A stretch of DNA of 64,000 bases from Candidatus Bathyarchaeota archaeon. GTDB taxonomy: Archaea > Thermoproteota > Bathyarchaeia > Bathyarchaeales > Bathycorpusculaceae. How positions within the stretch are numbered: position 1 is the first letter of the stretch; each line of letters starts with the position of its first letter. Positions 1-64,000 of this stretch are shown here, piece by piece. Below the pieces are notes generated by a model. It ran no database searches. It worked only from the letters and a program-made list of their open reading frames with translations, and had not been told where the DNA came from. The position numbers and the translations under genes were made by a program. The stretch is from the NCBI GenBank assembly GCA_963833575.1, contig CAWHXY010000004.1, positions 224,001-288,000 of the forward strand, in the 5' to 3' direction.

Positions 1-64
1 TGTACAACTCATACAAAAGTACTACTTAACTTTTCTCCAACACAATCAACTAAACTACCCCAAA

Positions 65-160
65 ATAACTGCATAAAGGGGAATGAAAACAAACCCCTCA
101 ACAAGAAAGCAGCCCAAAACAGCATCTTCAAAAATGGCGACACAGGCGTTGTTGTTCTTC
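65..160 (+). repeat. Dispersed intergenic element copy A (core with ~9-nt insertion, plus tail)
   Basis: AACTGCA...AAACAAACCCCTCAACAAGAAAGCAGCCCAAAAC then AAAATGGCGACACAGGCGTTGTTGTTCTTC. Matches the core and tail of the other copies. Confidence 0.7.
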
Positions 161-280
161 TTGTTCTTTCAAAGCTTAAATCAACAAAAGCATTAAGCAA
201 AGAAAAACCTTAAAACCGCGAAGAAAAAAATGCCACTTAAAACCATCTTAACTGAATTTCAGGCGTCTAACAAATTTATG

Positions 281-391
281 TTCTCAAATTGTCTAAAAAT
301 GTCAAATAATGTCAAATCGTGTCAAATTATGTCAAAAAATGTATCAACCTGCAACCAAATCAAACCCCAAATCAAAAAAGCAACCCAAAAC
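281..391 (+). repeat. Dispersed element copy B: 10-bp tract (GTCAAATAAT-type, ~5 units) plus 47-bp core at 345-391
   Basis: gtctaaaaat gtcaaataat gtcaaatcgt gtcaaattat gtcaaaaaat then CAACCTGCAACCAAATCAAACCCCAAATCAAAAAAGCAACCCAAAAC. Confidence 0.9.
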
Positions 392-505
392 ACAAACAAA
401 GAAATTTGAACGAGAATATCCAATCGGAGATTGTGACAGTTAACTGATTCTGGTCTGAATTATTTATTAGGTGGTTAAAGTCAAATCTAGGTTGAGGCGT
501 TTTCT

Positions 506-1000
506 GTGAGTTTTGAAACACAAGTTGCAAAGACTTTGCCGATGGATAAGTTGGAGAAGCGTATTGTCGAGTTTCTGAAGGAGCAGAATATGTGTGTTCT
601 CGCTACTTGCGGCGAGGGGGTTGCGCGTGCTACTCCAATTGAGTTTCACTCTAAAGGATTAACATTGTATTTTGTAGGAGAACCAGGAACGAAGATAAAG
701 AACATTGCCAGGAATCCAAATGTGAGCGTGGGCATTTTTCTGCCATATACGGGTTGGGACAGCGCGAAAGGTGCGCAGATCACTGGAAAAGCAACAGTTA
801 TCTCCAGAAACAGCCCTGAGGAATTCAAAGAAGGCTTAGAAGCATATCAATGGGAAAAAACAGCCAAAGAATTAAACATAAAGATGTTTCCTAAGTCAGT
901 GGAGTTAATCAAAGTTGAACCAGAAAAAATCGAATACGTAGATATGTCACTGAAAAAACTAGGCTACAACCCACGACAAGTGTACACCTCAGTTAAATAA
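506..1000 (+). CDS. Pyridoxamine 5'-phosphate oxidase-like FMN-binding protein
   Basis: CVLAT...ATP...K.KNI..NPNVSV..GAQITGKA split-barrel pattern. Confidence 0.85.
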   Translation: MSFETQVAKTLPMDKLEKRIVEFLKEQNMCVLATCGEGVARATPIEFHSKGLTLYFVGEPGTKIKNIARNPNVSVGIFLPYTGWDSAKGAQITGKATVISRNSPEEFKEGLEAYQWEKTAKELNIKMFPKSVELIKVEPEKIEYVDMSLKKLGYNPRQVYTSVK

Positions 1001-1103
1001 AGACAAAAGTTCAATCTCCCACGAGGTATACCTTCATTTTCTGAACAGTGCCATCGTTAATAGTTATAAGATTCGCTGTGGCAATTATTTGTAGGGATTT
1101 GTT

Positions 1104-1307
1104 ATGAAAGTGAAAATTAAAGAGAACGGTCCTATTTTGTTAGAATCGAATGGGCATGCAAAAATAACGCAAAATGGACAGGAAAAACCAATCCAAGGCT
1201 CAATAGTAGCACTGTGCCGCTGCGGCCAAAGCAAAAACTTACCATTCTGCGATGGATCACACGCAAAAGCCAACTTCAAAGCAGATGCAGCAGAAATCGA
1301 CATCTAA
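1104..1307 (+). CDS. CDGSH iron-sulfur domain protein
   Basis: LCRCGQSKNLPFCDGSH motif; N-terminal NGP. Confidence 0.95.
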   Translation: MKVKIKENGPILLESNGHAKITQNGQEKPIQGSIVALCRCGQSKNLPFCDGSHAKANFKADAAEIDI

Positions 1308-1463
1308 ACGGCAACTGAGTTTCAGCCGCCTCAAGAATCCTTTTTTCAAACAAAGCTACGAAAGAACTTGCAAACTTCCTAAAATATTTTCAAAATCAGA
1401 ATCCACAGGCTTGGGCAATAACAATTATACCACACGAATCACTTACTTTATCAAGGTTATTTT

Positions 1464-1844
1464 ATGTTAAGACATGCAGAGCCTAAAGAACAGTATATTT
1501 CAGACTTGAAAATTACGAAGATCTTAAGCACGGTGCCACATGATAAAGCATTTTATTTTTACACTGATCTTGGCCGCTACACTGGTGAGGCAGCTACAGA
1601 CTTAGCAACATTCGCTCAAAAGCTGGAAACGATAAATGCTGATTGTGTCAAATTTCATTTTCAAAGAAACGACTATCAAAACTGGATAAAAACCACTGTA
1701 GGGGATAATGTCTTAGCTGAACGAATCAACCAAATAAACCGACAGCTCCCTGTTGAGGAATTGAGGAAGGAACTTGCTGAAACCGTGCAAACACGAATCA
1801 CGCAGCTAAAGCTTCAACACGACCAAATGATCCGCTCACAATAA
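1464..1844 (+). CDS. DUF5752 family protein
   Basis: AFYFYTDLGRYTG.AA.DL..F...L......V.FHFQRNDYQNWI...GD..LA pattern. Confidence 0.75.
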   Translation: MLRHAEPKEQYISDLKITKILSTVPHDKAFYFYTDLGRYTGEAATDLATFAQKLETINADCVKFHFQRNDYQNWIKTTVGDNVLAERINQINRQLPVEELRKELAETVQTRITQLKLQHDQMIRSQ

Positions 1845-1910
1845 AGCAGGGTAGGTCGCTAAAAACTCCTAAACAATTGGTTATGAATGTTTTACAGAAG
1901 ATCTGGATTT

Positions 1911-3056
1911 TCAAGTTTTTCTCCTCTTTGCAACGATAACTGCAGACAAGACTACGATCATCGAGACAAACAGAGTGATTCCAACCAGTTGGCTAGGAAA
2001 CTCTGGAACTGAAGATGTCGCAGACGGAGTTGAGGTAGATGTTGTGGCTGAAGACGCTGGGCTTGGCGTAATGGATGTGCTTGAGGAATCTGATATCACT
2101 GAGACCGTGTCACTCTTAGAATTGGTTACGAATGTTTCACCCTTAGCAGAATCGTAAGCCACAAAATCAGGAACGATGCCAACGTTTACGGTCGCAACCA
2201 CTGCGTTGGTGCTGTCCGATATTACCGAAACAGAGTTGTTGCCGCCATTGGCCACGAAAATCTGGCCCATGCCGGAATCATAAGCAACGCCATAGGGATA
2301 GGCAGAAGGGACAAGATTGATTGTTCCGACGATGGAATCGGTGCTATCTGATATAGCCAAGACCTGATTGTCGTTGGTGTCGGACACGAATATCTCGTTT
2401 TTGACGGGATCATAAGCCACTCCATAAACATAGTTGCCCACTTGGAACCCATTGACTACGGTATTGTTGTTGTCTGCAATAACTTCTATTTCGTTAGCTG
2501 AATTTACGGCCACGAAAATCTCGCCCGTGCCCGAATCATAAGCTGCACCCAAGGGGTTGTCCTGAACAGTTACGGTTGCTACCAATTGATTAGTGGCGTC
2601 TGATATTACTGAAACGGTGTTGATACCGGAATTGGTTACGTAGATCTCGCCATTGCCGGAATCGTAGGCCACGCTCCAGGGGTTGGTTCCAACGCTCACG
2701 GTTGCCACCACCTTATTAGTGCTGTCCGATATGACCGAGACAGAATTAGAACCCCAGTTGGACACAAATATCTCGCCCTTGGTAGAATCATATGCTAAGC
2801 CCCAAGGAGTAGTTCCTACAGTAATCGTTGCGACAACCTTATTGGTGCCTTCCGATATGACCGAGACGGAGTTAGCGCCAGCACCATAATTCGCTACGAA
2901 TATCTCGCCTCTGGCAGAATCATATGCTACGCCCTCCGGAGAACTTCCCACTGTAACCGTCGCTGTTACCCCAGCGGCGTGGACTGCGTTGACTGCTGAC
3001 AAAACAAAAATCATAATGAATAGTAAACTCAAAATCCTACAAACTCTAAATCTCAT
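1911..3056 (-). CDS. YncE/YVTN beta-propeller surface protein with PEF-CTERM-like sorting signal
   Basis: Signal peptide, 7 repeats (VG..P.GVAYDS..GEIFV.N..SVSVISD), Ser/Thr linker, VPEFP, TM helix, KRRK. Confidence 0.9.
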   Translation of the reverse strand: MRFRVCRILSLLFIMIFVLSAVNAVHAAGVTATVTVGSSPEGVAYDSARGEIFVANYGAGANSVSVISEGTNKVVATITVGTTPWGLAYDSTKGEIFVSNWGSNSVSVISDSTNKVVATVSVGTNPWSVAYDSGNGEIYVTNSGINTVSVISDATNQLVATVTVQDNPLGAAYDSGTGEIFVAVNSANEIEVIADNNNTVVNGFQVGNYVYGVAYDPVKNEIFVSDTNDNQVLAISDSTDSIVGTINLVPSAYPYGVAYDSGMGQIFVANGGNNSVSVISDSTNAVVATVNVGIVPDFVAYDSAKGETFVTNSKSDTVSVISDSSSTSITPSPASSATTSTSTPSATSSVPEFPSQLVGITLFVSMIVVLSAVIVAKRRKT

Positions 3057-3466
3057 TATCCTCTCTCACCTTTGTGTCCCCTCAAGTGAAATGCAGATAA
3101 AAGCATTTCGCCAAGCAACACGTCGGTAAGATGCCAAAAGCTCGCTTTCTTCTGTTTCTTTCTGAATCCATTGCCCCGAAAGAGTCGCAGCAATTTCGAA
3201 GCTATGCCTAGCAAAGTCTCCGTCATATCTGATTCTCAAGTGCACTTGGAAGTTCTGGATCTCCAAGCACAACATCATCTGCGTCCCCTTCCCAAACGGT
3301 GCTCGAATTAAGCAGCACTTATACTATAAGCATCAACGATAATAGTAATTTTTGCGCCCATACAGAACGGGTGACTTTTTCAATGAAAATGCAAAGTTTG
3401 TACAAATTAGGGAAAAGTCTTAAATTGAAACTGGAAAATAGGCTAAAAGAGAAGAAATTCGAGGGA

Positions 3467-3832
3467 ATGCAAATGAAAATCAAAGTTTGGAAACTCTTAG
3501 GTTTGTTATCAGTAGTGATCTTCATGTTGTCCTCAGCCGGTTCAGTTCATGCTGCAGCCGCAACAGCAACTATAACCGTAGGAAACAGTCCCGTAGGCGT
3601 GGCTTACGATTCTGGCAAAGGCGAAATATTCGTAGCGAACAACTGGGCAAATACAGTTTCTGTCTTATCTGATTCCTCCGGGACATCTAGCACGTCTAGC
3701 CCAACAGCATCTGCATCAAAAAATCCATCAGTACCTGAATTCGGAAGCACAGCGCTCATCATGGTTGTGGCGACAATGGTTGTTGCGGCATGTGCAGTTG
3801 CTTTGACAGTGAGGATAAGAAAACAACTGTGA
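3467..3832 (+). CDS. Single-repeat YVTN mini-protein with PEF-CTERM (possibly an internally deleted paralog)
   Basis: Likely start is ATG 3467 or 3473. Signal peptide, one YVTN repeat, Ser/Thr linker, VPEFG, TM, basic tail. Confidence 0.7.
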   Translation: MQMKIKVWKLLGLLSVVIFMLSSAGSVHAAAATATITVGNSPVGVAYDSGKGEIFVANNWANTVSVLSDSSGTSSTSSPTASASKNPSVPEFGSTALIMVVATMVVAACAVALTVRIRKQL

Positions 3833-4096
3833 TAGTATCAAGAAGAAATGGAGATTGCGAAAAAGTCCCCTTTATTTTTTCCCTTTTTAGTTGCTTGCAT
3901 AAAGATTGTTAAAATTGGAGAATGCGGAAACTAGAACTCCATGTTTTTTAAAAAGTTTTTAGGTTCTGTTCTTATCTCGTAAGTTGGATCTTAGCGATCA
4001 AGGTCACTGGTTGCGGTTGGCATGATCGAGATTTAAAACTTGATTTTAATGAATTTTGGGACAAGCGATCGCCCAGACTCAAAACTGAATTGATGA

Positions 4097-4501
4097 CTAC
4101 TCTATTTGGAAGACGTTTCCACATTTTGTGCAACTGATGCTTTGCTTCCCAGTTTCTTTGGAAATAACCAAAAGATAACCGCAAGATGGACACTTGATTG
4201 TTTGTATCTTATTTTTAGCCGGTTCGGTTCTCTTGGCTGGTTCTGTTCTGGGCTCTGGTTCAGTTCGGGCTTCTGGCTCCGTTCTAGGCGCCGGTTCAGT
4301 TCTAGCCTCTGGTTCCCATTTGCTTGCTTGAACTTTTGTCAACAAACTCATCCCGATAAGTAACTCCAAAACATCTGCCGCTTTTATGTTTACCTCATCG
4401 CACACTCTGGTCGCAGACCACTTGATAGACAAGATGGTGCGCGGATACGTGGTGCCTTGTCTAGGCCAAGTGAGGGTTCTTAAAGCGCAATCTGGAACCA
4501 A
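4097..4501 (-). CDS. Hypothetical protein with RTEPxx repeats and a C-terminal zinc ribbon; 5' end uncertain
   Basis: RTEPAP RTEPEA RTEPEP RTEPAK RTEPAK; CPSC...CTKC. The track's start codon lies inside repeat copy C. Confidence 0.55.
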   Translation of the reverse strand: MVPDCALRTLTWPRQGTTYPRTILSIKWSATRVCDEVNIKAADVLELLIGMSLLTKVQASKWEPEARTEPAPRTEPEARTEPEPRTEPAKRTEPAKNKIQTIKCPSCGYLLVISKETGKQSISCTKCGNVFQIE

Positions 4502-4522
4502 TTTAAACCCTGAAACAAAAAG
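4488..4522 (+). repeat. Dispersed element copy C (truncated core)
   Basis: CAATCTGGAACCAATTTAAACCCTGAAACAAAAAG; same CAATCTGGAA variant as copy E. Confidence 0.7.
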
Positions 4523-4590
4523 TTAGGTGGAGCAAGCTGGTTAAGATTCAGATAATTCAATAGTGCGAACGGCTTTGATGTCAGATTTTT

Positions 4591-4772
4591 CGCGGTTAAA
4601 TCGATTGAACGCGATTAAACTAGCTTAAAATAGCTTAAACTAGCTTGAACTAGCTTAAAAGGGATTAAACTAGCTAAAAATGCACTCAACCTGCAAACAA
4701 AGCAAAGGCTGAATCAAAAAAGCAACCTAAAACAACTTGAACAAAATGGCAACGCCAACGCTGTAGTTCTTT
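4591..4772 (+). repeat. Dispersed element copy D: 10-bp tract (TAGCTTAAAC-type, ~8 units), core 4687-4733, tail
   Basis: tcgattgaac gcgattaaac tagcttaaaa tagcttaaac tagcttgaac tagcttaaaa gggattaaac tagctaaaaa. Core is 40/47 identical to copy B by manual alignment. Confidence 0.92.
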
Positions 4773-4849
4773 TTAAGAAAAGTAATTTTTGAAAATTAGG
4801 AATAGTTAAATATTTACTCTATAAAGGTAGATTTAGGGAGAATGGATTT

Positions 4850-5647
4850 TTGAATCAAACTGTAACTTTCAAGTGTTCTGACGGCGCTGATATGACAACT
4901 TATGTTGCCGCGCCTAAATCTGAAGGTCGACACCCGGCAATCATTATTGTCCATGAAGCTTGGGGCCTTAACGACCAGATTAAAGGTGTAGCGAACAGAT
5001 TTTCTGACCAGGGCTTTGTTGGCATAGCTCCTCATCTTTTCAGCCGAGACAAAGATCTAACTGAACAAGCAATTGAGAAAGCTATGATGCGGATGTGGCA
5101 AATTCCCCCCGAAAAACGCAGCGACCCCACAACTGTACAGAGCTTAATGGCAAGTCTACCCGAGAATGAACGAAAAATAGTGAATTTCTTCTTCGCAGGC
5201 CGAGAAAACGCTGAAAAAACAATGACACAAGACCTTCTCTGCTGCATAAACTATACTAAAACCTTAGAAGAGGTAGATGGAGAAAACCTTGGAATTACAG
5301 GTTTTTGTTTAGGCGGAGGCCTAACCTACCAACTTGCAACCGAATACCCATTCAAAGCAGCCGTTCCCTTTTATGGCGCAAATCCCAAACCACTTGAAGC
5401 AATCGCCAAAATTAAGTGCCCAATATTTGGAATCTACGCAGGAGAAGACCTAAGAATTACCAGCACAGTTCCAGCCCTAGTAGAAAGCATGATAGCCAAT
5501 AAGAAAACGTTTCAAATGAAAATCTACCAAGGAACACAGCACGCCTTCTTCAACGAAAAAAGACCATCATACAATAAAGACGCAGCGGAAGATGCATGGA
5601 CCATGACTTTAGCCTTCTTCAACAAGTACCTCAAGGCGAACAAATGA
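4850..5647 (+). CDS. Dienelactone hydrolase family protein
   Basis: HEAWGL, GFCLGG nucleophile elbow, HAF. Confidence 0.93.
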   Translation: MNQTVTFKCSDGADMTTYVAAPKSEGRHPAIIIVHEAWGLNDQIKGVANRFSDQGFVGIAPHLFSRDKDLTEQAIEKAMMRMWQIPPEKRSDPTTVQSLMASLPENERKIVNFFFAGRENAEKTMTQDLLCCINYTKTLEEVDGENLGITGFCLGGGLTYQLATEYPFKAAVPFYGANPKPLEAIAKIKCPIFGIYAGEDLRITSTVPALVESMIANKKTFQMKIYQGTQHAFFNEKRPSYNKDAAEDAWTMTLAFFNKYLKANK

Positions 5648-5795
5648 GCACCAAACAAAACCAGAAAGAGGCAAGTCTCCTCTGGGACTGCTTCACCAAC
5701 TGGTCCCAAACACTAGAAAAAACCTTAGAACAAAAAGACACAGCAACAAAATCGCAGAGTTTCTAGGCTAATATGTTCTAGTATAATTTGACGAC

Positions 5796-6227
5796 TTACT
5801 TCACATTGAAAACAAATCTATAACGGTCTTTACCAACCCTTTCAACCTTAAGAATCTCAAAATAGCCAATCTCGCCCGTGTTTTCGACATGCGGATCCTT
5901 GCAGGGGGTTTTGTCAAACCCTTCGATTTCAACGATTCTGACCGTTTCTATTGAAGAAGGCAATCTTGCCAGATCAAACTCTTTTTGCGCATCTTCCCTG
6001 TTCATAATATGTTTGCTTACCCGAAGGTTCTTCTTTATCACGACGTTGACGTCATCCTGCAGTGCTATCCTGTTAATATTCCTCAGATCTTCTTTGGTGA
6101 CAATTTCCATTTTTCCAAAGTTCTCATAGAACTTGGAAATGATGAATTTTGAATCGGGAAACCTGCTTTCCAAAATCCTTGAAAGAATGTGTTCGGCAGT
6201 TTGAAGTCTGCCTTCGATTGGCTTCAT
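5796..6227 (-). CDS. AlaX/tRNA_SAD-like trans-editing domain protein
   Basis: QTAEHIL and PCKDPHV.NT.EIG resemble the HxxxH / CxxxH editing motifs. Likely start is ATG 6227. Confidence 0.75.
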   Translation of the reverse strand: MKPIEGRLQTAEHILSRILESRFPDSKFIISKFYENFGKMEIVTKEDLRNINRIALQDDVNVVIKKNLRVSKHIMNREDAQKEFDLARLPSSIETVRIVEIEGFDKTPCKDPHVENTGEIGYFEILKVERVGKDRYRFVFNVK

Positions 6228-6352
6228 AAGATTTTGTTGATACCAATTTCTATTTAAGAATTTAACCAAAACTTAAGCGGAGCTACAACATGAAATTCTG
6301 TGTCTTCTCTAAAAAGAAAAAGGGGAAATAGGGATTGTTTTATTGTTTGTTC

Positions 6353-8932
6353 TTACGACTTTTTTCTCAGTATTAGTAGGCCTACTATTGCGATTGCTAT
6401 GATTATGGCGACTACTGAAGCAACCATCCCAATAGATACGCCGGACATCGTTGCTAAGTCTAACGCAGGGGATGCTGTTGGAGCTTGGGTTGCCGAGGGG
6501 GCGCCTGCATAGAAAGCCGCTGTCGCTGAAGATCCGTAGTACGCTCCTGTCCCTGCGAAAGACGCTGTAACAGTGAAGCTGCCAGGTATGGTTGGTGTCC
6601 ACGTAAAGCTATAGAAACCGTTTGCATTGCTTGTTGCTGTGCCTATATCGTAGTGATTGCCATTGGAGTCAGTGACTGATAATGTAACTGGAACACCAGT
6701 AATGTTAGTTGGCATTGGCTGCTGTTCGTAGACTGCTTCCATGAACTGAGTCATGCTTGCATCGGAGACGCATGGAAGACCGTTCGGGAAGTTTGCCGCG
6801 ACTGCATTTTGCTGGGAACCTGCTGATGTGTCAGTGATTGAGCCGCTGATCACTATAGATGATCCGAAGGCTTGGGCGTTTGTAGTTGTTTTTGTTGGTC
6901 CCATACCGTAAGCGTATATCTGGTTGTCGTATCCGTTTAGAGCCATCAGGATGCCGTCTGCAACGGGTGTAACTCCCTCGTAGAACGAGTCTGTATTCCA
7001 AATTTCATTTCCAGTAGTGGCGTTTACGCAGTAGAGTTGTGCGCCTCTGAATATTGGGTCTCCATGGGTATCGCCAGTTTGCAGGTAGAGTTTTCCGTCT
7101 GCAACCGTCATTGAGGTGCCTTCAAATGGATAATAAGTGAAGCCGGGGAAATCTGCTCCGCTGTTAACTCCTTTAAAGTCCCATAAGTGCTGGCCTGTAG
7201 TAAGGTTGAAAGCGTGAACTCCGTCTGTAGATAGTCCATAAAGAATTCCGTAAGCGATTTGTGAATTTCCCGCGCTTCCTTCTGAACCCCATGGATCATT
7301 ATCAGGAGTAGTTGGACCCCAAACTTTGTTGCCAGTGTTAACGTCATAAGCATACCACTGTTCAGCTAAGGCATCGTATACTGTGTATATGCCGTTTGCC
7401 ATTGGTCCAATACTGTAAAGGTACCCTGTTGTAGGTCCAGAAGGCAATGTTCGGTTTTGCACCCATAATTGTTGTCCCGTCGTCGCGCTGTACCCCACTT
7501 CTGTAGTGTAGGTCTGTGTCGCGAAATAGCTGAATACTCCAGTTACGGTACTTGCAAGTATTACTCCCGAATTGACGCTTGCTATCGCCTCATCAGGATA
7601 AGTCTGGACAGTAACGTTCCATTGGACGCCAGTATTCCAGTTGAGAACTGCTCCTATTGGTGGGCTCCAAACCCAACTGTTTGAACTAAACAATGGAATC
7701 GGCGGCGTGTATCTGCCAAATGTTCCGATGCACTGGGTTGAGTTCCACATAGCAATCCAATTGGTGCCGATAACGTAATCTAGTATTTCACCGTTAGGTC
7801 CTTCGACAGTTATACCGCCGGTTGTTGCATTAGCAACTTGCAGTATCTTTTCGCCCGTGTTAGCATCATACATATCCCATGTGCTTGTGCCTGTGAACCA
7901 TAGGTAGGGGAAACCGCCTTCCATGTTAGGTGACAAGTAGTTGAACACTTGACCAATAGAAATCCCTGGATAAGCCCATCCTGTCACTAATCCACCCATA
8001 GGTTGGTACACTGGTTGCGTGCTGTTTTGCCACCATAACGTTTGTCCTGTTCTCAAATCGACCGCATAGAATCCTTCTCGAGGATTAGTAGGTGAATTGT
8101 AGTAGAGTACGCCGTTGATGATTATTGGCGGTTGGAACTCGGTTTGATATGTCTTTCCGGTGAAATAGTTGCTTGTGCTTGTTCCGCCGAATTCTCCACC
8201 GATTAAGCCTCCAGCCTCTAACGGCTTAGTCCACATTATATGAGAAGTATTAGGCGCAGTGGTGAAGGCGTTAAAGTTTCCTGTGGCATTGTAGTTTGTT
8301 GAACCGAAAGTGGACGCACCTTGTGCTAGCCAGTTTCCTGAAATAGAATACCACGCTTGATTCTGAGAATTGATCGGGCGAGTCCAATAACTTGTTGGGA
8401 ACGAAGACTGAGGCGAATTTGCTGCCGGCTGCTGCTGAACTGTCAGTGTGGTCGTGAAACTGCTCGTTGCATAGTAAACGTCAACTGGGGCCATACTAGC
8501 AGGCGCTATTCCAGTCACATGTTGGCCTGGAAAGATGAATTTGAAAGTGTAGTTACCGGTTTGATCTGGCGTGTAGTAAGCTAAAGCGAATGAAGCATCG
8601 TTGGCTGTGAAGGGCCCAATACTGCTTTTTGTACCGTCAGGTTTTGTAATATCTATGGTTAGATTTGTCCATCTGCTACCAACTAATCCGGATGCAGTCG
8701 GGTTAGGTTGCCCCAACCACATTTCTAGTGTTACCTGCTGACCGATTCCAACAGGGTTTGGCGAAACAGCAAGGTAAGAATTGGTAGGTAGAGGAGAGGA
8801 TGAAGTCTGCGCTTTTAAATTTGGAATAGCCGTCATCATTATGGAAACTGTCAAAAGCAGAATCAAAGCAACTGCAGATATCGTTTGTTTACCATGAATT
8901 TTAGCATTCTTTCTAAAGAAATAGATAGACAT
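6353..8932 (-). CDS. PQQ-binding-like beta-propeller surface protein
   Basis: Signal peptide, PNPVGIGQ, repeated A.D..TG...W blades, Ig-like C-terminal domain, TM anchor. Confidence 0.88.
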   Translation of the reverse strand: MSIYFFRKNAKIHGKQTISAVALILLLTVSIMMTAIPNLKAQTSSSPLPTNSYLAVSPNPVGIGQQVTLEMWLGQPNPTASGLVGSRWTNLTIDITKPDGTKSSIGPFTANDASFALAYYTPDQTGNYTFKFIFPGQHVTGIAPASMAPVDVYYATSSFTTTLTVQQQPAANSPQSSFPTSYWTRPINSQNQAWYSISGNWLAQGASTFGSTNYNATGNFNAFTTAPNTSHIMWTKPLEAGGLIGGEFGGTSTSNYFTGKTYQTEFQPPIIINGVLYYNSPTNPREGFYAVDLRTGQTLWWQNSTQPVYQPMGGLVTGWAYPGISIGQVFNYLSPNMEGGFPYLWFTGTSTWDMYDANTGEKILQVANATTGGITVEGPNGEILDYVIGTNWIAMWNSTQCIGTFGRYTPPIPLFSSNSWVWSPPIGAVLNWNTGVQWNVTVQTYPDEAIASVNSGVILASTVTGVFSYFATQTYTTEVGYSATTGQQLWVQNRTLPSGPTTGYLYSIGPMANGIYTVYDALAEQWYAYDVNTGNKVWGPTTPDNDPWGSEGSAGNSQIAYGILYGLSTDGVHAFNLTTGQHLWDFKGVNSGADFPGFTYYPFEGTSMTVADGKLYLQTGDTHGDPIFRGAQLYCVNATTGNEIWNTDSFYEGVTPVADGILMALNGYDNQIYAYGMGPTKTTTNAQAFGSSIVISGSITDTSAGSQQNAVAANFPNGLPCVSDASMTQFMEAVYEQQPMPTNITGVPVTLSVTDSNGNHYDIGTATSNANGFYSFTWTPTIPGSFTVTASFAGTGAYYGSSATAAFYAGAPSATQAPTASPALDLATMSGVSIGMVASVVAIIIAIAIVGLLILRKKS

Positions 8933-8995
8933 TTCTCTTTTCTTCCTTTTTTCTTGTAAGTTTCAAATTGTAGGTTATTGCTTTTAAAAAGAAGC

Positions 8996-9012
8996 AAGCA
9001 AGACTCTTGCTT
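8996..9012. promoter_or_regulatory. Palindromic candidate operator between the divergent PQQ-like gene and the TrmB gene
   Basis: Perfect inverted repeat AAGCAAGA-C-TCTTGCTT between TATA-like runs. Confidence 0.55.
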
Positions 9013-9080
9013 TCAGAAAAATTTTAAAGCTTCTGAAGTCTTAATTATATATAGGCAACATAGGGTTTATTGGAGAGAGG

Positions 9081-9914
9081 ATGATGCTTCAGGTTGAAGA
9101 TATTCAGACTCTTACAGGATTTGGGCTCACTTTTCTTCAAGCGAAGGTTTACCTAACTTTAGTCAGATCTGGCAGTAGTACGGTTAAAAAGATTGCAGAA
9201 AGGACAAACATTGCTCGGCAAGAAGCCCAGCGAGTGGTCAGTGAACTACAAAGTATAGGTCTAGTAGAAAAATTGCTTGTTAATCCGACAGAATTTAAAC
9301 CCGTTCCCATAAAAGACGGCGTTAGGTTTTTGATTAGCCGCAGAGAAAATGCATCCATAGAACTTCAGCAGAAGGCAAATATTCTGCTTAAAAATTTCGA
9401 AAGCAGGGGTCAAGAAATTATAGAAAACGAAACCGAGCGCACTCAGTTTATTATCGTAAGCGGAAAAGAAGCTATTATAAGAAAATCAAGAATGGTTGTT
9501 GACAGAACAGAAGAGTCATGCAATATTATCGGTGGCTTGTGGAAGAATGTGGGTTATTCAAGCTCCATTTTTAAAGAGGAAACCACTCAAGCGTTAAAAC
9601 GGCATGTAAAAATCAGAATTGTTGCAGAACAAGTTCCTGAAATACAAGCAGTCCAAAAAAGCTATGAGCATTGTATTGAAAATCAGGATTTTGAAATCAG
9701 GTTTGTTTCAACCTCAATTCCTACAATGTTGGGAATATACGATAGAAGAGAGCTCCTTGTTAATACTTCGACTGAAAAACGCATAGGTGACTGCCCTATG
9801 CTGTGGACAAATAGTCCTGCCCTCATAGCGGTAGCCCAGGCTTATTTTGACAAAATGTGGAACCAAGAGGCTTCGCTTCTTCAGCATTATTCTGAAAACA
9901 TCGTAATAGTGTAA
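9081..9914 (+). CDS. TrmB family transcriptional regulator
   Basis: FGLT..QAKVYLTL...GLVEK....P..F.PVP wHTH plus PLD-like effector domain (IYDRRELL, LWTN). Confidence 0.9.
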   Translation: MMLQVEDIQTLTGFGLTFLQAKVYLTLVRSGSSTVKKIAERTNIARQEAQRVVSELQSIGLVEKLLVNPTEFKPVPIKDGVRFLISRRENASIELQQKANILLKNFESRGQEIIENETERTQFIIVSGKEAIIRKSRMVVDRTEESCNIIGGLWKNVGYSSSIFKEETTQALKRHVKIRIVAEQVPEIQAVQKSYEHCIENQDFEIRFVSTSIPTMLGIYDRRELLVNTSTEKRIGDCPMLWTNSPALIAVAQAYFDKMWNQEASLLQHYSENIVIV

Positions 9915-10076
9915 AAGTATGTTAAAAGTGCAAAATAAACTATTAAATAACAATAGAGAATCAGAAATTTACATTATTACACAATTTTATCACGCACAGT
10001 CGAACCTTTTTTTCCAAATTAGAATTCTCTAGCTTGTTTTAAATATTTAAACGCACTAATTATTATGTGGGGATAA

Positions 10077-10274
10077 ATGTTGCTGGAAGTAGAACGTCCA
10101 TGCTTCAAAAATTTCCCTGATGAATGCATAGAATGCCCTGAATACCGCGAAACAAGGCCAGATCAGGCTTCGCAACTCATATTTTTTCCAGGGATGACGT
10201 ATGTGCCAGAAACGCCAAGAATCGTCAAAGAATGTAAACGATATCACAAACGCAAAGTTGAATACCTAATATAA
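10077..10274 (+). CDS. Small Cys-containing hypothetical protein
   Basis: 65-aa ORF with C..CxxC..C, preceded by GGGGA and a TATA-like sequence. Confidence 0.5.
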   Translation: MLLEVERPCFKNFPDECIECPEYRETRPDQASQLIFFPGMTYVPETPRIVKECKRYHKRKVEYLI

Positions 10275-10388
10275 AAAATCTCAACAACGCGAAATCAGAC
10301 ACGGTCAAAGTTGACACAAAAAGTAATTTACCAGGGAAAAGAGTCGATTTCCACTTGACTTCTTAAATCAGAGCCTTTTTTCTTCATT

Positions 10389-11609
10389 TCAAGCATGTTG
10401 TTTCGCTGCATCTTGCGAGTGCCCACTTTTTCGCATTGCAAAAATCGCTTCGGTTTCAGGCCCACCCAATTCAGTTGATACTAGCTTTAGTTTTTCAGGG
10501 ATTGAAATATGCTGTGGACAACGTTCCATGCATTTCTTGCATTCTTTGCATAATGAAGCATCAGACCGTTTTCCTGTTAGGCCACCCATTAATATCATGG
10601 CATACATTGCACGTGATCTTTGTTCGTCGCCAAACATGTAATAATCATTGTAGATTCTGAAGCTGCTGGGTATGTTCACGCCATAGGGACAGGGCATACA
10701 ATATTGGCAGCCTGTACATGGAACCTTCATTAGACACCTAAAAGATTCAGCCACATTCTTGATAACAGTTAGCTCGCTGCGTTTCATTGAGCAAGGCAAA
10801 GCGGTTTCAGCTGCCTTAATGTTTTCGGCAACGTGGTTTTCATCGTTCATTCCAGAAAGCGCTAAAGTTACTTCAGGGTGATTCCAAACCCAGCGAAGCC
10901 CCCACTCAGCCGGAGACCTTTGAATTTTAGCGGCATCATAAAACTGCTTTACTTTATCCGGAAGCTTGTCTGCTAGCGTTCCTCCCCTGAGTGGCTCCAT
11001 AATCATAACTGCAAGATTCTTTGAGGTAGCATACTTCAGCCCCTTAGTTCCAGCCTGTAAGTTCTGATCCAAAAAATTATATAATATTTGACACATCGCC
11101 CAATCATAGGTATTAACGATCTCTTTGAAAGTTTTAAATGAACCGTGAAACGAAAAACCTAAGTTGACGATCTTTCCATCAGCTTTTGCTTTTTCCAAAA
11201 ATTCAAAAACGCCAAAGCCAAGCAGTTTTTTCCAAGATTCTTCTTCGAGCCCGTGGAGAAGGTAATAGTCTATGTGGTCTGTTTGGAGTTTTTTAAGTTG
11301 TAAGCTAAGCATTTTATTCATATCTTCGGCCTTGCCGAGAAGAAAAGGCGTGAGTTTAGTGGCTATCTTCACTTTTTCTCTGTAGCCGCCGAGCAGAGCT
11401 TTTCCAAGAACTTTCTCGCTCTCGCCGCCATGATAGGGTGGAGCTGAGTCAACATAGTTTACACCATTGTCGATGGCGAAGCGGATTTGATTTATAGCAC
11501 GTTCTTCATCAACATTTTCTCCCTTTAATGGCAAACGCATTGTGCCAAATCCAAGGACAGATAACTTATCTCCATTTTTTGGAACGGTTCTATATTGCAT
11601 TGCAAACAC
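10389..11609 (-). CDS. Aldo/keto reductase with C-terminal 4Fe-4S dicluster domain
   Basis: LGFGTMRLP, GVNYVDSA, DYYLLH, CTGCQYCMPCP, CKECKKCMERCP. Confidence 0.93.
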   Translation of the reverse strand: MFAMQYRTVPKNGDKLSVLGFGTMRLPLKGENVDEERAINQIRFAIDNGVNYVDSAPPYHGGESEKVLGKALLGGYREKVKIATKLTPFLLGKAEDMNKMLSLQLKKLQTDHIDYYLLHGLEEESWKKLLGFGVFEFLEKAKADGKIVNLGFSFHGSFKTFKEIVNTYDWAMCQILYNFLDQNLQAGTKGLKYATSKNLAVMIMEPLRGGTLADKLPDKVKQFYDAAKIQRSPAEWGLRWVWNHPEVTLALSGMNDENHVAENIKAAETALPCSMKRSELTVIKNVAESFRCLMKVPCTGCQYCMPCPYGVNIPSSFRIYNDYYMFGDEQRSRAMYAMILMGGLTGKRSDASLCKECKKCMERCPQHISIPEKLKLVSTELGGPETEAIFAMRKSGHSQDAAKQHA

Positions 11610-12130
11610 CTACATCCAATTAACCATTAACGTTTTAAGTGGTTTATCAATTTGCAATTAACCAAATAACTCTTAAAAGCATTTTCTGTAGATGTGTTTT
11701 ATCAATAATATTTCAATAGGTCAGGCGAGAGAAATTAGAAAAATTCCTTTATTTGCATAGAAGGATGATACCAGCGCCAAATTGCTTCAGCAACTTTTTC
11801 CGAGTATCCATGATCGGTTAATTTGCTAAATACTTGGTCTGATTTGTACCCATTCTCATTCTTCGGGTTCATGTTTTCTTCGTTATCTAATTTTCATATA
11901 AATATTCTGAATCTAAGCTTAACTTGTAGACTTGTACGACACAAATACAATCAACACTTCATCTATCGGGGGTAAACATGTCCAGACGTTTTAGATGACT
12001 ATCCGTTTCATTTCTTAATCGGATTAATTTTTAGAAAATAAGAAATCCTTCAACGGTAGTCAAATGAATATATTTTTTACTACGCACATATCGTTAATTC
12101 TGTTTTTAGATTAATACAAAGACGATCGGT

Positions 12131-12424
12131 ATGAGACGTTCCAAACTAGAAATGTACGTTGACATCCTCAGTGTTTTGGCTCACAGAGGACCGTTAAAAC
12201 TAACACACGTTATGTATAAAGCAAATGTTAACTGCAGTGTCCTCAAAGAGTATCTTGATTTTCTCATGAAACAGGGCTTAGTGGAAGAACGCACCATAAG
12301 GAAACAACGTACTGTCTACGCTGTTACTCAACGGGGAATAACAGTTCTGAAATACTTTAAAGAACTAAAACAGGTTTTACCTATAGTAGAGGAAGCAAGA
12401 AACCAAGCATCAATTCCCTACTAA
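12131..12424 (+). CDS. Winged-helix protein (HTH_45/DUF4364-like)
   Basis: RRSKLEMYVDIL...THVMYKANVN...YL..L...GLV...Y.VT.RG. Confidence 0.88.
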   Translation: MRRSKLEMYVDILSVLAHRGPLKLTHVMYKANVNCSVLKEYLDFLMKQGLVEERTIRKQRTVYAVTQRGITVLKYFKELKQVLPIVEEARNQASIPY

Positions 12425-12502
12425 AACGACAAAACGCCTATTTCTTAACTTATCCATTTCTTGTAGTTTTTTCCGACTGGAATTAGTTGAAAAAGCTCGT
12501 TA

Positions 12503-12531
12503 TATCCTTAGAAAAGCTTATCCTTAGAAAA
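12503..12531 (+). promoter_or_regulatory. Direct repeat upstream of the flavodoxin gene
   Basis: TATCCTTAGAAAA at 12503-12515 and 12519-12531. Confidence 0.35.
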
Positions 12532-12560
12532 CTAATATTGTTATTTATAAGGTCAAAACC

Positions 12561-13037
12561 ATGAAATCGTTGGTTGTTTATTATTCAAGAAGTGGTAACA
12601 CTAAATTTGTAGCTCAAAAGGTAGCTGGGAAACTCGGTGCGGACATTGAAGAGGTTGTCGACAAGAAAGACAGACACGGGTGGATTGGGTTCTTAAAAGG
12701 TGGACGCGACGCAGGCCAAGGCAAAGAAACCGAAATTGAAGAAACAAAGTTTCTGCCCGACAATTATGATTTGATTGTTGTTGGGACTCCAATATGGAAC
12801 GGGAGACCTACGCCGGCAATAAGAACATATTTGAGCAAAAACGATATTTCAAAAAAGAAAGTAGCCCTTTTCTGCACGTTAAACGGAACTAAAGAAGACA
12901 AAGTTATCGCAAACACAAAGGCGCTATTACCCAACAACAATATCGTAGGCACACTTGCAATAAAAAAGGTACTGAAAAATCCACAAGAAGCTGAGAACAT
13001 GGTTTCTGCCTGGTGCAGCAGCCTTATTTCGACTTAA
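12561..13037 (+). CDS. Flavodoxin family protein
   Basis: VVYYSRSGNT, GTPIW, ALFCT. Confidence 0.92.
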   Translation: MKSLVVYYSRSGNTKFVAQKVAGKLGADIEEVVDKKDRHGWIGFLKGGRDAGQGKETEIEETKFLPDNYDLIVVGTPIWNGRPTPAIRTYLSKNDISKKKVALFCTLNGTKEDKVIANTKALLPNNNIVGTLAIKKVLKNPQEAENMVSAWCSSLIST

Positions 13038-13131
13038 ACGCACCTCTATATCTTGCAAACCAAAAAACCGTTGGACCGCGAAATCTTTAATAAATTTTTG
13101 CGATAACAAAAAGCAAGATGGGTTGTAGGCT

Positions 13132-13743
13132 ATGTGGGTTGAACTAGCTGATGAAACTGTAGTAAAAAGGACTATTGAAGCTCTTGAAGGCAGAGGCGTT
13201 CATGTTGAGCTTTTGAACACCAAAGAAGATGCTTTGAAGAGATTGACAGAATTTATTCCTTCAGGAGTCGATGTAATGACTGGCAGCTCCACCACACTTA
13301 ATGAAATTGGTTTTGTTGAACTTTTGAAGTCAGGCAAACACCCGTGGAATAACCTCAAAGACAAAATAGTTTCGGAAAAGGATCCTTTGAAACAAGCTGA
13401 ACTTCGCAAGAAAAGCATCCTTGCTGATTATTTTTTAGGCAGCGTCCATGCGGTTTCACAAGCTGGAGAAGTAGTTACTGCAAGCAATACTGGTAGCCAA
13501 TTGGCTCCTTACGCTTTTTCGTCAAGTAATGTGGTTTGGGTTGTGGGTACACAGAAAATTGTTTCTAGTGTAGAGGAAGGGCTCAGGCGAGTGCGTGAGT
13601 ATTGTCTACCTCTTGAAGACAAACGAATGAAGCAGGCTGGATTCAAAGGCTGTTCAATAGGTAAAATCCTGATATTTGAAAAAGAAACGTTACCCTTCCG
13701 GAAAGTCACTCTATTTTTTGTGAATGAAAAATTGGGATTCTGA
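13132..13743 (+). CDS. LUD (lactate utilization/DUF162-like) domain protein
   Basis: GSSTTL.EIG, ADYFLGSVHAV, VVGTQKIV. Confidence 0.85.
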   Translation: MWVELADETVVKRTIEALEGRGVHVELLNTKEDALKRLTEFIPSGVDVMTGSSTTLNEIGFVELLKSGKHPWNNLKDKIVSEKDPLKQAELRKKSILADYFLGSVHAVSQAGEVVTASNTGSQLAPYAFSSSNVVWVVGTQKIVSSVEEGLRRVREYCLPLEDKRMKQAGFKGCSIGKILIFEKETLPFRKVTLFFVNEKLGF

Positions 13744-13830
13744 TTAAAGCAATGGCGTAGCTTCGCAAAAAACAAAGGAATCAGCGGCAAACACCACTTT
13801 TTAAACAACCCAGATTTGACCAAAATCGAC

Positions 13831-13969
13831 ATTTTCGCCGTTTTCCAACTTTTAACGCCGATTACCGCCGCTTAACACCGCAATCTGGAAACAAATCAAA
13901 CGCTGATTCAAAAAAACAATCCAAAACAGACAGTCCAGAAATAGCAATTCCAACTGTTGTTGTTCATTC
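13831..13969 (+). repeat. Dispersed element copy E: 10-bp tract (TTAACGCCGN-type), core 13881-13927, tail
   Basis: attttcgccg ttttccaact tttaacgccg attaccgccg cttaacaccg CAATCTGGAAACAAATCAAACGCTGATTCAAAAAAACAATCCAAAAC...CTGTTGTTGTTCATTC. Confidence 0.88.
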
Positions 13970-14010
13970 AGAAAAAAAAATCAAACCAAAAGTTAACAAG
14001 AATTATGATT

Positions 14011-14171
14011 ACATCTTTTGATGTTGGTTGACGATCGTTGACGTATTTTGACGAATAGCGACGACTGTTGACGAATATTGACGTAGCCTGCAAACATTAC
14101 AATCCCCAAACCCAAAAAACAATCTAAACCCGTTTGATTAAAAATTGCAATTTCATCTGTTGTTGTTCTTC
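14011..14171 (+). repeat. Dispersed element copy F: 10-bp tract (ACGNNNNTTG-type, ~7 units), core 14084-14130, tail
   Basis: acgatcgttg acgtattttg acgaatagcg acgactgttg acgaatattg acg TAGCCTGCAAACATTACAATCCCCAAACCCAAAAAACAATCTAAACC...CTGTTGTTGTTCTTC. Confidence 0.88.
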
Positions 14172-14295
14172 TAAAGAATAAGAGTTTTTTTGCTCAAATA
14201 AAAGAATGGGAAGCTGAGCTCCTCATGTCTCTGGTTAGTTTAAGTATCAGTGAACATATAAAATACAATTCAAAAATAGTTTGGAACTTTAACTG

Positions 14296-15543
14296 GTGAA
14301 CATTTTGAGAATCGGCTTCTTTGTTTATGAATATTCACCAGCAATTGTTGGTGGCTTAGGGACGTATGCTGAAAATGTAACACAGGAATATGTTGACATG
14401 GGACATGACGTTTCAGTTTTCACATTAAATTTTGGGGGGAATCTGAAAACCAGAGAAATCCTAAGAGGTGTGGAGGTTCATCGTCCATTAATTGCTGATG
14501 CGAGCAACGTTTTTCCATTTTTCGTGGTTGACGATTTAAAGAAATGGGGAACTAACATAAAATTCTTCAATGACATTTTCATGTACAATATTCTCAGCGC
14601 GACTAAATTCATCAACGGCTTGATAAAAAAAGAGAAGTACAATTTTGACGTTGTGTGCGTACACGATTGGCTAAGCAGTATTTCCGGTCTTGTGATAAAG
14701 AACGAAACAAAAATCCCAGTGGTCTTTCATACACACAGTACGGAATGGGGAAGAAGCGAGGGTAAGGGATCGGAAGTGGTGTCGCATTTTGAAGATGCGA
14801 TGGCTCACAACTCAGACAGGCTAATCACCGTCAGCTACGCCATGCAACAAGACTTAATTAAGCATGGTTGGCCGTCATCAAAAATAAGCGTAGTCTGGAA
14901 CGGAGTCGACCCTGACCGCTACAACATGGCAAAATGCAAACCCGAGGACATAGCAGCAATTCGCGAAAAGTATAGCGTTCCAAAAGATTGGAACATGCTT
15001 CTGTTTGTGGGAAGGCTATCTTGGGTAAAAGGCGCTAGAAACCTTGTGTTAGCAATGCCCTCTGTCCTAAAGGAATACCCTAACACCAAACTCGTAATTC
15101 TAGGTAAAGGGGATGAACAAATAATAACTGAAGCTGCCTACAGGTTAAACATAACAAACAACGTAGCTTGCCGCTTTGATTTTGTGTCTGAACCAGAGAG
15201 AATCCTGCATTACGCCGCTTCCGACGTATGCATATTTCCATCTGTCTACGAACCATTTGGAATTGTGTCCTTAGAGGCCATGGCAATGGAAAAACCAGTG
15301 GTCGTAGGCGCACGCGGTGTAGTAGGTTTTAAAGAGCAAGTACTAAGCTCCGGCCCTGACCAGAACGGTGTGCACATAAATGGCGAAGATCCTCTCGACA
15401 TAGCCTGGGGAATAAAAGAGACCTTGCGAAACCCCGAAAAAGCCAGAAAATGGGGTGAAAACGGACGCAAAAGAGTAATAGAATACTTCACATGGCACAA
15501 AGCTGCGGACGAGACACTAAAAATCTACGAATCGCTAATCTGA
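14296..15543 (+). CDS. GT4 family glycosyltransferase (putative glycogen/alpha-glucan synthesis)
   Basis: GGLGTY, HDW, H.HSTE.GR, FVGRL, PSVYEPFGIVSLEAMA. Confidence 0.9.
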   Translation: MNILRIGFFVYEYSPAIVGGLGTYAENVTQEYVDMGHDVSVFTLNFGGNLKTREILRGVEVHRPLIADASNVFPFFVVDDLKKWGTNIKFFNDIFMYNILSATKFINGLIKKEKYNFDVVCVHDWLSSISGLVIKNETKIPVVFHTHSTEWGRSEGKGSEVVSHFEDAMAHNSDRLITVSYAMQQDLIKHGWPSSKISVVWNGVDPDRYNMAKCKPEDIAAIREKYSVPKDWNMLLFVGRLSWVKGARNLVLAMPSVLKEYPNTKLVILGKGDEQIITEAAYRLNITNNVACRFDFVSEPERILHYAASDVCIFPSVYEPFGIVSLEAMAMEKPVVVGARGVVGFKEQVLSSGPDQNGVHINGEDPLDIAWGIKETLRNPEKARKWGENGRKRVIEYFTWHKAADETLKIYESLI

Positions 15544-15640
15544 AAAGATTAAAGACTGCACCAGAATAATCAAGCGTCCTCTAATAGACTAATAAGAATG
15601 TCTTACCTTAACAGTAGATCAATCCCAAGGTAGATGTTTT

Positions 15641-15937
15641 ATGCCAGTAACAATTGGTTCACTATTCAGACGAATTGTTAAAGAATTGAAGACGAAAGAC
15701 GACAACCCAAATAGCTGCTTAAACAATCCAAAAAGCGACTTCTATAACCCAAATCACGACATCAACAATCCATGCAGCGACATCAACAACCAAAATAGCG
15801 GAATCAACAATGCGTCAAATAACCAATACAACAAAGAACTGCGAAGATGCGCTCTGCGAGAACTCATAAATTTGTATTTGTCTGACTATCTGTCTACTTA
15901 CCAAACAGAGAAGCCCGTTGCAGAGTATATCCCATGA
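15641..15937 (+). CDS. Hypothetical protein with Asn-rich heptad repeats
   Basis: NPNSCLN NPKSDFY NPNHDIN NPCSDIN NQNSGIN. Confidence 0.55.
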   Translation: MPVTIGSLFRRIVKELKTKDDNPNSCLNNPKSDFYNPNHDINNPCSDINNQNSGINNASNNQYNKELRRCALRELINLYLSDYLSTYQTEKPVAEYIP

Positions 15938-15968
15938 AATCATTAAGCACTAAGTAAAACAAGGTTTT

Positions 15969-17990
15969 TTGATGAGCGATCTTGAAAACCGATTAACTCG
16001 CCTGCTAAATAGTGATTCGTACCTCGGCCCGTTTTCTGATCAAATTCGACACAGATTGGAAAATATTGAAAAAACAGAGGATCGCCTAACTCAAGGCAAA
16101 ATGACCTTAGCAGATTTCGCGTCCGGCCACGAATACTTTGGCATGCATTTTCAAAGAGGAGAATGGGTATTTCGTGAATGGGCACCAAACGCAACAAAGA
16201 TTTACCTGATAGGCGATATGAGTAAATGGCAAGAGAGCCGAGAATTTGAACTCCAAAAGATCAACAACTTTGGCGTCTGGGAAATTCACCTGACCGCTAA
16301 CAAACTAAAACATGGCGATTTGTATCGGCTCCGTATTCATTGGGCAGGGGGCGAAGGCGATCGCATTCCAGTGTACGCTCGACGAGTTATCCAAGATCCA
16401 AAAACATTGATTTTCAACGCCCAAGTATGGTCACCTCTTCAAACATATTGTTGGAAAGAAACTAATTTCAAAAGACCTGAAGAGCCCCCTATCATTTACG
16501 AAGCTCATATCGGTATGGCACAAGAAGAAGAAAAAATCGGAACCTTCCAAGAATTCACTCTCAACGTTCTTCCGCGAATCGTCGCCGCTGGATACAACAC
16601 GTTACAGCTAATGGCTATTCAAGAACATCCATACTATGGATCATTTGGATATCAAGTATCAAGCTTTTTCGCTTCTTCATCACGGTACGGAACACCTGAG
16701 GATTTGAAATTATTAATCGACTCTGCGCATTCCAAAGGGCTCAGCGTCTGCATGGATCTAATCCACTCCCATTCTGTGTCCAACGAGGTGGAAGGTTTAA
16801 GTCGCTTCGACGGAACACTATTTCAGTATTTTCATGAAGGCCCGCGAGGAATTCACAAGGCATGGGATTCACGAGTCTTTGATTATGGCAAACCTCAGGT
16901 TTTGCATTTTTTACTTTCCAATTGCCGATACTGGCTAGACGAATTCCACTTTGACGGTTTTCGGTTTGATGGCGTCACAAGCATGATTTACCTTGAACAC
17001 GGTCTTAAGAGAGTATTCACTTCCTACAACGATTATTTTGATGGAAGCGTGGATGAAGAAGCTCTTACATACTTGGCTCTAGCCAACAGGGTGATTCATG
17101 ATGTGAACACCGACGCTATCACCATAGCTGAAGACGTTAGCGGCATGCCTGGTCTAGCCGTTTCCCAGTCAAAGGGCGGGTTCGGTTTTGACTATCGCTT
17201 CGCAATGGGCGTGCCTGATTACTGGATCCGTCTAATAAAAGATTACAAAGATGAAGACTGGCCCACCAGTTACCTTTGGTTTGAGCTTACCAACCACAGA
17301 ACAGATGAGAAAACCATTAGTTACGCCGAATCTCACGACCAAGCATTAGTGGGAGACCAAACACTTATTTTCCGACTGATCGGCGAAGACATGTACAACC
17401 ACATGTCCATCGATGATGAAAATGCAAAGGTCGCCCGGGGAATAGCATTGCACAAGATGATCCGTCTAATAACCCTAAGCTCAGCCAACAACGGATATCT
17501 AAACTTCATGGGCAACGAATTTGGCCACCCAGACTGGATAGATTTTCCCCGGGAAGGAAACAACTGGTCATTCAAACATGCACATCGACAATGGCATCTC
17601 GCAGACGACACCCACCTAAAATATTATTTACTAGCCCGATTTGACCGCGACATGATTGCCCTAGCCAAAACACATCACCTACTTGAAACGCCTCTCCTGC
17701 AACTCCTGCATGAGGATTCCACAAAAAAAGTAATCATTTTCAAGAGGACTGATCTGATTTTTGCCTTCAATTTTAATCCCCAACAATCCTTTGCTGATTA
17801 TCGATTCGAAGCGCCTCCTGGAAAATATCGAATGATTCTAGACAGTGATTCACCAAAGTACGGAGGACACGGTCGCCTGGACCCCAAGCAAACTCATTTC
17901 ACTCTTTATGATAACATTGAAGGAAAAAATCAAAACATACTCAGTCTCTATCTGCCAGCGCGCATCGCTTTTGTCCTAGTAAGAACATAG
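15969..17990 (+). CDS. glgB: 1,4-alpha-glucan branching enzyme (GH13_8-like, with CBM48)
   Basis: FREWAPNA, IYEAHIGM, HPYYGSFGYQV, catalytic FRFDGVTSM / AEDVS / ESHDQALVGD. Confidence 0.93.
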   Translation: MMSDLENRLTRLLNSDSYLGPFSDQIRHRLENIEKTEDRLTQGKMTLADFASGHEYFGMHFQRGEWVFREWAPNATKIYLIGDMSKWQESREFELQKINNFGVWEIHLTANKLKHGDLYRLRIHWAGGEGDRIPVYARRVIQDPKTLIFNAQVWSPLQTYCWKETNFKRPEEPPIIYEAHIGMAQEEEKIGTFQEFTLNVLPRIVAAGYNTLQLMAIQEHPYYGSFGYQVSSFFASSSRYGTPEDLKLLIDSAHSKGLSVCMDLIHSHSVSNEVEGLSRFDGTLFQYFHEGPRGIHKAWDSRVFDYGKPQVLHFLLSNCRYWLDEFHFDGFRFDGVTSMIYLEHGLKRVFTSYNDYFDGSVDEEALTYLALANRVIHDVNTDAITIAEDVSGMPGLAVSQSKGGFGFDYRFAMGVPDYWIRLIKDYKDEDWPTSYLWFELTNHRTDEKTISYAESHDQALVGDQTLIFRLIGEDMYNHMSIDDENAKVARGIALHKMIRLITLSSANNGYLNFMGNEFGHPDWIDFPREGNNWSFKHAHRQWHLADDTHLKYYLLARFDRDMIALAKTHHLLETPLLQLLHEDSTKKVIIFKRTDLIFAFNFNPQQSFADYRFEAPPGKYRMILDSDSPKYGGHGRLDPKQTHFTLYDNIEGKNQNILSLYLPARIAFVLVRT

Positions 17991-18125
17991 AAGACCCTCA
18001 ACCATAAAACATGCCTCAAACAAAACAGAAAAAAGCTCTACCTCAAAAAACAAGATGAATGAGATTAAACAAATCTAAAGTAACACAGTGCCCAGATTTG
18101 TTTAGGATTTTAGGGTGAATCAAAA

Positions 18126-18496
18126 ATGGAAAGTTTCTCTAACGAAGCATATTATTTGTTTTTTTCTGCATTGGCAAATAGCACGCGTCTTGCAATAATT
18201 GATGTTCTAAAGCAAGGACCTAAGAATATTTCAGGTATTTCAGCGGTTCTGGAACAAGATGAACCCTAATCGCTGGCAACCTCAAACTGCTGGAACGTTC
18301 TTCACTATTGCTCTCTCAAGGTTCTGGAAAAGAGAACCGTTACTCTTTGAATATGGAAGCTTTTGCTCCGCTTTCCGAGCTTCTAACTTTTCATACGAAC
18401 AAGTATTGCCTTAATCTTAAGTTGTGTACCTCCCGAAAAACTCGAAGCCTACATGAAAAAAAAGCCGCCAAAGAGACATTCGTAGAAAACCAATGA
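18126..18496 (+). pseudogene. Frameshifted ArsR family regulator
   Basis: MESFSNEAYYLFFSALANSTRLAIIDVLKQGPKNI...EQDEP* continues in another frame as IAGNLKLLERSSLLLSQGSGKENRYSLN; break near 18267. Confidence 0.75.
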
Positions 18497-18527
18497 TTCG
18501 TCCAGCACACCTTAAATTACAAATGAT

Positions 18528-18566
18528 TACTTGCACAAGCCCCAAACCAAAAAACAAATCTAAAAC
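18528..18566 (+). repeat. Dispersed element copy G (partial core)
   Basis: ACTTGCACAAGCCCCAAACCAAAAAACAAATCTAAAAC. Confidence 0.55.
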
Positions 18567-18685
18567 AAAAAAGCAGCAAGATTAATTCTGCAAAGACTTC
18601 TAAGCAAAATAAATCAATAAGCAGTCAAATGAATAATAGAAAGAATTAAGTAACAACACTCACTACATATCATTTACTATTGTGA

Positions 18686-19609
18686 GTGTTCCGAAGAATG
18701 ACTGAAAAACAGGAAAATTTGGAACAAAATAACGTGAGGGTCCCATCAAACTCTAATCAATCTCAAGGTGAAACAGAGGATCTAGAAAAACAAAGCGAAC
18801 AAGAAAAACTCAACAAAAAAAACGATGAAGAAAACTATAAAGTCATGCAATATGTAGGCATTTACCTCATAGTTTCACTGTCAGTTTTAATTGCGATTGG
18901 ATCGATTGTATATCTTCTGCATGTTAGCAGTCCTCTCGTAAAGACCGTTTTGTATGTTGGAGTATCTGGAGGTATTGGGGGAGTTTTCTATTGCATCAGG
19001 GGATTCATTTTTCATAATGTTAAGAATGATTTTGAAGCTAAGTGGAAATGGTGGTATCTTTATCAACCGTTAACTGGATTTGTGTTTGGGATATTAGCGT
19101 ATTTTTTGCTTGTCGGCGGACTTTTGACCCTGGGCTCAGTTGATCAAGTAGATTACAGTAAAGGCATTCTGCTTTATTGTTCAATTTCATTTCTGGCAGG
19201 CTTTTCAACTAAGAAATTCACCGAAAAACTTGATGAATTAGCCTCAAGTATCTTTTCGTCCTCTGAAAAATCTGCGGCATCTGAAACACCAGTTGCTAGC
19301 TTTGATGTTTCCGGATTCCCAAATCCCGCAACATCCGGCGCCCTTGGCTCAGTAACGGTTACAGCAAAAGATGCAAAAGGAAACTCCTTAGGCGACTATA
19401 TAGGCACGGTTAAGATAACTTCAAGCGACAAGGCTGCTCTGTTGCCTGACGATTACAAGTTCCAACCAAGCGACAAAGGAACACATAAATTCAATGTCAC
19501 TCTAAATACAACCGGCACCCAGTTGATTAAAGCCACTGATTCCGCGGATAACTCTATTATAGGCTCTCAAACTGACATAACCGTCAAAGCATCTTCGCCA
19601 CCGCCATAA
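18686..19609 (+). CDS. Membrane protein (about 4 TM) with C-terminal Ig-like domain
   Basis: TM segments with GGIGG and WWYLYQP; VTVTAKDAKGN...YIGTVKITSSD..A.LP.DY.F...D.G.H.F.VTL.T.GTQ. Start may be ATG 18698. Confidence 0.75.
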   Translation: MFRRMTEKQENLEQNNVRVPSNSNQSQGETEDLEKQSEQEKLNKKNDEENYKVMQYVGIYLIVSLSVLIAIGSIVYLLHVSSPLVKTVLYVGVSGGIGGVFYCIRGFIFHNVKNDFEAKWKWWYLYQPLTGFVFGILAYFLLVGGLLTLGSVDQVDYSKGILLYCSISFLAGFSTKKFTEKLDELASSIFSSSEKSAASETPVASFDVSGFPNPATSGALGSVTVTAKDAKGNSLGDYIGTVKITSSDKAALLPDDYKFQPSDKGTHKFNVTLNTTGTQLIKATDSADNSIIGSQTDITVKASSPPP

Positions 19610-19802
19610 TAGAAACATAAGTCTTAAGCAACAAAAGTTATTTCCCACCTGCGAACCGGAAAAAAAGGGAGTTTTCTCAGTTTAAGCAAATTTGTTTGTA
19701 GGCTTAGGTTTACGAAGGTGTTCAAAACTGTTTCAGAGAACTGTTTCTAATCTATTTCAGCGAATTACCATAAGATTTTATGCACATGTTCTAATAAGGT
19801 GA

Positions 19803-20107
19803 TTAAAAAACGCAAAAAACTAAAGTGATCGTAGCGGTTGTCACAATAGCCGCTCTAACATTAACTATCGTGGGACTGGCAGGAGCCCAACTCAGTTAAT
19901 CAACCATACAACAACATCTGCACAAACCCAAACAATTCTATATCTAATTCAGTCTTTTGGAGTTGGATAGGCACCAGCTTTGGATTTAGAAACAACCAAC
20001 CATACGCAAACCAGCACGTTGCTCCTCAAGCATCAACGAGCAGTTCAGTATCAGCGCCATACCAAGGCAGCTATTACGGCTATGGACCCTGCACGAGAGG
20101 CGGGTAA
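19803..20107 (+). pseudogene. Disrupted small secreted Gly/Tyr-rich protein
   Basis: KTKVIVAVVTIAALTLTIVGLAGAQLS* then, in another frame, ...FWSWIGTSFGF...PYQGSYYGYGPCTRGG*. No intact start codon. Confidence 0.5.
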
Positions 20108-20248
20108 GAAAACTCACCCTCCTTACAAGAGATTTCCTCATTTTCTTTGTTTTATCTTTAACAATTTGTAATGTCGGCTATTATCGCTGGCGATGCCTGA
20201 ATAGGGATAAATTGGGTGTAAAATTGGAAAAACGTTTATAATATTATC

Positions 20249-20269
20249 GCTACTACTATTGATAGTAGC
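20249..20269. promoter_or_regulatory. Palindromic operator 1, GCTACTA-N7-TAGTAGC
   Basis: Directly downstream of BRE/TATA-like GAAAAACGTTTATAAT; arms identical to the site at 20957. Confidence 0.7.
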
Positions 20270-20380
20270 TAAGCAATAAGAAGAAAGAAAAACCAGACAA
20301 AGACCCAACAAAAACCTTAACCTTCACAGCCCCAAACCCAAAAGCTCAAAAAACCACCCCAACAAGATCACAATTACTCC

Positions 20381-20484
20381 AAGCCGCCGCCAGAATCAAT
20401 CCCCTCGAAAAGCTTAATCTCCTTTCTCCTTTCAAGGGCGGAACCCTCTTTGCCAGTGAGAAGTTCTCCCTCTGGTGGCGGCTT
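20381..20484. other. Candidate structured RNA / long-range hairpin
   Basis: AAGCCGCCGCCAGA (20381-94) pairs with TCTGGTGGCGGCTT (20471-84) with one G-U pair; internal AGGG-CGGAA-CCCT hairpin. Confidence 0.4.
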
Positions 20485-20611
20485 ACAAAGAAGTCAAATG
20501 GGTAATTAATTGAAATAAGAATGTTATCAAAACACGTTTTATTGATTGTAGGTACAAAAGAAAGTAATGATTTCAAGTTACGCGGAATTCTCTTGATTTT
20601 TAGGAAAAGTA

Positions 20612-20926
20612 TTATTTTTGTTCTATTTTTATTGCTTTTTTTGAATTTGTCATTTCTTGGAGTAGAGCGTAGTTTTCTTCCATCGTTTGTGAGAGAAAGT
20701 AGGTGGTGCCGTAGTTGTCGCCCATAGGGATTACAAGTTTGTGTTTTTGGAGGATTGACAGGTGGTGGCTTATTGTTTTGTAGCTTCTATTTAGGCGTGT
20801 AGCTAATTGGTTGGTATTTTGTGGGGTTTGTTTGAGGGTTTTGAGTATTTGTATTCGGGTGTCGCCGCCTCTTGTTGTTGTGAGCAGCCATTTTAGGATT
20901 TGTTGCGTTGGTTTCTGGTTTATCAT
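20612..20926 (-). CDS. ArsR-like winged-helix regulator (archaeal TRGG type)
   Basis: WLLTTTRGGDTRIQILKTL...PQNTNQLA..L..SYKTISHHLSIL...YG.TYFLS. Confidence 0.88.
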   Translation of the reverse strand: MINQKPTQQILKWLLTTTRGGDTRIQILKTLKQTPQNTNQLATRLNRSYKTISHHLSILQKHKLVIPMGDNYGTTYFLSQTMEENYALLQEMTNSKKAIKIEQK

Positions 20927-20956
20927 AACGGGCTTCCCGAGTTTTAAGATGTCAAC

Positions 20957-20977
20957 GCTACTATTTAAAATAGTAGC
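20957..20977. promoter_or_regulatory. Palindromic operator 2, overlapping the TATA-like box of the wHTH gene
   Basis: Perfect palindrome GCTACTATTT-A-AAATAGTAGC about 30-50 bp upstream of ATG 20926. Confidence 0.75.
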
Positions 20978-21043
20978 TACTTAAGCGTCTACGAACAAGC
21001 TACCCCCAACCCCGAACAGATAACTTTGATCAGGTTTTTGAAA

Positions 21044-21165
21044 GTCTCATTATCGAATTGTCTAATAATGTTAATAATGAACCTGCCTGCAAAAGATCAA
21101 GCTCTGAACTAAAAAAACAACCCAACCCATATTAAAAAAGGGCACCACAAGTGTTGTTGTTCTTC
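21044..21165 (+). repeat. Dispersed element copy H: degenerate GTCTAATAAT tract, core, tail
   Basis: gtctaataatgttaataatg..CTGCCTGCAAAAGATCAAGCTCTGAACTAAAAAAACAACCC...GTGTTGTTGTTCTTC. Confidence 0.8.
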
Positions 21166-21216
21166 TTTTGAATGATTTCAAGATAACTGCATTCTAGCTT
21201 TAGTGTTGGCTTCGCA

Positions 21217-22992
21217 TTATTGCTTTCTTTCTTCAAGAGCTTCTTGGTCGAGGTAGTATTTTCCATTTACTTCTTTGAAGAGTTTTGTTTGTCCTTTGCG
21301 TCTTTCCATGAACCTTACGAATATTCGTGACAAACCGAGTTCTTTGGCTGTCATGGCTGTTTCTGGGCTGATGGCTCCTTTCTCCAGGAACTTTTTGATA
21401 TTTTGGTTAATTCTGTCTTGGCTCCAACCTTGTTGTTCGCTTGTTTCTTGTTGACTGAATGAAGGAGGTGTGACTTGTGCTGTCTCCGCGACTGATTGAA
21501 CTTTAGGTTGTTGAAGGGTTTGGCTTGGTTGTGTTTGATTATTTGATTCTTGGACCACGAAGTTAGGAGTTTTTGAAGTTGTTTTGTCTTCGCCGTCAGG
21601 GTCATTTCCAGTGTTATCTGCTTTTGACTCCTCTGAAGGAGCAGGGTTTAGTTTTATTATGATTTCAGTTTTGTTTTTAACTGAAACCGAGATAGGCATT
21701 GATTGTTTGTATCCTGTGGCGCTGGCTTTGATTGAGTAATCGCCGTCTTTGAAGTCGCTAAAAACAGTTTGTCCCTGTTTATTGGTGGTGCCTGTTAGAT
21801 CTTGTTGTCCGCTGGTATTGACATTTGCTCCAGAAATTGGCGATTGTGTTTTCGAGTTTTGTACCGTGACTGTGAATTTGCGTTGGCGACTGAGCCATAT
21901 GAAGATTATGATGATCAATAATATGATTATTATTATGATTATGATGATCCAGATAATTGATCCGAAGTTAGTTGAGCCTGGGTTTGAGTTTGGCGTTGTT
22001 GATGTGGTTGAAGGACCTGAGATTACTGATACAGTGCTGTCTCCGCCATTAGCAACATAAATTGCTCCATTTCCGGGATCATAGGTTCCTACCCAAGGTA
22101 GATGACCAACGGTTATGGTTTGAACCACTTTGTTTGTGCTGTCTGATATAACTGTGACTTCGTTGTTTTGATGAAGGGCTACGAACACTTGGTTGCTTCC
22201 AGAATCGTAAATTAGTCCTTCAACTTGCACTTCGAAGTTCAAGTCCGAAATAGTTGCAACCACTGCATTAGTGTTATCTGAAATAACTGTGATAACAGCA
22301 CTAGTAGGTACGAATATCTCGCCTTTTCCAGAATCGTAGACTACGAATTGAGGAATACCCGGCAGAGACACAGTTGCAACTACTGTGTTGGTATTATCAG
22401 ATATTATTGAAAGCGAGTAGTCTTTAGTGTCGGGGCTTGTATTGACTACGAAAATCTCACTTTTGCCAGAATCATAGGCGATGCCAAATGGGTCAGTCCC
22501 AACAGTTATTGTTGCTACCACAGTGTTAGTTTTATCTGATATAACGGAGACAGTGCTGTCGTATTGATTGGTTACAAATAATTCACTCTTTGCAGAGTCA
22601 TAAACTATGTTATAGGGAGATTCTCCTACGGGTATTGTTGCAATGACAGTGTTTGTGTTATCTGATATGACTGATACAGAATTGCTATACAAATTGACCA
22701 CGAATATCTCGCTCAATGCAGAGTCATAAGCTACACCATAAGGGTAACCTCCAACTGGAATAGTTGAAACGACGGTATTAGTGCTGTCAGATATAACAGA
22801 TGTAGTGTTGTCTTGGCCATTGGCTACAAATATCTCGCTTTTGGCAGAATCATAAGCAGCACCTGAGGGAGCGTTTCCGACCGGTATGGTTGCAGTTACT
22901 CCCAGGCCATTAACCATGTTAGCTGTTGACAAAATAAAAATTGCAATGAATAATAAAACGAGAAGTTTCGAAACTCCAATTTTCATAGTCAT
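21217..22992 (-). CDS. YVTN beta-propeller protein with poly-Ile TM, carboxypeptidase-regulatory-like domain and C-terminal wHTH-like domain
   Basis: Signal peptide, 7 YVTN repeats, IIWIIIIIIIIILLIIIIFIW, PISGANV...GDYSIKASATGY, KFLEKGAISPETAMTAKELGL...VNGKYYLD. Confidence 0.85.
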   Translation of the reverse strand: MTMKIGVSKLLVLLFIAIFILSTANMVNGLGVTATIPVGNAPSGAAYDSAKSEIFVANGQDNTTSVISDSTNTVVSTIPVGGYPYGVAYDSALSEIFVVNLYSNSVSVISDNTNTVIATIPVGESPYNIVYDSAKSELFVTNQYDSTVSVISDKTNTVVATITVGTDPFGIAYDSGKSEIFVVNTSPDTKDYSLSIISDNTNTVVATVSLPGIPQFVVYDSGKGEIFVPTSAVITVISDNTNAVVATISDLNFEVQVEGLIYDSGSNQVFVALHQNNEVTVISDSTNKVVQTITVGHLPWVGTYDPGNGAIYVANGGDSTVSVISGPSTTSTTPNSNPGSTNFGSIIWIIIIIIIIILLIIIIFIWLSRQRKFTVTVQNSKTQSPISGANVNTSGQQDLTGTTNKQGQTVFSDFKDGDYSIKASATGYKQSMPISVSVKNKTEIIIKLNPAPSEESKADNTGNDPDGEDKTTSKTPNFVVQESNNQTQPSQTLQQPKVQSVAETAQVTPPSFSQQETSEQQGWSQDRINQNIKKFLEKGAISPETAMTAKELGLSRIFVRFMERRKGQTKLFKEVNGKYYLDQEALEERKQ

Positions 22993-23214
22993 TTCTCTTC
23001 CTTCGAATCGGTTAGTTACAAAATAGATTTAAGGCTTTGGTTTACCCGCTAGCATTATCTTAAATTAATTTGAGATTTTCACTAATTATGAAAAATTTTC
23101 ATAAAACACAGAATGAATGAAGACTAAAGACATTGGAATCTCATATTATTTGATAGAGCTAATTGATTTCGGGATAAGCCAGCTGGTATTATATTTCTGA
23201 GACTTTAGTTTCGT

Positions 23215-23412
23215 CTAATCTGACCAGAAAGAAAAAAGTAAGAAATAACTCCGCCTGGAGTTATGTTTTCTTATAGTTTTTTGAATTGTTACGTTTGGAT
23301 TTTTTTCCGCCGGTTTTTTGACTTTCAGTGTAGCTGTGCATAAAGTTAATACTGTCATTGCGGCTACTGCGGAAACAATCGCTACATTGCTGAATTCTGG
23401 TACTGTAGGCAA
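23215..23412 (-). pseudogene. Orphan PEF-CTERM-like sorting-signal remnant
   Basis: PTVPEFSNVAIVSAVAAMTVLTLCTATLKVKK begins about 20 nt after the stop of the YVTN gene 23431-25335. Confidence 0.65.
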
Positions 23413-23430
23413 TGCAACTATTTTATTTCA

Positions 23431-25335
23431 CTATATCAGCAACAACCAGGCAATGAAGATAATTAGGGTAGCTACGAATAGTTCTGCCCAAAGACGTTTG
23501 CTATGGCTGAATATGTCTTTTCCACTCATGGGCGATATTGGGAACGTTCCAAAGAAAGAGCCGATCACACACATTGACAATCCGGCATCCCCAATAGCTG
23601 GGTAACCACCCTTCAAAAGCAAGAAGAATACTCCAGCGAAGGCTAGGCTGATAAGGATTCCTGAGGCAGCAACCATAGCGCCTAGGTGTTCTGTGTATTT
23701 TTTGGAGTTGACGCTTCGCGTGGGAGAAGAGAAAGGAACCTTAAAGGCAAAGGTTGTGAAAAGAAAAAGAACCAAGCCTAAGGGCCAAATTGAGTGTTCG
23801 CTCCATACGCCTTTGCTTCGCAGATACGCTATGGAGAAGAACTTTTGAACAAAGCCAACAATGAAGCTTGTTGCCAAGAAAACAGGTAATAACACCCAAA
23901 TTTGACTCAGAGTGATGACTTTGACATATGAGAAGGAAATGGCCAAAACAACAACCAAAACCACATACGCTAAAGTTTCAGTCTTAGTGGGTTTGAAAAC
24001 AGAACCAGCTTTATCTTTTGCGTCTAGCTTACGTCTAGAGGCAACAACTTCTTCAAGCCACTCTCTTATTTTGTCAGGAATCAAGTCTCGAGTCTTTTCT
24101 CCGATTGCTCCACCCACGCCCCCTAACGGGTTACTTATTACAGCAAAAAGCAACGAAACTACACCTAAGACTACTGCGGATACACCGACTGCTGCTACTG
24201 CATTAGTTGGACTAGGAACCCAAACCTGTTGCAAAAGGTCTGACGAAGAGGATGGCTGCGGTGATTGAGTAGGACTTGATGTTGGATTAGAATTTGGGCT
24301 TGCTGTTGGAGAAGTAATTGGAGTTGGCGACGAGGAAGTTCCTGGACTGGCCGTGACAGACGTGGAAGAATCCGATATTACAGAAACCGTGTTGGCTCCC
24401 AAATTTGTTACAAATATTTCGCCTTTTGTGGAATCGTATGCTACACCTGAGGGTGTGGTCCCTACGGTTGCTGTTGCAACGACAGCGTTAGTGCTATCAG
24501 AAATAACTGAGACAGTTCCAGAACCGTGATTGGAGACATAAATCTCGTTTGTGCCAGAATCATAAGCTACGCCGTAAGGGGTGGTTCCAACTGGTATGGT
24601 TGCAACAACTGCGTTGGTGCCGTCTGATATAACGGAGACTGTGTTGGCGCCTGAACCGTAATTGGCAACAAAAATCTCACCTTTGCCGGAATCATAGGCT
24701 GCGCCTGCAGGAGAGATTCCCACAGTTATGGTAGCAGTCACGGCATTATTGTTATCGGAAATAACTGAGACCGTATTATAGCCAGAATTGCAGACAAAAA
24801 GTTCTGCCTTTCCTGAATCATAGATTACTTTATTGGGATTTGTTCCGACGGTAACGGTTGCAACTACCGAGTTAGAACTATCAGAAATGACCGAGACTGT
24901 GTTGTCCCCAGAATTAACTACGAATACTTCACCTTTGACTGAGTCATAAGCTATGTTACTGGGAGTTGTTCCAACTGTCACGGTTGCAACGACAGCATTA
25001 TTACTATCAGATATGACTGAGACGGAGTTGGAACCATGGTTGGTCACAAATACCTCATTCTTACTAGAATCATAAGCTACCCCGGTAGGAGAAGTTCCGA
25101 CGGTCACTGTTTTGACCACGGCTTTAGTGCTATCAGAAATAATTGATATTGTGTTGTACCCTGAATTTGCTACGTAGAGTTCACCTTTGCCGGAATCATA
25201 AACTACTCCAGTGGGAGAAGTTCCCACCGTTATTGTGGAGGTTACTCCAACTGCATGGACACCACTAACTACAATAGAGCAAGCAAAAACAACCATGAAT
25301 ATTAATACCAAAAGCCTCAAGACTTTAGCATTCAT
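23431..25335 (-). CDS. YVTN beta-propeller protein fused to an M50 (site-2 protease)-like polytopic membrane domain lacking catalytic motifs
   Basis: 7 YVTN repeats, Ser/Pro/Thr linker, then WPLG...F..P...G.MVAASG...FFGTFPISPMSGKDIF. Confidence 0.8.
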   Translation of the reverse strand: MNAKVLRLLVLIFMVVFACSIVVSGVHAVGVTSTITVGTSPTGVVYDSGKGELYVANSGYNTISIISDSTKAVVKTVTVGTSPTGVAYDSSKNEVFVTNHGSNSVSVISDSNNAVVATVTVGTTPSNIAYDSVKGEVFVVNSGDNTVSVISDSSNSVVATVTVGTNPNKVIYDSGKAELFVCNSGYNTVSVISDNNNAVTATITVGISPAGAAYDSGKGEIFVANYGSGANTVSVISDGTNAVVATIPVGTTPYGVAYDSGTNEIYVSNHGSGTVSVISDSTNAVVATATVGTTPSGVAYDSTKGEIFVTNLGANTVSVISDSSTSVTASPGTSSSPTPITSPTASPNSNPTSSPTQSPQPSSSSDLLQQVWVPSPTNAVAAVGVSAVVLGVVSLLFAVISNPLGGVGGAIGEKTRDLIPDKIREWLEEVVASRRKLDAKDKAGSVFKPTKTETLAYVVLVVVLAISFSYVKVITLSQIWVLLPVFLATSFIVGFVQKFFSIAYLRSKGVWSEHSIWPLGLVLFLFTTFAFKVPFSSPTRSVNSKKYTEHLGAMVAASGILISLAFAGVFFLLLKGGYPAIGDAGLSMCVIGSFFGTFPISPMSGKDIFSHSKRLWAELFVATLIIFIAWLLLI

Positions 25336-25486
25336 TTGACTTCCCTCTCTCCTTGTTCCAAAAGGCTATCATTTAGTTTTCATTTAAAACTTCCGTTTGC
25401 CTGTTTAGTAGGACTCAATAAAGAATGTTATTCATTGTAAGTTTATAGAGGAAAAGAGACGATGTGGATTAAAGAGGGTTTGAGAA

Positions 25487-25696
25487 ATGGAGAAACCAAT
25501 AAAAACAAGTAACAACAGCAAAATGCATGGCATAATTTTGGGCGTGATAGGAATAATCTTAGCGATCGTTGGAGCAACAATAATAAGTGTTAGAGGTATG
25601 CCATTTCGAGGCTCAGGTCTTGGCACTATCTCACTTGTTATAGGTATTGTACTGCTAGTCATCGTAATGCTAAGTTTATTTTATAAACAGCCATAA
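25487..25696 (+). CDS. Small two-TM membrane protein
   Basis: Two hydrophobic helices, GAGG-like RBS. Confidence 0.65.
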   Translation: MEKPIKTSNNSKMHGIILGVIGIILAIVGATIISVRGMPFRGSGLGTISLVIGIVLLVIVMLSLFYKQP

Positions 25697-25775
25697 TTAG
25701 CGTTCACCATAGACTCATCCATTTTCTTTTTTTCGAAGCACTCATGTTAGCACCCTACCCTTAGCTTGTTTATGT

Positions 25776-27464
25776 TTAGGTGAATTTGCCTTTTGTTTTG
25801 AACTGCTTTTCATAGATTTCCCTAACTCTGTCTATGGTGTCAGCTTCGTTAGGTGTTTTGTCGTCTCGGATCCGAGTGATCCGCGCAAACCGAAGCGCCA
25901 TTTGGCTCTTGTATTTGGGGCTCTTCTGAATCTCATTGTACGTGACCTCAACCACAATTTTAGGAATCACCTCAACGTGATGCCCCTCCAGTCTAACCGC
26001 ATAAGCCTCTAAGTGCTTTGTCATTTCAGCCATTTCGGCGTCGGTTAACCCTTTGAAGGTTTTGCCTAGATCCAAAAACTCACCTGTCTCAGGATCCCTC
26101 GCAGCAAAATAATAATCGGAGAGCCAGCTTTTACGTCTCCCATAACCATACTCGGCAGCAGTTATAACAAGATCTAAGGTCTCGAGCACTGGTTTTATTT
26201 TCAACCATTTTTTTCCTCGATTTCCAGGCGTGTAGGGACTGTCAAGTTTCTTCGCCATTAACCCTTCGTGCCCAGAAGACGTAGCTTCTTTGAAAAAATC
26301 TTCTGCCTCATCGATCCTATTGGTCACGATTTGCTTGCTTAAGCTGATTTCTTCTGCAGTCTGGGCTAAGATTTGCCTACGCTGATCATAGGGCAGCGTG
26401 ATTAGGCTTTCACCGTTCAGGTAGAGGATATCGAATAGGTAAAGCGTCAAAGGAATTTTCTGTGCCATGCTGGCTATTTCTCGGGTTCGTTTGAAGCGGC
26501 GCATTAAATGCTGAAAAGCAATTGGATAACCTGCACTGTCCAATGCGACGACTTCGCCTTCAACGATTGCTGACTGCGCCACAATGTTATGTTTTACGAT
26601 TTCAACGATTTCTGGCAGGCTTTCCGTGACATTACTGAGTCGTCTACTGAAAATCTCGACGTTACCGTTTTGTTTGTGGATTTGAACTCTTGCACCGTCA
26701 TACTTGTATTCGAAAGCGGTTTTGCCACTAAACTCTTCTAGAGCCTCTTTTACTGACTGAGCGGTTTGTGCGAGCATCAGCTTCACCGGCCTAAAAACGC
26801 TAAAGCCCGCTTTCTCTAAGCCTTCTAATCCTTGTGTTTTGAGGGTTGCCGCAACCTCGCCTATGTCTCCTAAAACCATTCCAGCATGCTGCACTTTCTT
26901 TAGAGGCACATCAAATGCTACTGCGACAGCCTGCTCCATTAAACCCTCATGAAGACCAGTGCGCATTTCGCCAGTGAAAATTTTCACCAAGTATTTGGCT
27001 TCAAGGGGGGTCGCTTGGCTAAACAGACTAGTGACTTGGCGTTCTTTTTTGGTTCTTGAGCCTGCACCTGATGCTTGGGCGATGGCTTCGAAGGCGCGAC
27101 TGACTTCGGTTATTGTTAAGGAATTTTGGGTCAGCTGGGTTTGTTTCTTTGTTTTGGATTGTTCAAGAACTGCTTTCGTGGCTGAGCCGATGTCACCCGT
27201 ATTTGCCATTGCTTCACTAAATTTGTCCCAGTTAAACTGGCTTACCTGCTCCAAAACCCCGGTAACGGTAGACCAACTGACATCGAGCATCTTTTGGCTG
27301 TATTTTGGAAAAGCACGGCCAACCATCATGTTTACCGCTGGCTCAATTTCTTGTGGTGTAAGAGTTTTTAGGTAGTTTGCGGTTAAATCTATGATTTCTA
27401 ACCGTTTTGTTGTCGCTTCAACTTTTTCAAGAAGGCCAGAGAGAGATTTGAATAATGCAGACAT
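25776..27464 (-). CDS. lig: ATP-dependent DNA ligase
   Basis: EYKYDGARVQIH, EGLMAK, WLKIK, ALRFARITRIRDDK. Confidence 0.97.
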   Translation of the reverse strand: MSALFKSLSGLLEKVEATTKRLEIIDLTANYLKTLTPQEIEPAVNMMVGRAFPKYSQKMLDVSWSTVTGVLEQVSQFNWDKFSEAMANTGDIGSATKAVLEQSKTKKQTQLTQNSLTITEVSRAFEAIAQASGAGSRTKKERQVTSLFSQATPLEAKYLVKIFTGEMRTGLHEGLMEQAVAVAFDVPLKKVQHAGMVLGDIGEVAATLKTQGLEGLEKAGFSVFRPVKLMLAQTAQSVKEALEEFSGKTAFEYKYDGARVQIHKQNGNVEIFSRRLSNVTESLPEIVEIVKHNIVAQSAIVEGEVVALDSAGYPIAFQHLMRRFKRTREIASMAQKIPLTLYLFDILYLNGESLITLPYDQRRQILAQTAEEISLSKQIVTNRIDEAEDFFKEATSSGHEGLMAKKLDSPYTPGNRGKKWLKIKPVLETLDLVITAAEYGYGRRKSWLSDYYFAARDPETGEFLDLGKTFKGLTDAEMAEMTKHLEAYAVRLEGHHVEVIPKIVVEVTYNEIQKSPKYKSQMALRFARITRIRDDKTPNEADTIDRVREIYEKQFKTKGKFT

Positions 27465-27570
27465 TTAGTTAACCAAGAAATTTTGAACGATAGAAATAGG
27501 GTTTCGGTTGCTTATTTAATTAATTCCCAAAAAATTGTTCATTTAATTAACATTTTCACTAGGATTCTAG

Positions 27571-27678
27571 AATTTTCGAGCAACTCGGGACAATTTGGGA
27601 CAATCAGGGACAAATAGGACAATTCTAGACGCAACCTGCAAACAAACCAAACCCTGAATCAAAAAAGCAAGCCAACAT
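27571..27678 (+). repeat. Dispersed element copy I: 10-bp tract (GGGACAATNN-type) plus core 27632-27678
   Basis: caactcggga caatttggga caatcaggga caaataggac aattctagac g CAACCTGCAAACAAACCAAACCCTGAATCAAAAAAGCAAGCCAACAT. Confidence 0.92.
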
Positions 27679-27730
27679 AAGTTGCAAAGAAATTTGCCCA
27701 CTTTATGGTAAAATTATTAAAGATCTGTCT

Positions 27731-27811
27731 CGATGTTTCACAATGATTGGGATGATTCGCGATGCCAGCTGCAACCGACTTAAGCTATAAAACAAAAAAG
27801 CAACCTAACGC
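27731..27811 (+). repeat. Dispersed element copy J: CGATGATTCG-type tract plus core 27765-27811
   Basis: cgatgtttca caatgattgg gatgattcgc gatg CCAGCTGCAACCGACTTAAGCTATAAAACAAAAAAGCAACCTAACGC. Confidence 0.8.
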
Positions 27812-27910
27812 AAAAAAACAAAATGTAGAAGAAAATAATTTGCGCTCAAGGACATCTAAATTTCAAGACTTAAAGATAGAGACATGTTAAATCTCAATTT
27901 CCATTTTAGC

Positions 27911-28020
27911 ACAAATAACGAAAAAAACGACTGATACACGACAAATCTACACGCAACCTGCAAACGTTTCAAAGCTTAAACCAAAAAAACAACCCAAAAC
28001 AAACTGAACAAAAATGTGCA
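27911..28020 (+). repeat. Dispersed element copy K: ACGACAAAT-type tract plus core 27954-28000
   Basis: acaaataacg aaaaaaacga ctgatacacg acaaatctac acg CAACCTGCAAACGTTTCAAAGCTTAAACCAAAAAAACAACCCAAAAC. Confidence 0.88.
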
Positions 28021-28051
28021 CATTTTACACCTTAAAATATTGAGGATCTAC

Positions 28052-28125
28052 CACGATGATTCGCGATTAAACACGATGATGTCTGAAAACGCCACTATAC
28101 CTTAATTAGGAAAGCAAACAAAAGA
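28052..28125 (+). repeat. Dispersed element copy L (degenerate): CACGATGATT tract plus core 28079-28125
   Basis: cacgatgatt cgcgattaaa cacgatg ATGTCTGAAAACGCCACTATACCTTAATTAGGAAAGCAAACAAAAG. Confidence 0.55.
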
Positions 28126-28188
28126 AAGAAAAAATTCATGGCCACTCAAAGCTAACCTAAGGAGGTTATAGCGACTAATAGAAAGGGT

Positions 28189-28617
28189 TTAGGAGAATAC
28201 GGAGAATGATTGTTCTTCGTCGCTGCCTGAACTTTGATTGAGTTTTTGGTTTACTTCCTTGATTTTTTTAGTCAGCTCTTCAGCTTTTTCTTGGTTGTTC
28301 AAGGCGGTGTAGCAGTCTCTTGCGTATTCTAATGCGCTTACGCCGTATCTGTCAAAGGCTTTGCTAAAGGAGATTTCAGAGGATTTCATAAAGAGCCCAG
28401 CAGCTTTCTCGTTGTCTTTGAGGGCAAAAGCAGCTTCACCAGCTTTGTAATACATTTCTGCCGCACCAAAATAATTCTGGCCTTTAAAGTAAAGCTCACC
28501 AGTCTTAACAAAGAGGTCTCTTGCCTCCTCAAATTTGCTGTTTTCCATTAACGCAATAGCTTGTTTATGAAGTTTAATCGGATCTTCCCTAACGTTACTT
28601 GCACACATAACAGTCAC
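28189..28617 (-). CDS. TPR/SNAP-like helical repeat protein
   Basis: EEARDLFVKTGELY..AAEMYYKAGE..AAGLFMKS helical repeats. Confidence 0.7.
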   Translation of the reverse strand: MTVMCASNVREDPIKLHKQAIALMENSKFEEARDLFVKTGELYFKGQNYFGAAEMYYKAGEAAFALKDNEKAAGLFMKSSEISFSKAFDRYGVSALEYARDCYTALNNQEKAEELTKKIKEVNQKLNQSSGSDEEQSFSVFS

Positions 28618-28787
28618 TTTATTCGTATTTATTTTAAGTGAACTCCCATTTAGATTTTCCCCTTCTGCTTCTAAAATCTTTTAAATTATGTCTCTCATCG
28701 CTTAACAAAAAATACTGAAACTTCAAGCATGATTGGCGATTATACTTTTATATGCGCCTGTTATCGAAACTATAACGCTGTGAAGCA

Positions 28788-29348
28788 ATGAGTAACAAGC
28801 AAACCACAACGACCGATTCTACTGGTTTTGCTCCATCTGCCGCATTCAAAATTGCAGCAGCCGCAATCTTTGCCGCCCTCGTTGCAGCAGCCACACTCTT
28901 GTTTGTGGTTCCTATACCAGCTACAACCGGGTATTTCAACCTTGGAGAGACACTGATCTATATTGCGGCTTTACTGTTTGGACCACTAGTGGGAGCGGTA
29001 GCCGGTGCAGGAGCAACAATCGCAGATGTCCTTGTAGCCGCACAATATGCCCCAGGAACCTTTGCAATAAAAGCAATTGAAGGTTTCCTCGTTGGTTTTC
29101 TAAGCAAAAAACTTAACAGAAAGATTCAAAACATCACCGTAAGCGCATCTATAGCTATTGTTATTGGCGGGTTTGAGATGGTTATAGGATATTTCTTCTA
29201 CGAAACACTTGTTTTAGGATACCCATTTGCTTTGGCACTTGTTGAAGTCCCATTAAACATCGTACAGATGCTCATTGGCTTAATGATAGCTGTGCCTGTG
29301 ATGCATGCGGTTATGCGTGTTTTCCCACAGCTTAAAAGCTCGATTTAA
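28788..29348 (+). CDS. ECF transporter S component
   Basis: PIPATTGYFNLGE, LFGP..GA..G...AD, APGTFAIKAIEG. Confidence 0.9.
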   Translation: MSNKQTTTTDSTGFAPSAAFKIAAAAIFAALVAAATLLFVVPIPATTGYFNLGETLIYIAALLFGPLVGAVAGAGATIADVLVAAQYAPGTFAIKAIEGFLVGFLSKKLNRKIQNITVSASIAIVIGGFEMVIGYFFYETLVLGYPFALALVEVPLNIVQMLIGLMIAVPVMHAVMRVFPQLKSSI

Positions 29349-29361
29349 CAAAGGTTAAGTT

Positions 29362-30369
29362 ATGAAACTACCACCTGGAAAAATTCCAATAGACATCTTA
29401 AAAGAAGTGGTTTTCAAAAATTTAGGCACAGAACGTAGCGAAGTCCTTTTGGGCCCAGCTGCGGGAGTTGACGGAGCAGTACTTGATGTTGGAACCAAAA
29501 ACGCCATCGTTTCCATGGACCCAATCACGGGCGCAGTGGAACGTATCGGATGGGAAGCAATCAACATAAACGCTAACGACGTAGCCACCTTCGGGGTTGA
29601 ACCAGCTTTTTTCTTCTCATGCCTGCTCCTACCCGAGCACGCCGACAGCAAAATCGTTGAGATCATAAGCACCCAGATGCACGCGGCCGCAAAAAAGCTC
29701 GGAATAGCCATCGTCGGAGGACACGCAGAATCAACACCGGGACTCACTAACCCAATTGTGGTCGGCTGCATCATGGGCTTAACAGAAAAAGGCAAATACG
29801 TCACAGCAGCAGGAGCAAAAACTGGCGACAAACTCATTCTTACCAAAAGCGCAGGCATCGAAGGCACTGCTATATTAGCTACTGACCGTGAAGAACAATT
29901 GAAAAATGTCTTCAATGCCACTCTTCTTGAGAGCGCCAAAAACTTCTACAATCAAATTAGCGTAGTTAAAGATGCGTTAACCGCTTACAAAACAGGTGGA
30001 GTACATGCCATGCATGACCCTACAGAGGGCGGAGTCCTGAACGGTATTCATGAAATGGCGGATGCTGCAAGCTTGGGCATCAGAGTTTTTGAAGAGAAGA
30101 TCACTGTTGAACCTGAAACCGCTAAAATATGCCGTTACTATGAGATTGATCCATTGCAGTTGATAAGTTCGGGGGCACTTCTTATTGCGGCAAAGCCTCA
30201 AGCAGCAGATAAAATTGTTGATGCCTTGTGCCAAGAACACATTTATGCTGATATCATCGGCGAATTTGATCCGAATCCAAACAAACGCATACTTATGCAC
30301 AAGGATGACTCTGCGGAGATACTGCCAAGACCAATATCAGACCATATATGGATGGCATTATCGCGCTGA
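29362..30369 (+). CDS. AIR synthase-related (PurM/HypE-like) protein
   Basis: DPITGA, NANDVA, GGHAE, MHDPTEGG, LISSG; lacks the C-terminal PRIC of HypE. Confidence 0.88.
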   Translation: MKLPPGKIPIDILKEVVFKNLGTERSEVLLGPAAGVDGAVLDVGTKNAIVSMDPITGAVERIGWEAININANDVATFGVEPAFFFSCLLLPEHADSKIVEIISTQMHAAAKKLGIAIVGGHAESTPGLTNPIVVGCIMGLTEKGKYVTAAGAKTGDKLILTKSAGIEGTAILATDREEQLKNVFNATLLESAKNFYNQISVVKDALTAYKTGGVHAMHDPTEGGVLNGIHEMADAASLGIRVFEEKITVEPETAKICRYYEIDPLQLISSGALLIAAKPQAADKIVDALCQEHIYADIIGEFDPNPNKRILMHKDDSAEILPRPISDHIWMALSR

Positions 30370-30431
30370 AAACCCGTCATTAAATCAACCATTTATTTAA
30401 GAAGAATTATCAAAAACCCTAAGAAGTGTAT

Positions 30432-33400
30432 TTAATGCTGCCTTGGCTTTAGAAGGTCTTGGAATTCAGGGTTAGTTTCACCATATTTCTCTTGGATTGC
30501 ACGGTTTATGCGTAGCCAATCTTCAATTGCTAACGGCCAAGTTTTACTCGGAATAACCTGTTTTGTTACATACTCTTTGATTGACGGTATCCTTTTGATT
30601 ACCTGATTATGCCAATCAACATCAATTAATCCGCCGCGACGCAGGTATTGCAAACTCTGATAAACCCTATCTGTTTCAATGGGGTAGTTTAGGCTTCCAG
30701 TCAAATCTTGAATTAGAGAATTGAAGGAAATCTCGTTCTCTGGACGCAGACATATGACGGCAGCGGTGTCTTGTACCAATCGCGCGCTCCTGCTCAAATA
30801 GAAAGATTTTCTTTTCGGAACAAGCGTTTGCTCAATCCGGTATGCATGTCGTTTATAGAACCATTTCTTGACTACTTCTGCCAACAACAGATATGTAACA
30901 ACCATCAGCACCAATAGGACATAGAACAATGGTGGGAGAGGCGCAAACTTAAACACTGGACCTATCGGCGTATACGGTATTACTAATGCTGCAGCAACAA
31001 CTGATAAACTACTAATTGCTAAGTACTTACCAATTCTGCTCTTCCAGAACGGCGATTGTCTTGTTCTAATGACAAACACTACGAGTGTTTGGGTGCAAAG
31101 GGATTCCACGAACCAAGCAGTTTGGAATTGTGATTGTTGGAAAAGTGTTGCCAATGGAATTCCTGAGGCTGAAACACCCAGCGGGATGCCAAAAATGAAG
31201 ACCATTATGAAGAATGTTGCGTAATCGAAAATGGAGCTAATGGGTCCTTCAACTACCATGAAATTTCTGATGAAAGATATATCCCATCTCTTGGGGCGCT
31301 CAAGGTATTCTTCATCGACATGGTCTGTTGCAATTGTTGTTTGGGAGAGTGTGTAGAGAAGGTTGTTTAACAATATCTGAATGGATAACATAGGTAGGAA
31401 GGGCAAAAATAATGCTGCTCCCGCTACGCTGAACATATTGCCAAAGTTTGAGCTTATACCCATCATTACATATTTCATTGTGTTGCCAAAGGTTTTTCTG
31501 CCCTCAGTGACACCCTGAGCTAATACAGTCAAATCATTTTCCAAAAGGATAATATCTGCAGCTTCTTTTGCAACATCCACTGCGTTATTAACAGAAACAC
31601 CAACATCAGATGTTTTCAAGGAAGGCGCATCATTGATTCCGTCGCCCATGAAACCAACAACGTGTCCGTTGTCCTTTAGTAAATTAATTATTCTGTCTTT
31701 TTGGACAGGGGTTACTCGAGCGAATACGTTGGCTTCTTCTACTACTCGAGCTAACGCATCATCTTGCATTTGAATCATTTCATTGCCAAGAACAACTCCT
31801 TTGATTTCGAAGCCCAGTTGCTCGCATACTTTTCTGGTTACTAGCTCATTGTCTCCAGTTAAGATTTTTAGTTCTATTCCTTCTTTGGCTAAAAGTCCTA
31901 TCGATTCCTTCGCGGTCTCTTTTGGTGGATCAAGAAAAGCGGTGAATCCAAGAAAAACCATCTCAGTTTCATCGTTAACAGAGTAAACTGATTTCTCTTC
32001 TCTGAGTTTTTTGTATGCGACCCCTAAAACTCTTAAGCCCTCAGCGCTAAGATCAAAATATTTTTGTTCAATTTTCTTTCGAATTTCATCGCTAATATCG
32101 TGAACAAGCCCGCCTAATTCGTAAAATGTTGAAACTTTCAGAATTTCTTCGGGTGCACCTTTAACGATGAAAAATCTTTGCCGTTCTTTTTCGACAACGA
32201 CTGAAACTCGTCTCCGCACGAAATCGAATGGAACTTCATCAATTTTCTGGAAGTTTTCAAGGGTGATTTCCTTATGAATAAGAATTGCTTCGTCTAACGG
32301 ACTCTTCAATCCAGTTTGATAATAACTATTCAAATAAGAATACAATAGAACTTTGTCATCATCTTCACCTTCCACATCAACATGCATAACAAGAGATATT
32401 CGATTTTCAGTAAGCGTACCCGTTTTGTCTGTGCATAAGACGTTCATGCTGCCAAAGTTTTCGATGGAAGGCAAGTGTTTGACAATAACGCCTTTTTTTG
32501 ACATGTTTACGGCGCCTTTGGAAAGATTCATCGTGATAATCATAGGCAAAAGTTCTGGGGTCAAACCTACTGCTAAAGCTGCCGCGAAGAGCAAAGATTC
32601 TATAATGCCACGATGAAAAAGCGCAAGGACAATAAAAACAAAGAGAATGAGGACAAATGTTACTTGCATTATGAGATAACTAAAACCTTTCACACCCCGC
32701 TCAAATTCGGTTTCAGGCGGTTTTGTAACAAGTTTCTTAGCGATTTTACCATATTCTGTTGAGCCGCCGGTCTTAATGACAACAGCTATGGCTGAACCGC
32801 TTACTGTCGACGTGCCCATAAACAAGTAATTGTTCCATTCAGTTATCGAACCTGACTGGAGATTTATTGACTCTAGCTTGTTAGGTGTCTTTTCAACTGG
32901 GAAGGATTCCCCTGTAAGAGCACTTTGGTTAATGAAAAGGTCTTTGGCATTGATTATTCTTGCATCTGCTGGAGCAATGTCTCCAGCAGACAAATAAACT
33001 ATGTCACCTGGAACAATCTGCGAAAGCTTGAGTTCCTTCTTTGCATTATCGCGAAGTACTGTAGCGGTGGTGCTGACTTTTTCTTTAAGCAGTTCAGCAG
33101 CGTTCTCCGCTTTAGATTCTTGATAGTGATCAATGCCGACGCTGATTAATACGATAATGAATATGATGCTGAAGTCTGGAATATCGCCTGTTGCACCTGC
33201 GAATACCGATGCGGCCAAAAGTATAATGATCAAGGGACTTTTGAAGTGAAGAAGAAAACTTACTATGGCAGAACGCTTTTGTTTTCTAGCCAATTCGTTA
33301 GTGCCATAAACATTTAGCCTTCGCTCTGCTTCTTCAGAACTCAAACCCTTGGGTGAAGTCACCAAACGAGTCATTAACTCGTCCGCTGGCAGAGTTAACA

Positions 33401-33488
33401 CTTCTTCGGTGGTTACAGTAGGCTGCGCTAAAGGGACATTTTCTTTAACTGTGAATATTTCTGGATTTCTATGCTCGTCATCAGCCAC
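30432..33488 (-). CDS. mgtA: Magnesium-translocating P-type ATPase with C-terminal extension
   Basis: TGES, GLTPELLP, DKTGTLT, FDFVRRR, GDGINDAP, SSNFGNMFS. Confidence 0.93.
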   Translation of the reverse strand: MADDEHRNPEIFTVKENVPLAQPTVTTEEVLTLPADELMTRLVTSPKGLSSEEAERRLNVYGTNELARKQKRSAIVSFLLHFKSPLIIILLAASVFAGATGDIPDFSIIFIIVLISVGIDHYQESKAENAAELLKEKVSTTATVLRDNAKKELKLSQIVPGDIVYLSAGDIAPADARIINAKDLFINQSALTGESFPVEKTPNKLESINLQSGSITEWNNYLFMGTSTVSGSAIAVVIKTGGSTEYGKIAKKLVTKPPETEFERGVKGFSYLIMQVTFVLILFVFIVLALFHRGIIESLLFAAALAVGLTPELLPMIITMNLSKGAVNMSKKGVIVKHLPSIENFGSMNVLCTDKTGTLTENRISLVMHVDVEGEDDDKVLLYSYLNSYYQTGLKSPLDEAILIHKEITLENFQKIDEVPFDFVRRRVSVVVEKERQRFFIVKGAPEEILKVSTFYELGGLVHDISDEIRKKIEQKYFDLSAEGLRVLGVAYKKLREEKSVYSVNDETEMVFLGFTAFLDPPKETAKESIGLLAKEGIELKILTGDNELVTRKVCEQLGFEIKGVVLGNEMIQMQDDALARVVEEANVFARVTPVQKDRIINLLKDNGHVVGFMGDGINDAPSLKTSDVGVSVNNAVDVAKEAADIILLENDLTVLAQGVTEGRKTFGNTMKYVMMGISSNFGNMFSVAGAALFLPFLPMLSIQILLNNLLYTLSQTTIATDHVDEEYLERPKRWDISFIRNFMVVEGPISSIFDYATFFIMVFIFGIPLGVSASGIPLATLFQQSQFQTAWFVESLCTQTLVVFVIRTRQSPFWKSRIGKYLAISSLSVVAAALVIPYTPIGPVFKFAPLPPLFYVLLVLMVVTYLLLAEVVKKWFYKRHAYRIEQTLVPKRKSFYLSRSARLVQDTAAVICLRPENEISFNSLIQDLTGSLNYPIETDRVYQSLQYLRRGGLIDVDWHNQVIKRIPSIKEYVTKQVIPSKTWPLAIEDWLRINRAIQEKYGETNPEFQDLLKPRQH

Positions 33489-33613
33489 GTTTTTCTCCGC
33501 CAGTGCTCACTCAACAAGAGCGAAGCCAACCTATCAATACCAGAAATATCATTCTTAAAAACAGTTCCTAACTAACATCAAATTAAGTTGAGTTAATTAT
33601 CAAAAAAAGAAAA

Positions 33614-34726
33614 TTGGTTAATGCGGATAATTGTTTTTATAGTTCTAACCAAGATACACTAACAACAAGAAAGCGGCTAGTGATAACCTATTTGAGGACA
33701 GCTATGAAAAAAGCAGCATCAATAGCAACACGAGCCCTTACTCCCGGTAAGCCTCACCATGCTCAATGGTTAATCACGAGAAAATGCAACTTCCGCTGTG
33801 CAGGTTGCAATGTCTGGAAAGAACAAGATCCAAGGGAACTTGAAACAGACGAAATAAAGAAAGGACTAGATATTCTTAAAAAACTTGGCGTAGTTGAACT
33901 TGTGCTGTCAGGCGGAGAGCCGCTATTTAGGGATGATATAGGCGAAATACTTGATTATGCTTCAAAGAGTTTTGTTACAACTGTCTGTGATAATGGAAGC
34001 ATGGCTGCCAAAAAAATTGACACATTACGAAATGTAGATTTTGTCGCAATTTCGATTGATAGCTTAGATGAAGCAAAAAACGATTCCATAAAAGCAGTGC
34101 CGGGCGCATGGAAAATGGCAATGGAAGCCGTTGAATACCTTCACAAAGAGGGAATTGGCGTTAGTGTTACTCCAACAATTTCACAAAAAAATCTCTGTGA
34201 AATAGTGGATATTACTAATTATTTTACTCAAAAAGGTATTCCAGTCTGGTATTGTCTTTATTCATACGATGTTTCAATTGATGAAAAACAACTTTTTAGG
34301 ATTGGGAATGCAAACGACGAGTTCGTTATAAAAGATAATCAAGCAATTGTTAAACTTTGCAATTCCTTAATTGAAATGAAAAGAAAAAATAAAAAAATTC
34401 TTATGACTAATAAACTTCTGAAAACTGTAAGAAGCCTATATGGCGAAGAAGGGAGAACCTGGAAATGCCAAGCACTTGGCAACTTTCTAGTAGTTGACCA
34501 TTTAGGAAGAATTGCGGGATGTCATAGTCACAATTTTGCTGCATCAATATTTGATTTGCCAAAGAAATGGAGCAGCCAAGAATTTAACCAATTACGGGAA
34601 ACGTACTATAACTGCACGCAATGCAGCTACTTATGTTATGTTTTCTATTCTCTTCAAGGAAGCCCATCGGGCTATCTATCGTTGGCTTTAGACCAGTGGA
34701 AAAACGCAAAACTAATTTTCAAATAA
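33614..34726 (+). CDS. Radical SAM protein (SPASM/twitch-like C-terminus)
   Basis: CNFRCAGC, SGGEPL, C-terminal CxxC. Real start is probably ~33680-33704. Confidence 0.88.
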   Translation: MVNADNCFYSSNQDTLTTRKRLVITYLRTAMKKAASIATRALTPGKPHHAQWLITRKCNFRCAGCNVWKEQDPRELETDEIKKGLDILKKLGVVELVLSGGEPLFRDDIGEILDYASKSFVTTVCDNGSMAAKKIDTLRNVDFVAISIDSLDEAKNDSIKAVPGAWKMAMEAVEYLHKEGIGVSVTPTISQKNLCEIVDITNYFTQKGIPVWYCLYSYDVSIDEKQLFRIGNANDEFVIKDNQAIVKLCNSLIEMKRKNKKILMTNKLLKTVRSLYGEEGRTWKCQALGNFLVVDHLGRIAGCHSHNFAASIFDLPKKWSSQEFNQLRETYYNCTQCSYLCYVFYSLQGSPSGYLSLALDQWKNAKLIFK

Positions 34727-34831
34727 GAATCTCGCGCTAGATTTGTGTTTCAAAGACAATTAAGTTGTTGTTTGCATTTTCAAGTTCCTCTGGAACTTTG
34801 TTCTGAAAGAAAAGTCTCGATCAAATCTGAA

Positions 34832-35440
34832 TTAGAAAGAAACTGAAATAACCATATTTCCTATTACTCTGCAGAGAACTTCAAAAACCTCATCGGCACT
34901 CAGATTATCTGTATCTAAAACCAGATCAAACGGAGCAAAATCTTCGTCCAAAGAAAAGCCGTAAAGCTTCTTGTAGATAGTTTTTGTTCTTTCTTCTTTT
35001 TCTTTCAAAACTTTGAATGCTTCGTTTACTGTTATCTTATCACGTTCGGCAACTCTGGCTGCTCTCTTTTCTATTGAAGCCAATAACCAAATTTTGAAGC
35101 CTTCCTTTAGCAACCAGGGCATAGTCCAACTGTCCAAGAGAACGTTTCCGTGCTGAGCATATTCTATGAGCTTGGCGTCTACTGCTTTGTCAAATTTAGG
35201 GTCATTTATCCGTTCACTTAGAAATTTTAAGCCTTCCGGGCTTTCCCACCAACCTTGACGAGACGAATCATAACCTTCTGCGGTGGCGAGTTCTTTGAGC
35301 GCATCGCCACCTGAATAACAGCTCAAATCATATTTTTCAGCAAGCTTTTTGGATAATGTGCTTTTTCCAGTTCCAGCCATACCTGAAATGCAAATCACTA
35401 TTTTCTTGCCAACAACGAAAGATTTTGTATTCTGATCCAT
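34832..35440 (-). CDS. cmk: Cytidylate kinase (archaeal)
   Basis: ISGMAGTGKST, RAARVAERD, YKKLYG; usual position after DUF106. Confidence 0.9.
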   Translation of the reverse strand: MDQNTKSFVVGKKIVICISGMAGTGKSTLSKKLAEKYDLSCYSGGDALKELATAEGYDSSRQGWWESPEGLKFLSERINDPKFDKAVDAKLIEYAQHGNVLLDSWTMPWLLKEGFKIWLLASIEKRAARVAERDKITVNEAFKVLKEKEERTKTIYKKLYGFSLDEDFAPFDLVLDTDNLSADEVFEVLCRVIGNMVISVSF

Positions 35441-35462
35441 TTAGCGCCACCATTGATCTCAA

Positions 35463-35978
35463 CTAAGGCTCAATAGGCATTATGCCTAGTATACGTGAAG
35501 AAAGCAAACCGAAGAAGAATGAGCAAATGGGGTACCAATAGAAAACAGGAATTCCGCTAGCAACGAACACATGGCCACTACCCGTTAGAGTTGCACTGGC
35601 GATTGTACCAATACCAGGGATGAAGGCCATCACTCTGCTTCCAAATGTGGGAGTCAAAACCAAAAACCAAACAATTAAGTAAACGAAAGAGATGCCAAAT
35701 TGAACCATTTGAGGCTTAACCATTTTAGCCTGCATATTTTTTACTTGCGACTCTTTCTTTTTAAGTTTCTCAACTTGCTTTTTATCGTTTGCTCGCATAG
35801 CTTTCATGGTTTCCGAACGATATTCAGCCATTTCTTTCTGCATTACGCGATATTGTTCCCATCCAACAAAATAATTGATCAGAACTCTGTTTATTCCAGA
35901 GTTTATGAACGCAATTATCGCTGAGATAACCATAATAATAATTGTTGCCAAAGGTAATGAAGTGACAGCTATAGACAT
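35463..35978 (-). CDS. EMC3/TMCO1 (DUF106) family membrane insertase
   Basis: TM, coiled coil, TM, FYWYPICSF; between secY and cmk. Confidence 0.88.
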   Translation of the reverse strand: MSIAVTSLPLATIIIMVISAIIAFINSGINRVLINYFVGWEQYRVMQKEMAEYRSETMKAMRANDKKQVEKLKKKESQVKNMQAKMVKPQMVQFGISFVYLIVWFLVLTPTFGSRVMAFIPGIGTIASATLTGSGHVFVASGIPVFYWYPICSFFFGLLSSRILGIMPIEP

Positions 35979-36255
35979 CTTTCTTTTCCTCTTAACTTTG
36001 TATGCGTATCTTGTTTCCTTGTTAATAACCGTTTTTACTCTTAGCCTTGGAACCTTTTTAACAAAAGCGTTTTTCTACTCTTAGTCTTGTTCTCTATGAG
36101 CTGCCTCGCTAACAGTTGCAATCGTATTAGAAAGGGGGCCATTCACAAGTTCTAAGATACAAAAATTTCGAGTTATTAAGAAAAAATCGCAAGGAGCAAC
36201 TGAGCCATTTAAGTTTAGTTATTACCAACTATTTGAAGCTGTAGTTTTGTTGGCG

Positions 36256-37689
36256 TTAGTCTCCAAGGATTCTTCTGAATGCTGGAAACATTTCGGCTGC
36301 TCTTTCGCGCATTAACAATTCATAGTACTGGTAAATTATGCCTACTGATAGCAAGATTCCTGTACCAGTGCCGAAAGCACCCAGGAAATCTGACATTCCC
36401 ACGACTAGCCCTACAATGATTCCGCCCAAAACAGTAACCACAGGAATATAACGTTTAAGGACAGCCTCAATTGGTCTTCCTGATCTGCGATAACCTGGAA
36501 TCTGCATGCCTGAGTCCATAAGCTGCTTAGCAACTTTCGCCGGTCCCAAACCACCAACTTCAAGCCAAATTAGTGAGAATACAGCGCAAAAAGCAACAAT
36601 AATGCCTAGGTAAGCAGCAGCCCTCAATGGGTCAAGCGCTACCTGATTAATGTTTGTTGGCGCCGTAACAAGGTAAGTAATGCCTCCTACAGGTGTAACA
36701 CTACCTGACGTTGCGTTAAATTTGAAGTCACCTATTATTTGGAATAAGAGGTTTGTTCCAGGAGCAGGGCGACCCATTTGGCTCCAAAGCAATTGGGCGA
36801 AAAAGTAAACGTTTGCAAACAGTGCTGAGGCAAAAATAACTGGAAGGTTTGAAACGTACAATAATTTAATTGGATACTTACTCCTGAACCCTTTGTACCC
36901 TGCATAACTCATTGGAAGCTCAATTCTAACACCATTTAAATAGATAACCAATAGAAACACACCAATAGTAGCAAAGAACCCAAGCAAAGACGGATAAACT
37001 CCATTGGCTGAACCAAAAATGTACACTATCGTTGCGTTTGCCCCGTTAAAGGGGTTAACATGACCTAAGAAAGCTGAAAGAGAGCCAACAAATAATCCCG
37101 TACTTGGCGAAAATGTATCCCAGACAACGGATTGAGCAACACCAGCCATGATGAATAAACTGATTCCACTGCCTAATCCCCAGCCTTTCTGGACAAGTTC
37201 ATCCATTAACATAACAACTACGCCTGTACCAATTAGTTGAAGTAAAATAACTAAAGCAATTGGCCCAGAAATCGCGCCGTACATGCCGCTTATGATGTAT
37301 GCTACCGCCTGAATTGCGGTAAGAATAACTGTGAATACTTTACTTGCAGAAGTGAATAGTCCCCTATCTTCAGGGTCAGACATATCACATTGAATAATGT
37401 TGGAGCCAGCAAGCAACTGCAAAATCAAACCTGCTGTAACAATAGGCCCAATACCTAATTCCATCAAGGTTCCGCGGTTGGAAGCAAAAATAACTCTTAA
37501 TGAACTAAATTGATCTTGTGCGGACGCTGCAACCCCATAAAGTGGAATCTGGGTCATTACAAGGAAAATAATTAAAACAAGCGCTGTCCAGAAGATTTTC
37601 TCGTTAAAACTGACTTTTCGCTCGGGCTTTTTAATTTCAGGCAGAACTCTGCCGAGTGGTTTAAAAAGACCGAGGAATCTTCCGGGCAT
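36256..37689 (-). CDS. secY: Preprotein translocase subunit SecY
   Basis: GTLMELGIGPIVTAG, KGWGLGSGISLFI, YPIKLLYVSN, GTGILLSVGI. Confidence 0.98.
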   Translation of the reverse strand: MPGRFLGLFKPLGRVLPEIKKPERKVSFNEKIFWTALVLIIFLVMTQIPLYGVAASAQDQFSSLRVIFASNRGTLMELGIGPIVTAGLILQLLAGSNIIQCDMSDPEDRGLFTSASKVFTVILTAIQAVAYIISGMYGAISGPIALVILLQLIGTGVVVMLMDELVQKGWGLGSGISLFIMAGVAQSVVWDTFSPSTGLFVGSLSAFLGHVNPFNGANATIVYIFGSANGVYPSLLGFFATIGVFLLVIYLNGVRIELPMSYAGYKGFRSKYPIKLLYVSNLPVIFASALFANVYFFAQLLWSQMGRPAPGTNLLFQIIGDFKFNATSGSVTPVGGITYLVTAPTNINQVALDPLRAAAYLGIIVAFCAVFSLIWLEVGGLGPAKVAKQLMDSGMQIPGYRRSGRPIEAVLKRYIPVVTVLGGIIVGLVVGMSDFLGAFGTGTGILLSVGIIYQYYELLMRERAAEMFPAFRRILGD

Positions 37690-37698
37690 TTAGCAGCT

Positions 37699-38124
37699 TT
37701 ACTCTCCGTTAGCTTGGGAGCTTATGATTTCTCCGCCAGCTTCCTTGATCTTCTCAGCTGCCGATTTTGAGTATGAGGCCACCTGCACGATTAGGGGTTT
37801 AGTAATCACACCTGTTCCAAGAAGCTTTGTGAAGCCCAAAGCAGTCAAGTTAATTTGAGGCTTTTCCCCCTGGCTTGTTCGCGCTATTTCATCTACCTTT
37901 TTGAGGTTTACCGTGTTTTCGTGACGATGTAGGCTTTGAGGTGAAGTAAATCCGTTTTTACCAAAGTAGTCAGGCTCATGAGTAACAACCCAGCTCCACA
38001 GGTGCTTGTGTCTTCCAACTTTTCTATGCCCTTTGGAGCCACTGTCTCGGTGTTGACCTATTCTACCGTAGCCCTGTGTTCGTGAACCTCTAAATTTACG
38101 TATTTTTCTAAGTTTATGCGGCAT
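37699..38124 (-). CDS. rpl15: 50S ribosomal protein uL15
   Basis: RKFRGSRTQGYG, FGKNGF, KLLGTG, SAAEKIKEAGG. Confidence 0.95.
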   Translation of the reverse strand: MPHKLRKIRKFRGSRTQGYGRIGQHRDSGSKGHRKVGRHKHLWSWVVTHEPDYFGKNGFTSPQSLHRHENTVNLKKVDEIARTSQGEKPQINLTALGFTKLLGTGVITKPLIVQVASYSKSAAEKIKEAGGEIISSQANGE

Positions 38125-38530
38125 TTTGATCAGCTTCTTTGTTTATTGTTGTTTCAGCTTTCTTGAGTTTAATTTCAAGCACACCATTCTTGAATTTGGT
38201 ATACATGATGTCTGGAATCACTACCTTCGGAAGATTTAAACTTTTATAGTACCTGCGGTCTTTCGATTTGGCCGACAGCGTAAGTTTCTGATCTTTCACA
38301 TGAATTTTGAGAGTATCCTTATTAAAGCCTGCGATTTCAGCAACAATTGTTATGAAGTTGCTCTCCTGGAATATATCTATTAGTGGTTTTGGCTCTTTCA
38401 GCTTACGTTCTGAATGACTTTTAAATTGACGGAAACTTTGAGGGGTAGGCACTGACTTAACATGATAAGCATGCTCTGGTTTGGTTACTAATTTTTTAGT
38501 CTTTGCCGCTGGATGTTTGAATCCAATCAA
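38114..38530 (-). CDS. Hsp20/alpha-crystallin family protein
   Basis: PLIDIFQE...IVAEIAG...YYKSLNLP...FKNGVLEIKL; 3' end overlaps the rpl15 start. Confidence 0.85.
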   Translation of the reverse strand: MIGFKHPAAKTKKLVTKPEHAYHVKSVPTPQSFRQFKSHSERKLKEPKPLIDIFQESNFITIVAEIAGFNKDTLKIHVKDQKLTLSAKSKDRRYYKSLNLPKVVIPDIMYTKFKNGVLEIKLKKAETTINKEADQNAA

Positions 38531-39027
38531 TTTACGGTTTTTTGTGGTTCTTCGCCATTTTGTGCTCAGGTCTTTCCCCTCCGATTAACTAACGGATTTC
38601 TTCAGAGGTATTATAAAACGTATCGCACATAAAGAGCAAGAAAACAGGATTAGGACATAAAGCAATTTACCAATGAAAATGATGAGTCCATGCTTATTTT
38701 TGTTAGATTGGTAGCACGACTCCGATTTGATAGCAAAAAACAAAAATTAAATTCCGCTTTCTTTTTGATTTAAGTGAAGAGTTAATGGCTCAGCCAACAT
38801 TTAGAATTGCTGCTTTTTTTCTTCCGTGCACAATTATGATTTGGCGGATTCATAATAGTTAGGACATTATCAGAATAATTAGCGTTTTTATAACACCTGA
38901 AAATAATCAATTTCTCCTTTAGGCAAATAATTGATTTCCAACAAACTAATGTTTTTAACGAACTAAACTAGCTAGCCTAAACTGATTAAAAAGTTTAAAG
39001 AACAAAAAATGACAGCAAAAGCTGGCT

Positions 39028-39516
39028 TTAGACCATGCGTTTTACTAAGTCGTTTATTGCTTCTCCGCGGTAGCCTGCTTCGCCACCTGCTTTAAAGCCT
39101 TTTTTGGTTTTACCCTTGTATCCTTTGCTTGGCGGATGCAACTTGAACCTTGGCTCAATGTCAGGGAGTTTTTGGAATTGTACTTTGCAACTTACGATAG
39201 CTTCTGCGAGGTCATCGATTGTTTTGTAGCCTACTTTCTGGACGTATTCTTCTGTTATTTTTTTGTCGCCGGCTAATCTTGCGCGTTTCTGCAGCATCAT
39301 AGCAACGGTTTCTTTTGTGGGTTCGCCATATGTGATATAACTATTTACACGCTGAAGCATTCCTTTGTAGGCTGCACGACCATCAATAAGCACTGCATGG
39401 TTTGTGTGACCTAAATGGAGGAAGTCAAGAGTTTCTCTCGTTTCTTTTTGTGCCCTTACGGTTCCTCTGATTTTGACGACTACTAGGCATTTGCAGTCCT
39501 TAGTTTCTTGCGTCAT
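39028..39516 (-). CDS. rpl30: 50S ribosomal protein uL30
   Basis: VVKIRG, YITYGEP, FKLHPPSKG, GYRGEAINDL. Confidence 0.96.
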   Translation of the reverse strand: MTQETKDCKCLVVVKIRGTVRAQKETRETLDFLHLGHTNHAVLIDGRAAYKGMLQRVNSYITYGEPTKETVAMMLQKRARLAGDKKITEEYVQKVGYKTIDDLAEAIVSCKVQFQKLPDIEPRFKLHPPSKGYKGKTKKGFKAGGEAGYRGEAINDLVKRMV

Positions 39517-40160
39517 TGTTTCACCCAGTCCACTTGAGTAATCAAATTGTAGGTGCTTCGTAAACCATCAAAAATTGCACCTGCGTAAGAGGGAACTGTT
39601 CGGGTTGAACCGAAGCTTCTCATCCACAGGTCTTTGACACCTGCTAAGCCTAAGATTACTTTAGCTACTTCGCTTGAAACTAAACCTAAGCCTCTTGGAC
39701 CTGGAACAATAACTACTCGAACTCCGCCGCATTTTCCTTCAACTTGGAATGGAACTGAATGAGGTTTACCGCAACCGCATTCCCAACTTCCGCATCCCCG
39801 TTTTACTGGAATAATATTTAGGCGGGCATTCGCGGCAGCCTTCTCAATAGCGTTTCGTACTTGGCTGGCTTTTCCTGAACCTAAGCCAATGTAGCCATCT
39901 CGGTTTCCAACAGCAACTATAGCTTTAAATCGGGATTTTTCGCCGGCGTCAGTTTGTTTCTGTACTAGATTAACGTTTATGACTTCTTCTTGTAGATCAG
40001 GAATAAGTGAATCAACTATTTGGGATTCAGAAATTTTTATGCCACTAAGAAATACATCTTCAATAGTTGTTATCTTACCTTCCTGAATCATTTTGCCCAA
40101 ACGGGTTTTAGGAACCCACTGCTCTAAGTTAGGTTTTCGATCATTATCTCTTCGACTCAT
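39513..40160 (-). CDS. rps5: 30S ribosomal protein uS5
   Basis: WVPKTRLG, RGCGSWECGCG, GPRGLGL. Confidence 0.97.
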   Translation of the reverse strand: MSRRDNDRKPNLEQWVPKTRLGKMIQEGKITTIEDVFLSGIKISESQIVDSLIPDLQEEVINVNLVQKQTDAGEKSRFKAIVAVGNRDGYIGLGSGKASQVRNAIEKAAANARLNIIPVKRGCGSWECGCGKPHSVPFQVEGKCGGVRVVIVPGPRGLGLVSSEVAKVILGLAGVKDLWMRSFGSTRTVPSYAGAIFDGLRSTYNLITQVDWVKQ

Positions 40161-40978
40161 GCTTTCTTTCCACCTTTCTTACTTGCCTTTTCCTTTGGCG
40201 CTGTCTTTTCCTTTGGCGCAGCTGATTCCTTTGCTGCTGCTTTTGGTTTTGCTGTTTTTTTAGCAGACAGCTTTTTTTGTTCTGCTGGAGCAGCCTTTTC
40301 TTCTTGAACTAGAACTTCTTCTTTTTTAATGGGGGCAACTTCTTTCTTGGCCGGTGCCGTTTTCTCTGGTTCAGGAATTACCTGTTTTCCAGTTTTAAAT
40401 GAATCAATAATTTCTGCTTTTGCTTTAGTGACGAGTTCAGCGATTTTTTCTGGAGCTACACCTCTTGAGGTGTATTTTGAGAATTTTGCGGTATATTCTT
40501 CTGAGCCAGCGCCTAAGCTTTTGGCATATTTGGCGATATGTTCGCCTTTCATTCGTTCCTTAACAATTTTTTCTTCACTGTGAGGAACCTGAACGCCTGC
40601 ATCCAAAACACCGCTTAACGCGGCGAAAATCTTGGCTCCTTTAGTGGGGGCAACCAAGCCAATGTCTAAGATTGCTTCTTTAAAGCCTTTAGTTTTTGCC
40701 TTCAAACCGCAGAGTAACCCTGTAAGGTAAGCTGCTGGAATGTTGCCAGTTGCTGCTTTCCAACTGTAATTCTTGACTAGTTCGCGGCTGTTAGCTGCAG
40801 CTAAAACTTCATCACCGTGAGATTTGGCAATCAATATTTGTACTGTTACGTTTCTATTTGCTCCTCTAATAACAAGCCTAGGCTTTCCAGAAGTAACTAG
40901 AGCTTTACGGGCTTGGTAATCAGTTTTTCCTTCACGTCTGCGTCTTAATTTTACTCTGTAATTGCTACTTTTTGCCAC
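40157..40978 (-). CDS. rpl18: 50S ribosomal protein uL18 with Lys/Ala/Glu/Pro-rich tail
   Basis: RRRREGKTDY, PRLV.R, N.PAAYLTG, LDIGL. Confidence 0.96.
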   Translation of the reverse strand: MAKSSNYRVKLRRRREGKTDYQARKALVTSGKPRLVIRGANRNVTVQILIAKSHGDEVLAAANSRELVKNYSWKAATGNIPAAYLTGLLCGLKAKTKGFKEAILDIGLVAPTKGAKIFAALSGVLDAGVQVPHSEEKIVKERMKGEHIAKYAKSLGAGSEEYTAKFSKYTSRGVAPEKIAELVTKAKAEIIDSFKTGKQVIPEPEKTAPAKKEVAPIKKEEVLVQEEKAAPAEQKKLSAKKTAKPKAAAKESAAPKEKTAPKEKASKKGGKKA

Positions 40979-41434
40979 TTAACGTTTCCTCCACAATTCG
41001 TTGGCTTTCAAGTTACGTTCCAACTCAGCTATAGACTGGAACCTACCACTTCCAGCCATCCTGTAATATTGGCTGTAAGTTTCTTCAGTTATGATTCTGG
41101 ATGCCTTTAACTCACGAAGCTTGCGTCTTAGAGAACGAATCTTAAGCATCCAAGCATCTTTCTTTGTAACTTTAGCATAGCCTGCGCCTGTGATGCTGCC
41201 AGGGCCACTACGTCTGCCTTTAAGCTTTTTCTCGCGGATCACTTTGGCTCTGGATCTGCTAACGCCCTTCTCAGGCTGTGAAACGATGATTTTCTCGTGA
41301 ATGAGTTTTCTTACTTCTTCGCGTGTAATTGCGCCTTCAACATCGCCCATACGTTCAGGGTCTATCCACACACGGTTTTGCCCGATTTTTAGGATTTGAG
41401 CTGCTAGACGCCTTTGGCTTTTTAGGTCGGTCAT
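40979..41434 (-). CDS. rpl19e: 50S ribosomal protein eL19
   Basis: QRRLAAQIL..G..RVWIDP, WM.KIR.LR. Confidence 0.97.
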   Translation of the reverse strand: MTDLKSQRRLAAQILKIGQNRVWIDPERMGDVEGAITREEVRKLIHEKIIVSQPEKGVSRSRAKVIREKKLKGRRSGPGSITGAGYAKVTKKDAWMLKIRSLRRKLRELKASRIITEETYSQYYRMAGSGRFQSIAELERNLKANELWRKR

Positions 41435-42048
41435 TGTTTTTCGTCTCCCTTCTTTGATTCAGGTTTGGTCTTCTTTGGTTCTTTTTCCTTCTTTTGCTTT
41501 TTCTCTTTCGTTGCCTTTTTCTCTTTACCTTTAGGCGTTTCTTCTTTCTCGATTTCTTTGTTTGCGGTTTCTTCCATTTCCTCTACTGTTTTGCCCTCAA
41601 TCTTTTCCTCTGTTTCTTCTTCTTTCTTTTCTGCTTCAGCGGAAACTTTAATGTTTAAGATTTTAAGGTTAAGTTTCTTGGCTTCTGCAATTACTAGGGC
41701 GCGTTTTCTTTTGCCAACTGTGTGTGAGATGCGTATCGCTTGAGTATTGGGATCAACAATGGATAGTTCTTGGACATTGTTAACAAGTACTTCTCGATAT
41801 CCTGATGGATGTAAGCCTCTGGCGATTTTCGGTCCCTTGTAACCAACGCTTACGCCAGCGGGCCAACCTTTAATTTTTCGCCGGATTTTGTTATCTAATC
41901 CTCTAGGCCTTCTCCAGCTTACGCTGAACCTATCATATTTCCAGCTTTCAGCTCTAATGAATTTAGGTTTCTTATTTTTAGCGCGAGCTCTGAGTTTTAG
42001 TTCTTTTTGTGATAATGATGGTTTCTTTTCGATTTTTTCAGTAGCCAT
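41431..42048 (-). CDS. rpl32e: 50S ribosomal protein eL32 with Lys/Glu-rich tail
   Basis: WRRPRGLDNK, RGLHPSGY. Confidence 0.96.
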   Translation of the reverse strand: MATEKIEKKPSLSQKELKLRARAKNKKPKFIRAESWKYDRFSVSWRRPRGLDNKIRRKIKGWPAGVSVGYKGPKIARGLHPSGYREVLVNNVQELSIVDPNTQAIRISHTVGKRKRALVIAEAKKLNLKILNIKVSAEAEKKEEETEEKIEGKTVEEMEETANKEIEKEETPKGKEKKATKEKKQKKEKEPKKTKPESKKGDEKQ

Positions 42049-42593
42049 TAGGCAATACCCTCGTTTCTTTCGTAAACGTAAATGCCGTCGAGGAAAACTC
42101 TTGGGTCTTTATTTCTTACTCTTGTAGCTTGTTCAATGTTGGCGGCGGTTTGACTTACGTGTTCTAAGTCTATTCCTTCAACAATGATATCGTCAGGTTC
42201 GATTTTGACTTTGACATCGCCGATTAATTCTATGCTACGTCCTCTTCGCTCCCCAGTAAAGTTTTCAATCAGTATAGATCTGCCTTGAAGCTTCACGGAA
42301 ATTGGGAAGTGGGAGAACACAATTTTTAGTTTGTATTGGTAGCCTTTTGTGACGCCTGTAATCATGTTTTGAATGTGTGATGTTATTGTTCCTACAAGGG
42401 CGGCTTCCTTTTTGCGGGGCCACTTTGCCCAAATGCGAATATTTTTGCCTTCGCCTTCGATTGTGATTGGGGCAAAAGTAAAGTCACGGACTAAAGAGCC
42501 TTTGGCACCTTTAACGTTGACTTTTTTGCCGTCTAGGCTTACATCCACGTTATCTGGAACTTTGATAGTTTTAGAGATTTCTGGGAGCCGCAT
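42048..42593 (-). CDS. rpl6: 50S ribosomal protein uL6
   Basis: SHFPI, ENFTGE, KDPRVFLDGIY. Confidence 0.97.
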   Translation of the reverse strand: MRLPEISKTIKVPDNVDVSLDGKKVNVKGAKGSLVRDFTFAPITIEGEGKNIRIWAKWPRKKEAALVGTITSHIQNMITGVTKGYQYKLKIVFSHFPISVKLQGRSILIENFTGERRGRSIELIGDVKVKIEPDDIIVEGIDLEHVSQTAANIEQATRVRNKDPRVFLDGIYVYERNEGIA

Positions 42594-42606
42594 AGATTAC
42601 ACTTCC

Positions 42607-42990
42607 TTAATATACGAAGGCTAATAGCCTTCCTCCAAGATTCTTTTCTTCAGCATCCTTGTGTGCAACCACGCCTTTTGAAGTGGAAACAACCATTATG
42701 CCTACGTCTCTGGATGGTAAGAACTTCTTTTCCCAGTCTTCGAATCCATCGACCTTAACTGGGTATCGCGGTTTTATTGGTCCGCACTTGTTGATTCTTC
42801 CTAAGAGCTGAACCTTGAATTTTCCAGAACGCCCATCGTCAATAAACTCGAATTCACCTATGTAACCGTTGAGTTGCATTATACGTAGGACTCGCCCCAG
42901 AAGTTTAGAGGCAGGACTAATAATGCATTCGCGCTTGTTTCGCGTTTCGTTATTTTTGATAGTTATCAAACCGTTTGTTAAAGTGTCCAT
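42607..42990 (-). CDS. rps8: 30S ribosomal protein uS8
   Basis: [30 protein letters not shown]. Confidence 0.97.
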
Positions 42991-43001
42991 TTTCTTAGCT
43001 C

Positions 43002-43166
43002 CTACTCATATTTTTTGAACCCAAGTTTTGGGGCTGCCTCTCTGAAACAGTGCCTACATAAATATAAATTGTACCGTCGAATAACCGGTCCATAAGCACC
43101 GCATCTAACGCATGGTCTTGAGCCTTTTCCGTATTTCCGTACTTTTTTAAGTTGCTGTTTTCCCAT
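43002..43166 (-). CDS. rps14: 30S ribosomal protein uS14 (zinc type); absent from the ORF track because it is under 60 aa
   Basis: Manual translation [54 protein letters not shown]. Confidence 0.95.
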
Positions 43167-43182
43167 ACATTCATCCTTCTGT

Positions 43183-43725
43183 TTACTCGATTTGGACTCC
43201 TAAGGTTTGTTTGACGAAAATTATTGATTCTTCGGGCGTTAAGATGTGCTTACGACCAATGCTTTGTTTTTCTTTACGTCGAATCCTTACTCTTTGCCCT
43301 GGACGATTAATTGAGACGCAAATATCCATGCCGAAGATTCCTATCTCAGGGTCATACTTTACGCCTGGAATTTCAATGTGTTCTTTTAGCCCGAAGGCGA
43401 AGTTGCCGCGTACATCGAAGGAAGACTTCGAAACTTTGTTATCCACGACTGGTAAGACCTTCTTTAAAAAGTCAATTGCTTTTTGTTTTCGCAATGTTAC
43501 AACGACTGCAATTGATTCGCCTTCACGTATGCCGAAGTCACGGATAGTTTTTTTGGCTTTTCTTTTGACTGGTGTCTGGTCTGTTATTTCTTTGAGGACT
43601 TTATTGGCTTTTTCAAGTGGCTCACCTGATTTTCCAACGTTAAGATTTACCACTACTTTTTCAATCTGTGGCTTAAGCATTGGATGCTCTGCCCAAGTCT
43701 TAACTATAGCTTCTTCTTCAGACAA
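43183..43725 (-). CDS. rpl5: 50S ribosomal protein uL5
   Basis: [28 protein letters not shown]. Likely TTG start at 43725. Confidence 0.95.
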
Positions 43726-44482
43726 CTGCAGATGCCTCCGGTATAGCAATAAGGGATTCATCCTCGCCTATCGAAAAGATAAAGTCCAAGATCGTTTGGT
43801 AACGAACTCCAACCGTGTCTTCGATTACGACTAGTGCTTGGCGACGTTTTTTAGCTTCAGTCTTTTCGATTTCTATTATTTTACCTTGTTTACCAATGTT
43901 CTTTCCGCCGGTAATTATTGCCAAGTTTCCTTCCTTGGTTTTCAAGCTTTGAACCACTTGTTTTTCTGGAACCTTCATTTTAAGGATGTCAAATGTGGAG
44001 TAGGTGACTTCTTCTGGATGCTTTGGGTCAGCAACTTTAATGAATAAATTTGAGCCGTCGTGAAATGAAATCTGTACGCCTTTCTTAGCCGTGTTTTTGT
44101 CTTCAACTCGGACTAGTTTGAAGTTTGCTTCTTCCTTGCTTATTGGGCTCACTACCAATCCCTTGTTGGAAGGCAATACTCGATAATATTTTCCTGCATC
44201 AGGCATAGATATAACATCCATTAGACCGACTGGAAAATCATCTTTCTGCACAACTTTTCCATCTACTAGCACCTTACTTTGAGCAAGGATTAGCTTGCCT
44301 TCTTTGCGTGTTTGTGCAATGCCGAGTATGTCTCGGAGAACAAGAGTCAATGATAGACAATTGTCCTGTGAGTGCGCGCCAGGTGAGGGCTTTACTATCC
44401 AAGGCATCTCTTTTCTATGAATTGGCCAGAACCTTGGAGCTGGCTTGCGTTTCATCCTTGCGGTTTTTCCTTTTTTACCCAA
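43718..44482 (-). CDS. rps4e: 30S ribosomal protein eS4
   Basis: KR..APRFWPI.RK, FPVGLMDVI, ITGGKNIG. Confidence 0.97.
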   Translation of the reverse strand: MGKKGKTARMKRKPAPRFWPIHRKEMPWIVKPSPGAHSQDNCLSLTLVLRDILGIAQTRKEGKLILAQSKVLVDGKVVQKDDFPVGLMDVISMPDAGKYYRVLPSNKGLVVSPISKEEANFKLVRVEDKNTAKKGVQISFHDGSNLFIKVADPKHPEEVTYSTFDILKMKVPEKQVVQSLKTKEGNLAIITGGKNIGKQGKIIEIEKTEAKKRRQALVVIEDTVGVRYQTILDFIFSIGEDESLIAIPEASAVV

Positions 44483-44484
44483 AA

Positions 44485-45306
44485 TTATTGTCCTCCTTCT
44501 TCTGAAATTTTACTTTTAGAACTTGACTTAGACGCTGTTTTCTTGGTTGACGTCTCTTTCGCAGATGGTTCTTTGGAAGCAGCGTTTTTCTTTGCCACCG
44601 GCTTTGGCTTTGAAGCTTTTTTAGCATGGACCTCTTCCTCGGCAAGCTTCTCTTTCGCCTCAGGTGCCTCTTCCTTTTTGGCGACTGGCGTTTTAGCGGC
44701 AGTTTTTTTTGCTGTTGTTTTCTTTGCTACAGGCGCTTCTTCTACGGCAAGTAACTCTTTAGGCTTTTTCGCTTCTATTTCTTCGGGAACCTTTTCCGCA
44801 GCTTCTTCTGCAATCCCAGTAACCTCAGGTTCTGCTGGTTTTTCCTTTTCGACTTCTTCAATTCTTGCTTTTGTCTTTTCAACTTTCTTTGAGGGCTTTA
44901 CTTTTGCTTTTTCTTCTTTCTCAGGCTTTTCTATTTCTTTCTTTCTGCCAAGGATCTCTTTTCGCTGTTTATCGTCAAGATTGAGATTTCTTATTTGAAT
45001 TTTGGATGGGTGCACCGAGATGAAAATGTTTGTTCCATCGACTTTTTCACGTGTTAATCCTTCAAGGTAAACTCGGAAATTTTTGGGGTCAACTCGTGAG
45101 ACTTTGCCTTCAAACCCTTTGTTATCGCCGCGTTGAATGCGGACTGTGTCACCTTTTCTCACAGGAAGAGTTTTTGCGCCTCTTGAAGCAGTAAGCTCGC
45201 TAGATAGTGGAGCTGCCATAAGCTTGTGACGAATATGAGCAGGAGCATTAAAGAGCCTTTTACGCTGTTTACCCGGATTTTTTACTCGTTTAGTTTCTTG
45301 CATCAT
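44485..45306 (-). CDS. rpl24: 50S ribosomal protein uL24 with ~150-aa Lys/Glu/Ala tail
   Basis: PGKQRK...AP.H.R.K, LPVRKGDTV...RG, VHPSK. Likely ATG at 45306 or 45303. Confidence 0.95.
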   Translation of the reverse strand: MMQETKRVKNPGKQRKRLFNAPAHIRHKLMAAPLSSELTASRGAKTLPVRKGDTVRIQRGDNKGFEGKVSRVDPKNFRVYLEGLTREKVDGTNIFISVHPSKIQIRNLNLDDKQRKEILGRKKEIEKPEKEEKAKVKPSKKVEKTKARIEEVEKEKPAEPEVTGIAEEAAEKVPEEIEAKKPKELLAVEEAPVAKKTTAKKTAAKTPVAKKEEAPEAKEKLAEEEVHAKKASKPKPVAKKNAASKEPSAKETSTKKTASKSSSKSKISEEGGQ

Positions 45307-45314
45307 TCTTACAC

Positions 45315-45755
45315 CTACACTATTATGCTTGAAGCGCTTGCAATTCTCGGCCATCTTTCAGCTGCTTCTCTTGCCACAGGACCCCTTATTTCAGAGCCTT
45401 TCATTTCGCCATCCGGAGTAATAATTACTGCTGCGTTATCTTCAAATTGAACCCAAACGCCATCGATGCGTCTGAAAGTTTTTCTTTGACGAACAATAAC
45501 CGCTTGGAAAATCTTCTTTCTCATGTCAGGTGAGCCTTGTCTAACGGAGACTGTTACTTTGTCGCCCACTGTAGCGGAGGGGTAACGTCGTAATCGACCT
45601 TTGTAACCCATAGCTTGAATCAAACGTAGAACTCGTGCACCTGTGTTATCAGTGCATTTCATTTCTGAACCTGATAGAAGCCCTCTGCTAATTTTTTGTC
45701 CGTGTGATAGCATTCCTTTTGCAACTAATGCTCTTTGTTTTGCCTTCGCCGCCAT
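45315..45755 (-). CDS. rpl14: 50S ribosomal protein uL14
   Basis: DNTGA, VIVRQRK, FEDNAAVI, GPVAREAAERWP. Confidence 0.97.
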   Translation of the reverse strand: MAAKAKQRALVAKGMLSHGQKISRGLLSGSEMKCTDNTGARVLRLIQAMGYKGRLRRYPSATVGDKVTVSVRQGSPDMRKKIFQAVIVRQRKTFRRIDGVWVQFEDNAAVIITPDGEMKGSEIRGPVAREAAERWPRIASASSIIV

Positions 45756-45756
45756 C

Positions 45757-46083
45757 CTACTTTTCCTCTCCTAATTTTTCTACCACAACAAAAGAAACAG
45801 TTTTGCTGATTGGTCTACATTCAGCAATTCTCACTCTATCCCCTTCTTTTACATCAATGCACGGGGTGTTGTGAGATGCAATGTGACCGTGTCTTCGTTC
45901 ATACCTTTGGAATTTGGATGAGAATTCTAAGTATTCTCTGTCCACTATGACGGTTTTATCCATTTTTGCTGTTTGAACTACGCCATCTAGTATGCGTCCT
46001 CTTATTGCAAGAGTTCCGTGGAATGGACAGTTTCGGTCATCGCAAGTTTTTTTCGGTTGCTTGAAAGTCAGAGACATTACCAT
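45757..46083 (-). CDS. rps17: 30S ribosomal protein uS17
   Basis: CDDRNCPFHG, ECRPISKT. Confidence 0.97.
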   Translation of the reverse strand: MVMSLTFKQPKKTCDDRNCPFHGTLAIRGRILDGVVQTAKMDKTVIVDREYLEFSSKFQRYERRHGHIASHNTPCIDVKEGDRVRIAECRPISKTVSFVVVEKLGEEK

Positions 46084-46358
46084 AACCTCTTAATGCTTTT
46101 TTTAAGTCGATCCTCAGGTCTGCCTACTAAAAGTTTGCCGTCAATTTCGGCAACTGTTCCGTCTGCAAACTGAAAGTTGAAAAATGCTAATTCTTTAATT
46201 ACACTTTTCGTTTGGCCTTCACTAATCAATGTGAAAGTGTTTTTTGTTTCGCCTACAACTATGCCGCCTAAACCAACGTAGCCGCCATGTGGGCTTCTTG
46301 TGATTTCAGCGCCAGTTCCAATAAATTCATAGCGAATAATGTCAGGAGTTATTTTCAT
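46077..46358 (-). CDS. rnp1: Ribonuclease P protein component 1 (Rpp29/POP4)
   Basis: EFIG...G.VV.ETKNT...IDG..L.GRPEDRLK. Confidence 0.93.
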   Translation of the reverse strand: MKITPDIIRYEFIGTGAEITRSPHGGYVGLGGIVVGETKNTFTLISEGQTKSVIKELAFFNFQFADGTVAEIDGKLLVGRPEDRLKKSIKRLW

Positions 46359-46663
46359 TGCGAAGTCGACTCCTTCGTTTCTTTCTTAACTTCATTTTTC
46401 TTTGCTGGCTTTTCCGTTTTTTTCTTGGGTTTTTCTTTGGGTTCCTCGGCTGCTTTCCTTATTCCCAGTTTATTCTCGTTTTCTACTGTCAGTATTTGAG
46501 CAATTGTTTTGCGCAATTCCCTAACTCGTGTTGGGTTCTCAACAGCGCCGCCAGCATTAATCATGGTTCTCATGCGAGCTAGCTCAACGCGTAAATCAAC
46601 CACTTTCTTTGCTCTATCCTCAGGGGACATGGCAACTATTTCTCTAAGCCGAATTATTGCCAT
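46355..46663 (-). CDS. rpl29: 50S ribosomal protein uL29 with Lys/Glu tail
   Basis: GGAVENPTRVRELRKTIAQILT. Confidence 0.95.
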   Translation of the reverse strand: MAIIRLREIVAMSPEDRAKKVVDLRVELARMRTMINAGGAVENPTRVRELRKTIAQILTVENENKLGIRKAAEEPKEKPKKKTEKPAKKNEVKKETKESTSQ

Positions 46664-47418
46664 TATTCTTTTTTCTCCTCAGGTTTTGGTTCATCTGCTA
46701 CTTCTTTGGCTTGCACTTCAGGTTCCTCCGAAGATTCTTCAATTGGAACTTCTGTCGGTGCTTGCTGTTCAGTTGATTTGACTATTACTTGAGCTGGAAC
46801 GGCGACTTTTTCTTCCTCAGGCAATTTTGTAAGAATAGTGATTCTGTCAGGGAAATATGCGTCTGGAGGCATAATCTTTACTCTTACGCCAATAATTCCT
46901 GGTTTTAGTTGAACATGTGCTTCAGCTTTTTTCATAGCCACTAGTGCTGGTTCTCCACATCGTGGGAAGTAGCCTGCTCGGAACTTTTCGAAGCGAGCAC
47001 GTTCGGTTGTTAGTTTGCCGCTTATAACTATTTCAGCGCCAAGTGCGCCTGCTTCCATGACTTGGTTTAATGCCCAAAAACCTGCGCGTCTGAAGTGAAC
47101 TCCTCGTTGTAGTGCTGAGGCCACTCTTGAAGCAATAACGTAAGCGTTGAATTCTGGGACTTCAATTTCTGAAACTGAAATTTGAGGGTTAGAAACTTTG
47201 AAATTTTGTTCTAGTGCTGAGGCGAGTTCTTTTATTGTTTCTCCTCCTCTACCGATAACTAAGCCTGGACGCATAGCATAAATTACAACATGTGTACCAA
47301 GTGGGGTTTTGGAAATGTTCACTCCACCATATCCAGCTCTGTCAAGTTTTTTTTGTAAAAACTCATCAATTTCTGTTCTTTTGATTGATTCGGTTATAAA
47401 ACGTTTTACTATGCTCAT
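46663..47418 (-). CDS. rps3: 30S ribosomal protein uS3
   Basis: RAGYGG, RPGLVIGRGG, GAEIVISGKL, GIIGVRVKIMPP. Confidence 0.97.
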   Translation of the reverse strand: MSIVKRFITESIKRTEIDEFLQKKLDRAGYGGVNISKTPLGTHVVIYAMRPGLVIGRGGETIKELASALEQNFKVSNPQISVSEIEVPEFNAYVIASRVASALQRGVHFRRAGFWALNQVMEAGALGAEIVISGKLTTERARFEKFRAGYFPRCGEPALVAMKKAEAHVQLKPGIIGVRVKIMPPDAYFPDRITILTKLPEEEKVAVPAQVIVKSTEQQAPTEVPIEESSEEPEVQAKEVADEPKPEEKKE

Positions 47419-47904
47419 TTATTGCTCTCCTGAGGATGGTTTTTCATCTAGGACTATTTCGACATGCGTTGTAGTGTCATATTTTGGTGAGGCGCTACCG
47501 TGGGCTCTTGGTGTGTAACGCTTTAATTTTATGCCTTGGTAAGCTGCCGCATGGATTATGCGTAATCGGTCAACATCTAAACCTTTGTTTTCAGCGTTTG
47601 ATTGGGCCGATTGTAAAACATCTAAGATCTGTTCGGACGGTTTAACAGGGTACCTTCCGCAAAAACTATTTACGAGCCCATGGCGATGGGGCAGTTTTTT
47701 ATTATACCTAGTGTAGGGAACAGCTTTCTTTTTGGCTGCGACGTCCCGTAAATACTGTTTTGCATCGTTTAGCATCATGCCTTTGATGGCTTTGCAGACT
47801 TCTCGAGCTGCTTTATGGGACACTTTGAGTTCTCTGCCGCTGGCTTTCGCTGTTTTTTCTGGATTGAGCAATTCTTCGATTATAGAGTATCCCCATTTTG
47901 GCAT
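47419..47904 (-). CDS. rpl22: 50S ribosomal protein uL22
   Basis: SHKAAREVC, GRYPVK, PRAHG; ATG 47904 (MPKWGYS). Confidence 0.96.
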   Translation of the reverse strand: MPKWGYSIIEELLNPEKTAKASGRELKVSHKAAREVCKAIKGMMLNDAKQYLRDVAAKKKAVPYTRYNKKLPHRHGLVNSFCGRYPVKPSEQILDVLQSAQSNAENKGLDVDRLRIIHAAAYQGIKLKRYTPRAHGSASPKYDTTTHVEIVLDEKPSSGEQ

Positions 47905-48213
47905 TCTTATATCTCCGATGCGCAAACAAACACGTAAAAGCAATTTATATGGCTTTCCGTATCAAAACATAAAGTTTCGATTATTTGGTTGAGTTGTGTT
48001 CCTGCGAGGGAACTATTCGAACGCGTGAGGTGTACAGTTTTGGATATAGCTTTTGCCTTTTATAGTTTACCTATAAAAATTTGTAGCTCTATATATCAGC
48101 AATAAATCTTGAGAAAACAGCTTTTAGTTCGTTGAATTAACCTGCCTGATAGTTATTGTTTTCAGTATGAAAAGAAGAAAGTCGCTGGAGGCAACCCTCA
48201 TCTTATTTCATTT

Positions 48214-48286
48214 TAGCTGCAAACTACAGCCATATTAAAAATGATTGAAAGAACAACAACAGTCCATGGATGCTTTGTTGTTGTTC
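48214..48286. repeat. Rearranged remnant of the dispersed element, with the tail motif in both orientations (hairpin)
   Basis: TAGCTGCAAAC...CATATTAAAAATG; GAACAACAACA (48251-61) pairs with TGTTGTTGTTC (48276-86). Confidence 0.5.
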
Positions 48287-48357
48287 GTCATTTCATTCTG
48301 CGATTTGTTTATGTTTCACTTAATCGCTAATGAACTTGTTAAACCGGAGCAAACTAA

Positions 48358-49425
48358 ATGTCGAATTCAAATGAAAAGATCACGATGCTGCATGGCGCTG
48401 GTGGGACAGTCATGCATAACTTGGTTAAGAACTACATTGTCAAATATTTCGGCGGTTTAGGCAATACAGCGGAAGTCCCATTGGAAGCTATGGATGACGC
48501 CGCAGTCATAGGCGACATAGTATTCAAAAGTGACTCCCACGCGGTGAAACCAATATTTTTCCCAGGCGGAGACATCGGACGTCTATCAATCTCAGGTACT
48601 GTTAATGACATTTCAGCTATGGGGGCAGAGCCATATGCTCTTGCTTGCGGGTTCATTTTGGAAGAAGGTTTGCTAATTGGTGATTTGGAGAAAATCCTCT
48701 ACAGTATGCATAAAACGTGTGTCGAAGCAGGCGTCGGCATCGTCACGGGTGATACGAAAGTAGTGGAGAAGGGCAGTTTAGGCGGCCTTGTAATGAATGT
48801 TTCAGGGATCGGCAAAAGAACAGCTGCCTTAGAAAACAACCTAGCAGTGGCCAAGCAATACCGAGCAATTGCCTCTCGCTGGACGCTGGATTCAAACCTT
48901 GTTTCAGGCGACAAAATCATCTTAACAGGAACCATCGGTGACCATGGATTAGCCGTGCTATCAGCCCAGCAGGGATTAAAGTTTGGCAGCGAAATAAAAT
49001 CTGACGTTCGTCCATTGAATCGTATGCTTCAACGATTATTTACTGAAATAGGGGGGGTTATTTCGGTAAAAGATCCTACTCGTGGTGGCTTAGCTGATGC
49101 CTTGAATGAGTGGACTGAGAAATCCAAAGTCGGCATATTAGTCAACGAAGACAAAGTTCCGATAAGACAGGATGTACAGGCTGCATGCGATATGCTTGGT
49201 TTAGATCCATTAGAAGTTGGAAATGAAGGTAAATACATCATCGGTGTTGTAGCCCAAAAAGCTGACCAAGTCCTTCAATTTTTGCGTCATACGGATGAGG
49301 GTAAAGATGCACAAATAATCGGCCAGGCCACAACGGAGTTCAAGGGTGTAGCCATGCAAACGACAGTGGGCGGAAAAAGAATAATTGCAAGACCTATTGG
49401 CGACCCCGTGCCGAGAATTTGCTAA
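48358..49425 (+). CDS. hypE: Hydrogenase maturation protein HypE
   Basis: HGAGG, FFPGGDIG, GDTKVV, DPTRGG, C-terminal PRIC. Confidence 0.96.
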   Translation: MSNSNEKITMLHGAGGTVMHNLVKNYIVKYFGGLGNTAEVPLEAMDDAAVIGDIVFKSDSHAVKPIFFPGGDIGRLSISGTVNDISAMGAEPYALACGFILEEGLLIGDLEKILYSMHKTCVEAGVGIVTGDTKVVEKGSLGGLVMNVSGIGKRTAALENNLAVAKQYRAIASRWTLDSNLVSGDKIILTGTIGDHGLAVLSAQQGLKFGSEIKSDVRPLNRMLQRLFTEIGGVISVKDPTRGGLADALNEWTEKSKVGILVNEDKVPIRQDVQAACDMLGLDPLEVGNEGKYIIGVVAQKADQVLQFLRHTDEGKDAQIIGQATTEFKGVAMQTTVGGKRIIARPIGDPVPRIC

Positions 49426-50510
49426 CCTTGGATAGGAACGTTTTTTGCCCAAACCCTGCATGTTCCTTCGTTGCTCACCATGCATGCGCCGACAGGTTTC
49501 TCAGGTGTACAAGCCTTCAAAAACATGGGGCATTGGTCGGGTTTGATTTTTCCGATTATTACGAGGTGACATTCACATCCAAGCAAGATGTCTTTGCCTT
49601 GTTCCACGTGAACCCCATATTTTAAGCGTGCATCATAATCTGCTAACTTTTCGTTAAGTTGCAACGCTGAGTCTGGAAGCATGCCAATGCCCCGCCAATT
49701 GCCGCCTGTTATAGTAAATGCCTTACTCATCATTTCTAACGCTCGAAGATTGCCTTCAGGCTTAACAACGCGGGGATATTCATTCTCCAACTTGGGTTTT
49801 CCTTCGACATGTTGCTTAACAATCATGTAAACAGACATCAACACATCATTAGGTTCGAACCCAGCCACGACCGTTGGCATTCGATAGACTCGAGGGAACA
49901 ACTCGTAAGGTTTCAAGCCTATAATAGCGCTCACATGCCCAGGCGCTATGAATCCGTCAATCTGCAAGTCACCTACACCTAGAAGGAGTTCCATGGCAGG
50001 AGGAATTAATCGATGCGATACCAAAAAACTAAAGTTTCTAGTCGGTTTGCCGAGTGCTTCAAGCGCTGTTGAAGGAGCGGTAGTTTCAAATCCAACTGCG
50101 AAAAACACGAACTGTTTCTGCGGCTCGCTTTTAGCCATTTCAACTGCGTCTGAGACCGCGTAAACAATTCGGACATCAGCACCTGCTGCTTTAGCCTCTA
50201 AAAGCGACATTTTGCTGCCAGGCACGCGCAAAACATCTCCAAAGCATGTAACCACAATTCCCATCTGGGCAATCTGTACTGCTTCATCGATTTCAGCCGC
50301 TGGCACAATGCAAACGGGGCATCCGGGACCAGCAATTACCTCAACATTCTCAGGTAAGAGGCCGCGTAATCCAAAATGTGTTATGGTCCATTCGTGTGTT
50401 CCGCATACGTGGCAGATTTTTATTTTTTCGGTTTGTGATGCTAAGTTTTTGATTTTTGACGCTATGTTTTGCGCCAGTTCGGGGTTTCTGAACTTTAGGT
50501 TTTCAGCCAT
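49422..50510 (-). CDS. hypD: Hydrogenase maturation protein HypD
   Basis: CGTHE, GPGCPVC, GFETT, PGHVS, GACMVS.EG.C. Confidence 0.97.
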   Translation of the reverse strand: MAENLKFRNPELAQNIASKIKNLASQTEKIKICHVCGTHEWTITHFGLRGLLPENVEVIAGPGCPVCIVPAAEIDEAVQIAQMGIVVTCFGDVLRVPGSKMSLLEAKAAGADVRIVYAVSDAVEMAKSEPQKQFVFFAVGFETTAPSTALEALGKPTRNFSFLVSHRLIPPAMELLLGVGDLQIDGFIAPGHVSAIIGLKPYELFPRVYRMPTVVAGFEPNDVLMSVYMIVKQHVEGKPKLENEYPRVVKPEGNLRALEMMSKAFTITGGNWRGIGMLPDSALQLNEKLADYDARLKYGVHVEQGKDILLGCECHLVIIGKIKPDQCPMFLKACTPEKPVGACMVSNEGTCRVWAKNVPIQG

Positions 50511-50530
50511 TTCTATCGCTAACTTGCCGT

Positions 50531-50755
50531 TTATTGTTGGGAAGTTTCAAGAATGCTGTTCCATAAACTTAGGGTTTCTTTGGCTTCTTTTTCTTCGATA
50601 ACTGTAATTGCGTAGCCCGCGTGCACAAGAACATATTCGCCTACTTTAGCTTCAACAAGCGATACGTTGACTTCGCGCATGACGCCCTGGCCAAAATCAA
50701 CGTTAGCTTTAGTGCCATTAATATCCATAATTTTAGCTGGGATTGCTAAACACAT
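50531..50755 (-). CDS. hypC: Hydrogenase chaperone HypC
   Basis: MCLAIPA, VLVHAGYA; ATG 50755. Confidence 0.96.
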   Translation of the reverse strand: MCLAIPAKIMDINGTKANVDFGQGVMREVNVSLVEAKVGEYVLVHAGYAITVIEEKEAKETLSLWNSILETSQQ

Positions 50756-50804
50756 AACTATCAATTAACAAGGAGGCTTGAAAGATCGATAAAAAGAAAT
50801 TGGT

Positions 50805-53087
50805 TTAGAACTTGGAAAATCCAGCTACAACTGCCTGACCAAACGACACTCCGCCGTCGCCAGCTGGAACAGCTTCATGAACCAAAAACTGCAGGCCAGC
50901 AGCTTCAACAACTTCACGCATGATTGAGGCAAGTATTTGGTTGCAGGCAGCGCCACCTGAAAACCCAACCTGTTTAACGCCCAGTTCCATGGCGTTTTCA
51001 GCTGCCAAATCAGCTAACCCCCTTGCTAAATAATTATGTGCAGAAAAAGCCAAATCAGCAACAGAAAATTTTTGCCTATTCTCAAAAATTGCCCTCAACA
51101 TATTGGATGTGTGAAGCATATCGTCGTGAAAAAGAGGATTTTGGTGCAACACCTCTTTTCCAGCTAAGGCGGCTGATTCAAGTTTCATGGCTGGCTCCCC
51201 CTCATAACTTCGCTCAAAACAAACGTTCAGAACTGCTGAAACAGCATCTAAAACTCTGCCGCAACTCGTGGTTTCAACAGTTCCGATTCCTTTTCTAAGT
51301 TGGTCTAGAAGCAATTTAGCCTCAGTTTCGCCAAACGGCAAATGTGAGCTGTTTTGCATCAACCAAGGTTCAACTTCTAAGCCAGCCTTATCGAGCATTC
51401 CAGCGGATACACGCAGGGGATAACGGCTGGCTACATCGCCTCCCAAAAGTGGCTGGGGTTCCAAATGCCCAAGACGCATGAATTCTGTTGATTCACGGGT
51501 ACAAAAGAAGACCTCTCCTCCCCAAGCGCTCCCGTCAGTACCGTAGCCATACCCGTCGCAAACCACAGTAACAGCCTCTTCTAAGTTGTGCTCAGCCATC
51601 AAAGCTGCGGCGTGAGCATGATGATGTTGAACTTGGATGAGCGGTAAACCGTCGGCTTCTGCCATTTCTTTAGCTAATGCGGTTGTAGTGAATTTGGGGT
51701 GTAAGTCGCAAACGACGGTTTCAGCGTGGCAGTTGGTTAAGTGGTAGAGGTGGGTTGTGGCTTCTTGTAGAAACGCTCGGGTTTCTATGTTTTCGACGTC
51801 GCCGATATGTTGGCTGATGAATGCTTTGTCGTCAAGCAGAACGCAAGCGGTGTTGTTTAGTTCGCCCCCCAGTCCTACTACGCATCGCTTCGACTTCGTT
51901 TTGAGCCTGATTGGTGCTGGAGCGTAACCTCGGCTTCGCCTAAGAAAAACTTGGTGGTTTCCATGAACGCGCATAACTGAGTCGTCGCATCGGTGGGCGA
52001 TTTTGCGGTTATGGAACAAAAAATAATCCACTGTCCCACCTAAAGTTTTGAGGGCTTGATCGTTGTCTTTTACGATGGGTTGGTTTGGCGGGTTGGCGCT
52101 GGTCATCACAAAAGCGGGGTCGTCGACTTTGTCAAATAGCATGTAATGAAGACCAGTATAGGGCAACATGACGCCGATGTTATGCAGGTTCGGCGCAACC
52201 AGCGGCGATAAATTGTAATTGCCTCTTTTGTTTAGCAAAACGATTGGTCGTGCAGGGGAAGATAGCAGTTCCTGTTCCTTCGAATTTACTTCGGCAAAAC
52301 TCTTTGCCACCTCAAGGTTTCTTGCCATTATTGCGAAGGGTTTTTGGCTTCTATGCTTCGTTGCTCGAAGCCGTTCCAAAGGTGCCTCAAGCATAACTGA
52401 GGACGCAATGTGGAAGCCGCCGTACCCTTTTATGGCAAGCACATTTCCTTCAGACAGCAGTTTTCCTGCTTCACGCACAGGGTCTTTGGCGCTGACCGTT
52501 TCGCCTGTCCTTGTGGTTAGGTAAGCTTCTGGTCCACAGGGTACACAAGCTATGGTTTGCGCATTAAAACGGCGGTTTGTTGGGTCGTCATATTCTTTTT
52601 GGCAGAAGCCACAAAAGGGAAACTCGCGCATGGCAGTATTTTCGCGGTCATATGGCAAGCGTTCGATGATTGTGAAGCGTGGACCGCAGTTGGTACAAGT
52701 TATAAAGAAATATTCGTAACGCGGATTTTTTGGGTCACGCAGTTCTGTGAGACATTCGTTGCAGATGGCTATGTCTGGCGGAATAATTGAGCCAGATTGT
52801 TTTGCTTCTCCTGAGCTTTTTATAATCGTAAATTTGTCATATTCGTTTTTGCTTGAAAGCGCAGTCGATTTAACCGTGTCTATTTGCGCTAAAGGCGGCT
52901 TTTTCTCTGTCAAATCACGCGTAAAACTTTCGATGCTTTGCTCAGGCCCTTCCAAAAGGATTTCTACTCCGGCATCTCCCATGTTCCGAACGTAGCCTGC
53001 CAAACTATTTTCCATCGCCAAACAATAAATAAATGGGCGAAAACCTACACCCTGAACAATACCTGTAACATTGATTTTTACGCGCAA
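50805..53087 (-). CDS. hypF: Carbamoyltransferase HypF
   Basis: GIVQGVGFRP, CTNCGPRF, QHHHAH, DGYGYG, GDGGVSFGQ. Confidence 0.97.
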   Translation of the reverse strand: MRVKINVTGIVQGVGFRPFIYCLAMENSLAGYVRNMGDAGVEILLEGPEQSIESFTRDLTEKKPPLAQIDTVKSTALSSKNEYDKFTIIKSSGEAKQSGSIIPPDIAICNECLTELRDPKNPRYEYFFITCTNCGPRFTIIERLPYDRENTAMREFPFCGFCQKEYDDPTNRRFNAQTIACVPCGPEAYLTTRTGETVSAKDPVREAGKLLSEGNVLAIKGYGGFHIASSVMLEAPLERLRATKHRSQKPFAIMARNLEVAKSFAEVNSKEQELLSSPARPIVLLNKRGNYNLSPLVAPNLHNIGVMLPYTGLHYMLFDKVDDPAFVMTSANPPNQPIVKDNDQALKTLGGTVDYFLFHNRKIAHRCDDSVMRVHGNHQVFLRRSRGYAPAPIRLKTKSKRCVVGLGGELNNTACVLLDDKAFISQHIGDVENIETRAFLQEATTHLYHLTNCHAETVVCDLHPKFTTTALAKEMAEADGLPLIQVQHHHAHAAALMAEHNLEEAVTVVCDGYGYGTDGSAWGGEVFFCTRESTEFMRLGHLEPQPLLGGDVASRYPLRVSAGMLDKAGLEVEPWLMQNSSHLPFGETEAKLLLDQLRKGIGTVETTSCGRVLDAVSAVLNVCFERSYEGEPAMKLESAALAGKEVLHQNPLFHDDMLHTSNMLRAIFENRQKFSVADLAFSAHNYLARGLADLAAENAMELGVKQVGFSGGAACNQILASIMREVVEAAGLQFLVHEAVPAGDGGVSFGQAVVAGFSKF

Positions 53088-53185
53088 AGATAGAGCCTTA
53101 ACTAATTCAAGAACAAAGATTTCTCTTATACATTTCGAAGAAATTTGACAACATTTAAAACAAACAAATTTCCATCAGATTATGT

Positions 53186-53404
53186 TTGATGGGAATGAAA
53201 GGAATAACATTTGCAATCGCATTTATCTTAACAGTTTGTTTTGTCATCAGTGGAGTCGCGCTTTACCCGAATATCTTAGGTCGAGCAGCAGTTTCTAACA
53301 ACGAGTTTGTTTTCGGGTTTTTCTTAGGTCCATTTTCTGTGTTATTGTTCTTTGCGTGGATTGGAGAAAAAATCGTTTTTAAAATAAGGAAAAGAAAAAA
53401 GTAG
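53186..53404 (+). CDS. Small two-TM membrane protein
   Basis: Two hydrophobic helices and a basic C-terminus. Confidence 0.55.
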   Translation: MMGMKGITFAIAFILTVCFVISGVALYPNILGRAAVSNNEFVFGFFLGPFSVLLFFAWIGEKIVFKIRKRKK

Positions 53405-53405
53405 A

Positions 53406-55034
53406 TTACAGTTTTTCTTTCAGCAATCGCTTTAAAACTTTGCCCGCAGAACTAACAGGCAATTCTTTCCTAAACTCAATGTCCCTTATTGCTTTGTAGG
53501 ATGCGACTTTGTCGTTAACGAAAACCATTATTTGTTGTGCCGTTCCAGCTTTACCTTCTTTGAGCACAACGAAAGCTTTTGGAACTTCCCCCGCCAACGG
53601 GTCTGGTTTGCCGACCACCGCGCACAATTTCACAGCTGGATGCTCATAGAGGATGTCTTCGAGGTCGCGCGGGTAGACGCTGAAATCCTTGGTTTTTATG
53701 AGGTCTTTCTTGCGATCGGTGATATAGAAGTATCCATCTTTGTCCATATGTGCAATGTCGCCGGTCAAAAGCCATCCGTTGCGGAGTACCAAAGCAGTTT
53801 CCTCGGGCTTACGCCAGTATCCCTTCATGACTTGTGGTCCCTTCACAGCCAGCTCACCTGTCTCGCCCGCGCCAAGAGTTTTTTGCCCTGTTCCCAAATC
53901 AACTATCCGCGCGTCCGTATCGGGCAGCGGCAACCCGATTGAACCCACCTTCACCATCCACATTGTCCTTTCAACTGGACTGCAATGGGTAACTGGAGAT
54001 GCCTCGGTTAACCCGTAGCCTTCTGCTAACAATCCGCCTGTGACTTGCATGAACCGCTTTTGGACTTGCGGAGGCAAAGAAGATGCACCTGAAATACAAA
54101 CATTAATTGAAGTTAAGTCATATTTGCCAAGCTCTGAATTCGCCAGCAACGCAGAGTACATAGTTGGGACACCGCAAAAGACTGTTACTTTATACTTCTG
54201 GATGAATTGCAAGGCTTTGGCGGGCTCAAACTTTGGCATTAGAACCATTTTTGCAGCTAAACTTACGGGTACATTCAGGCTGGTTGTCATGCCGTAAATG
54301 TGGAATAGGGGAAGCGCTGTCAGGAAGGTTTCTTGTGCGGCTGTGCCTTTTATCCAAGCGGCGAAGGCAAGAGCGTTTGAAATGAGATTTGTATGAGTTA
54401 GCATGGCGCCCTTAGCAGTTCCCGTTGTGCCGCCTGTGTATTGCAATGCGGCTAGGTCTTCATCTGGATGCATTTTCACGTTTTGGCAGCTACAAGGGGC
54501 TTTTTCTAATAAAACCTGAAAAGCAAAAGTGTGTGGAACATCTAGCGTGCGCGTCTTTTTATAGCAATAGTCATCAAGCCCAGTTATTATAACGTTTTTG
54601 AGCTGGGTTTTTTGTTTAACCTTCGTTATTATTGGATAAAGGGAGTCTAACGCCACAATAGTTTGCGCGCTTGAATCGTTCAGTTGGTACTCAACTTCGC
54701 GCTCCCGATGAAGCGGACTTATAGCTGTTACCACACCGCCTGCCTTGAGGATTCCGAAGTAAGCAACAATGAATTGGGGGATGTTGGGAAGAAAAATTGC
54801 GGCACGGTCACCTTTCTTTAACCCTAGTTTAACAAGGGAATTAGCAAACTGATTTGAGAGCAAATCCAACTGAGCATAAGTAATTTCCCGCTCACCGAAA
54901 ACTATGGCGGTTTTTTGTGGAAATTCCTTAGCGCTTTTTTGGAGGATTTCTTGGAGAGGAACTTGTGGATATTCGATGTGTTTTGGAATTTGGGGTGGCC
55001 ATGACTTAAACCAAGGCTTATTATCTGTCATCAA
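53406..55034 (-). CDS. Long-chain-fatty-acid--CoA ligase (AMP-binding)
   Basis: YTGGTTGTAKG, EGYGLTE, TGDIA, DRKKD. Confidence 0.92.
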   Translation of the reverse strand: MMTDNKPWFKSWPPQIPKHIEYPQVPLQEILQKSAKEFPQKTAIVFGEREITYAQLDLLSNQFANSLVKLGLKKGDRAAIFLPNIPQFIVAYFGILKAGGVVTAISPLHREREVEYQLNDSSAQTIVALDSLYPIITKVKQKTQLKNVIITGLDDYCYKKTRTLDVPHTFAFQVLLEKAPCSCQNVKMHPDEDLAALQYTGGTTGTAKGAMLTHTNLISNALAFAAWIKGTAAQETFLTALPLFHIYGMTTSLNVPVSLAAKMVLMPKFEPAKALQFIQKYKVTVFCGVPTMYSALLANSELGKYDLTSINVCISGASSLPPQVQKRFMQVTGGLLAEGYGLTEASPVTHCSPVERTMWMVKVGSIGLPLPDTDARIVDLGTGQKTLGAGETGELAVKGPQVMKGYWRKPEETALVLRNGWLLTGDIAHMDKDGYFYITDRKKDLIKTKDFSVYPRDLEDILYEHPAVKLCAVVGKPDPLAGEVPKAFVVLKEGKAGTAQQIMVFVNDKVASYKAIRDIEFRKELPVSSAGKVLKRLLKEKL

Positions 55035-55075
55035 ATCATTGCTCGCAGGGACATTTTATGAATCTTTTTAAGGGT

Positions 55076-55444
55076 TTATTTAAAAGATTTTGAGTAATCA
55101 GTCAAACCTAACCTGTTTCCAAATGGGTCATCAAACTCAACCGCCAGACCTGTCTGGATCTGAAACGGTTCAGATAGAAACTTTAGGCCTTTGGCTTTGA
55201 GGCGTTTGTATTCTTCTTGCACATTATCCACCACAAACCAGATAGTTGGTTTGGTGTTTGGGAACTTGCTTGTGTCTTTCAAGATAATTGCGGGCTCGCT
55301 ATCACCGACCTTGAAGGCTATCATGCCCATATTTGAAAAGTCAAATTTGACCGGTAGCCCTAGAAGGTCTTTGTAGAATTCTTTTCCTTTTTTCAAATCA
55401 CCGCTTGGAAGGAAAAAATTGTCATAGTCTTTCATTAGTTTCAC
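55076..55444 (-). CDS. VOC/glyoxalase family protein
   Basis: FYKDLLGL, FVVDNV, FDDPFGNRL. Confidence 0.88.
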   Translation of the reverse strand: MKLMKDYDNFFLPSGDLKKGKEFYKDLLGLPVKFDFSNMGMIAFKVGDSEPAIILKDTSKFPNTKPTIWFVVDNVQEEYKRLKAKGLKFLSEPFQIQTGLAVEFDDPFGNRLGLTDYSKSFK

Positions 55445-55502
55445 TAAGATTGGTTCTTAGTCAGGTTGTTAATAAGATTTTACGGTAAATTGAGGAAATG
55501 TT

Positions 55503-55611
55503 TGGTGCCGGGAACGGGATTCGAGCCCGTGACTTCTGGTCATAAGGCGCTTGCCCCTTACAAACTCCAGATTATGAGTCTGGCGCCCTAGCCAGGCTAG
55601 GCTACCCCGGC
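55503..55611 (-). tRNA. tRNA-Met (elongator type, CAT) with encoded CCA and a 31-nt intron (55534-55564) at position 45/46
   Basis: GCCGGGG/TCCCGGC acceptor stem, CCAGA-CTCATAA-TCTGG anticodon arm, ACGGG-CTCGAAT-CCCGT T arm. Splicing restores variable loop AGGTC. Confidence 0.9.
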
Positions 55612-56201
55612 ACGCAAAATGCCGCCGTTTTTGGTGGCTGAAATCATTTAGTTTGTTTTCGATGATTTAAACTTTTAAGAAGACTCCAAAGATTTGCTCG
55701 CTACATTAAGTAGAAACTAATGGTTAGTAGTGGGTGTGGTGGAAGTTTTAGAGCTAAAATGAACCTGAGGATTCAAAAGCGCTTGTTTTTAACTTGAAAA
55801 TCGGCTCAAATCAAGCTTAGATTCGCTAATCATTGGTGGAAGTGGCTTTGAGTACTGTGGAGTTTTGAACTATTCTTCCATGAAATAAATGTGCAATTGA
55901 ACTTGGACGACGTATTTTTGCACTGAAAGCACCAAGAACGTGTGGGCTTCTAAAATTTAATGAATTGTAGGAAGAATGACTATGAGTGAAAGCTTAATGC
56001 ACCAGTTGTTAGGATTGGGCATTGGGCGCTTCGGTTGCAGTTTGCAAGGAAGCTTGCAACTTTCGTGGTCAATTCAAATGCGGAGCACTTGTCTTTTTCA
56101 AAGGAGCAAGCCAGAATTGCTTGTATGCATCATAAAATTGGCATTTTGTTTTACATAAAATTTATTGGAGTGGAAAACGCAAGCATATGTGGTGAGTTTG
56201 T

Positions 56202-56795
56202 TTGTCTTCAGATAATGATGATTATCCTGAATGGCCAAGAAAACGAAGGGGCAAGGACCCGTTTTTCGGCGATATAGATGAGATGTTTCGTGAAATGGAG
56301 AAAATGATGGATGAAGAAATGAAGAATTTTGCCGATAAGGTTCCGAAGGAATATGTTAAAGAGCGCAAACTCCCCGATGGAAGCACGGTTAAGGAGCTTG
56401 GACCCTTCGTTTATGGTTATAGTATGAAGATTGGTCCTGATGGCAAACCTGAAATTCAAAAGTTTGGAAACCTCAAAAAAGGACTCACAGGAACACCCCA
56501 GATTAAAGAAGAACGTGAGCCACTTGTAGACATTGTAGAAACAGAAGAAGACGTCCATGTGGTTGTGGAGTTGCCGGGCGTTGAAAAAACTGACATAAAA
56601 CTTCACGGTACAGACGATTCCTTAACGATTTCTGTTGATACACCCCACTACAAGTATTACAAAGAAGTAAATTTGCCAGTTAAAGTAAAGATTGTAGAAG
56701 CACATTCAAGCTACAAAAACGGCGTCTTAGAAGTAGTAATTCCCAAAGCCGAATCAGAAAACAAGCCTAAAGGTCTACCTATCGATATAGGCTAA
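56202..56795 (+). CDS. hsp20: Archaeal small heat shock protein Hsp20
   Basis: GPFVYGYSMKIGPDGKP, EREPLVD, ELPGV, YKNGVLEV. Confidence 0.95.
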   Translation: MSSDNDDYPEWPRKRRGKDPFFGDIDEMFREMEKMMDEEMKNFADKVPKEYVKERKLPDGSTVKELGPFVYGYSMKIGPDGKPEIQKFGNLKKGLTGTPQIKEEREPLVDIVETEEDVHVVVELPGVEKTDIKLHGTDDSLTISVDTPHYKYYKEVNLPVKVKIVEAHSSYKNGVLEVVIPKAESENKPKGLPIDIG

Positions 56796-56841
56796 AAGCT
56801 AAATTCACTGTCAAGCTAATCTTTATGCAGCGAGTGTAGAA

Positions 56842-57252
56842 ATGAGCGGCACTTCAGAAATAGATACGTTAAACGCTATATGTCGAGAAGCAAAAACAGC
56901 GGGAAAACTGTCAGGCTCAAACATAACAGAGCTCTACGAACTTTTCGGATCAAGATTCACAAAAGCCCTTGACGCATTAAAAGAGAACCGCGCAAAAAAA
57001 TATATTTTTAAACCAAGCGGAAGAGTCGTTTGGATAGTTATAGGCAGAGAGAGGGATTACTTGATTATGCCAGAAGCTGAATTCTGCACTTGTGACGATT
57101 TTTATTTTAGAGTACTAGATAGAAAAGTCCACATGTGCTATCACATCTTAACTCAGAAGATCGCGCAAAACCTCAGCTGGTTTGAGACTATTGATGAAAA
57201 CGATGACTGCTATGACATGTTGATGAATGAGTGGAAAAAAGCGACTACTTAA
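56842..57252 (+). CDS. SWIM zinc finger protein
   Basis: WIVIG...Y......FCTCDDF.......CYH. Confidence 0.85.
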   Translation: MSGTSEIDTLNAICREAKTAGKLSGSNITELYELFGSRFTKALDALKENRAKKYIFKPSGRVVWIVIGRERDYLIMPEAEFCTCDDFYFRVLDRKVHMCYHILTQKIAQNLSWFETIDENDDCYDMLMNEWKKATT

Positions 57253-57298
57253 ATATTAAGAGGCACAAGAATATGATAAAATGCAAGGATGAATCTCT

Positions 57299-57418
57299 AT
57301 GGATTTAAGCGCATACTTCATAAGTTTACAATATGTCCTCATGGGCTCAATTTTTATCGCACTAGCTATGATCTTCCTCTACATGTACTACGGCAAAGAA
57401 GAAGAGGAAACCGAATAA
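57299..57418 (+). CDS. Putative 39-aa single-TM microprotein
   Basis: Manual translation MDLSAYFISLQYVLMGSIFIALAMIFLYMYYGKEEEETE*. Confidence 0.5.
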   Translation: MDLSAYFISLQYVLMGSIFIALAMIFLYMYYGKEEEETE

Positions 57419-57425
57419 ACCCTTT

Positions 57426-57722
57426 TTAAACGCTAAACCTTCCCGATCTTCTGTTCGTTAATACAAAGATTATGACACTCACAATTGCAAGAATTATTCC
57501 AATTACAATAAGCCAAGTGGCATTTGGTCCTGATCCAAAAACGATTGGAAATGGTCCGATAAAAATAACCGCTCCAACGCTTCCGGAACCCAAAACCATT
57601 GATGCAACCACCGCAACAATTACTCCAACAAAGATCAAGGCAAATCCTAAAATTATAAGGTTGAAAAGCCTGCTGGAAATCGCGATGCCTTCCTCTTCAT
57701 TTTCCTCAGCGCTTCGCAACAT
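57426..57722 (-). CDS. DUF131 (TIGR00304) membrane protein
   Basis: GAVIFIGPFPIVFG. Confidence 0.88.
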   Translation of the reverse strand: MLRSAEENEEEGIAISSRLFNLIILGFALIFVGVIVAVVASMVLGSGSVGAVIFIGPFPIVFGSGPNATWLIVIGIILAIVSVIIFVLTNRRSGRFSV

Positions 57723-57726
57723 CGGA

Positions 57727-57987
57727 TTACCTCAGCAACCAGTAATAAATTAGCGCGGCTATCACCAACACTATTGTGAGTGTTAAAGCAAGTACCAAAA
57801 CCGTTTTTACTGATTCTTTATTTGTTCCAAAAATTATCGGAATAGGACCAATCATGATTACGCCCACAGCCTCCACCTTTCCTTTACTTGCACCGCGGAT
57901 TGCCAATAAAATAACTGCTAAGACGGCAATTATGATTCCGACAGCAATCAACGCTATGCCAACTGCAAAAAGAATTGTACCATCCAC
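57727..57987 (-). CDS. DUF131 (TIGR00304) membrane protein
   Basis: GVIMIGPIPIIFGT. Confidence 0.88.
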   Translation of the reverse strand: MDGTILFAVGIALIAVGIIIAVLAVILLAIRGASKGKVEAVGVIMIGPIPIIFGTNKESVKTVLVLALTLTIVLVIAALIYYWLLR

Positions 57988-58109
57988 GCGGTTATCCTCC
58001 AGCGCTCCAAATTAAGAAAAGATCTATGTTTTTAATAAATACAACAACAAAACTTGCAAAATGCAAAAAAATTAAAAGCGGCAATATATCTTTATCGTGT
58101 CGGCGTAAA

Positions 58110-59261
58110 ATGACCACTCAAGACATAATTGACCAAATTTTAGAAAAAAATCCTGGCTTAAGCCAAGCTCAGATTCTTGAAAAGGTACATGCTGAAAAAG
58201 TCAGAACAGGTGGGCTACTTGATGAAAAGACACTTTTGAGGTTAATTGCTGCAAAATATGGTGTTTCAGTGCAACAAAACGAAATACATAACGATGGAAC
58301 CTTATCAACAAGCCGATTGTTCGCCGGATTAAACAACGTTACAGTAGCAGGTCATGTAATTGCGGTTTTTCCAGTTAAAAGCTTCGAAGGCGAAAAACCG
58401 GGAAAATTTGCAACCATCATGGTAGCGGATCACGACGGCATAATCCGCGTAGTGTTGTGGAATGATAAGGCAGAGTTAGTTGAGAAGAACGAACTAAAAG
58501 TCGGACAAACAATCCGGCTACTTCACGGTTACACCAGACCAGATTTATACGGCAAAGTTGAGTTGCATCTTGGCGGCAAAAGCCAAATTGAAGTCGAGCC
58601 TCCAGAAAAAGCCATTGCATACCCAGCCATCGGCAAGTTTGCTAGCAAAATAAGTTCCCTAAGCAAGACATCTGGGAATGTACATCTTTCTGGCACTGTT
58701 AAAGCGGTTTTAGGGTTAACTAAGTTTACTCGAAGTGACCAAAGCGATGGAACAGTTATGCGGTTCACTTTGGCTGATAGTTCTGGAGAAGTGACAGTTG
58801 TTGCTTGGAACGAAAAAGCTTTAGAATTAGAAAAAAAACTGAAAGCGAACGCGAGTCTACAATTGGGCAACGCTAAGGTAAAAGAAACCCAAAATGGGGG
58901 ATTAGAAGTTCATGTTGACTTCACCAGTTTTGTTGATATTCAAGCTCCACCATTGCAGTTTACGAAAATATCCAGCTTAGCAGAAAACCTCAGCGCAAAT
59001 GTTGAAGGCGAAGTTTCGACAATTTTTGAAAACAAAGAAGTAACTACGGCGAAAGGAGAAAACGTGAAGCTAATGGTTTTTGAATTAAAAGACGATTCTG
59101 GCGCCGCAAAAGTTTCGGCTTGGAGACAACACGCAGAAGCTCTTAATGCCTTAAAGATTGGCGATAAATTGCGTTTGGAAGATGTTTATGCTAAGAAGGG
59201 TTTTGGAGATAAAATGGAGCTCTCTACCAGGAATGCTACGATTGCCTCCGTTATTTCCTAA
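58110..59261 (+). CDS. rpa: Replication protein A-like multi-OB-fold ssDNA-binding protein
   Basis: Three OB folds (D..G.IRVVLW, DSSGEVTVVAW, DDSG..KVSAW); ATG 58110. Confidence 0.85.
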   Translation: MTTQDIIDQILEKNPGLSQAQILEKVHAEKVRTGGLLDEKTLLRLIAAKYGVSVQQNEIHNDGTLSTSRLFAGLNNVTVAGHVIAVFPVKSFEGEKPGKFATIMVADHDGIIRVVLWNDKAELVEKNELKVGQTIRLLHGYTRPDLYGKVELHLGGKSQIEVEPPEKAIAYPAIGKFASKISSLSKTSGNVHLSGTVKAVLGLTKFTRSDQSDGTVMRFTLADSSGEVTVVAWNEKALELEKKLKANASLQLGNAKVKETQNGGLEVHVDFTSFVDIQAPPLQFTKISSLAENLSANVEGEVSTIFENKEVTTAKGENVKLMVFELKDDSGAAKVSAWRQHAEALNALKIGDKLRLEDVYAKKGFGDKMELSTRNATIASVIS

Positions 59262-59306
59262 AACTTGCATCTAAAACAGTGATTTCTTGATTATTCAGTT
59301 GTCTTC

Positions 59307-59846
59307 TCATTGCTTGCCATTAAATTGTTTTTTCTGTACCTCAGAGTTCTTATTAGTATAACCTGAGAAAACATGCTCATCTTTTGGCATATTACAATAA
59401 CTTTCGCAGTATTTTGTAATTGTCGGAAAAATTGCCTTCACACGTTCAACACGCTTCTTTGCGTTAAGCTTCTCGCCAAGCTGAATCACGTCGTTTGGCT
59501 TGCTAAATTTCTCAACTGTGCCGTCTTCGCGTTTCCGCTCGATTTTTATGCAATCATCAACCATGCAGTTTAGCACGCAAGCACCACAGTAAACGCATAA
59601 GTCCTCCGTTAATCCAACTCCGCTATTAGTCCAGTACAATGCATTAGTTGGGCAGGCTTTGATGCAAAGTTTGCATTGTCCGCCGACGCATGTGAATTTG
59701 TTTATGTTTACTTTGCCGTCTTTGAAGAGCTCTTTTATTCCCGTTGGCTCCAAAAGCTCTTGTCTACGCTTCTTTTTTTCCTGTTCGGGGTTTTCCTCTG
59801 ACATTAAGCCGAATATATCGTAGGAAGAAGCGTTTTTCTCTGGCAT
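59307..59846 (-). CDS. 4Fe-4S dicluster domain protein
   Basis: CVGGQCKLCIKACP, CVYCGACVLNC. Confidence 0.88.
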   Translation of the reverse strand: MPEKNASSYDIFGLMSEENPEQEKKKRRQELLEPTGIKELFKDGKVNINKFTCVGGQCKLCIKACPTNALYWTNSGVGLTEDLCVYCGACVLNCMVDDCIKIERKREDGTVEKFSKPNDVIQLGEKLNAKKRVERVKAIFPTITKYCESYCNMPKDEHVFSGYTNKNSEVQKKQFNGKQ

Positions 59847-60057
59847 TTAGCGAAACCACAGGTCAAACTGGTTTGTTTTAGAAATACGTTTTATGAATTA
59901 TAATTACTTATCTTAGAAGTTAGAACATTTGTACCTTAGAAAAATGAGTTTTTAAAAGAAAATTCGATTTTGATTGATGTAGCTTTATAAAATTCGATGT
60001 AATAATAGAGAATCCAAACATTTTTGCTTAAATACGCAAAACTGAAGGTAGCTGTTA

Positions 60058-61520
60058 ATGAACACAATGCCAGAAGCTCAAAACAAAGCACCTGCATCGC
60101 CTGTCCGACATAACAATATCGTGTTAGGCATAGTAATGCTTGGAACACTTATGGGTGCACTTGACAGCACCATAGTTCTCCTAGCTTTTCCTGTAATAAA
60201 TGACAGCCTTCACTCTGACCTTGCGACCTCATTGTGGATTATTCTGGCTTACCTTCTTGTCCTCGCCGTTGCAACAACTCAGATGGGCAGAATAGGGGAC
60301 ATTTATGGCAGGAGCAAAATATTCAATTTAGGATTCGTAATTTTCACCGTTGGCTCAGCCCTATGTGGTTTCTCACCCCACATTTACCCGCTCATAGCCT
60401 TCAGAGGCGTTCAAGCTGTAGGGGGAGCAATCATGCAGGCAACCAGCGGAGCCATAATAGCTGATTACTTCCCAAGAGAAAAACGTGGCAGAGCTTATGG
60501 TTATAATTCGCTTGGATTCACTGCTGGGGCAATGTTAGGCATTGTACTAGGGGAATAATAACCACATTTGTCAGTTGGCAATTCATTTTCTTCATCAACA
60601 TTCCAATCGGCGTAGTCGCCGTAGTTGTAGGTTATAGGTATATGAAGGATATTTCGCCGAGAACAGCTACAAAATTAAATCTTTCTGGGATGGCGTTGCT
60701 TGCTTCGGCATTAGTATTGCTCTCGTTGGGATTGGTCAGTTTCGCGGCTGAAGGACTTAGCGTTTTCAGCGTAGTCTTAGCAGTGATTGGAGCAGTCTTG
60801 TTGCCGGTCTTCATTTGGTATGACCGCCGACTTGATAATTCCATGATTGATTTCGAAGCATTCAAAAACAAGGTTCTAAGGAACGCAATTTTCTCGGCAT
60901 TCTTTACAAGCGTCGGATATTTCTCGGTAGTTTTTCTGGTAATAATGTATTTACAAGGTATAAGAGCGCTTACACCTTTGAACGCTTCCTTGCTACTGGT
61001 ACCTGGATATGTGGCCGGCAGTTTTCTCGGTCCAATAATGGGTAGACTCTCCGACAAATATGGCTCACGAGAAATAGCTACGCTGGGAATATTCTTCTTA
61101 GGATTGGCCGTTTTGATTTATTTGAGCTTAGGTGCCACTTCGCCACTATACATCGTGTTGCTGGCGTCAGCGGTTTCAGGTATAGGAACATCCATGTTCT
61201 TCCCAGCTAACAACAGCGCCGTAATGGCAAATGTGAGAACAGGTTCATTCGGCAGCATCTCTGGCTTACTTAGAACAGTCCAGAATATTGGGTTAGTTGG
61301 CAGTTACGTACTGGCAATCTCAGTTGCAGCAGCTTCAATACCAAGGCAAGTGGCTTTCGAAGTTTTCGTGGGAACAACAAACCTTTCTGGTGGGGTAAGT
61401 CAAGCATTCATCTCGGGGATAGATCACGCGTTTTATGCTTCAATAGCTATCTTGACAGTTGCAGGCGTACTGTCATATATCAGAGGAAAGGACGTAAGAA
61501 AACAAACAACTGCTAAATGA
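60058..61520 (+). pseudogene. DHA2-type MFS transporter split by a single frameshift
   Basis: GRIGDIYGR motif A. One extra G in the G4 run at 60550-60553 restores [22 protein letters not shown] and joins ORF 60642. Confidence 0.85.
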
Positions 61521-61594
61521 AACTTTACTAAAACCTAATTACTCCGCTGCCACAATTAATTCTTAAATTATAGCAAATACTCTGGAGGCTTGGC

Positions 61595-62548
61595 TTGGGC
61601 AAACTCAAATTTGGAGTATTCCTTCCATTCTACGCATTCCAAGCGAAAGAGCCCCAAGAACACTTCAGGCTTATTCGTGACATTGTTTTAGAATGCGAAC
61701 ATTCAGGTTACGATTCAATTTGGCTTGACGACCATTTAATGTACAATGATTGGTCCATATTTGAAAGTTGGACAACCCTCTCCGCTCTTTCTTCAATAAC
61801 AAATAGCATACGTCTTGGAACTATGGTTTCCTGCAACGCACACAGAAACCCACCATTGCTTGCAAAAATGGCGGCTACACTTGATGTCATATCAGGAGGT
61901 AGGTTGGAGTTCGGCATAGGAGCAGGTATCCAAAAAAACGAGCATGACGCCTATGGTTTTGGCTTTTCTAAACAAAGCGTTCGAATCGAGCATTTGGGTG
62001 AGGCTTTGGAATTGACAAAACAATTGTGGACTAAGGAAAAAGCCAGCTACAGAGGAAACCATTATTCACTATTTGATGCGGTGTGCGAACCTAAACCCAT
62101 TCAGAAACCTCACCCTCCCGTAACGGTAGGCGGTGGTAGCGAACTTTTAATACAAAAAGTAACTGCACCTTATGCTAATAGGTTTGATTGGGGCTTCTTG
62201 CCTTCTGTTGAAATGTATAAGCTCAAACTTGAGATTTTGAAGAAACAATGCACAAAAATCGGCAGAAACTTTGAGGAAATTGAAAAATCCTGCTGGCCAG
62301 GGGGCCAAGTTCTAATTGCAAAAAATCAGAATGAGCTTAATGAAAAAATTTCTCAGCTCAAACCAGCAAACGTAAGAGTAGAAGACTTCAAAAAGACTAT
62401 CCTTGCAGCTATCCCTGACGAATGCGCCGATCGACTGAAGGTTTATACAGATTTAGGTGTGACTTATTTTATGTTATTTTTCTGCGATTTACCAAGGCCA
62501 GATAGTTTGAGACAGTTTTCAGAAAATGTTATCAGCAAAATGAGCTAA
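61595..62548 (+). CDS. LLM-class (probably F420-dependent) oxidoreductase
   Basis: WLDDH, IRLGTMV, RNP.LLAKMAATLD.ISGGR..FGIGAG, PKP.Q.PHPP. Confidence 0.92.
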   Translation: MGKLKFGVFLPFYAFQAKEPQEHFRLIRDIVLECEHSGYDSIWLDDHLMYNDWSIFESWTTLSALSSITNSIRLGTMVSCNAHRNPPLLAKMAATLDVISGGRLEFGIGAGIQKNEHDAYGFGFSKQSVRIEHLGEALELTKQLWTKEKASYRGNHYSLFDAVCEPKPIQKPHPPVTVGGGSELLIQKVTAPYANRFDWGFLPSVEMYKLKLEILKKQCTKIGRNFEEIEKSCWPGGQVLIAKNQNELNEKISQLKPANVRVEDFKKTILAAIPDECADRLKVYTDLGVTYFMLFFCDLPRPDSLRQFSENVISKMS

Positions 62549-62913
62549 AGATCTCCTTGGGCAATATGCGATAGCTCATGAACAATAATTTCATCTAAGC
62601 TGTGGTAAGGATTTTCCCTAACTATAATGACATATTCGACATCGTCGGCTTTGTTAGCGTTAAACACGCATGCATCAGTACCATTTGTCGAAAGGGTTCT
62701 GCCCCACTCATAAATTTCGCGCATATCATCTGCGGGGCAGCGCCTATGATCAATTATGTAGTTAAAATCTTCGTCTGTTAACTTAAATGCTTTAATTTTA
62801 GGCAGCGGCTTGCTGGATAAAGTTTTCCATACCTTAACAAGTTTGCTTTGATGAATGCGCTTAGCGTCCATATGGATTCCTTCAACCAAAACCACAAAAA
62901 TACTTCCTACCAA
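62545..62913 (-). CDS. Small zincin-like HExxH protein
   Basis: IIVHELSH near the C-terminus. Confidence 0.6.
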   Translation of the reverse strand: MVGSIFVVLVEGIHMDAKRIHQSKLVKVWKTLSSKPLPKIKAFKLTDEDFNYIIDHRRCPADDMREIYEWGRTLSTNGTDACVFNANKADDVEYVIIVRENPYHSLDEIIVHELSHIAQGDL

Positions 62914-63323
62914 TTTCTTGCCCGTGAAAACTCACGCGCTCAATTTTCAAACAAAGGTAATCAAAATTAATAAGTATTTATTGTAAAAGTGTTTGCAGTA
63001 GTTAAGCCACTACAACAAGTAAGGTAATATCCATATTTTAGGACCTGATCTTTTTGAATTTTTGTCGTTAAGTCACCTTGTCAAAAAACTTGATTTGCGT
63101 TTCCTGTTTTTTCTATGGAAACTACCTCTGTCAGCTAGACGCATGATCATACTGTGATTTTTGGTTGGCTGAGTCCGGTTTCCCTTCGAATGCATTTTCG
63201 AAGACATTTCCGTTGTGAGCATCCATGGAAATTTTAATGAAACGTTTCAAGAAAACTGTTTCACAGTTGTTTCAGCGAACTATCTTACCATTCCAAGCCC
63301 ATATAGTATTCAGAGGTGAAAAA

Positions 63324-63589
63324 ATGATAAACACAAAAGCTATAGTGCTCCTAATAGCAGCCTCAGTCCTCGTAGCAGCAGTTGCAGGTATTGCTTTCGC
63401 CCAATACGTTGGTTCACAAACCAACGGAACTATCACAAGCCAGACCCCACAAGGCACAACCGGTTCTACAGGCGCAACCTATCTGTACCCACAACAAGGC
63501 TACAACCTGTATCAACACAATATGGTTATCCACTCGGTAATGAAAGAGGTATGGGCATGTGCAGTCGCTTCTGGAGAATTAGCGACTAA
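63324..63589 (+). pseudogene. Small secreted Gly/Tyr-rich protein with a probable frameshift near 63515
   Basis: MINTKAIVLLIAASVLVAAVAGIAFAQ...QQGYNLY continues in another frame as QYGYPLGNERGMGMCSRFWRISD*. Confidence 0.5.
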
Positions 63590-63621
63590 CAACCCTCTTG
63601 TTTTCTTTGCCTAACTTTTGT

Positions 63622-64000
63622 CTATTCGGATGGAGTTGGCGAGTACCTGCTTAAGTAGCCTTTAGAGATCTTTGGTTTGCGTGGCTTCCATGTAGCTATT
63701 CGCTCTTTAAGCTCTTTATCTGATAACTCAACTTTCAAGACCCTGTTGGGTATGTCAATTGTTATTTTGTCGCCATTTTTTATAGCGGCAATTGGGCCTC
63801 CGTCAAAAGCCTCAGGTGCAACGTGTCCGATGCATGGTCCACGAGTGGCACCGGAAAATCTGCCGTCCGTAATCAAAGCTACGCTTTCGCTTAGACCCAT
63901 ACCTGCAATTGTAGCTGTGGGAATTAGCATTTCGGGCATTCCAGGTCCACCTTTTGGTCCTTCATAACGGATAACCACTACGTCGCCTGCCACTACTTCA
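63622..64000 (-). CDS. ilvD: Dihydroxy-acid dehydratase, C-terminal part (runs off the window)
   Basis: [33 protein letters not shown]. Confidence 0.95.

Follow-up and report, generated by a model that had tools for sequence, protein, structure and literature searches.

The 10-bp tracts of this DNA are part of a DNA element that peat and soil Bathyarchaeia carry in many copies. Each tract is followed immediately, on its 3´ side, by a conserved A/C-rich core of ~80 bp. With a probability of roughly 0.6, we read the tracts as rows of binding boxes that recur at every helical turn and are recognized by a lineage-expanded family of ~90-residue β-barrel proteins related to PhS018 and AbrB. The new observation is that a protein family of this predicted fold is tied to the elements, which points to a putative DNA-binding partner. 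Fixed-length, variable-sequence repeats are a class so far without explanation, and the family offers them a concrete, testable partner.

The window, the whole stretch of 64,000 nucleotides that was analysed, carries orphan copies on its forward (+) strand, all without the small gene. Periodicity was scored as lag-10 self-identity, and each score is given with the count, out of 2000 shuffles, of those scoring as high; seven of the eight tracts named in the preliminary description are significantly 10-bp periodic. Element 1 comprises an array of TGTCTAA/TGTCAAAT units at 281..344 (lag-10 identity 0.80, 0/2000 shuffles; Tandem Repeats Finder (TRF) 290-342, period 10, 5.3 copies) and a core at 345..420 (nhmmer E 9.6e-12; alignments A1/A2). 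A degenerate core without an array is found at 4480..4521 (E 4.3e-5 at C4:228486-228521). In element 2, TAGCTTAAAC units at 4601..4686 (identity 0.73, 0/2000; TRF 4615-4679, 6.5 copies) precede a core at 4687..4762 (E 2.7e-14), the 3´ end of which marks one boundary of a 2.8-kb indel in the comparison with genome G044, with homology to G044 restarting at 4761. Elements 3 and 4 stand close together: TTAACGCCG units at 13831..13880 (0.62, 0/2000; TRF 13852-13881, 3.0 copies) with a CTGGAA-variant core at 13881..13958 (E 2e-14), and TTGACG units at 14011..14083 (0.65, 0/2000; TRF 14038-14083, 4.6 copies) with a core at 14084..14161 (E 1.2e-14). Synteny breaks at this pair, and homology to G013, G044 and G045 begins at 14216. 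A further orphan, with a short TGTCTAAT array and a core at approximately 21047..21143 (E 1.5e-5 at C4:245082-245143), had been overlooked in the preliminary description.

The last copies form a four-module stack. Module 1 has GGGACAAT units at 27581..27631 (0.65, 0/2000; TRF 27587-27624, 3.9 copies) and a core at 27632..27709 (E 9e-17), and module 2 has a short CGATGATT array at 27731..27764 (0.54, 4/2000) and a core at 27765..27840 (E 1.9e-11). The module 3 core at 27954..28027 (E 2.2e-14) is preceded by a degenerate tract at 27911..27953, for which the 9-mer ACGACAAAT had been claimed as a unit; its lag-10 identity of 0.33 is reached by 1325 of 2000 shuffles, so it is not periodic at this lag. 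In the metagenome contigs L198 and L199, the module 3 core is fused directly to the module 1 array. Module 4 (28052..28150) combines a CGATGATT array at 28052-28078 (0.65, 0/2000) with a decayed core that is recognized by eye and has no nhmmer match. The remaining period-10 TRF rows of the window have at most 2.1 copies each. The window arrays consist of contiguous units, head to tail, without unique spacers, and a CRISPR array was rejected on this ground.

The pattern extends to the whole genome, which contains 78 array-core elements (nhmmer cores, E<1e-3). Over the 80 nt upstream of these cores, the mean identity is 0.568 at lag 10 and 0.538 at lag 20, as compared with 0.25–0.31 at other lags, which is the autocorrelation peak that the 10-bp reading of the tracts calls for. 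Sixty-five of the 78 exceed the 99th percentile of a control of 3000 intergenic 80-mers; the best lag is 10 or 20 in 68 elements, with a 20-bp super-period scoring best in 23. An unbiased genome scan returned 20 strong 10-bp arrays, every one of which sits 5´ of a core in the correct orientation, and 72 of 79 cores of other species carry 10-bp arrays.

The core has the consensus CAACCTGCAAAC..(T/C)AAATCAAAAAAGCAAC..AAAACA..AAAAATTGCA, and five of the seven array-core junctions of the window end in ACG, CCG or ATG, as had been described for several tracts. The conservation of the core is strong, and the box model gives no account of it. We consider it doubtful that the element is a portable transcription cassette, with the core as promoter, its T-rich strand as terminator or insulator, and the array as a curved or activating upstream region independent of the small protein. 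When cores are scored with a weight matrix built from the tRNA promoters of this genome, the top-scoring site is most often the BRE/TATA-like CAAACCCTAAAT, but the median score of 4.9 bits falls between that of convergent intergenic regions (4.2) and that of real promoter regions (5.9). A same-strand downstream gene is present in only 21 of 61 element-bearing regions, at 62–681 nt, whereas ordinary promoters here lie 35–60 nt from the ATG, and the orthologous genes of relatives manage without the element. The terminator part of this reading is consistent with the 21 of 40 genes with their 3´ end facing a core in which the first run of at least five Ts after the stop codon is inside the core complement, and with the T run found within 50 nt in 65% of core-facing genes versus 31% of other genes. 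Under the binding-box reading, the T-rich strand of the core could likewise provide oligo-T terminators for genes whose 3´ ends abut the core.

The units can be sorted into separate families that recur across many loci and species; the pooled set contains at least 18 of them. Period and position had been described as conserved and unit sequence as not; this lack of conservation applies between families, and within a family the sequence is kept. The GC fraction by unit position spans 0.19–0.65, and the alternation of A/T and G/C patches is in constant register with the core (Rayleigh R 0.60, p ~8.5e-4 over 18 families). The 10-bp period of these patches is that of archaeal histone positioning sequences, the fixed phase and the three histone genes of the genome fit as well, and the commonest array length, six units (20 of 63 arrays), is compatible with a ~60-bp array on which an archaeal histone tetramer is placed, next to a poly(dA)-rich core that keeps histones off. 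Such a chromatin element is nevertheless very unlikely to be the explanation: histones need no family-specific word, whereas the units form separate sets of words, which vary in step with a linked protein, and element counts track that protein family.

Units degrade away from the core, as had been noticed in the window: the identity to the array consensus declines from 8.73 at the proximal unit to 8.19, 8.02 and 7.67 at units 2–4 (63 arrays), and perfect proximal units are followed by degenerate distal ones in several arrays (L119, L129, L139, L141 and L165). The decay may simply be the edge effect that is usual in tandem arrays. The preliminary description had offered a second possibility, in which a core-bound activity adds 10-bp units in a polar manner, similar to telomerase or a CRISPR leader. 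The uniformity of the proximal units, the precise array-core junction and the arrays that are perfect over four to seven units (L103, L125, L149 and L165) would agree with such growth, but a search of the genome for a reverse transcriptase or primase-polymerase found no RVT_1 or Prim-Pol match. In a 12-copy alignment with flanks, dispersed copies within one unit family carry identical ordered unit variants, which indicates that arrays are inherited as wholes; between-species gains and losses of units fall inside arrays, and swaps of whole arrays are explained by recombination between cores. Polar growth is thus highly improbable. Searching the genome for the unit words as paired sites outside the elements gave none, a result that counts against the binding-box reading.

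A dedicated protein partner is supported by gene linkage. The ~90-residue family, collected with jackhmmer and with hmmsearch --max on all six-frame pieces, has ten copies in this genome (nine intact and one degenerate), and all ten genes are divergent against the array side of an element. The gene-element arrangement is the same at 25 of 29 loci of other species by Infernal, with no core found by this method at the other four; nhmmer finds the linkage at 24 of the 29 and at 9 of 9 in this genome. A complete unit thus consists of the small gene reading one way, a box array starting ~15–40 nt from the start codon, and the ~80-bp A/C-rich core reading the opposite way. The distance from the start codon to the array-core junction has a median of 101 nt (range 39–196), and 29 of the 33 gene-linked arrays are periodic at 10 bp. 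In one copy, a GGAG stands 12 nt upstream of the ATG, and the distance from the ATG to the start of the array is 16 nt.

Gene and element also vary together. Protein copies correlate with element counts across 26 genomes, which are kin (Spearman rho 0.87), and all six genomes with no element have no protein copy. Unit words are common to members of protein clades; the nearest protein neighbour has an identical unit in 16 of 33 cases, as compared with 12% expected, and the distances between proteins and between unit words are correlated both overall (Mantel r 0.22, reached by 10 of 5000 permutations) and within this genome (r 0.50, 8 of 5000). Shared descent of an adjacent gene and array can produce both the co-variation and the co-distribution.

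The protein is probably DNA-binding, judging from its predicted fold, although likeness of fold does not by itself establish binding. The AlphaFold2 (AF2) model has a pLDDT of 85.7, and its best whole-chain structural match is PhS018 of Pyrococcus horikoshii (2GLW), likewise a single chain of ~92 residues that forms an AbrB-related β-barrel (VIA Z 12.3, rmsd 1.9 Å over 83 of 90 residues, 23% identity; Foldseek TM 0.72, E 1.3e-5). Unrelated rows after 2GLW have VIA Z scores of at most 6.9. MraZ chains come next in Foldseek (probability 0.99), and their similarity by VIA is middling (Z 4.6–5.3). At the sequence level the relationship to PhS018 is marginal, with 2glw_A at E 0.036 when the A3 profile is compared with PDB sequences. 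None of the Pfam and NCBIfam models scores the small protein above its cut-off: TIGR01439 (AbrB/SpoVT) matches four of nine members (best E 0.02, 14.6 bits versus a cut-off of 28.3), MraZ PF02381 matches one of nine (E 0.013, below the gathering score), and Pfam at E≤1 lists no SpoVT/AbrB family for the members. The family extends to 883 clusters at E≤1e-3, and none of the 120 listed clusters has a Pfam domain. A histone and a ribbon-helix-helix ParR were considered for the small protein and rejected; its predicted fold is PhS018/AbrB-related. In the available text of PMC4333400, PhS018 is grouped with AbrB-like DNA binders and is an uncharacterised protein with DNA binding only predicted.

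MraZ, which binds its own (dcw) promoter, serves as the functional model. The accessible part of PMC12957436 describes MraZ as binding four repeated boxes of its own promoter cooperatively, one subunit per box, with the subunit in the major groove of each box and with the spacing of the boxes being important. As far as that text goes, the likeness is a small AbrB-superfamily protein (here by predicted fold) encoded beside direct-repeat boxes, and at the DNA level our 33 pairs, 29 of them periodic, have the same anatomy of a gene preceded by boxes at about one helical turn. In contrast to MraZ, the present protein has ~90 rather than ~140 residues and is archaeal, with no dcw context; the boxes number 3–8 and come in many words, each particular to a family; they adjoin a conserved 80-bp core, and up to ~100 gene-less copies occur per genome. 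By analogy, one protomer would read a 5–6-bp G/C-containing word in each 10-bp unit, all protomers would lie on the same face of the DNA, and cooperative binding would overlap or abut the gene's own promoter, leading to autoregulation. Paralogues would have diverged jointly with their unit words. In this genus, the cis part (array and core) has also spread on its own or persisted after the gene was gone, as in 68 of the 78 copies here. The orphans turn over rapidly, by slippage inside arrays and recombination between cores; they would provide additional sites for docking or titration, or else be relics.

A phased docking surface beside a sequence-specific core, the first possibility of the preliminary description, agrees in kind with the fixed phase over 18 families and with the gene linkage; the ParR-type binder named there does not fit the fold. 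ParR-parC and other iteron arrays, at plasmid centromeres and origins, consist of direct repeats in helical phase, to which a small oligomerising protein from a nearby gene binds. Unlike these, the present element has ~80 dispersed chromosomal copies and its protein is not of the ribbon-helix-helix fold; a non-systematic look noticed no partition or Rep gene beside copies. A point against the box model is that for 32 of the 68 orphans this genome has no gene-linked array with a matching unit, and the unit families concerned include the large TAGnTTAAAC, GGGACAAT and TTGACG families.

The behaviour of the copies resembles that of mobile repeats. Within one genus, copy number varies between 0 and 113, and none of 16 genomes outside the genus is positive. 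Whole stacks of G044 are missing here, a given intergenic region may be occupied by one family in one species and by another in a second, copies are sites of rearrangements and of an inversion, and two-module composites have been copied as units. Element-bearing regions are convergent, co-directional and divergent in 20, 35 and 6 of 61 cases versus 475, 1630 and 472 genome-wide, i.e. convergent regions are enriched and divergent ones depleted, and orphans favour convergent regions as selfish repeats do (20/61 versus 18% of all regions). Pneumococcal BOX, REP/BIME and MITEs are likewise modular, many-copy intergenic repeats with variable internal tandem sub-units, and share with the present element its patchiness between relatives and its role as a rearrangement hot spot. 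It is nonetheless unlikely that the element is a purely selfish, non-coding MITE- or REP-like repeat, with the gene as a frequent neighbour or passenger and the arrays as minisatellites seeded at one end. The 12-copy alignment with flanks reveals no palindromes, terminal inverted repeats or hairpins, nor was a target-site duplication seen in it, and the genome has no multi-copy transposase as a partner and no TnpB (0 matches). Its single Y1_Tnp is frameshifted and belongs to IS200-type elements, which have hairpin ends and no core. Moreover, core blocks are near-invariant while arrays differ completely, the array phase is constrained with a sub-unit of exactly one helical turn, and the gene linkage at complete copies (10/10 and 25/29) is hard to obtain by chance.

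A self-propagating archaeal gene-array-core module, in which the protein would be nucleated at the core, polymerise on the phased boxes and promote copying, retention or recombination without a classical transposase, with new box specificities arising by protein-word co-evolution, is improbable; if true, it would amount to a recognition code found in nature that can be read as one small protein for each 5–6-bp word. Under the binding-box reading, the uncharacterised family may comprise small regulators, each with its own short word once per helical turn. Were binding confirmed, the 33 natural protein-array pairs would form a data set on DNA reading by this fold and on how operators increase in number and scatter through an archaeal genome. 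In annotating Bathyarchaeia, many of the long intergenic regions, along with synteny breaks and probable breaks in assemblies, can be put down to the element.

Repeats of fixed length with a sequence that differs between families of one genome are described in Bacillus and other bacteria by Subirana and Messeguer, who proposed a protein polymerising on DNA (PMC8161180). As far as the available text of that paper goes, the likeness is that, within a genome, unit size is constant while unit sequences of several unrelated kinds occur, and the differences are the unit length (20–21 or 52 nt in bacteria versus 10 bp in this archaeon), the tethering of the present arrays to a core and the candidate protein partner identified here; the word 'flanking' is absent from that text. 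Single-copy genes of the small protein outside the genus have a few ~10-bp boxes and a core-like block upstream.

Tandem Repeats Finder detects period-10 arrays in the window at 290-342, 4615-4679, 13852-13881, 14038-14083 and 27587-27624, and all its remaining period-10 rows there have at most 2.1 copies. The lag-10 self-identity of the eight tracts named as periodic in the preliminary description was compared with 2000 shuffles each. The value is 0.80 for 291-340, 0.73 for 4601-4680, 0.62 for 13831-13880 and 0.65 for each of 14011-14083, 27581-27630 and 28052-28078, which none of the shuffles reach, and 0.54 for 27731-27764, which 4 of 2000 reach; seven of the eight tracts are therefore real. 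The eighth, 27911-27953, has no lag-10 periodicity (0.33, reached by 1325 of 2000 shuffles). A conserved A/C-rich core begins immediately where each named tract ends, and is laid out as CAACCTGCAAAC, ~15 variable bases, (T/C)AAATCAAAAAAGCAAC, AAAACA and then AAAAATTGCA. An additional element, missing from the initial list, is located at ~21047-21143, and the window also contains two core remnants.

A profile built from seven window cores identifies 78 core copies (E<1e-3) in the genome studied (G000, 2.75 Mb, 41% GC, of which the window is C4:224001-288000). Over the 80 nt upstream of these cores, the mean identity is 0.568 at lag 10 and 0.538 at lag 20, compared with 0.25-0.31 at other lags. 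Of the 78 upstream regions, 65 score above the 99th percentile (0.414) of a control set of 3000 80-mers from intergenic DNA. Conversely, a genome-wide scan yields 20 strong 10-bp arrays, each of them immediately 5´ of a correctly oriented core. Arrays contain 2-8 units, most commonly six (20 of 63 scored arrays). All elements are intergenic, and the 61 element-bearing regions comprise 20 convergent, 35 co-directional and 6 divergent ones, versus 475, 1630 and 472 among all intergenic regions. A replication-polarity test revealed no useful link of element orientation to GC/AT skew or gene strand, and no paired sites of unit words were found outside elements in G000. Two copies, at C8:156334-156419 and C7:359596-359681, consist of the 3´ half of the core only; a TATA-like AATTTAAAC located 24 nt upstream replaces the array plus CAACCTGCAAAC. 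The gene 171 nt downstream of one of them is presumably a tyrosyl-tRNA synthetase, as judged from its N-terminus.

The unit sequence had been described as unconserved. However, the units are not arbitrary, and the same words recur at many loci, including TGTCAAAT, TAG(C/A)TTAAAC, TTGACG, GGGACAAT, ACGCAGAA, TTTTGACTTA, CTTTTCTGTAC, TGTCTAAT, GCACA and others, with additional words such as CCCGACACAT and TGTAGTGACG in other species. In an alignment of twelve TGTCAAAT copies, homology extends from the first unit to ~80 nt inside the core, and no terminal inverted repeats are seen; the order of the unit variants is identical in all twelve, which indicates that arrays are inherited as wholes. For the analysis of unit phase, 121 periodic arrays of G000 and other genomes were pooled, and each of 18 unit families was represented once. 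Relative to the array-core junction, the A/T-rich and G/C-containing halves of the units stay in a constant register (Rayleigh R 0.60, p ~8.5e-4), and the GC fraction ranges from 0.19 to 0.65 across the unit positions.

The proposed decay of units away from the core is borne out, as identity to the array consensus falls from 8.73 through 8.19 and 8.02 to 7.67 over units 1-4 outward from the core, and in other species the proximal units of several arrays are perfect and the distal ones degenerate. The polarity is real, and may be the ordinary edge decay of tandem arrays. The alternative put forward earlier, a core-anchored growth of repeats, lacks the enzyme it was suggested to employ, with neither RVT_1 nor Prim-Pol matched in the 94%-complete genome.

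A sequence-only covariance model of the core was run on 24 other genomes of the genus, and the order's other families were sampled with 16 genomes. Copy numbers among the 24 range from 0 to 113, with the core present in 18 of them, and none of the 16 has it; the relative G044 has 77 copies. Viral contigs contain no match to the core pattern. Comparison with the nearest relatives (~85-92% DNA identity) reveals that turnover of the element is fast. Some orthologous elements have gained or lost a single unit (L061, L068), and the same core or flank carries different unit families (L063, L064, L085). A three-module stack of G044 faces an empty 55-nt spacer at the same place in G000, an inversion-type rearrangement lies between inverted element copies (L057), and a 2.8-kb indel relative to G044 ends exactly at the core at window position 4762. 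A synteny break in the window coincides with two elements before a glycosyltransferase gene. In two metagenome contigs, the module-1 array of the window's stack continues straight into the core of module 3, the expected product of recombination between two cores in direct repeat. Composites of two modules, joined by a conserved ~100-nt linker, occur four times in G000 (C4:1009055/1009279, C5:39423/39635, C4:133005/133201 and C8:76250/76065), and a second set recurs twice (C2:41192/41017 and C5:81677/81878).

As separate observations, the composite stacks measure ~350-380 bp at ~70-72% identity, and their linker reads TTTTCCCTCGAAATC..TCTTTCAAA..TTTTGAG.CTATTTTCACTTTG before TGTCTAA/TGTCAAAT arrays. 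At window 14296-17990, the glycosyltransferase/glycogen-branching-enzyme order is reversed relative to the three nearest relatives (G013, G044 and G045), with the same two elements at the junction.

The explanation of a long match between two element loci led to a small ORF that adjoins the array and is encoded on the opposite strand. An iterated ORF search and a full-sensitivity profile search of six-frame pieces identify 10 members of this ~90-aa protein family in G000 (nine intact and one degenerate; examples lie at C7:449039-449311, C4:1118795-1119073 and C4:1014622-1014903), all of which are divergent and located on the array side of an element. No member lies in the window, and its tracts are therefore orphans, i.e. 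array and core without the gene. A divergent core adjoins the gene in 25 of 29 loci from other species; the four exceptions, which have no detectable core nearby, belong to a 91-92-aa sub-family present as tandem or close copies (G012:C1:7626-10973, G058:C6:22347-44921 and G087:C29). Among 33 gene-array pairs, 29 arrays are periodic, and the median distance from the start codon to the array-core junction is 101 nt. One array begins 16 nt from the ATG, just past a GGAG, and another is separated from its gene by a 36-nt spacer with a TATA-like AAAGGCTTAAGTAT. At C6:214745-214900, a (GGGAAC)n hexamer microsatellite fills the gap from small gene to array, and the open frame upstream translates it as (SR)n.

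Protein and element copy numbers correlate across 26 genomes (Spearman rho 0.87), with a p-value that is overstated because these genomes are kin, and all six element-free genomes are devoid of the protein. Unit words are shared within protein clades (Mantel r 0.22, reached by 10 of 5000 permutations; 0.50 within G000, reached by 8 of 5000), and in 16 of 33 cases a protein and its nearest neighbour have the same unit, versus 12% expected; shared descent contributes to this co-variation because gene and array are adjacent. Of the 68 orphans, 36 match the unit of a gene-linked G000 array with at most 3 of 10 mismatches, and 32 do not. The orphan at C4:892132 has a flank and a unit family in common with a G044 copy that bears the gene, which is no more than suggestive of an origin by gene loss or cis-copying.

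None of nine members of the small protein matches a Pfam family, apart from one weak MraZ match (E 0.013), and none matches PADLOC; four of the nine have sub-threshold AbrB-domain NCBIfam matches. The AF2 model (pLDDT 85.7) superimposes on 2GLW, the Pyrococcus horikoshii protein PhS018, with a VIA Z of 12.3 and an rmsd of 1.9 Å over 83 of 90 residues (Foldseek TM 0.72), which far exceeds the next rows. MraZ chains come next in Foldseek (probability 0.99), with VIA Z of only 4.6-5.3. The predicted structure is a PhS018-like barrel, outside the MraZ and AbrB profile families; PhS018 is described as uncharacterised and grouped among AbrB-like DNA binders in PMC4333400. Public data contain 883 clusters of the family (E<=1e-3), with roughly 250 matches at genus level, and among the 120 clusters listed most are 'hypothetical' or nameless. 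It occurs in 14 of 201 genomes of a class-wide sample, at 1-3 copies per genome outside the genus. Of three extra-genus copies inspected, two have a few ~10-bp boxes upstream and the third has less regular GACT repeats, and a diverged core-like block is present at all three; the gene-boxes-core unit therefore predates its expansion.

The closest known counterpart in function is MraZ with its promoter boxes; MraZ binds four repeated boxes on its own promoter cooperatively, one subunit per box (PMC12957436). The arrays also resemble the Bacillus tandem repeats in their constant size and variable sequence, (PMC8161180) and differ from them in the 10-bp unit, the archaeal host, the tethering to a core and the candidate protein partner. 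Literature searches returned no description of this array-core element. We rate it as a phased-box regulator turned into a dispersed, many-copy modular element. Anatomy, gene linkage, co-distribution, predicted fold and fast turnover are direct results of the analysis, and the proposed mechanism builds on them. Each protomer would read the G/C word of one unit, with protomers aligned along one face of the helix, and binding at or next to its promoter would autoregulate the small gene. Paralogues and unit words would diverge jointly, and the orphans (68 of 78 elements in G000) would arise from copying of the cis part or from gene loss.

The core may serve as a nucleation site for the small protein. 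Its T-rich strand contains T6-T7 runs; of 40 genes with the 3´ end towards the core, 21 have in it their first run of at least five T after the stop codon. Archaeal transcription terminates at oligo-T, and the core would therefore be a de facto terminator or insulator. In a promoter test, cores could not be told apart from other intergenic DNA by a weight matrix derived from the regions upstream of 44 tRNAs. Some cores, of which G000 has ~15 and other species have many, carry a conserved 3´ extension, AAACTG(A/T)(A/T)CAAAAATGGCAA..(6-8 nt)..TGTTGTTGTTCT, as at window 14140-14170, 13930-13960 and 100-170. Inspection by eye of the CTGCAA...TTGCA pair and the GGCAA...TGTTGTTGTTC extension reveals no consistent RNA stem, since TGAACA, TGTTCA and TGATCA alternate without compensation.

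Two other candidate partners were rejected. The HTH_45 winged-helix proteins, one of which is encoded at window 12131-12424 (+) and which have 12-13 paralogues in G000 and 0-21 matches in sampled genus genomes, vary in copy number without relation to the elements (5 versus 113 in G013, 18 versus 2 in G012, 10 versus 0 in G014). The IS200-type Y1 transposase co-occurs loosely with the element, but its copies have hairpin ends without the core, and an element is near only one of seven loci. The sole such gene in G000 (C7:653945-654303) is frameshifted; G002, G016, G063 and G074 contain multiple intact IS200-like elements whose ends form hairpins (loci L200-L205 of relatives). TnpB has no match in the 94%-complete genome, which encodes five tyrosine recombinases.

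The 2.8-kb block absent from G044 encodes repeat-rich, secreted-looking proteins at window 1911-3056 (-) and 3299-3832 (+), whose tail (PEF, hydrophobic, basic) is putatively PEF-CTERM-like. A 106-nt tRNA, probably intron-bearing, is recognized by Rfam at window 55506-55611 (-) and is not reported by ARAGORN with the settings used. Five small paralogues of at least 60% identity are located at C4:110570, 292705, 331291, 705074 and 977775, and are presumably Alba-like, as read from their sequence.
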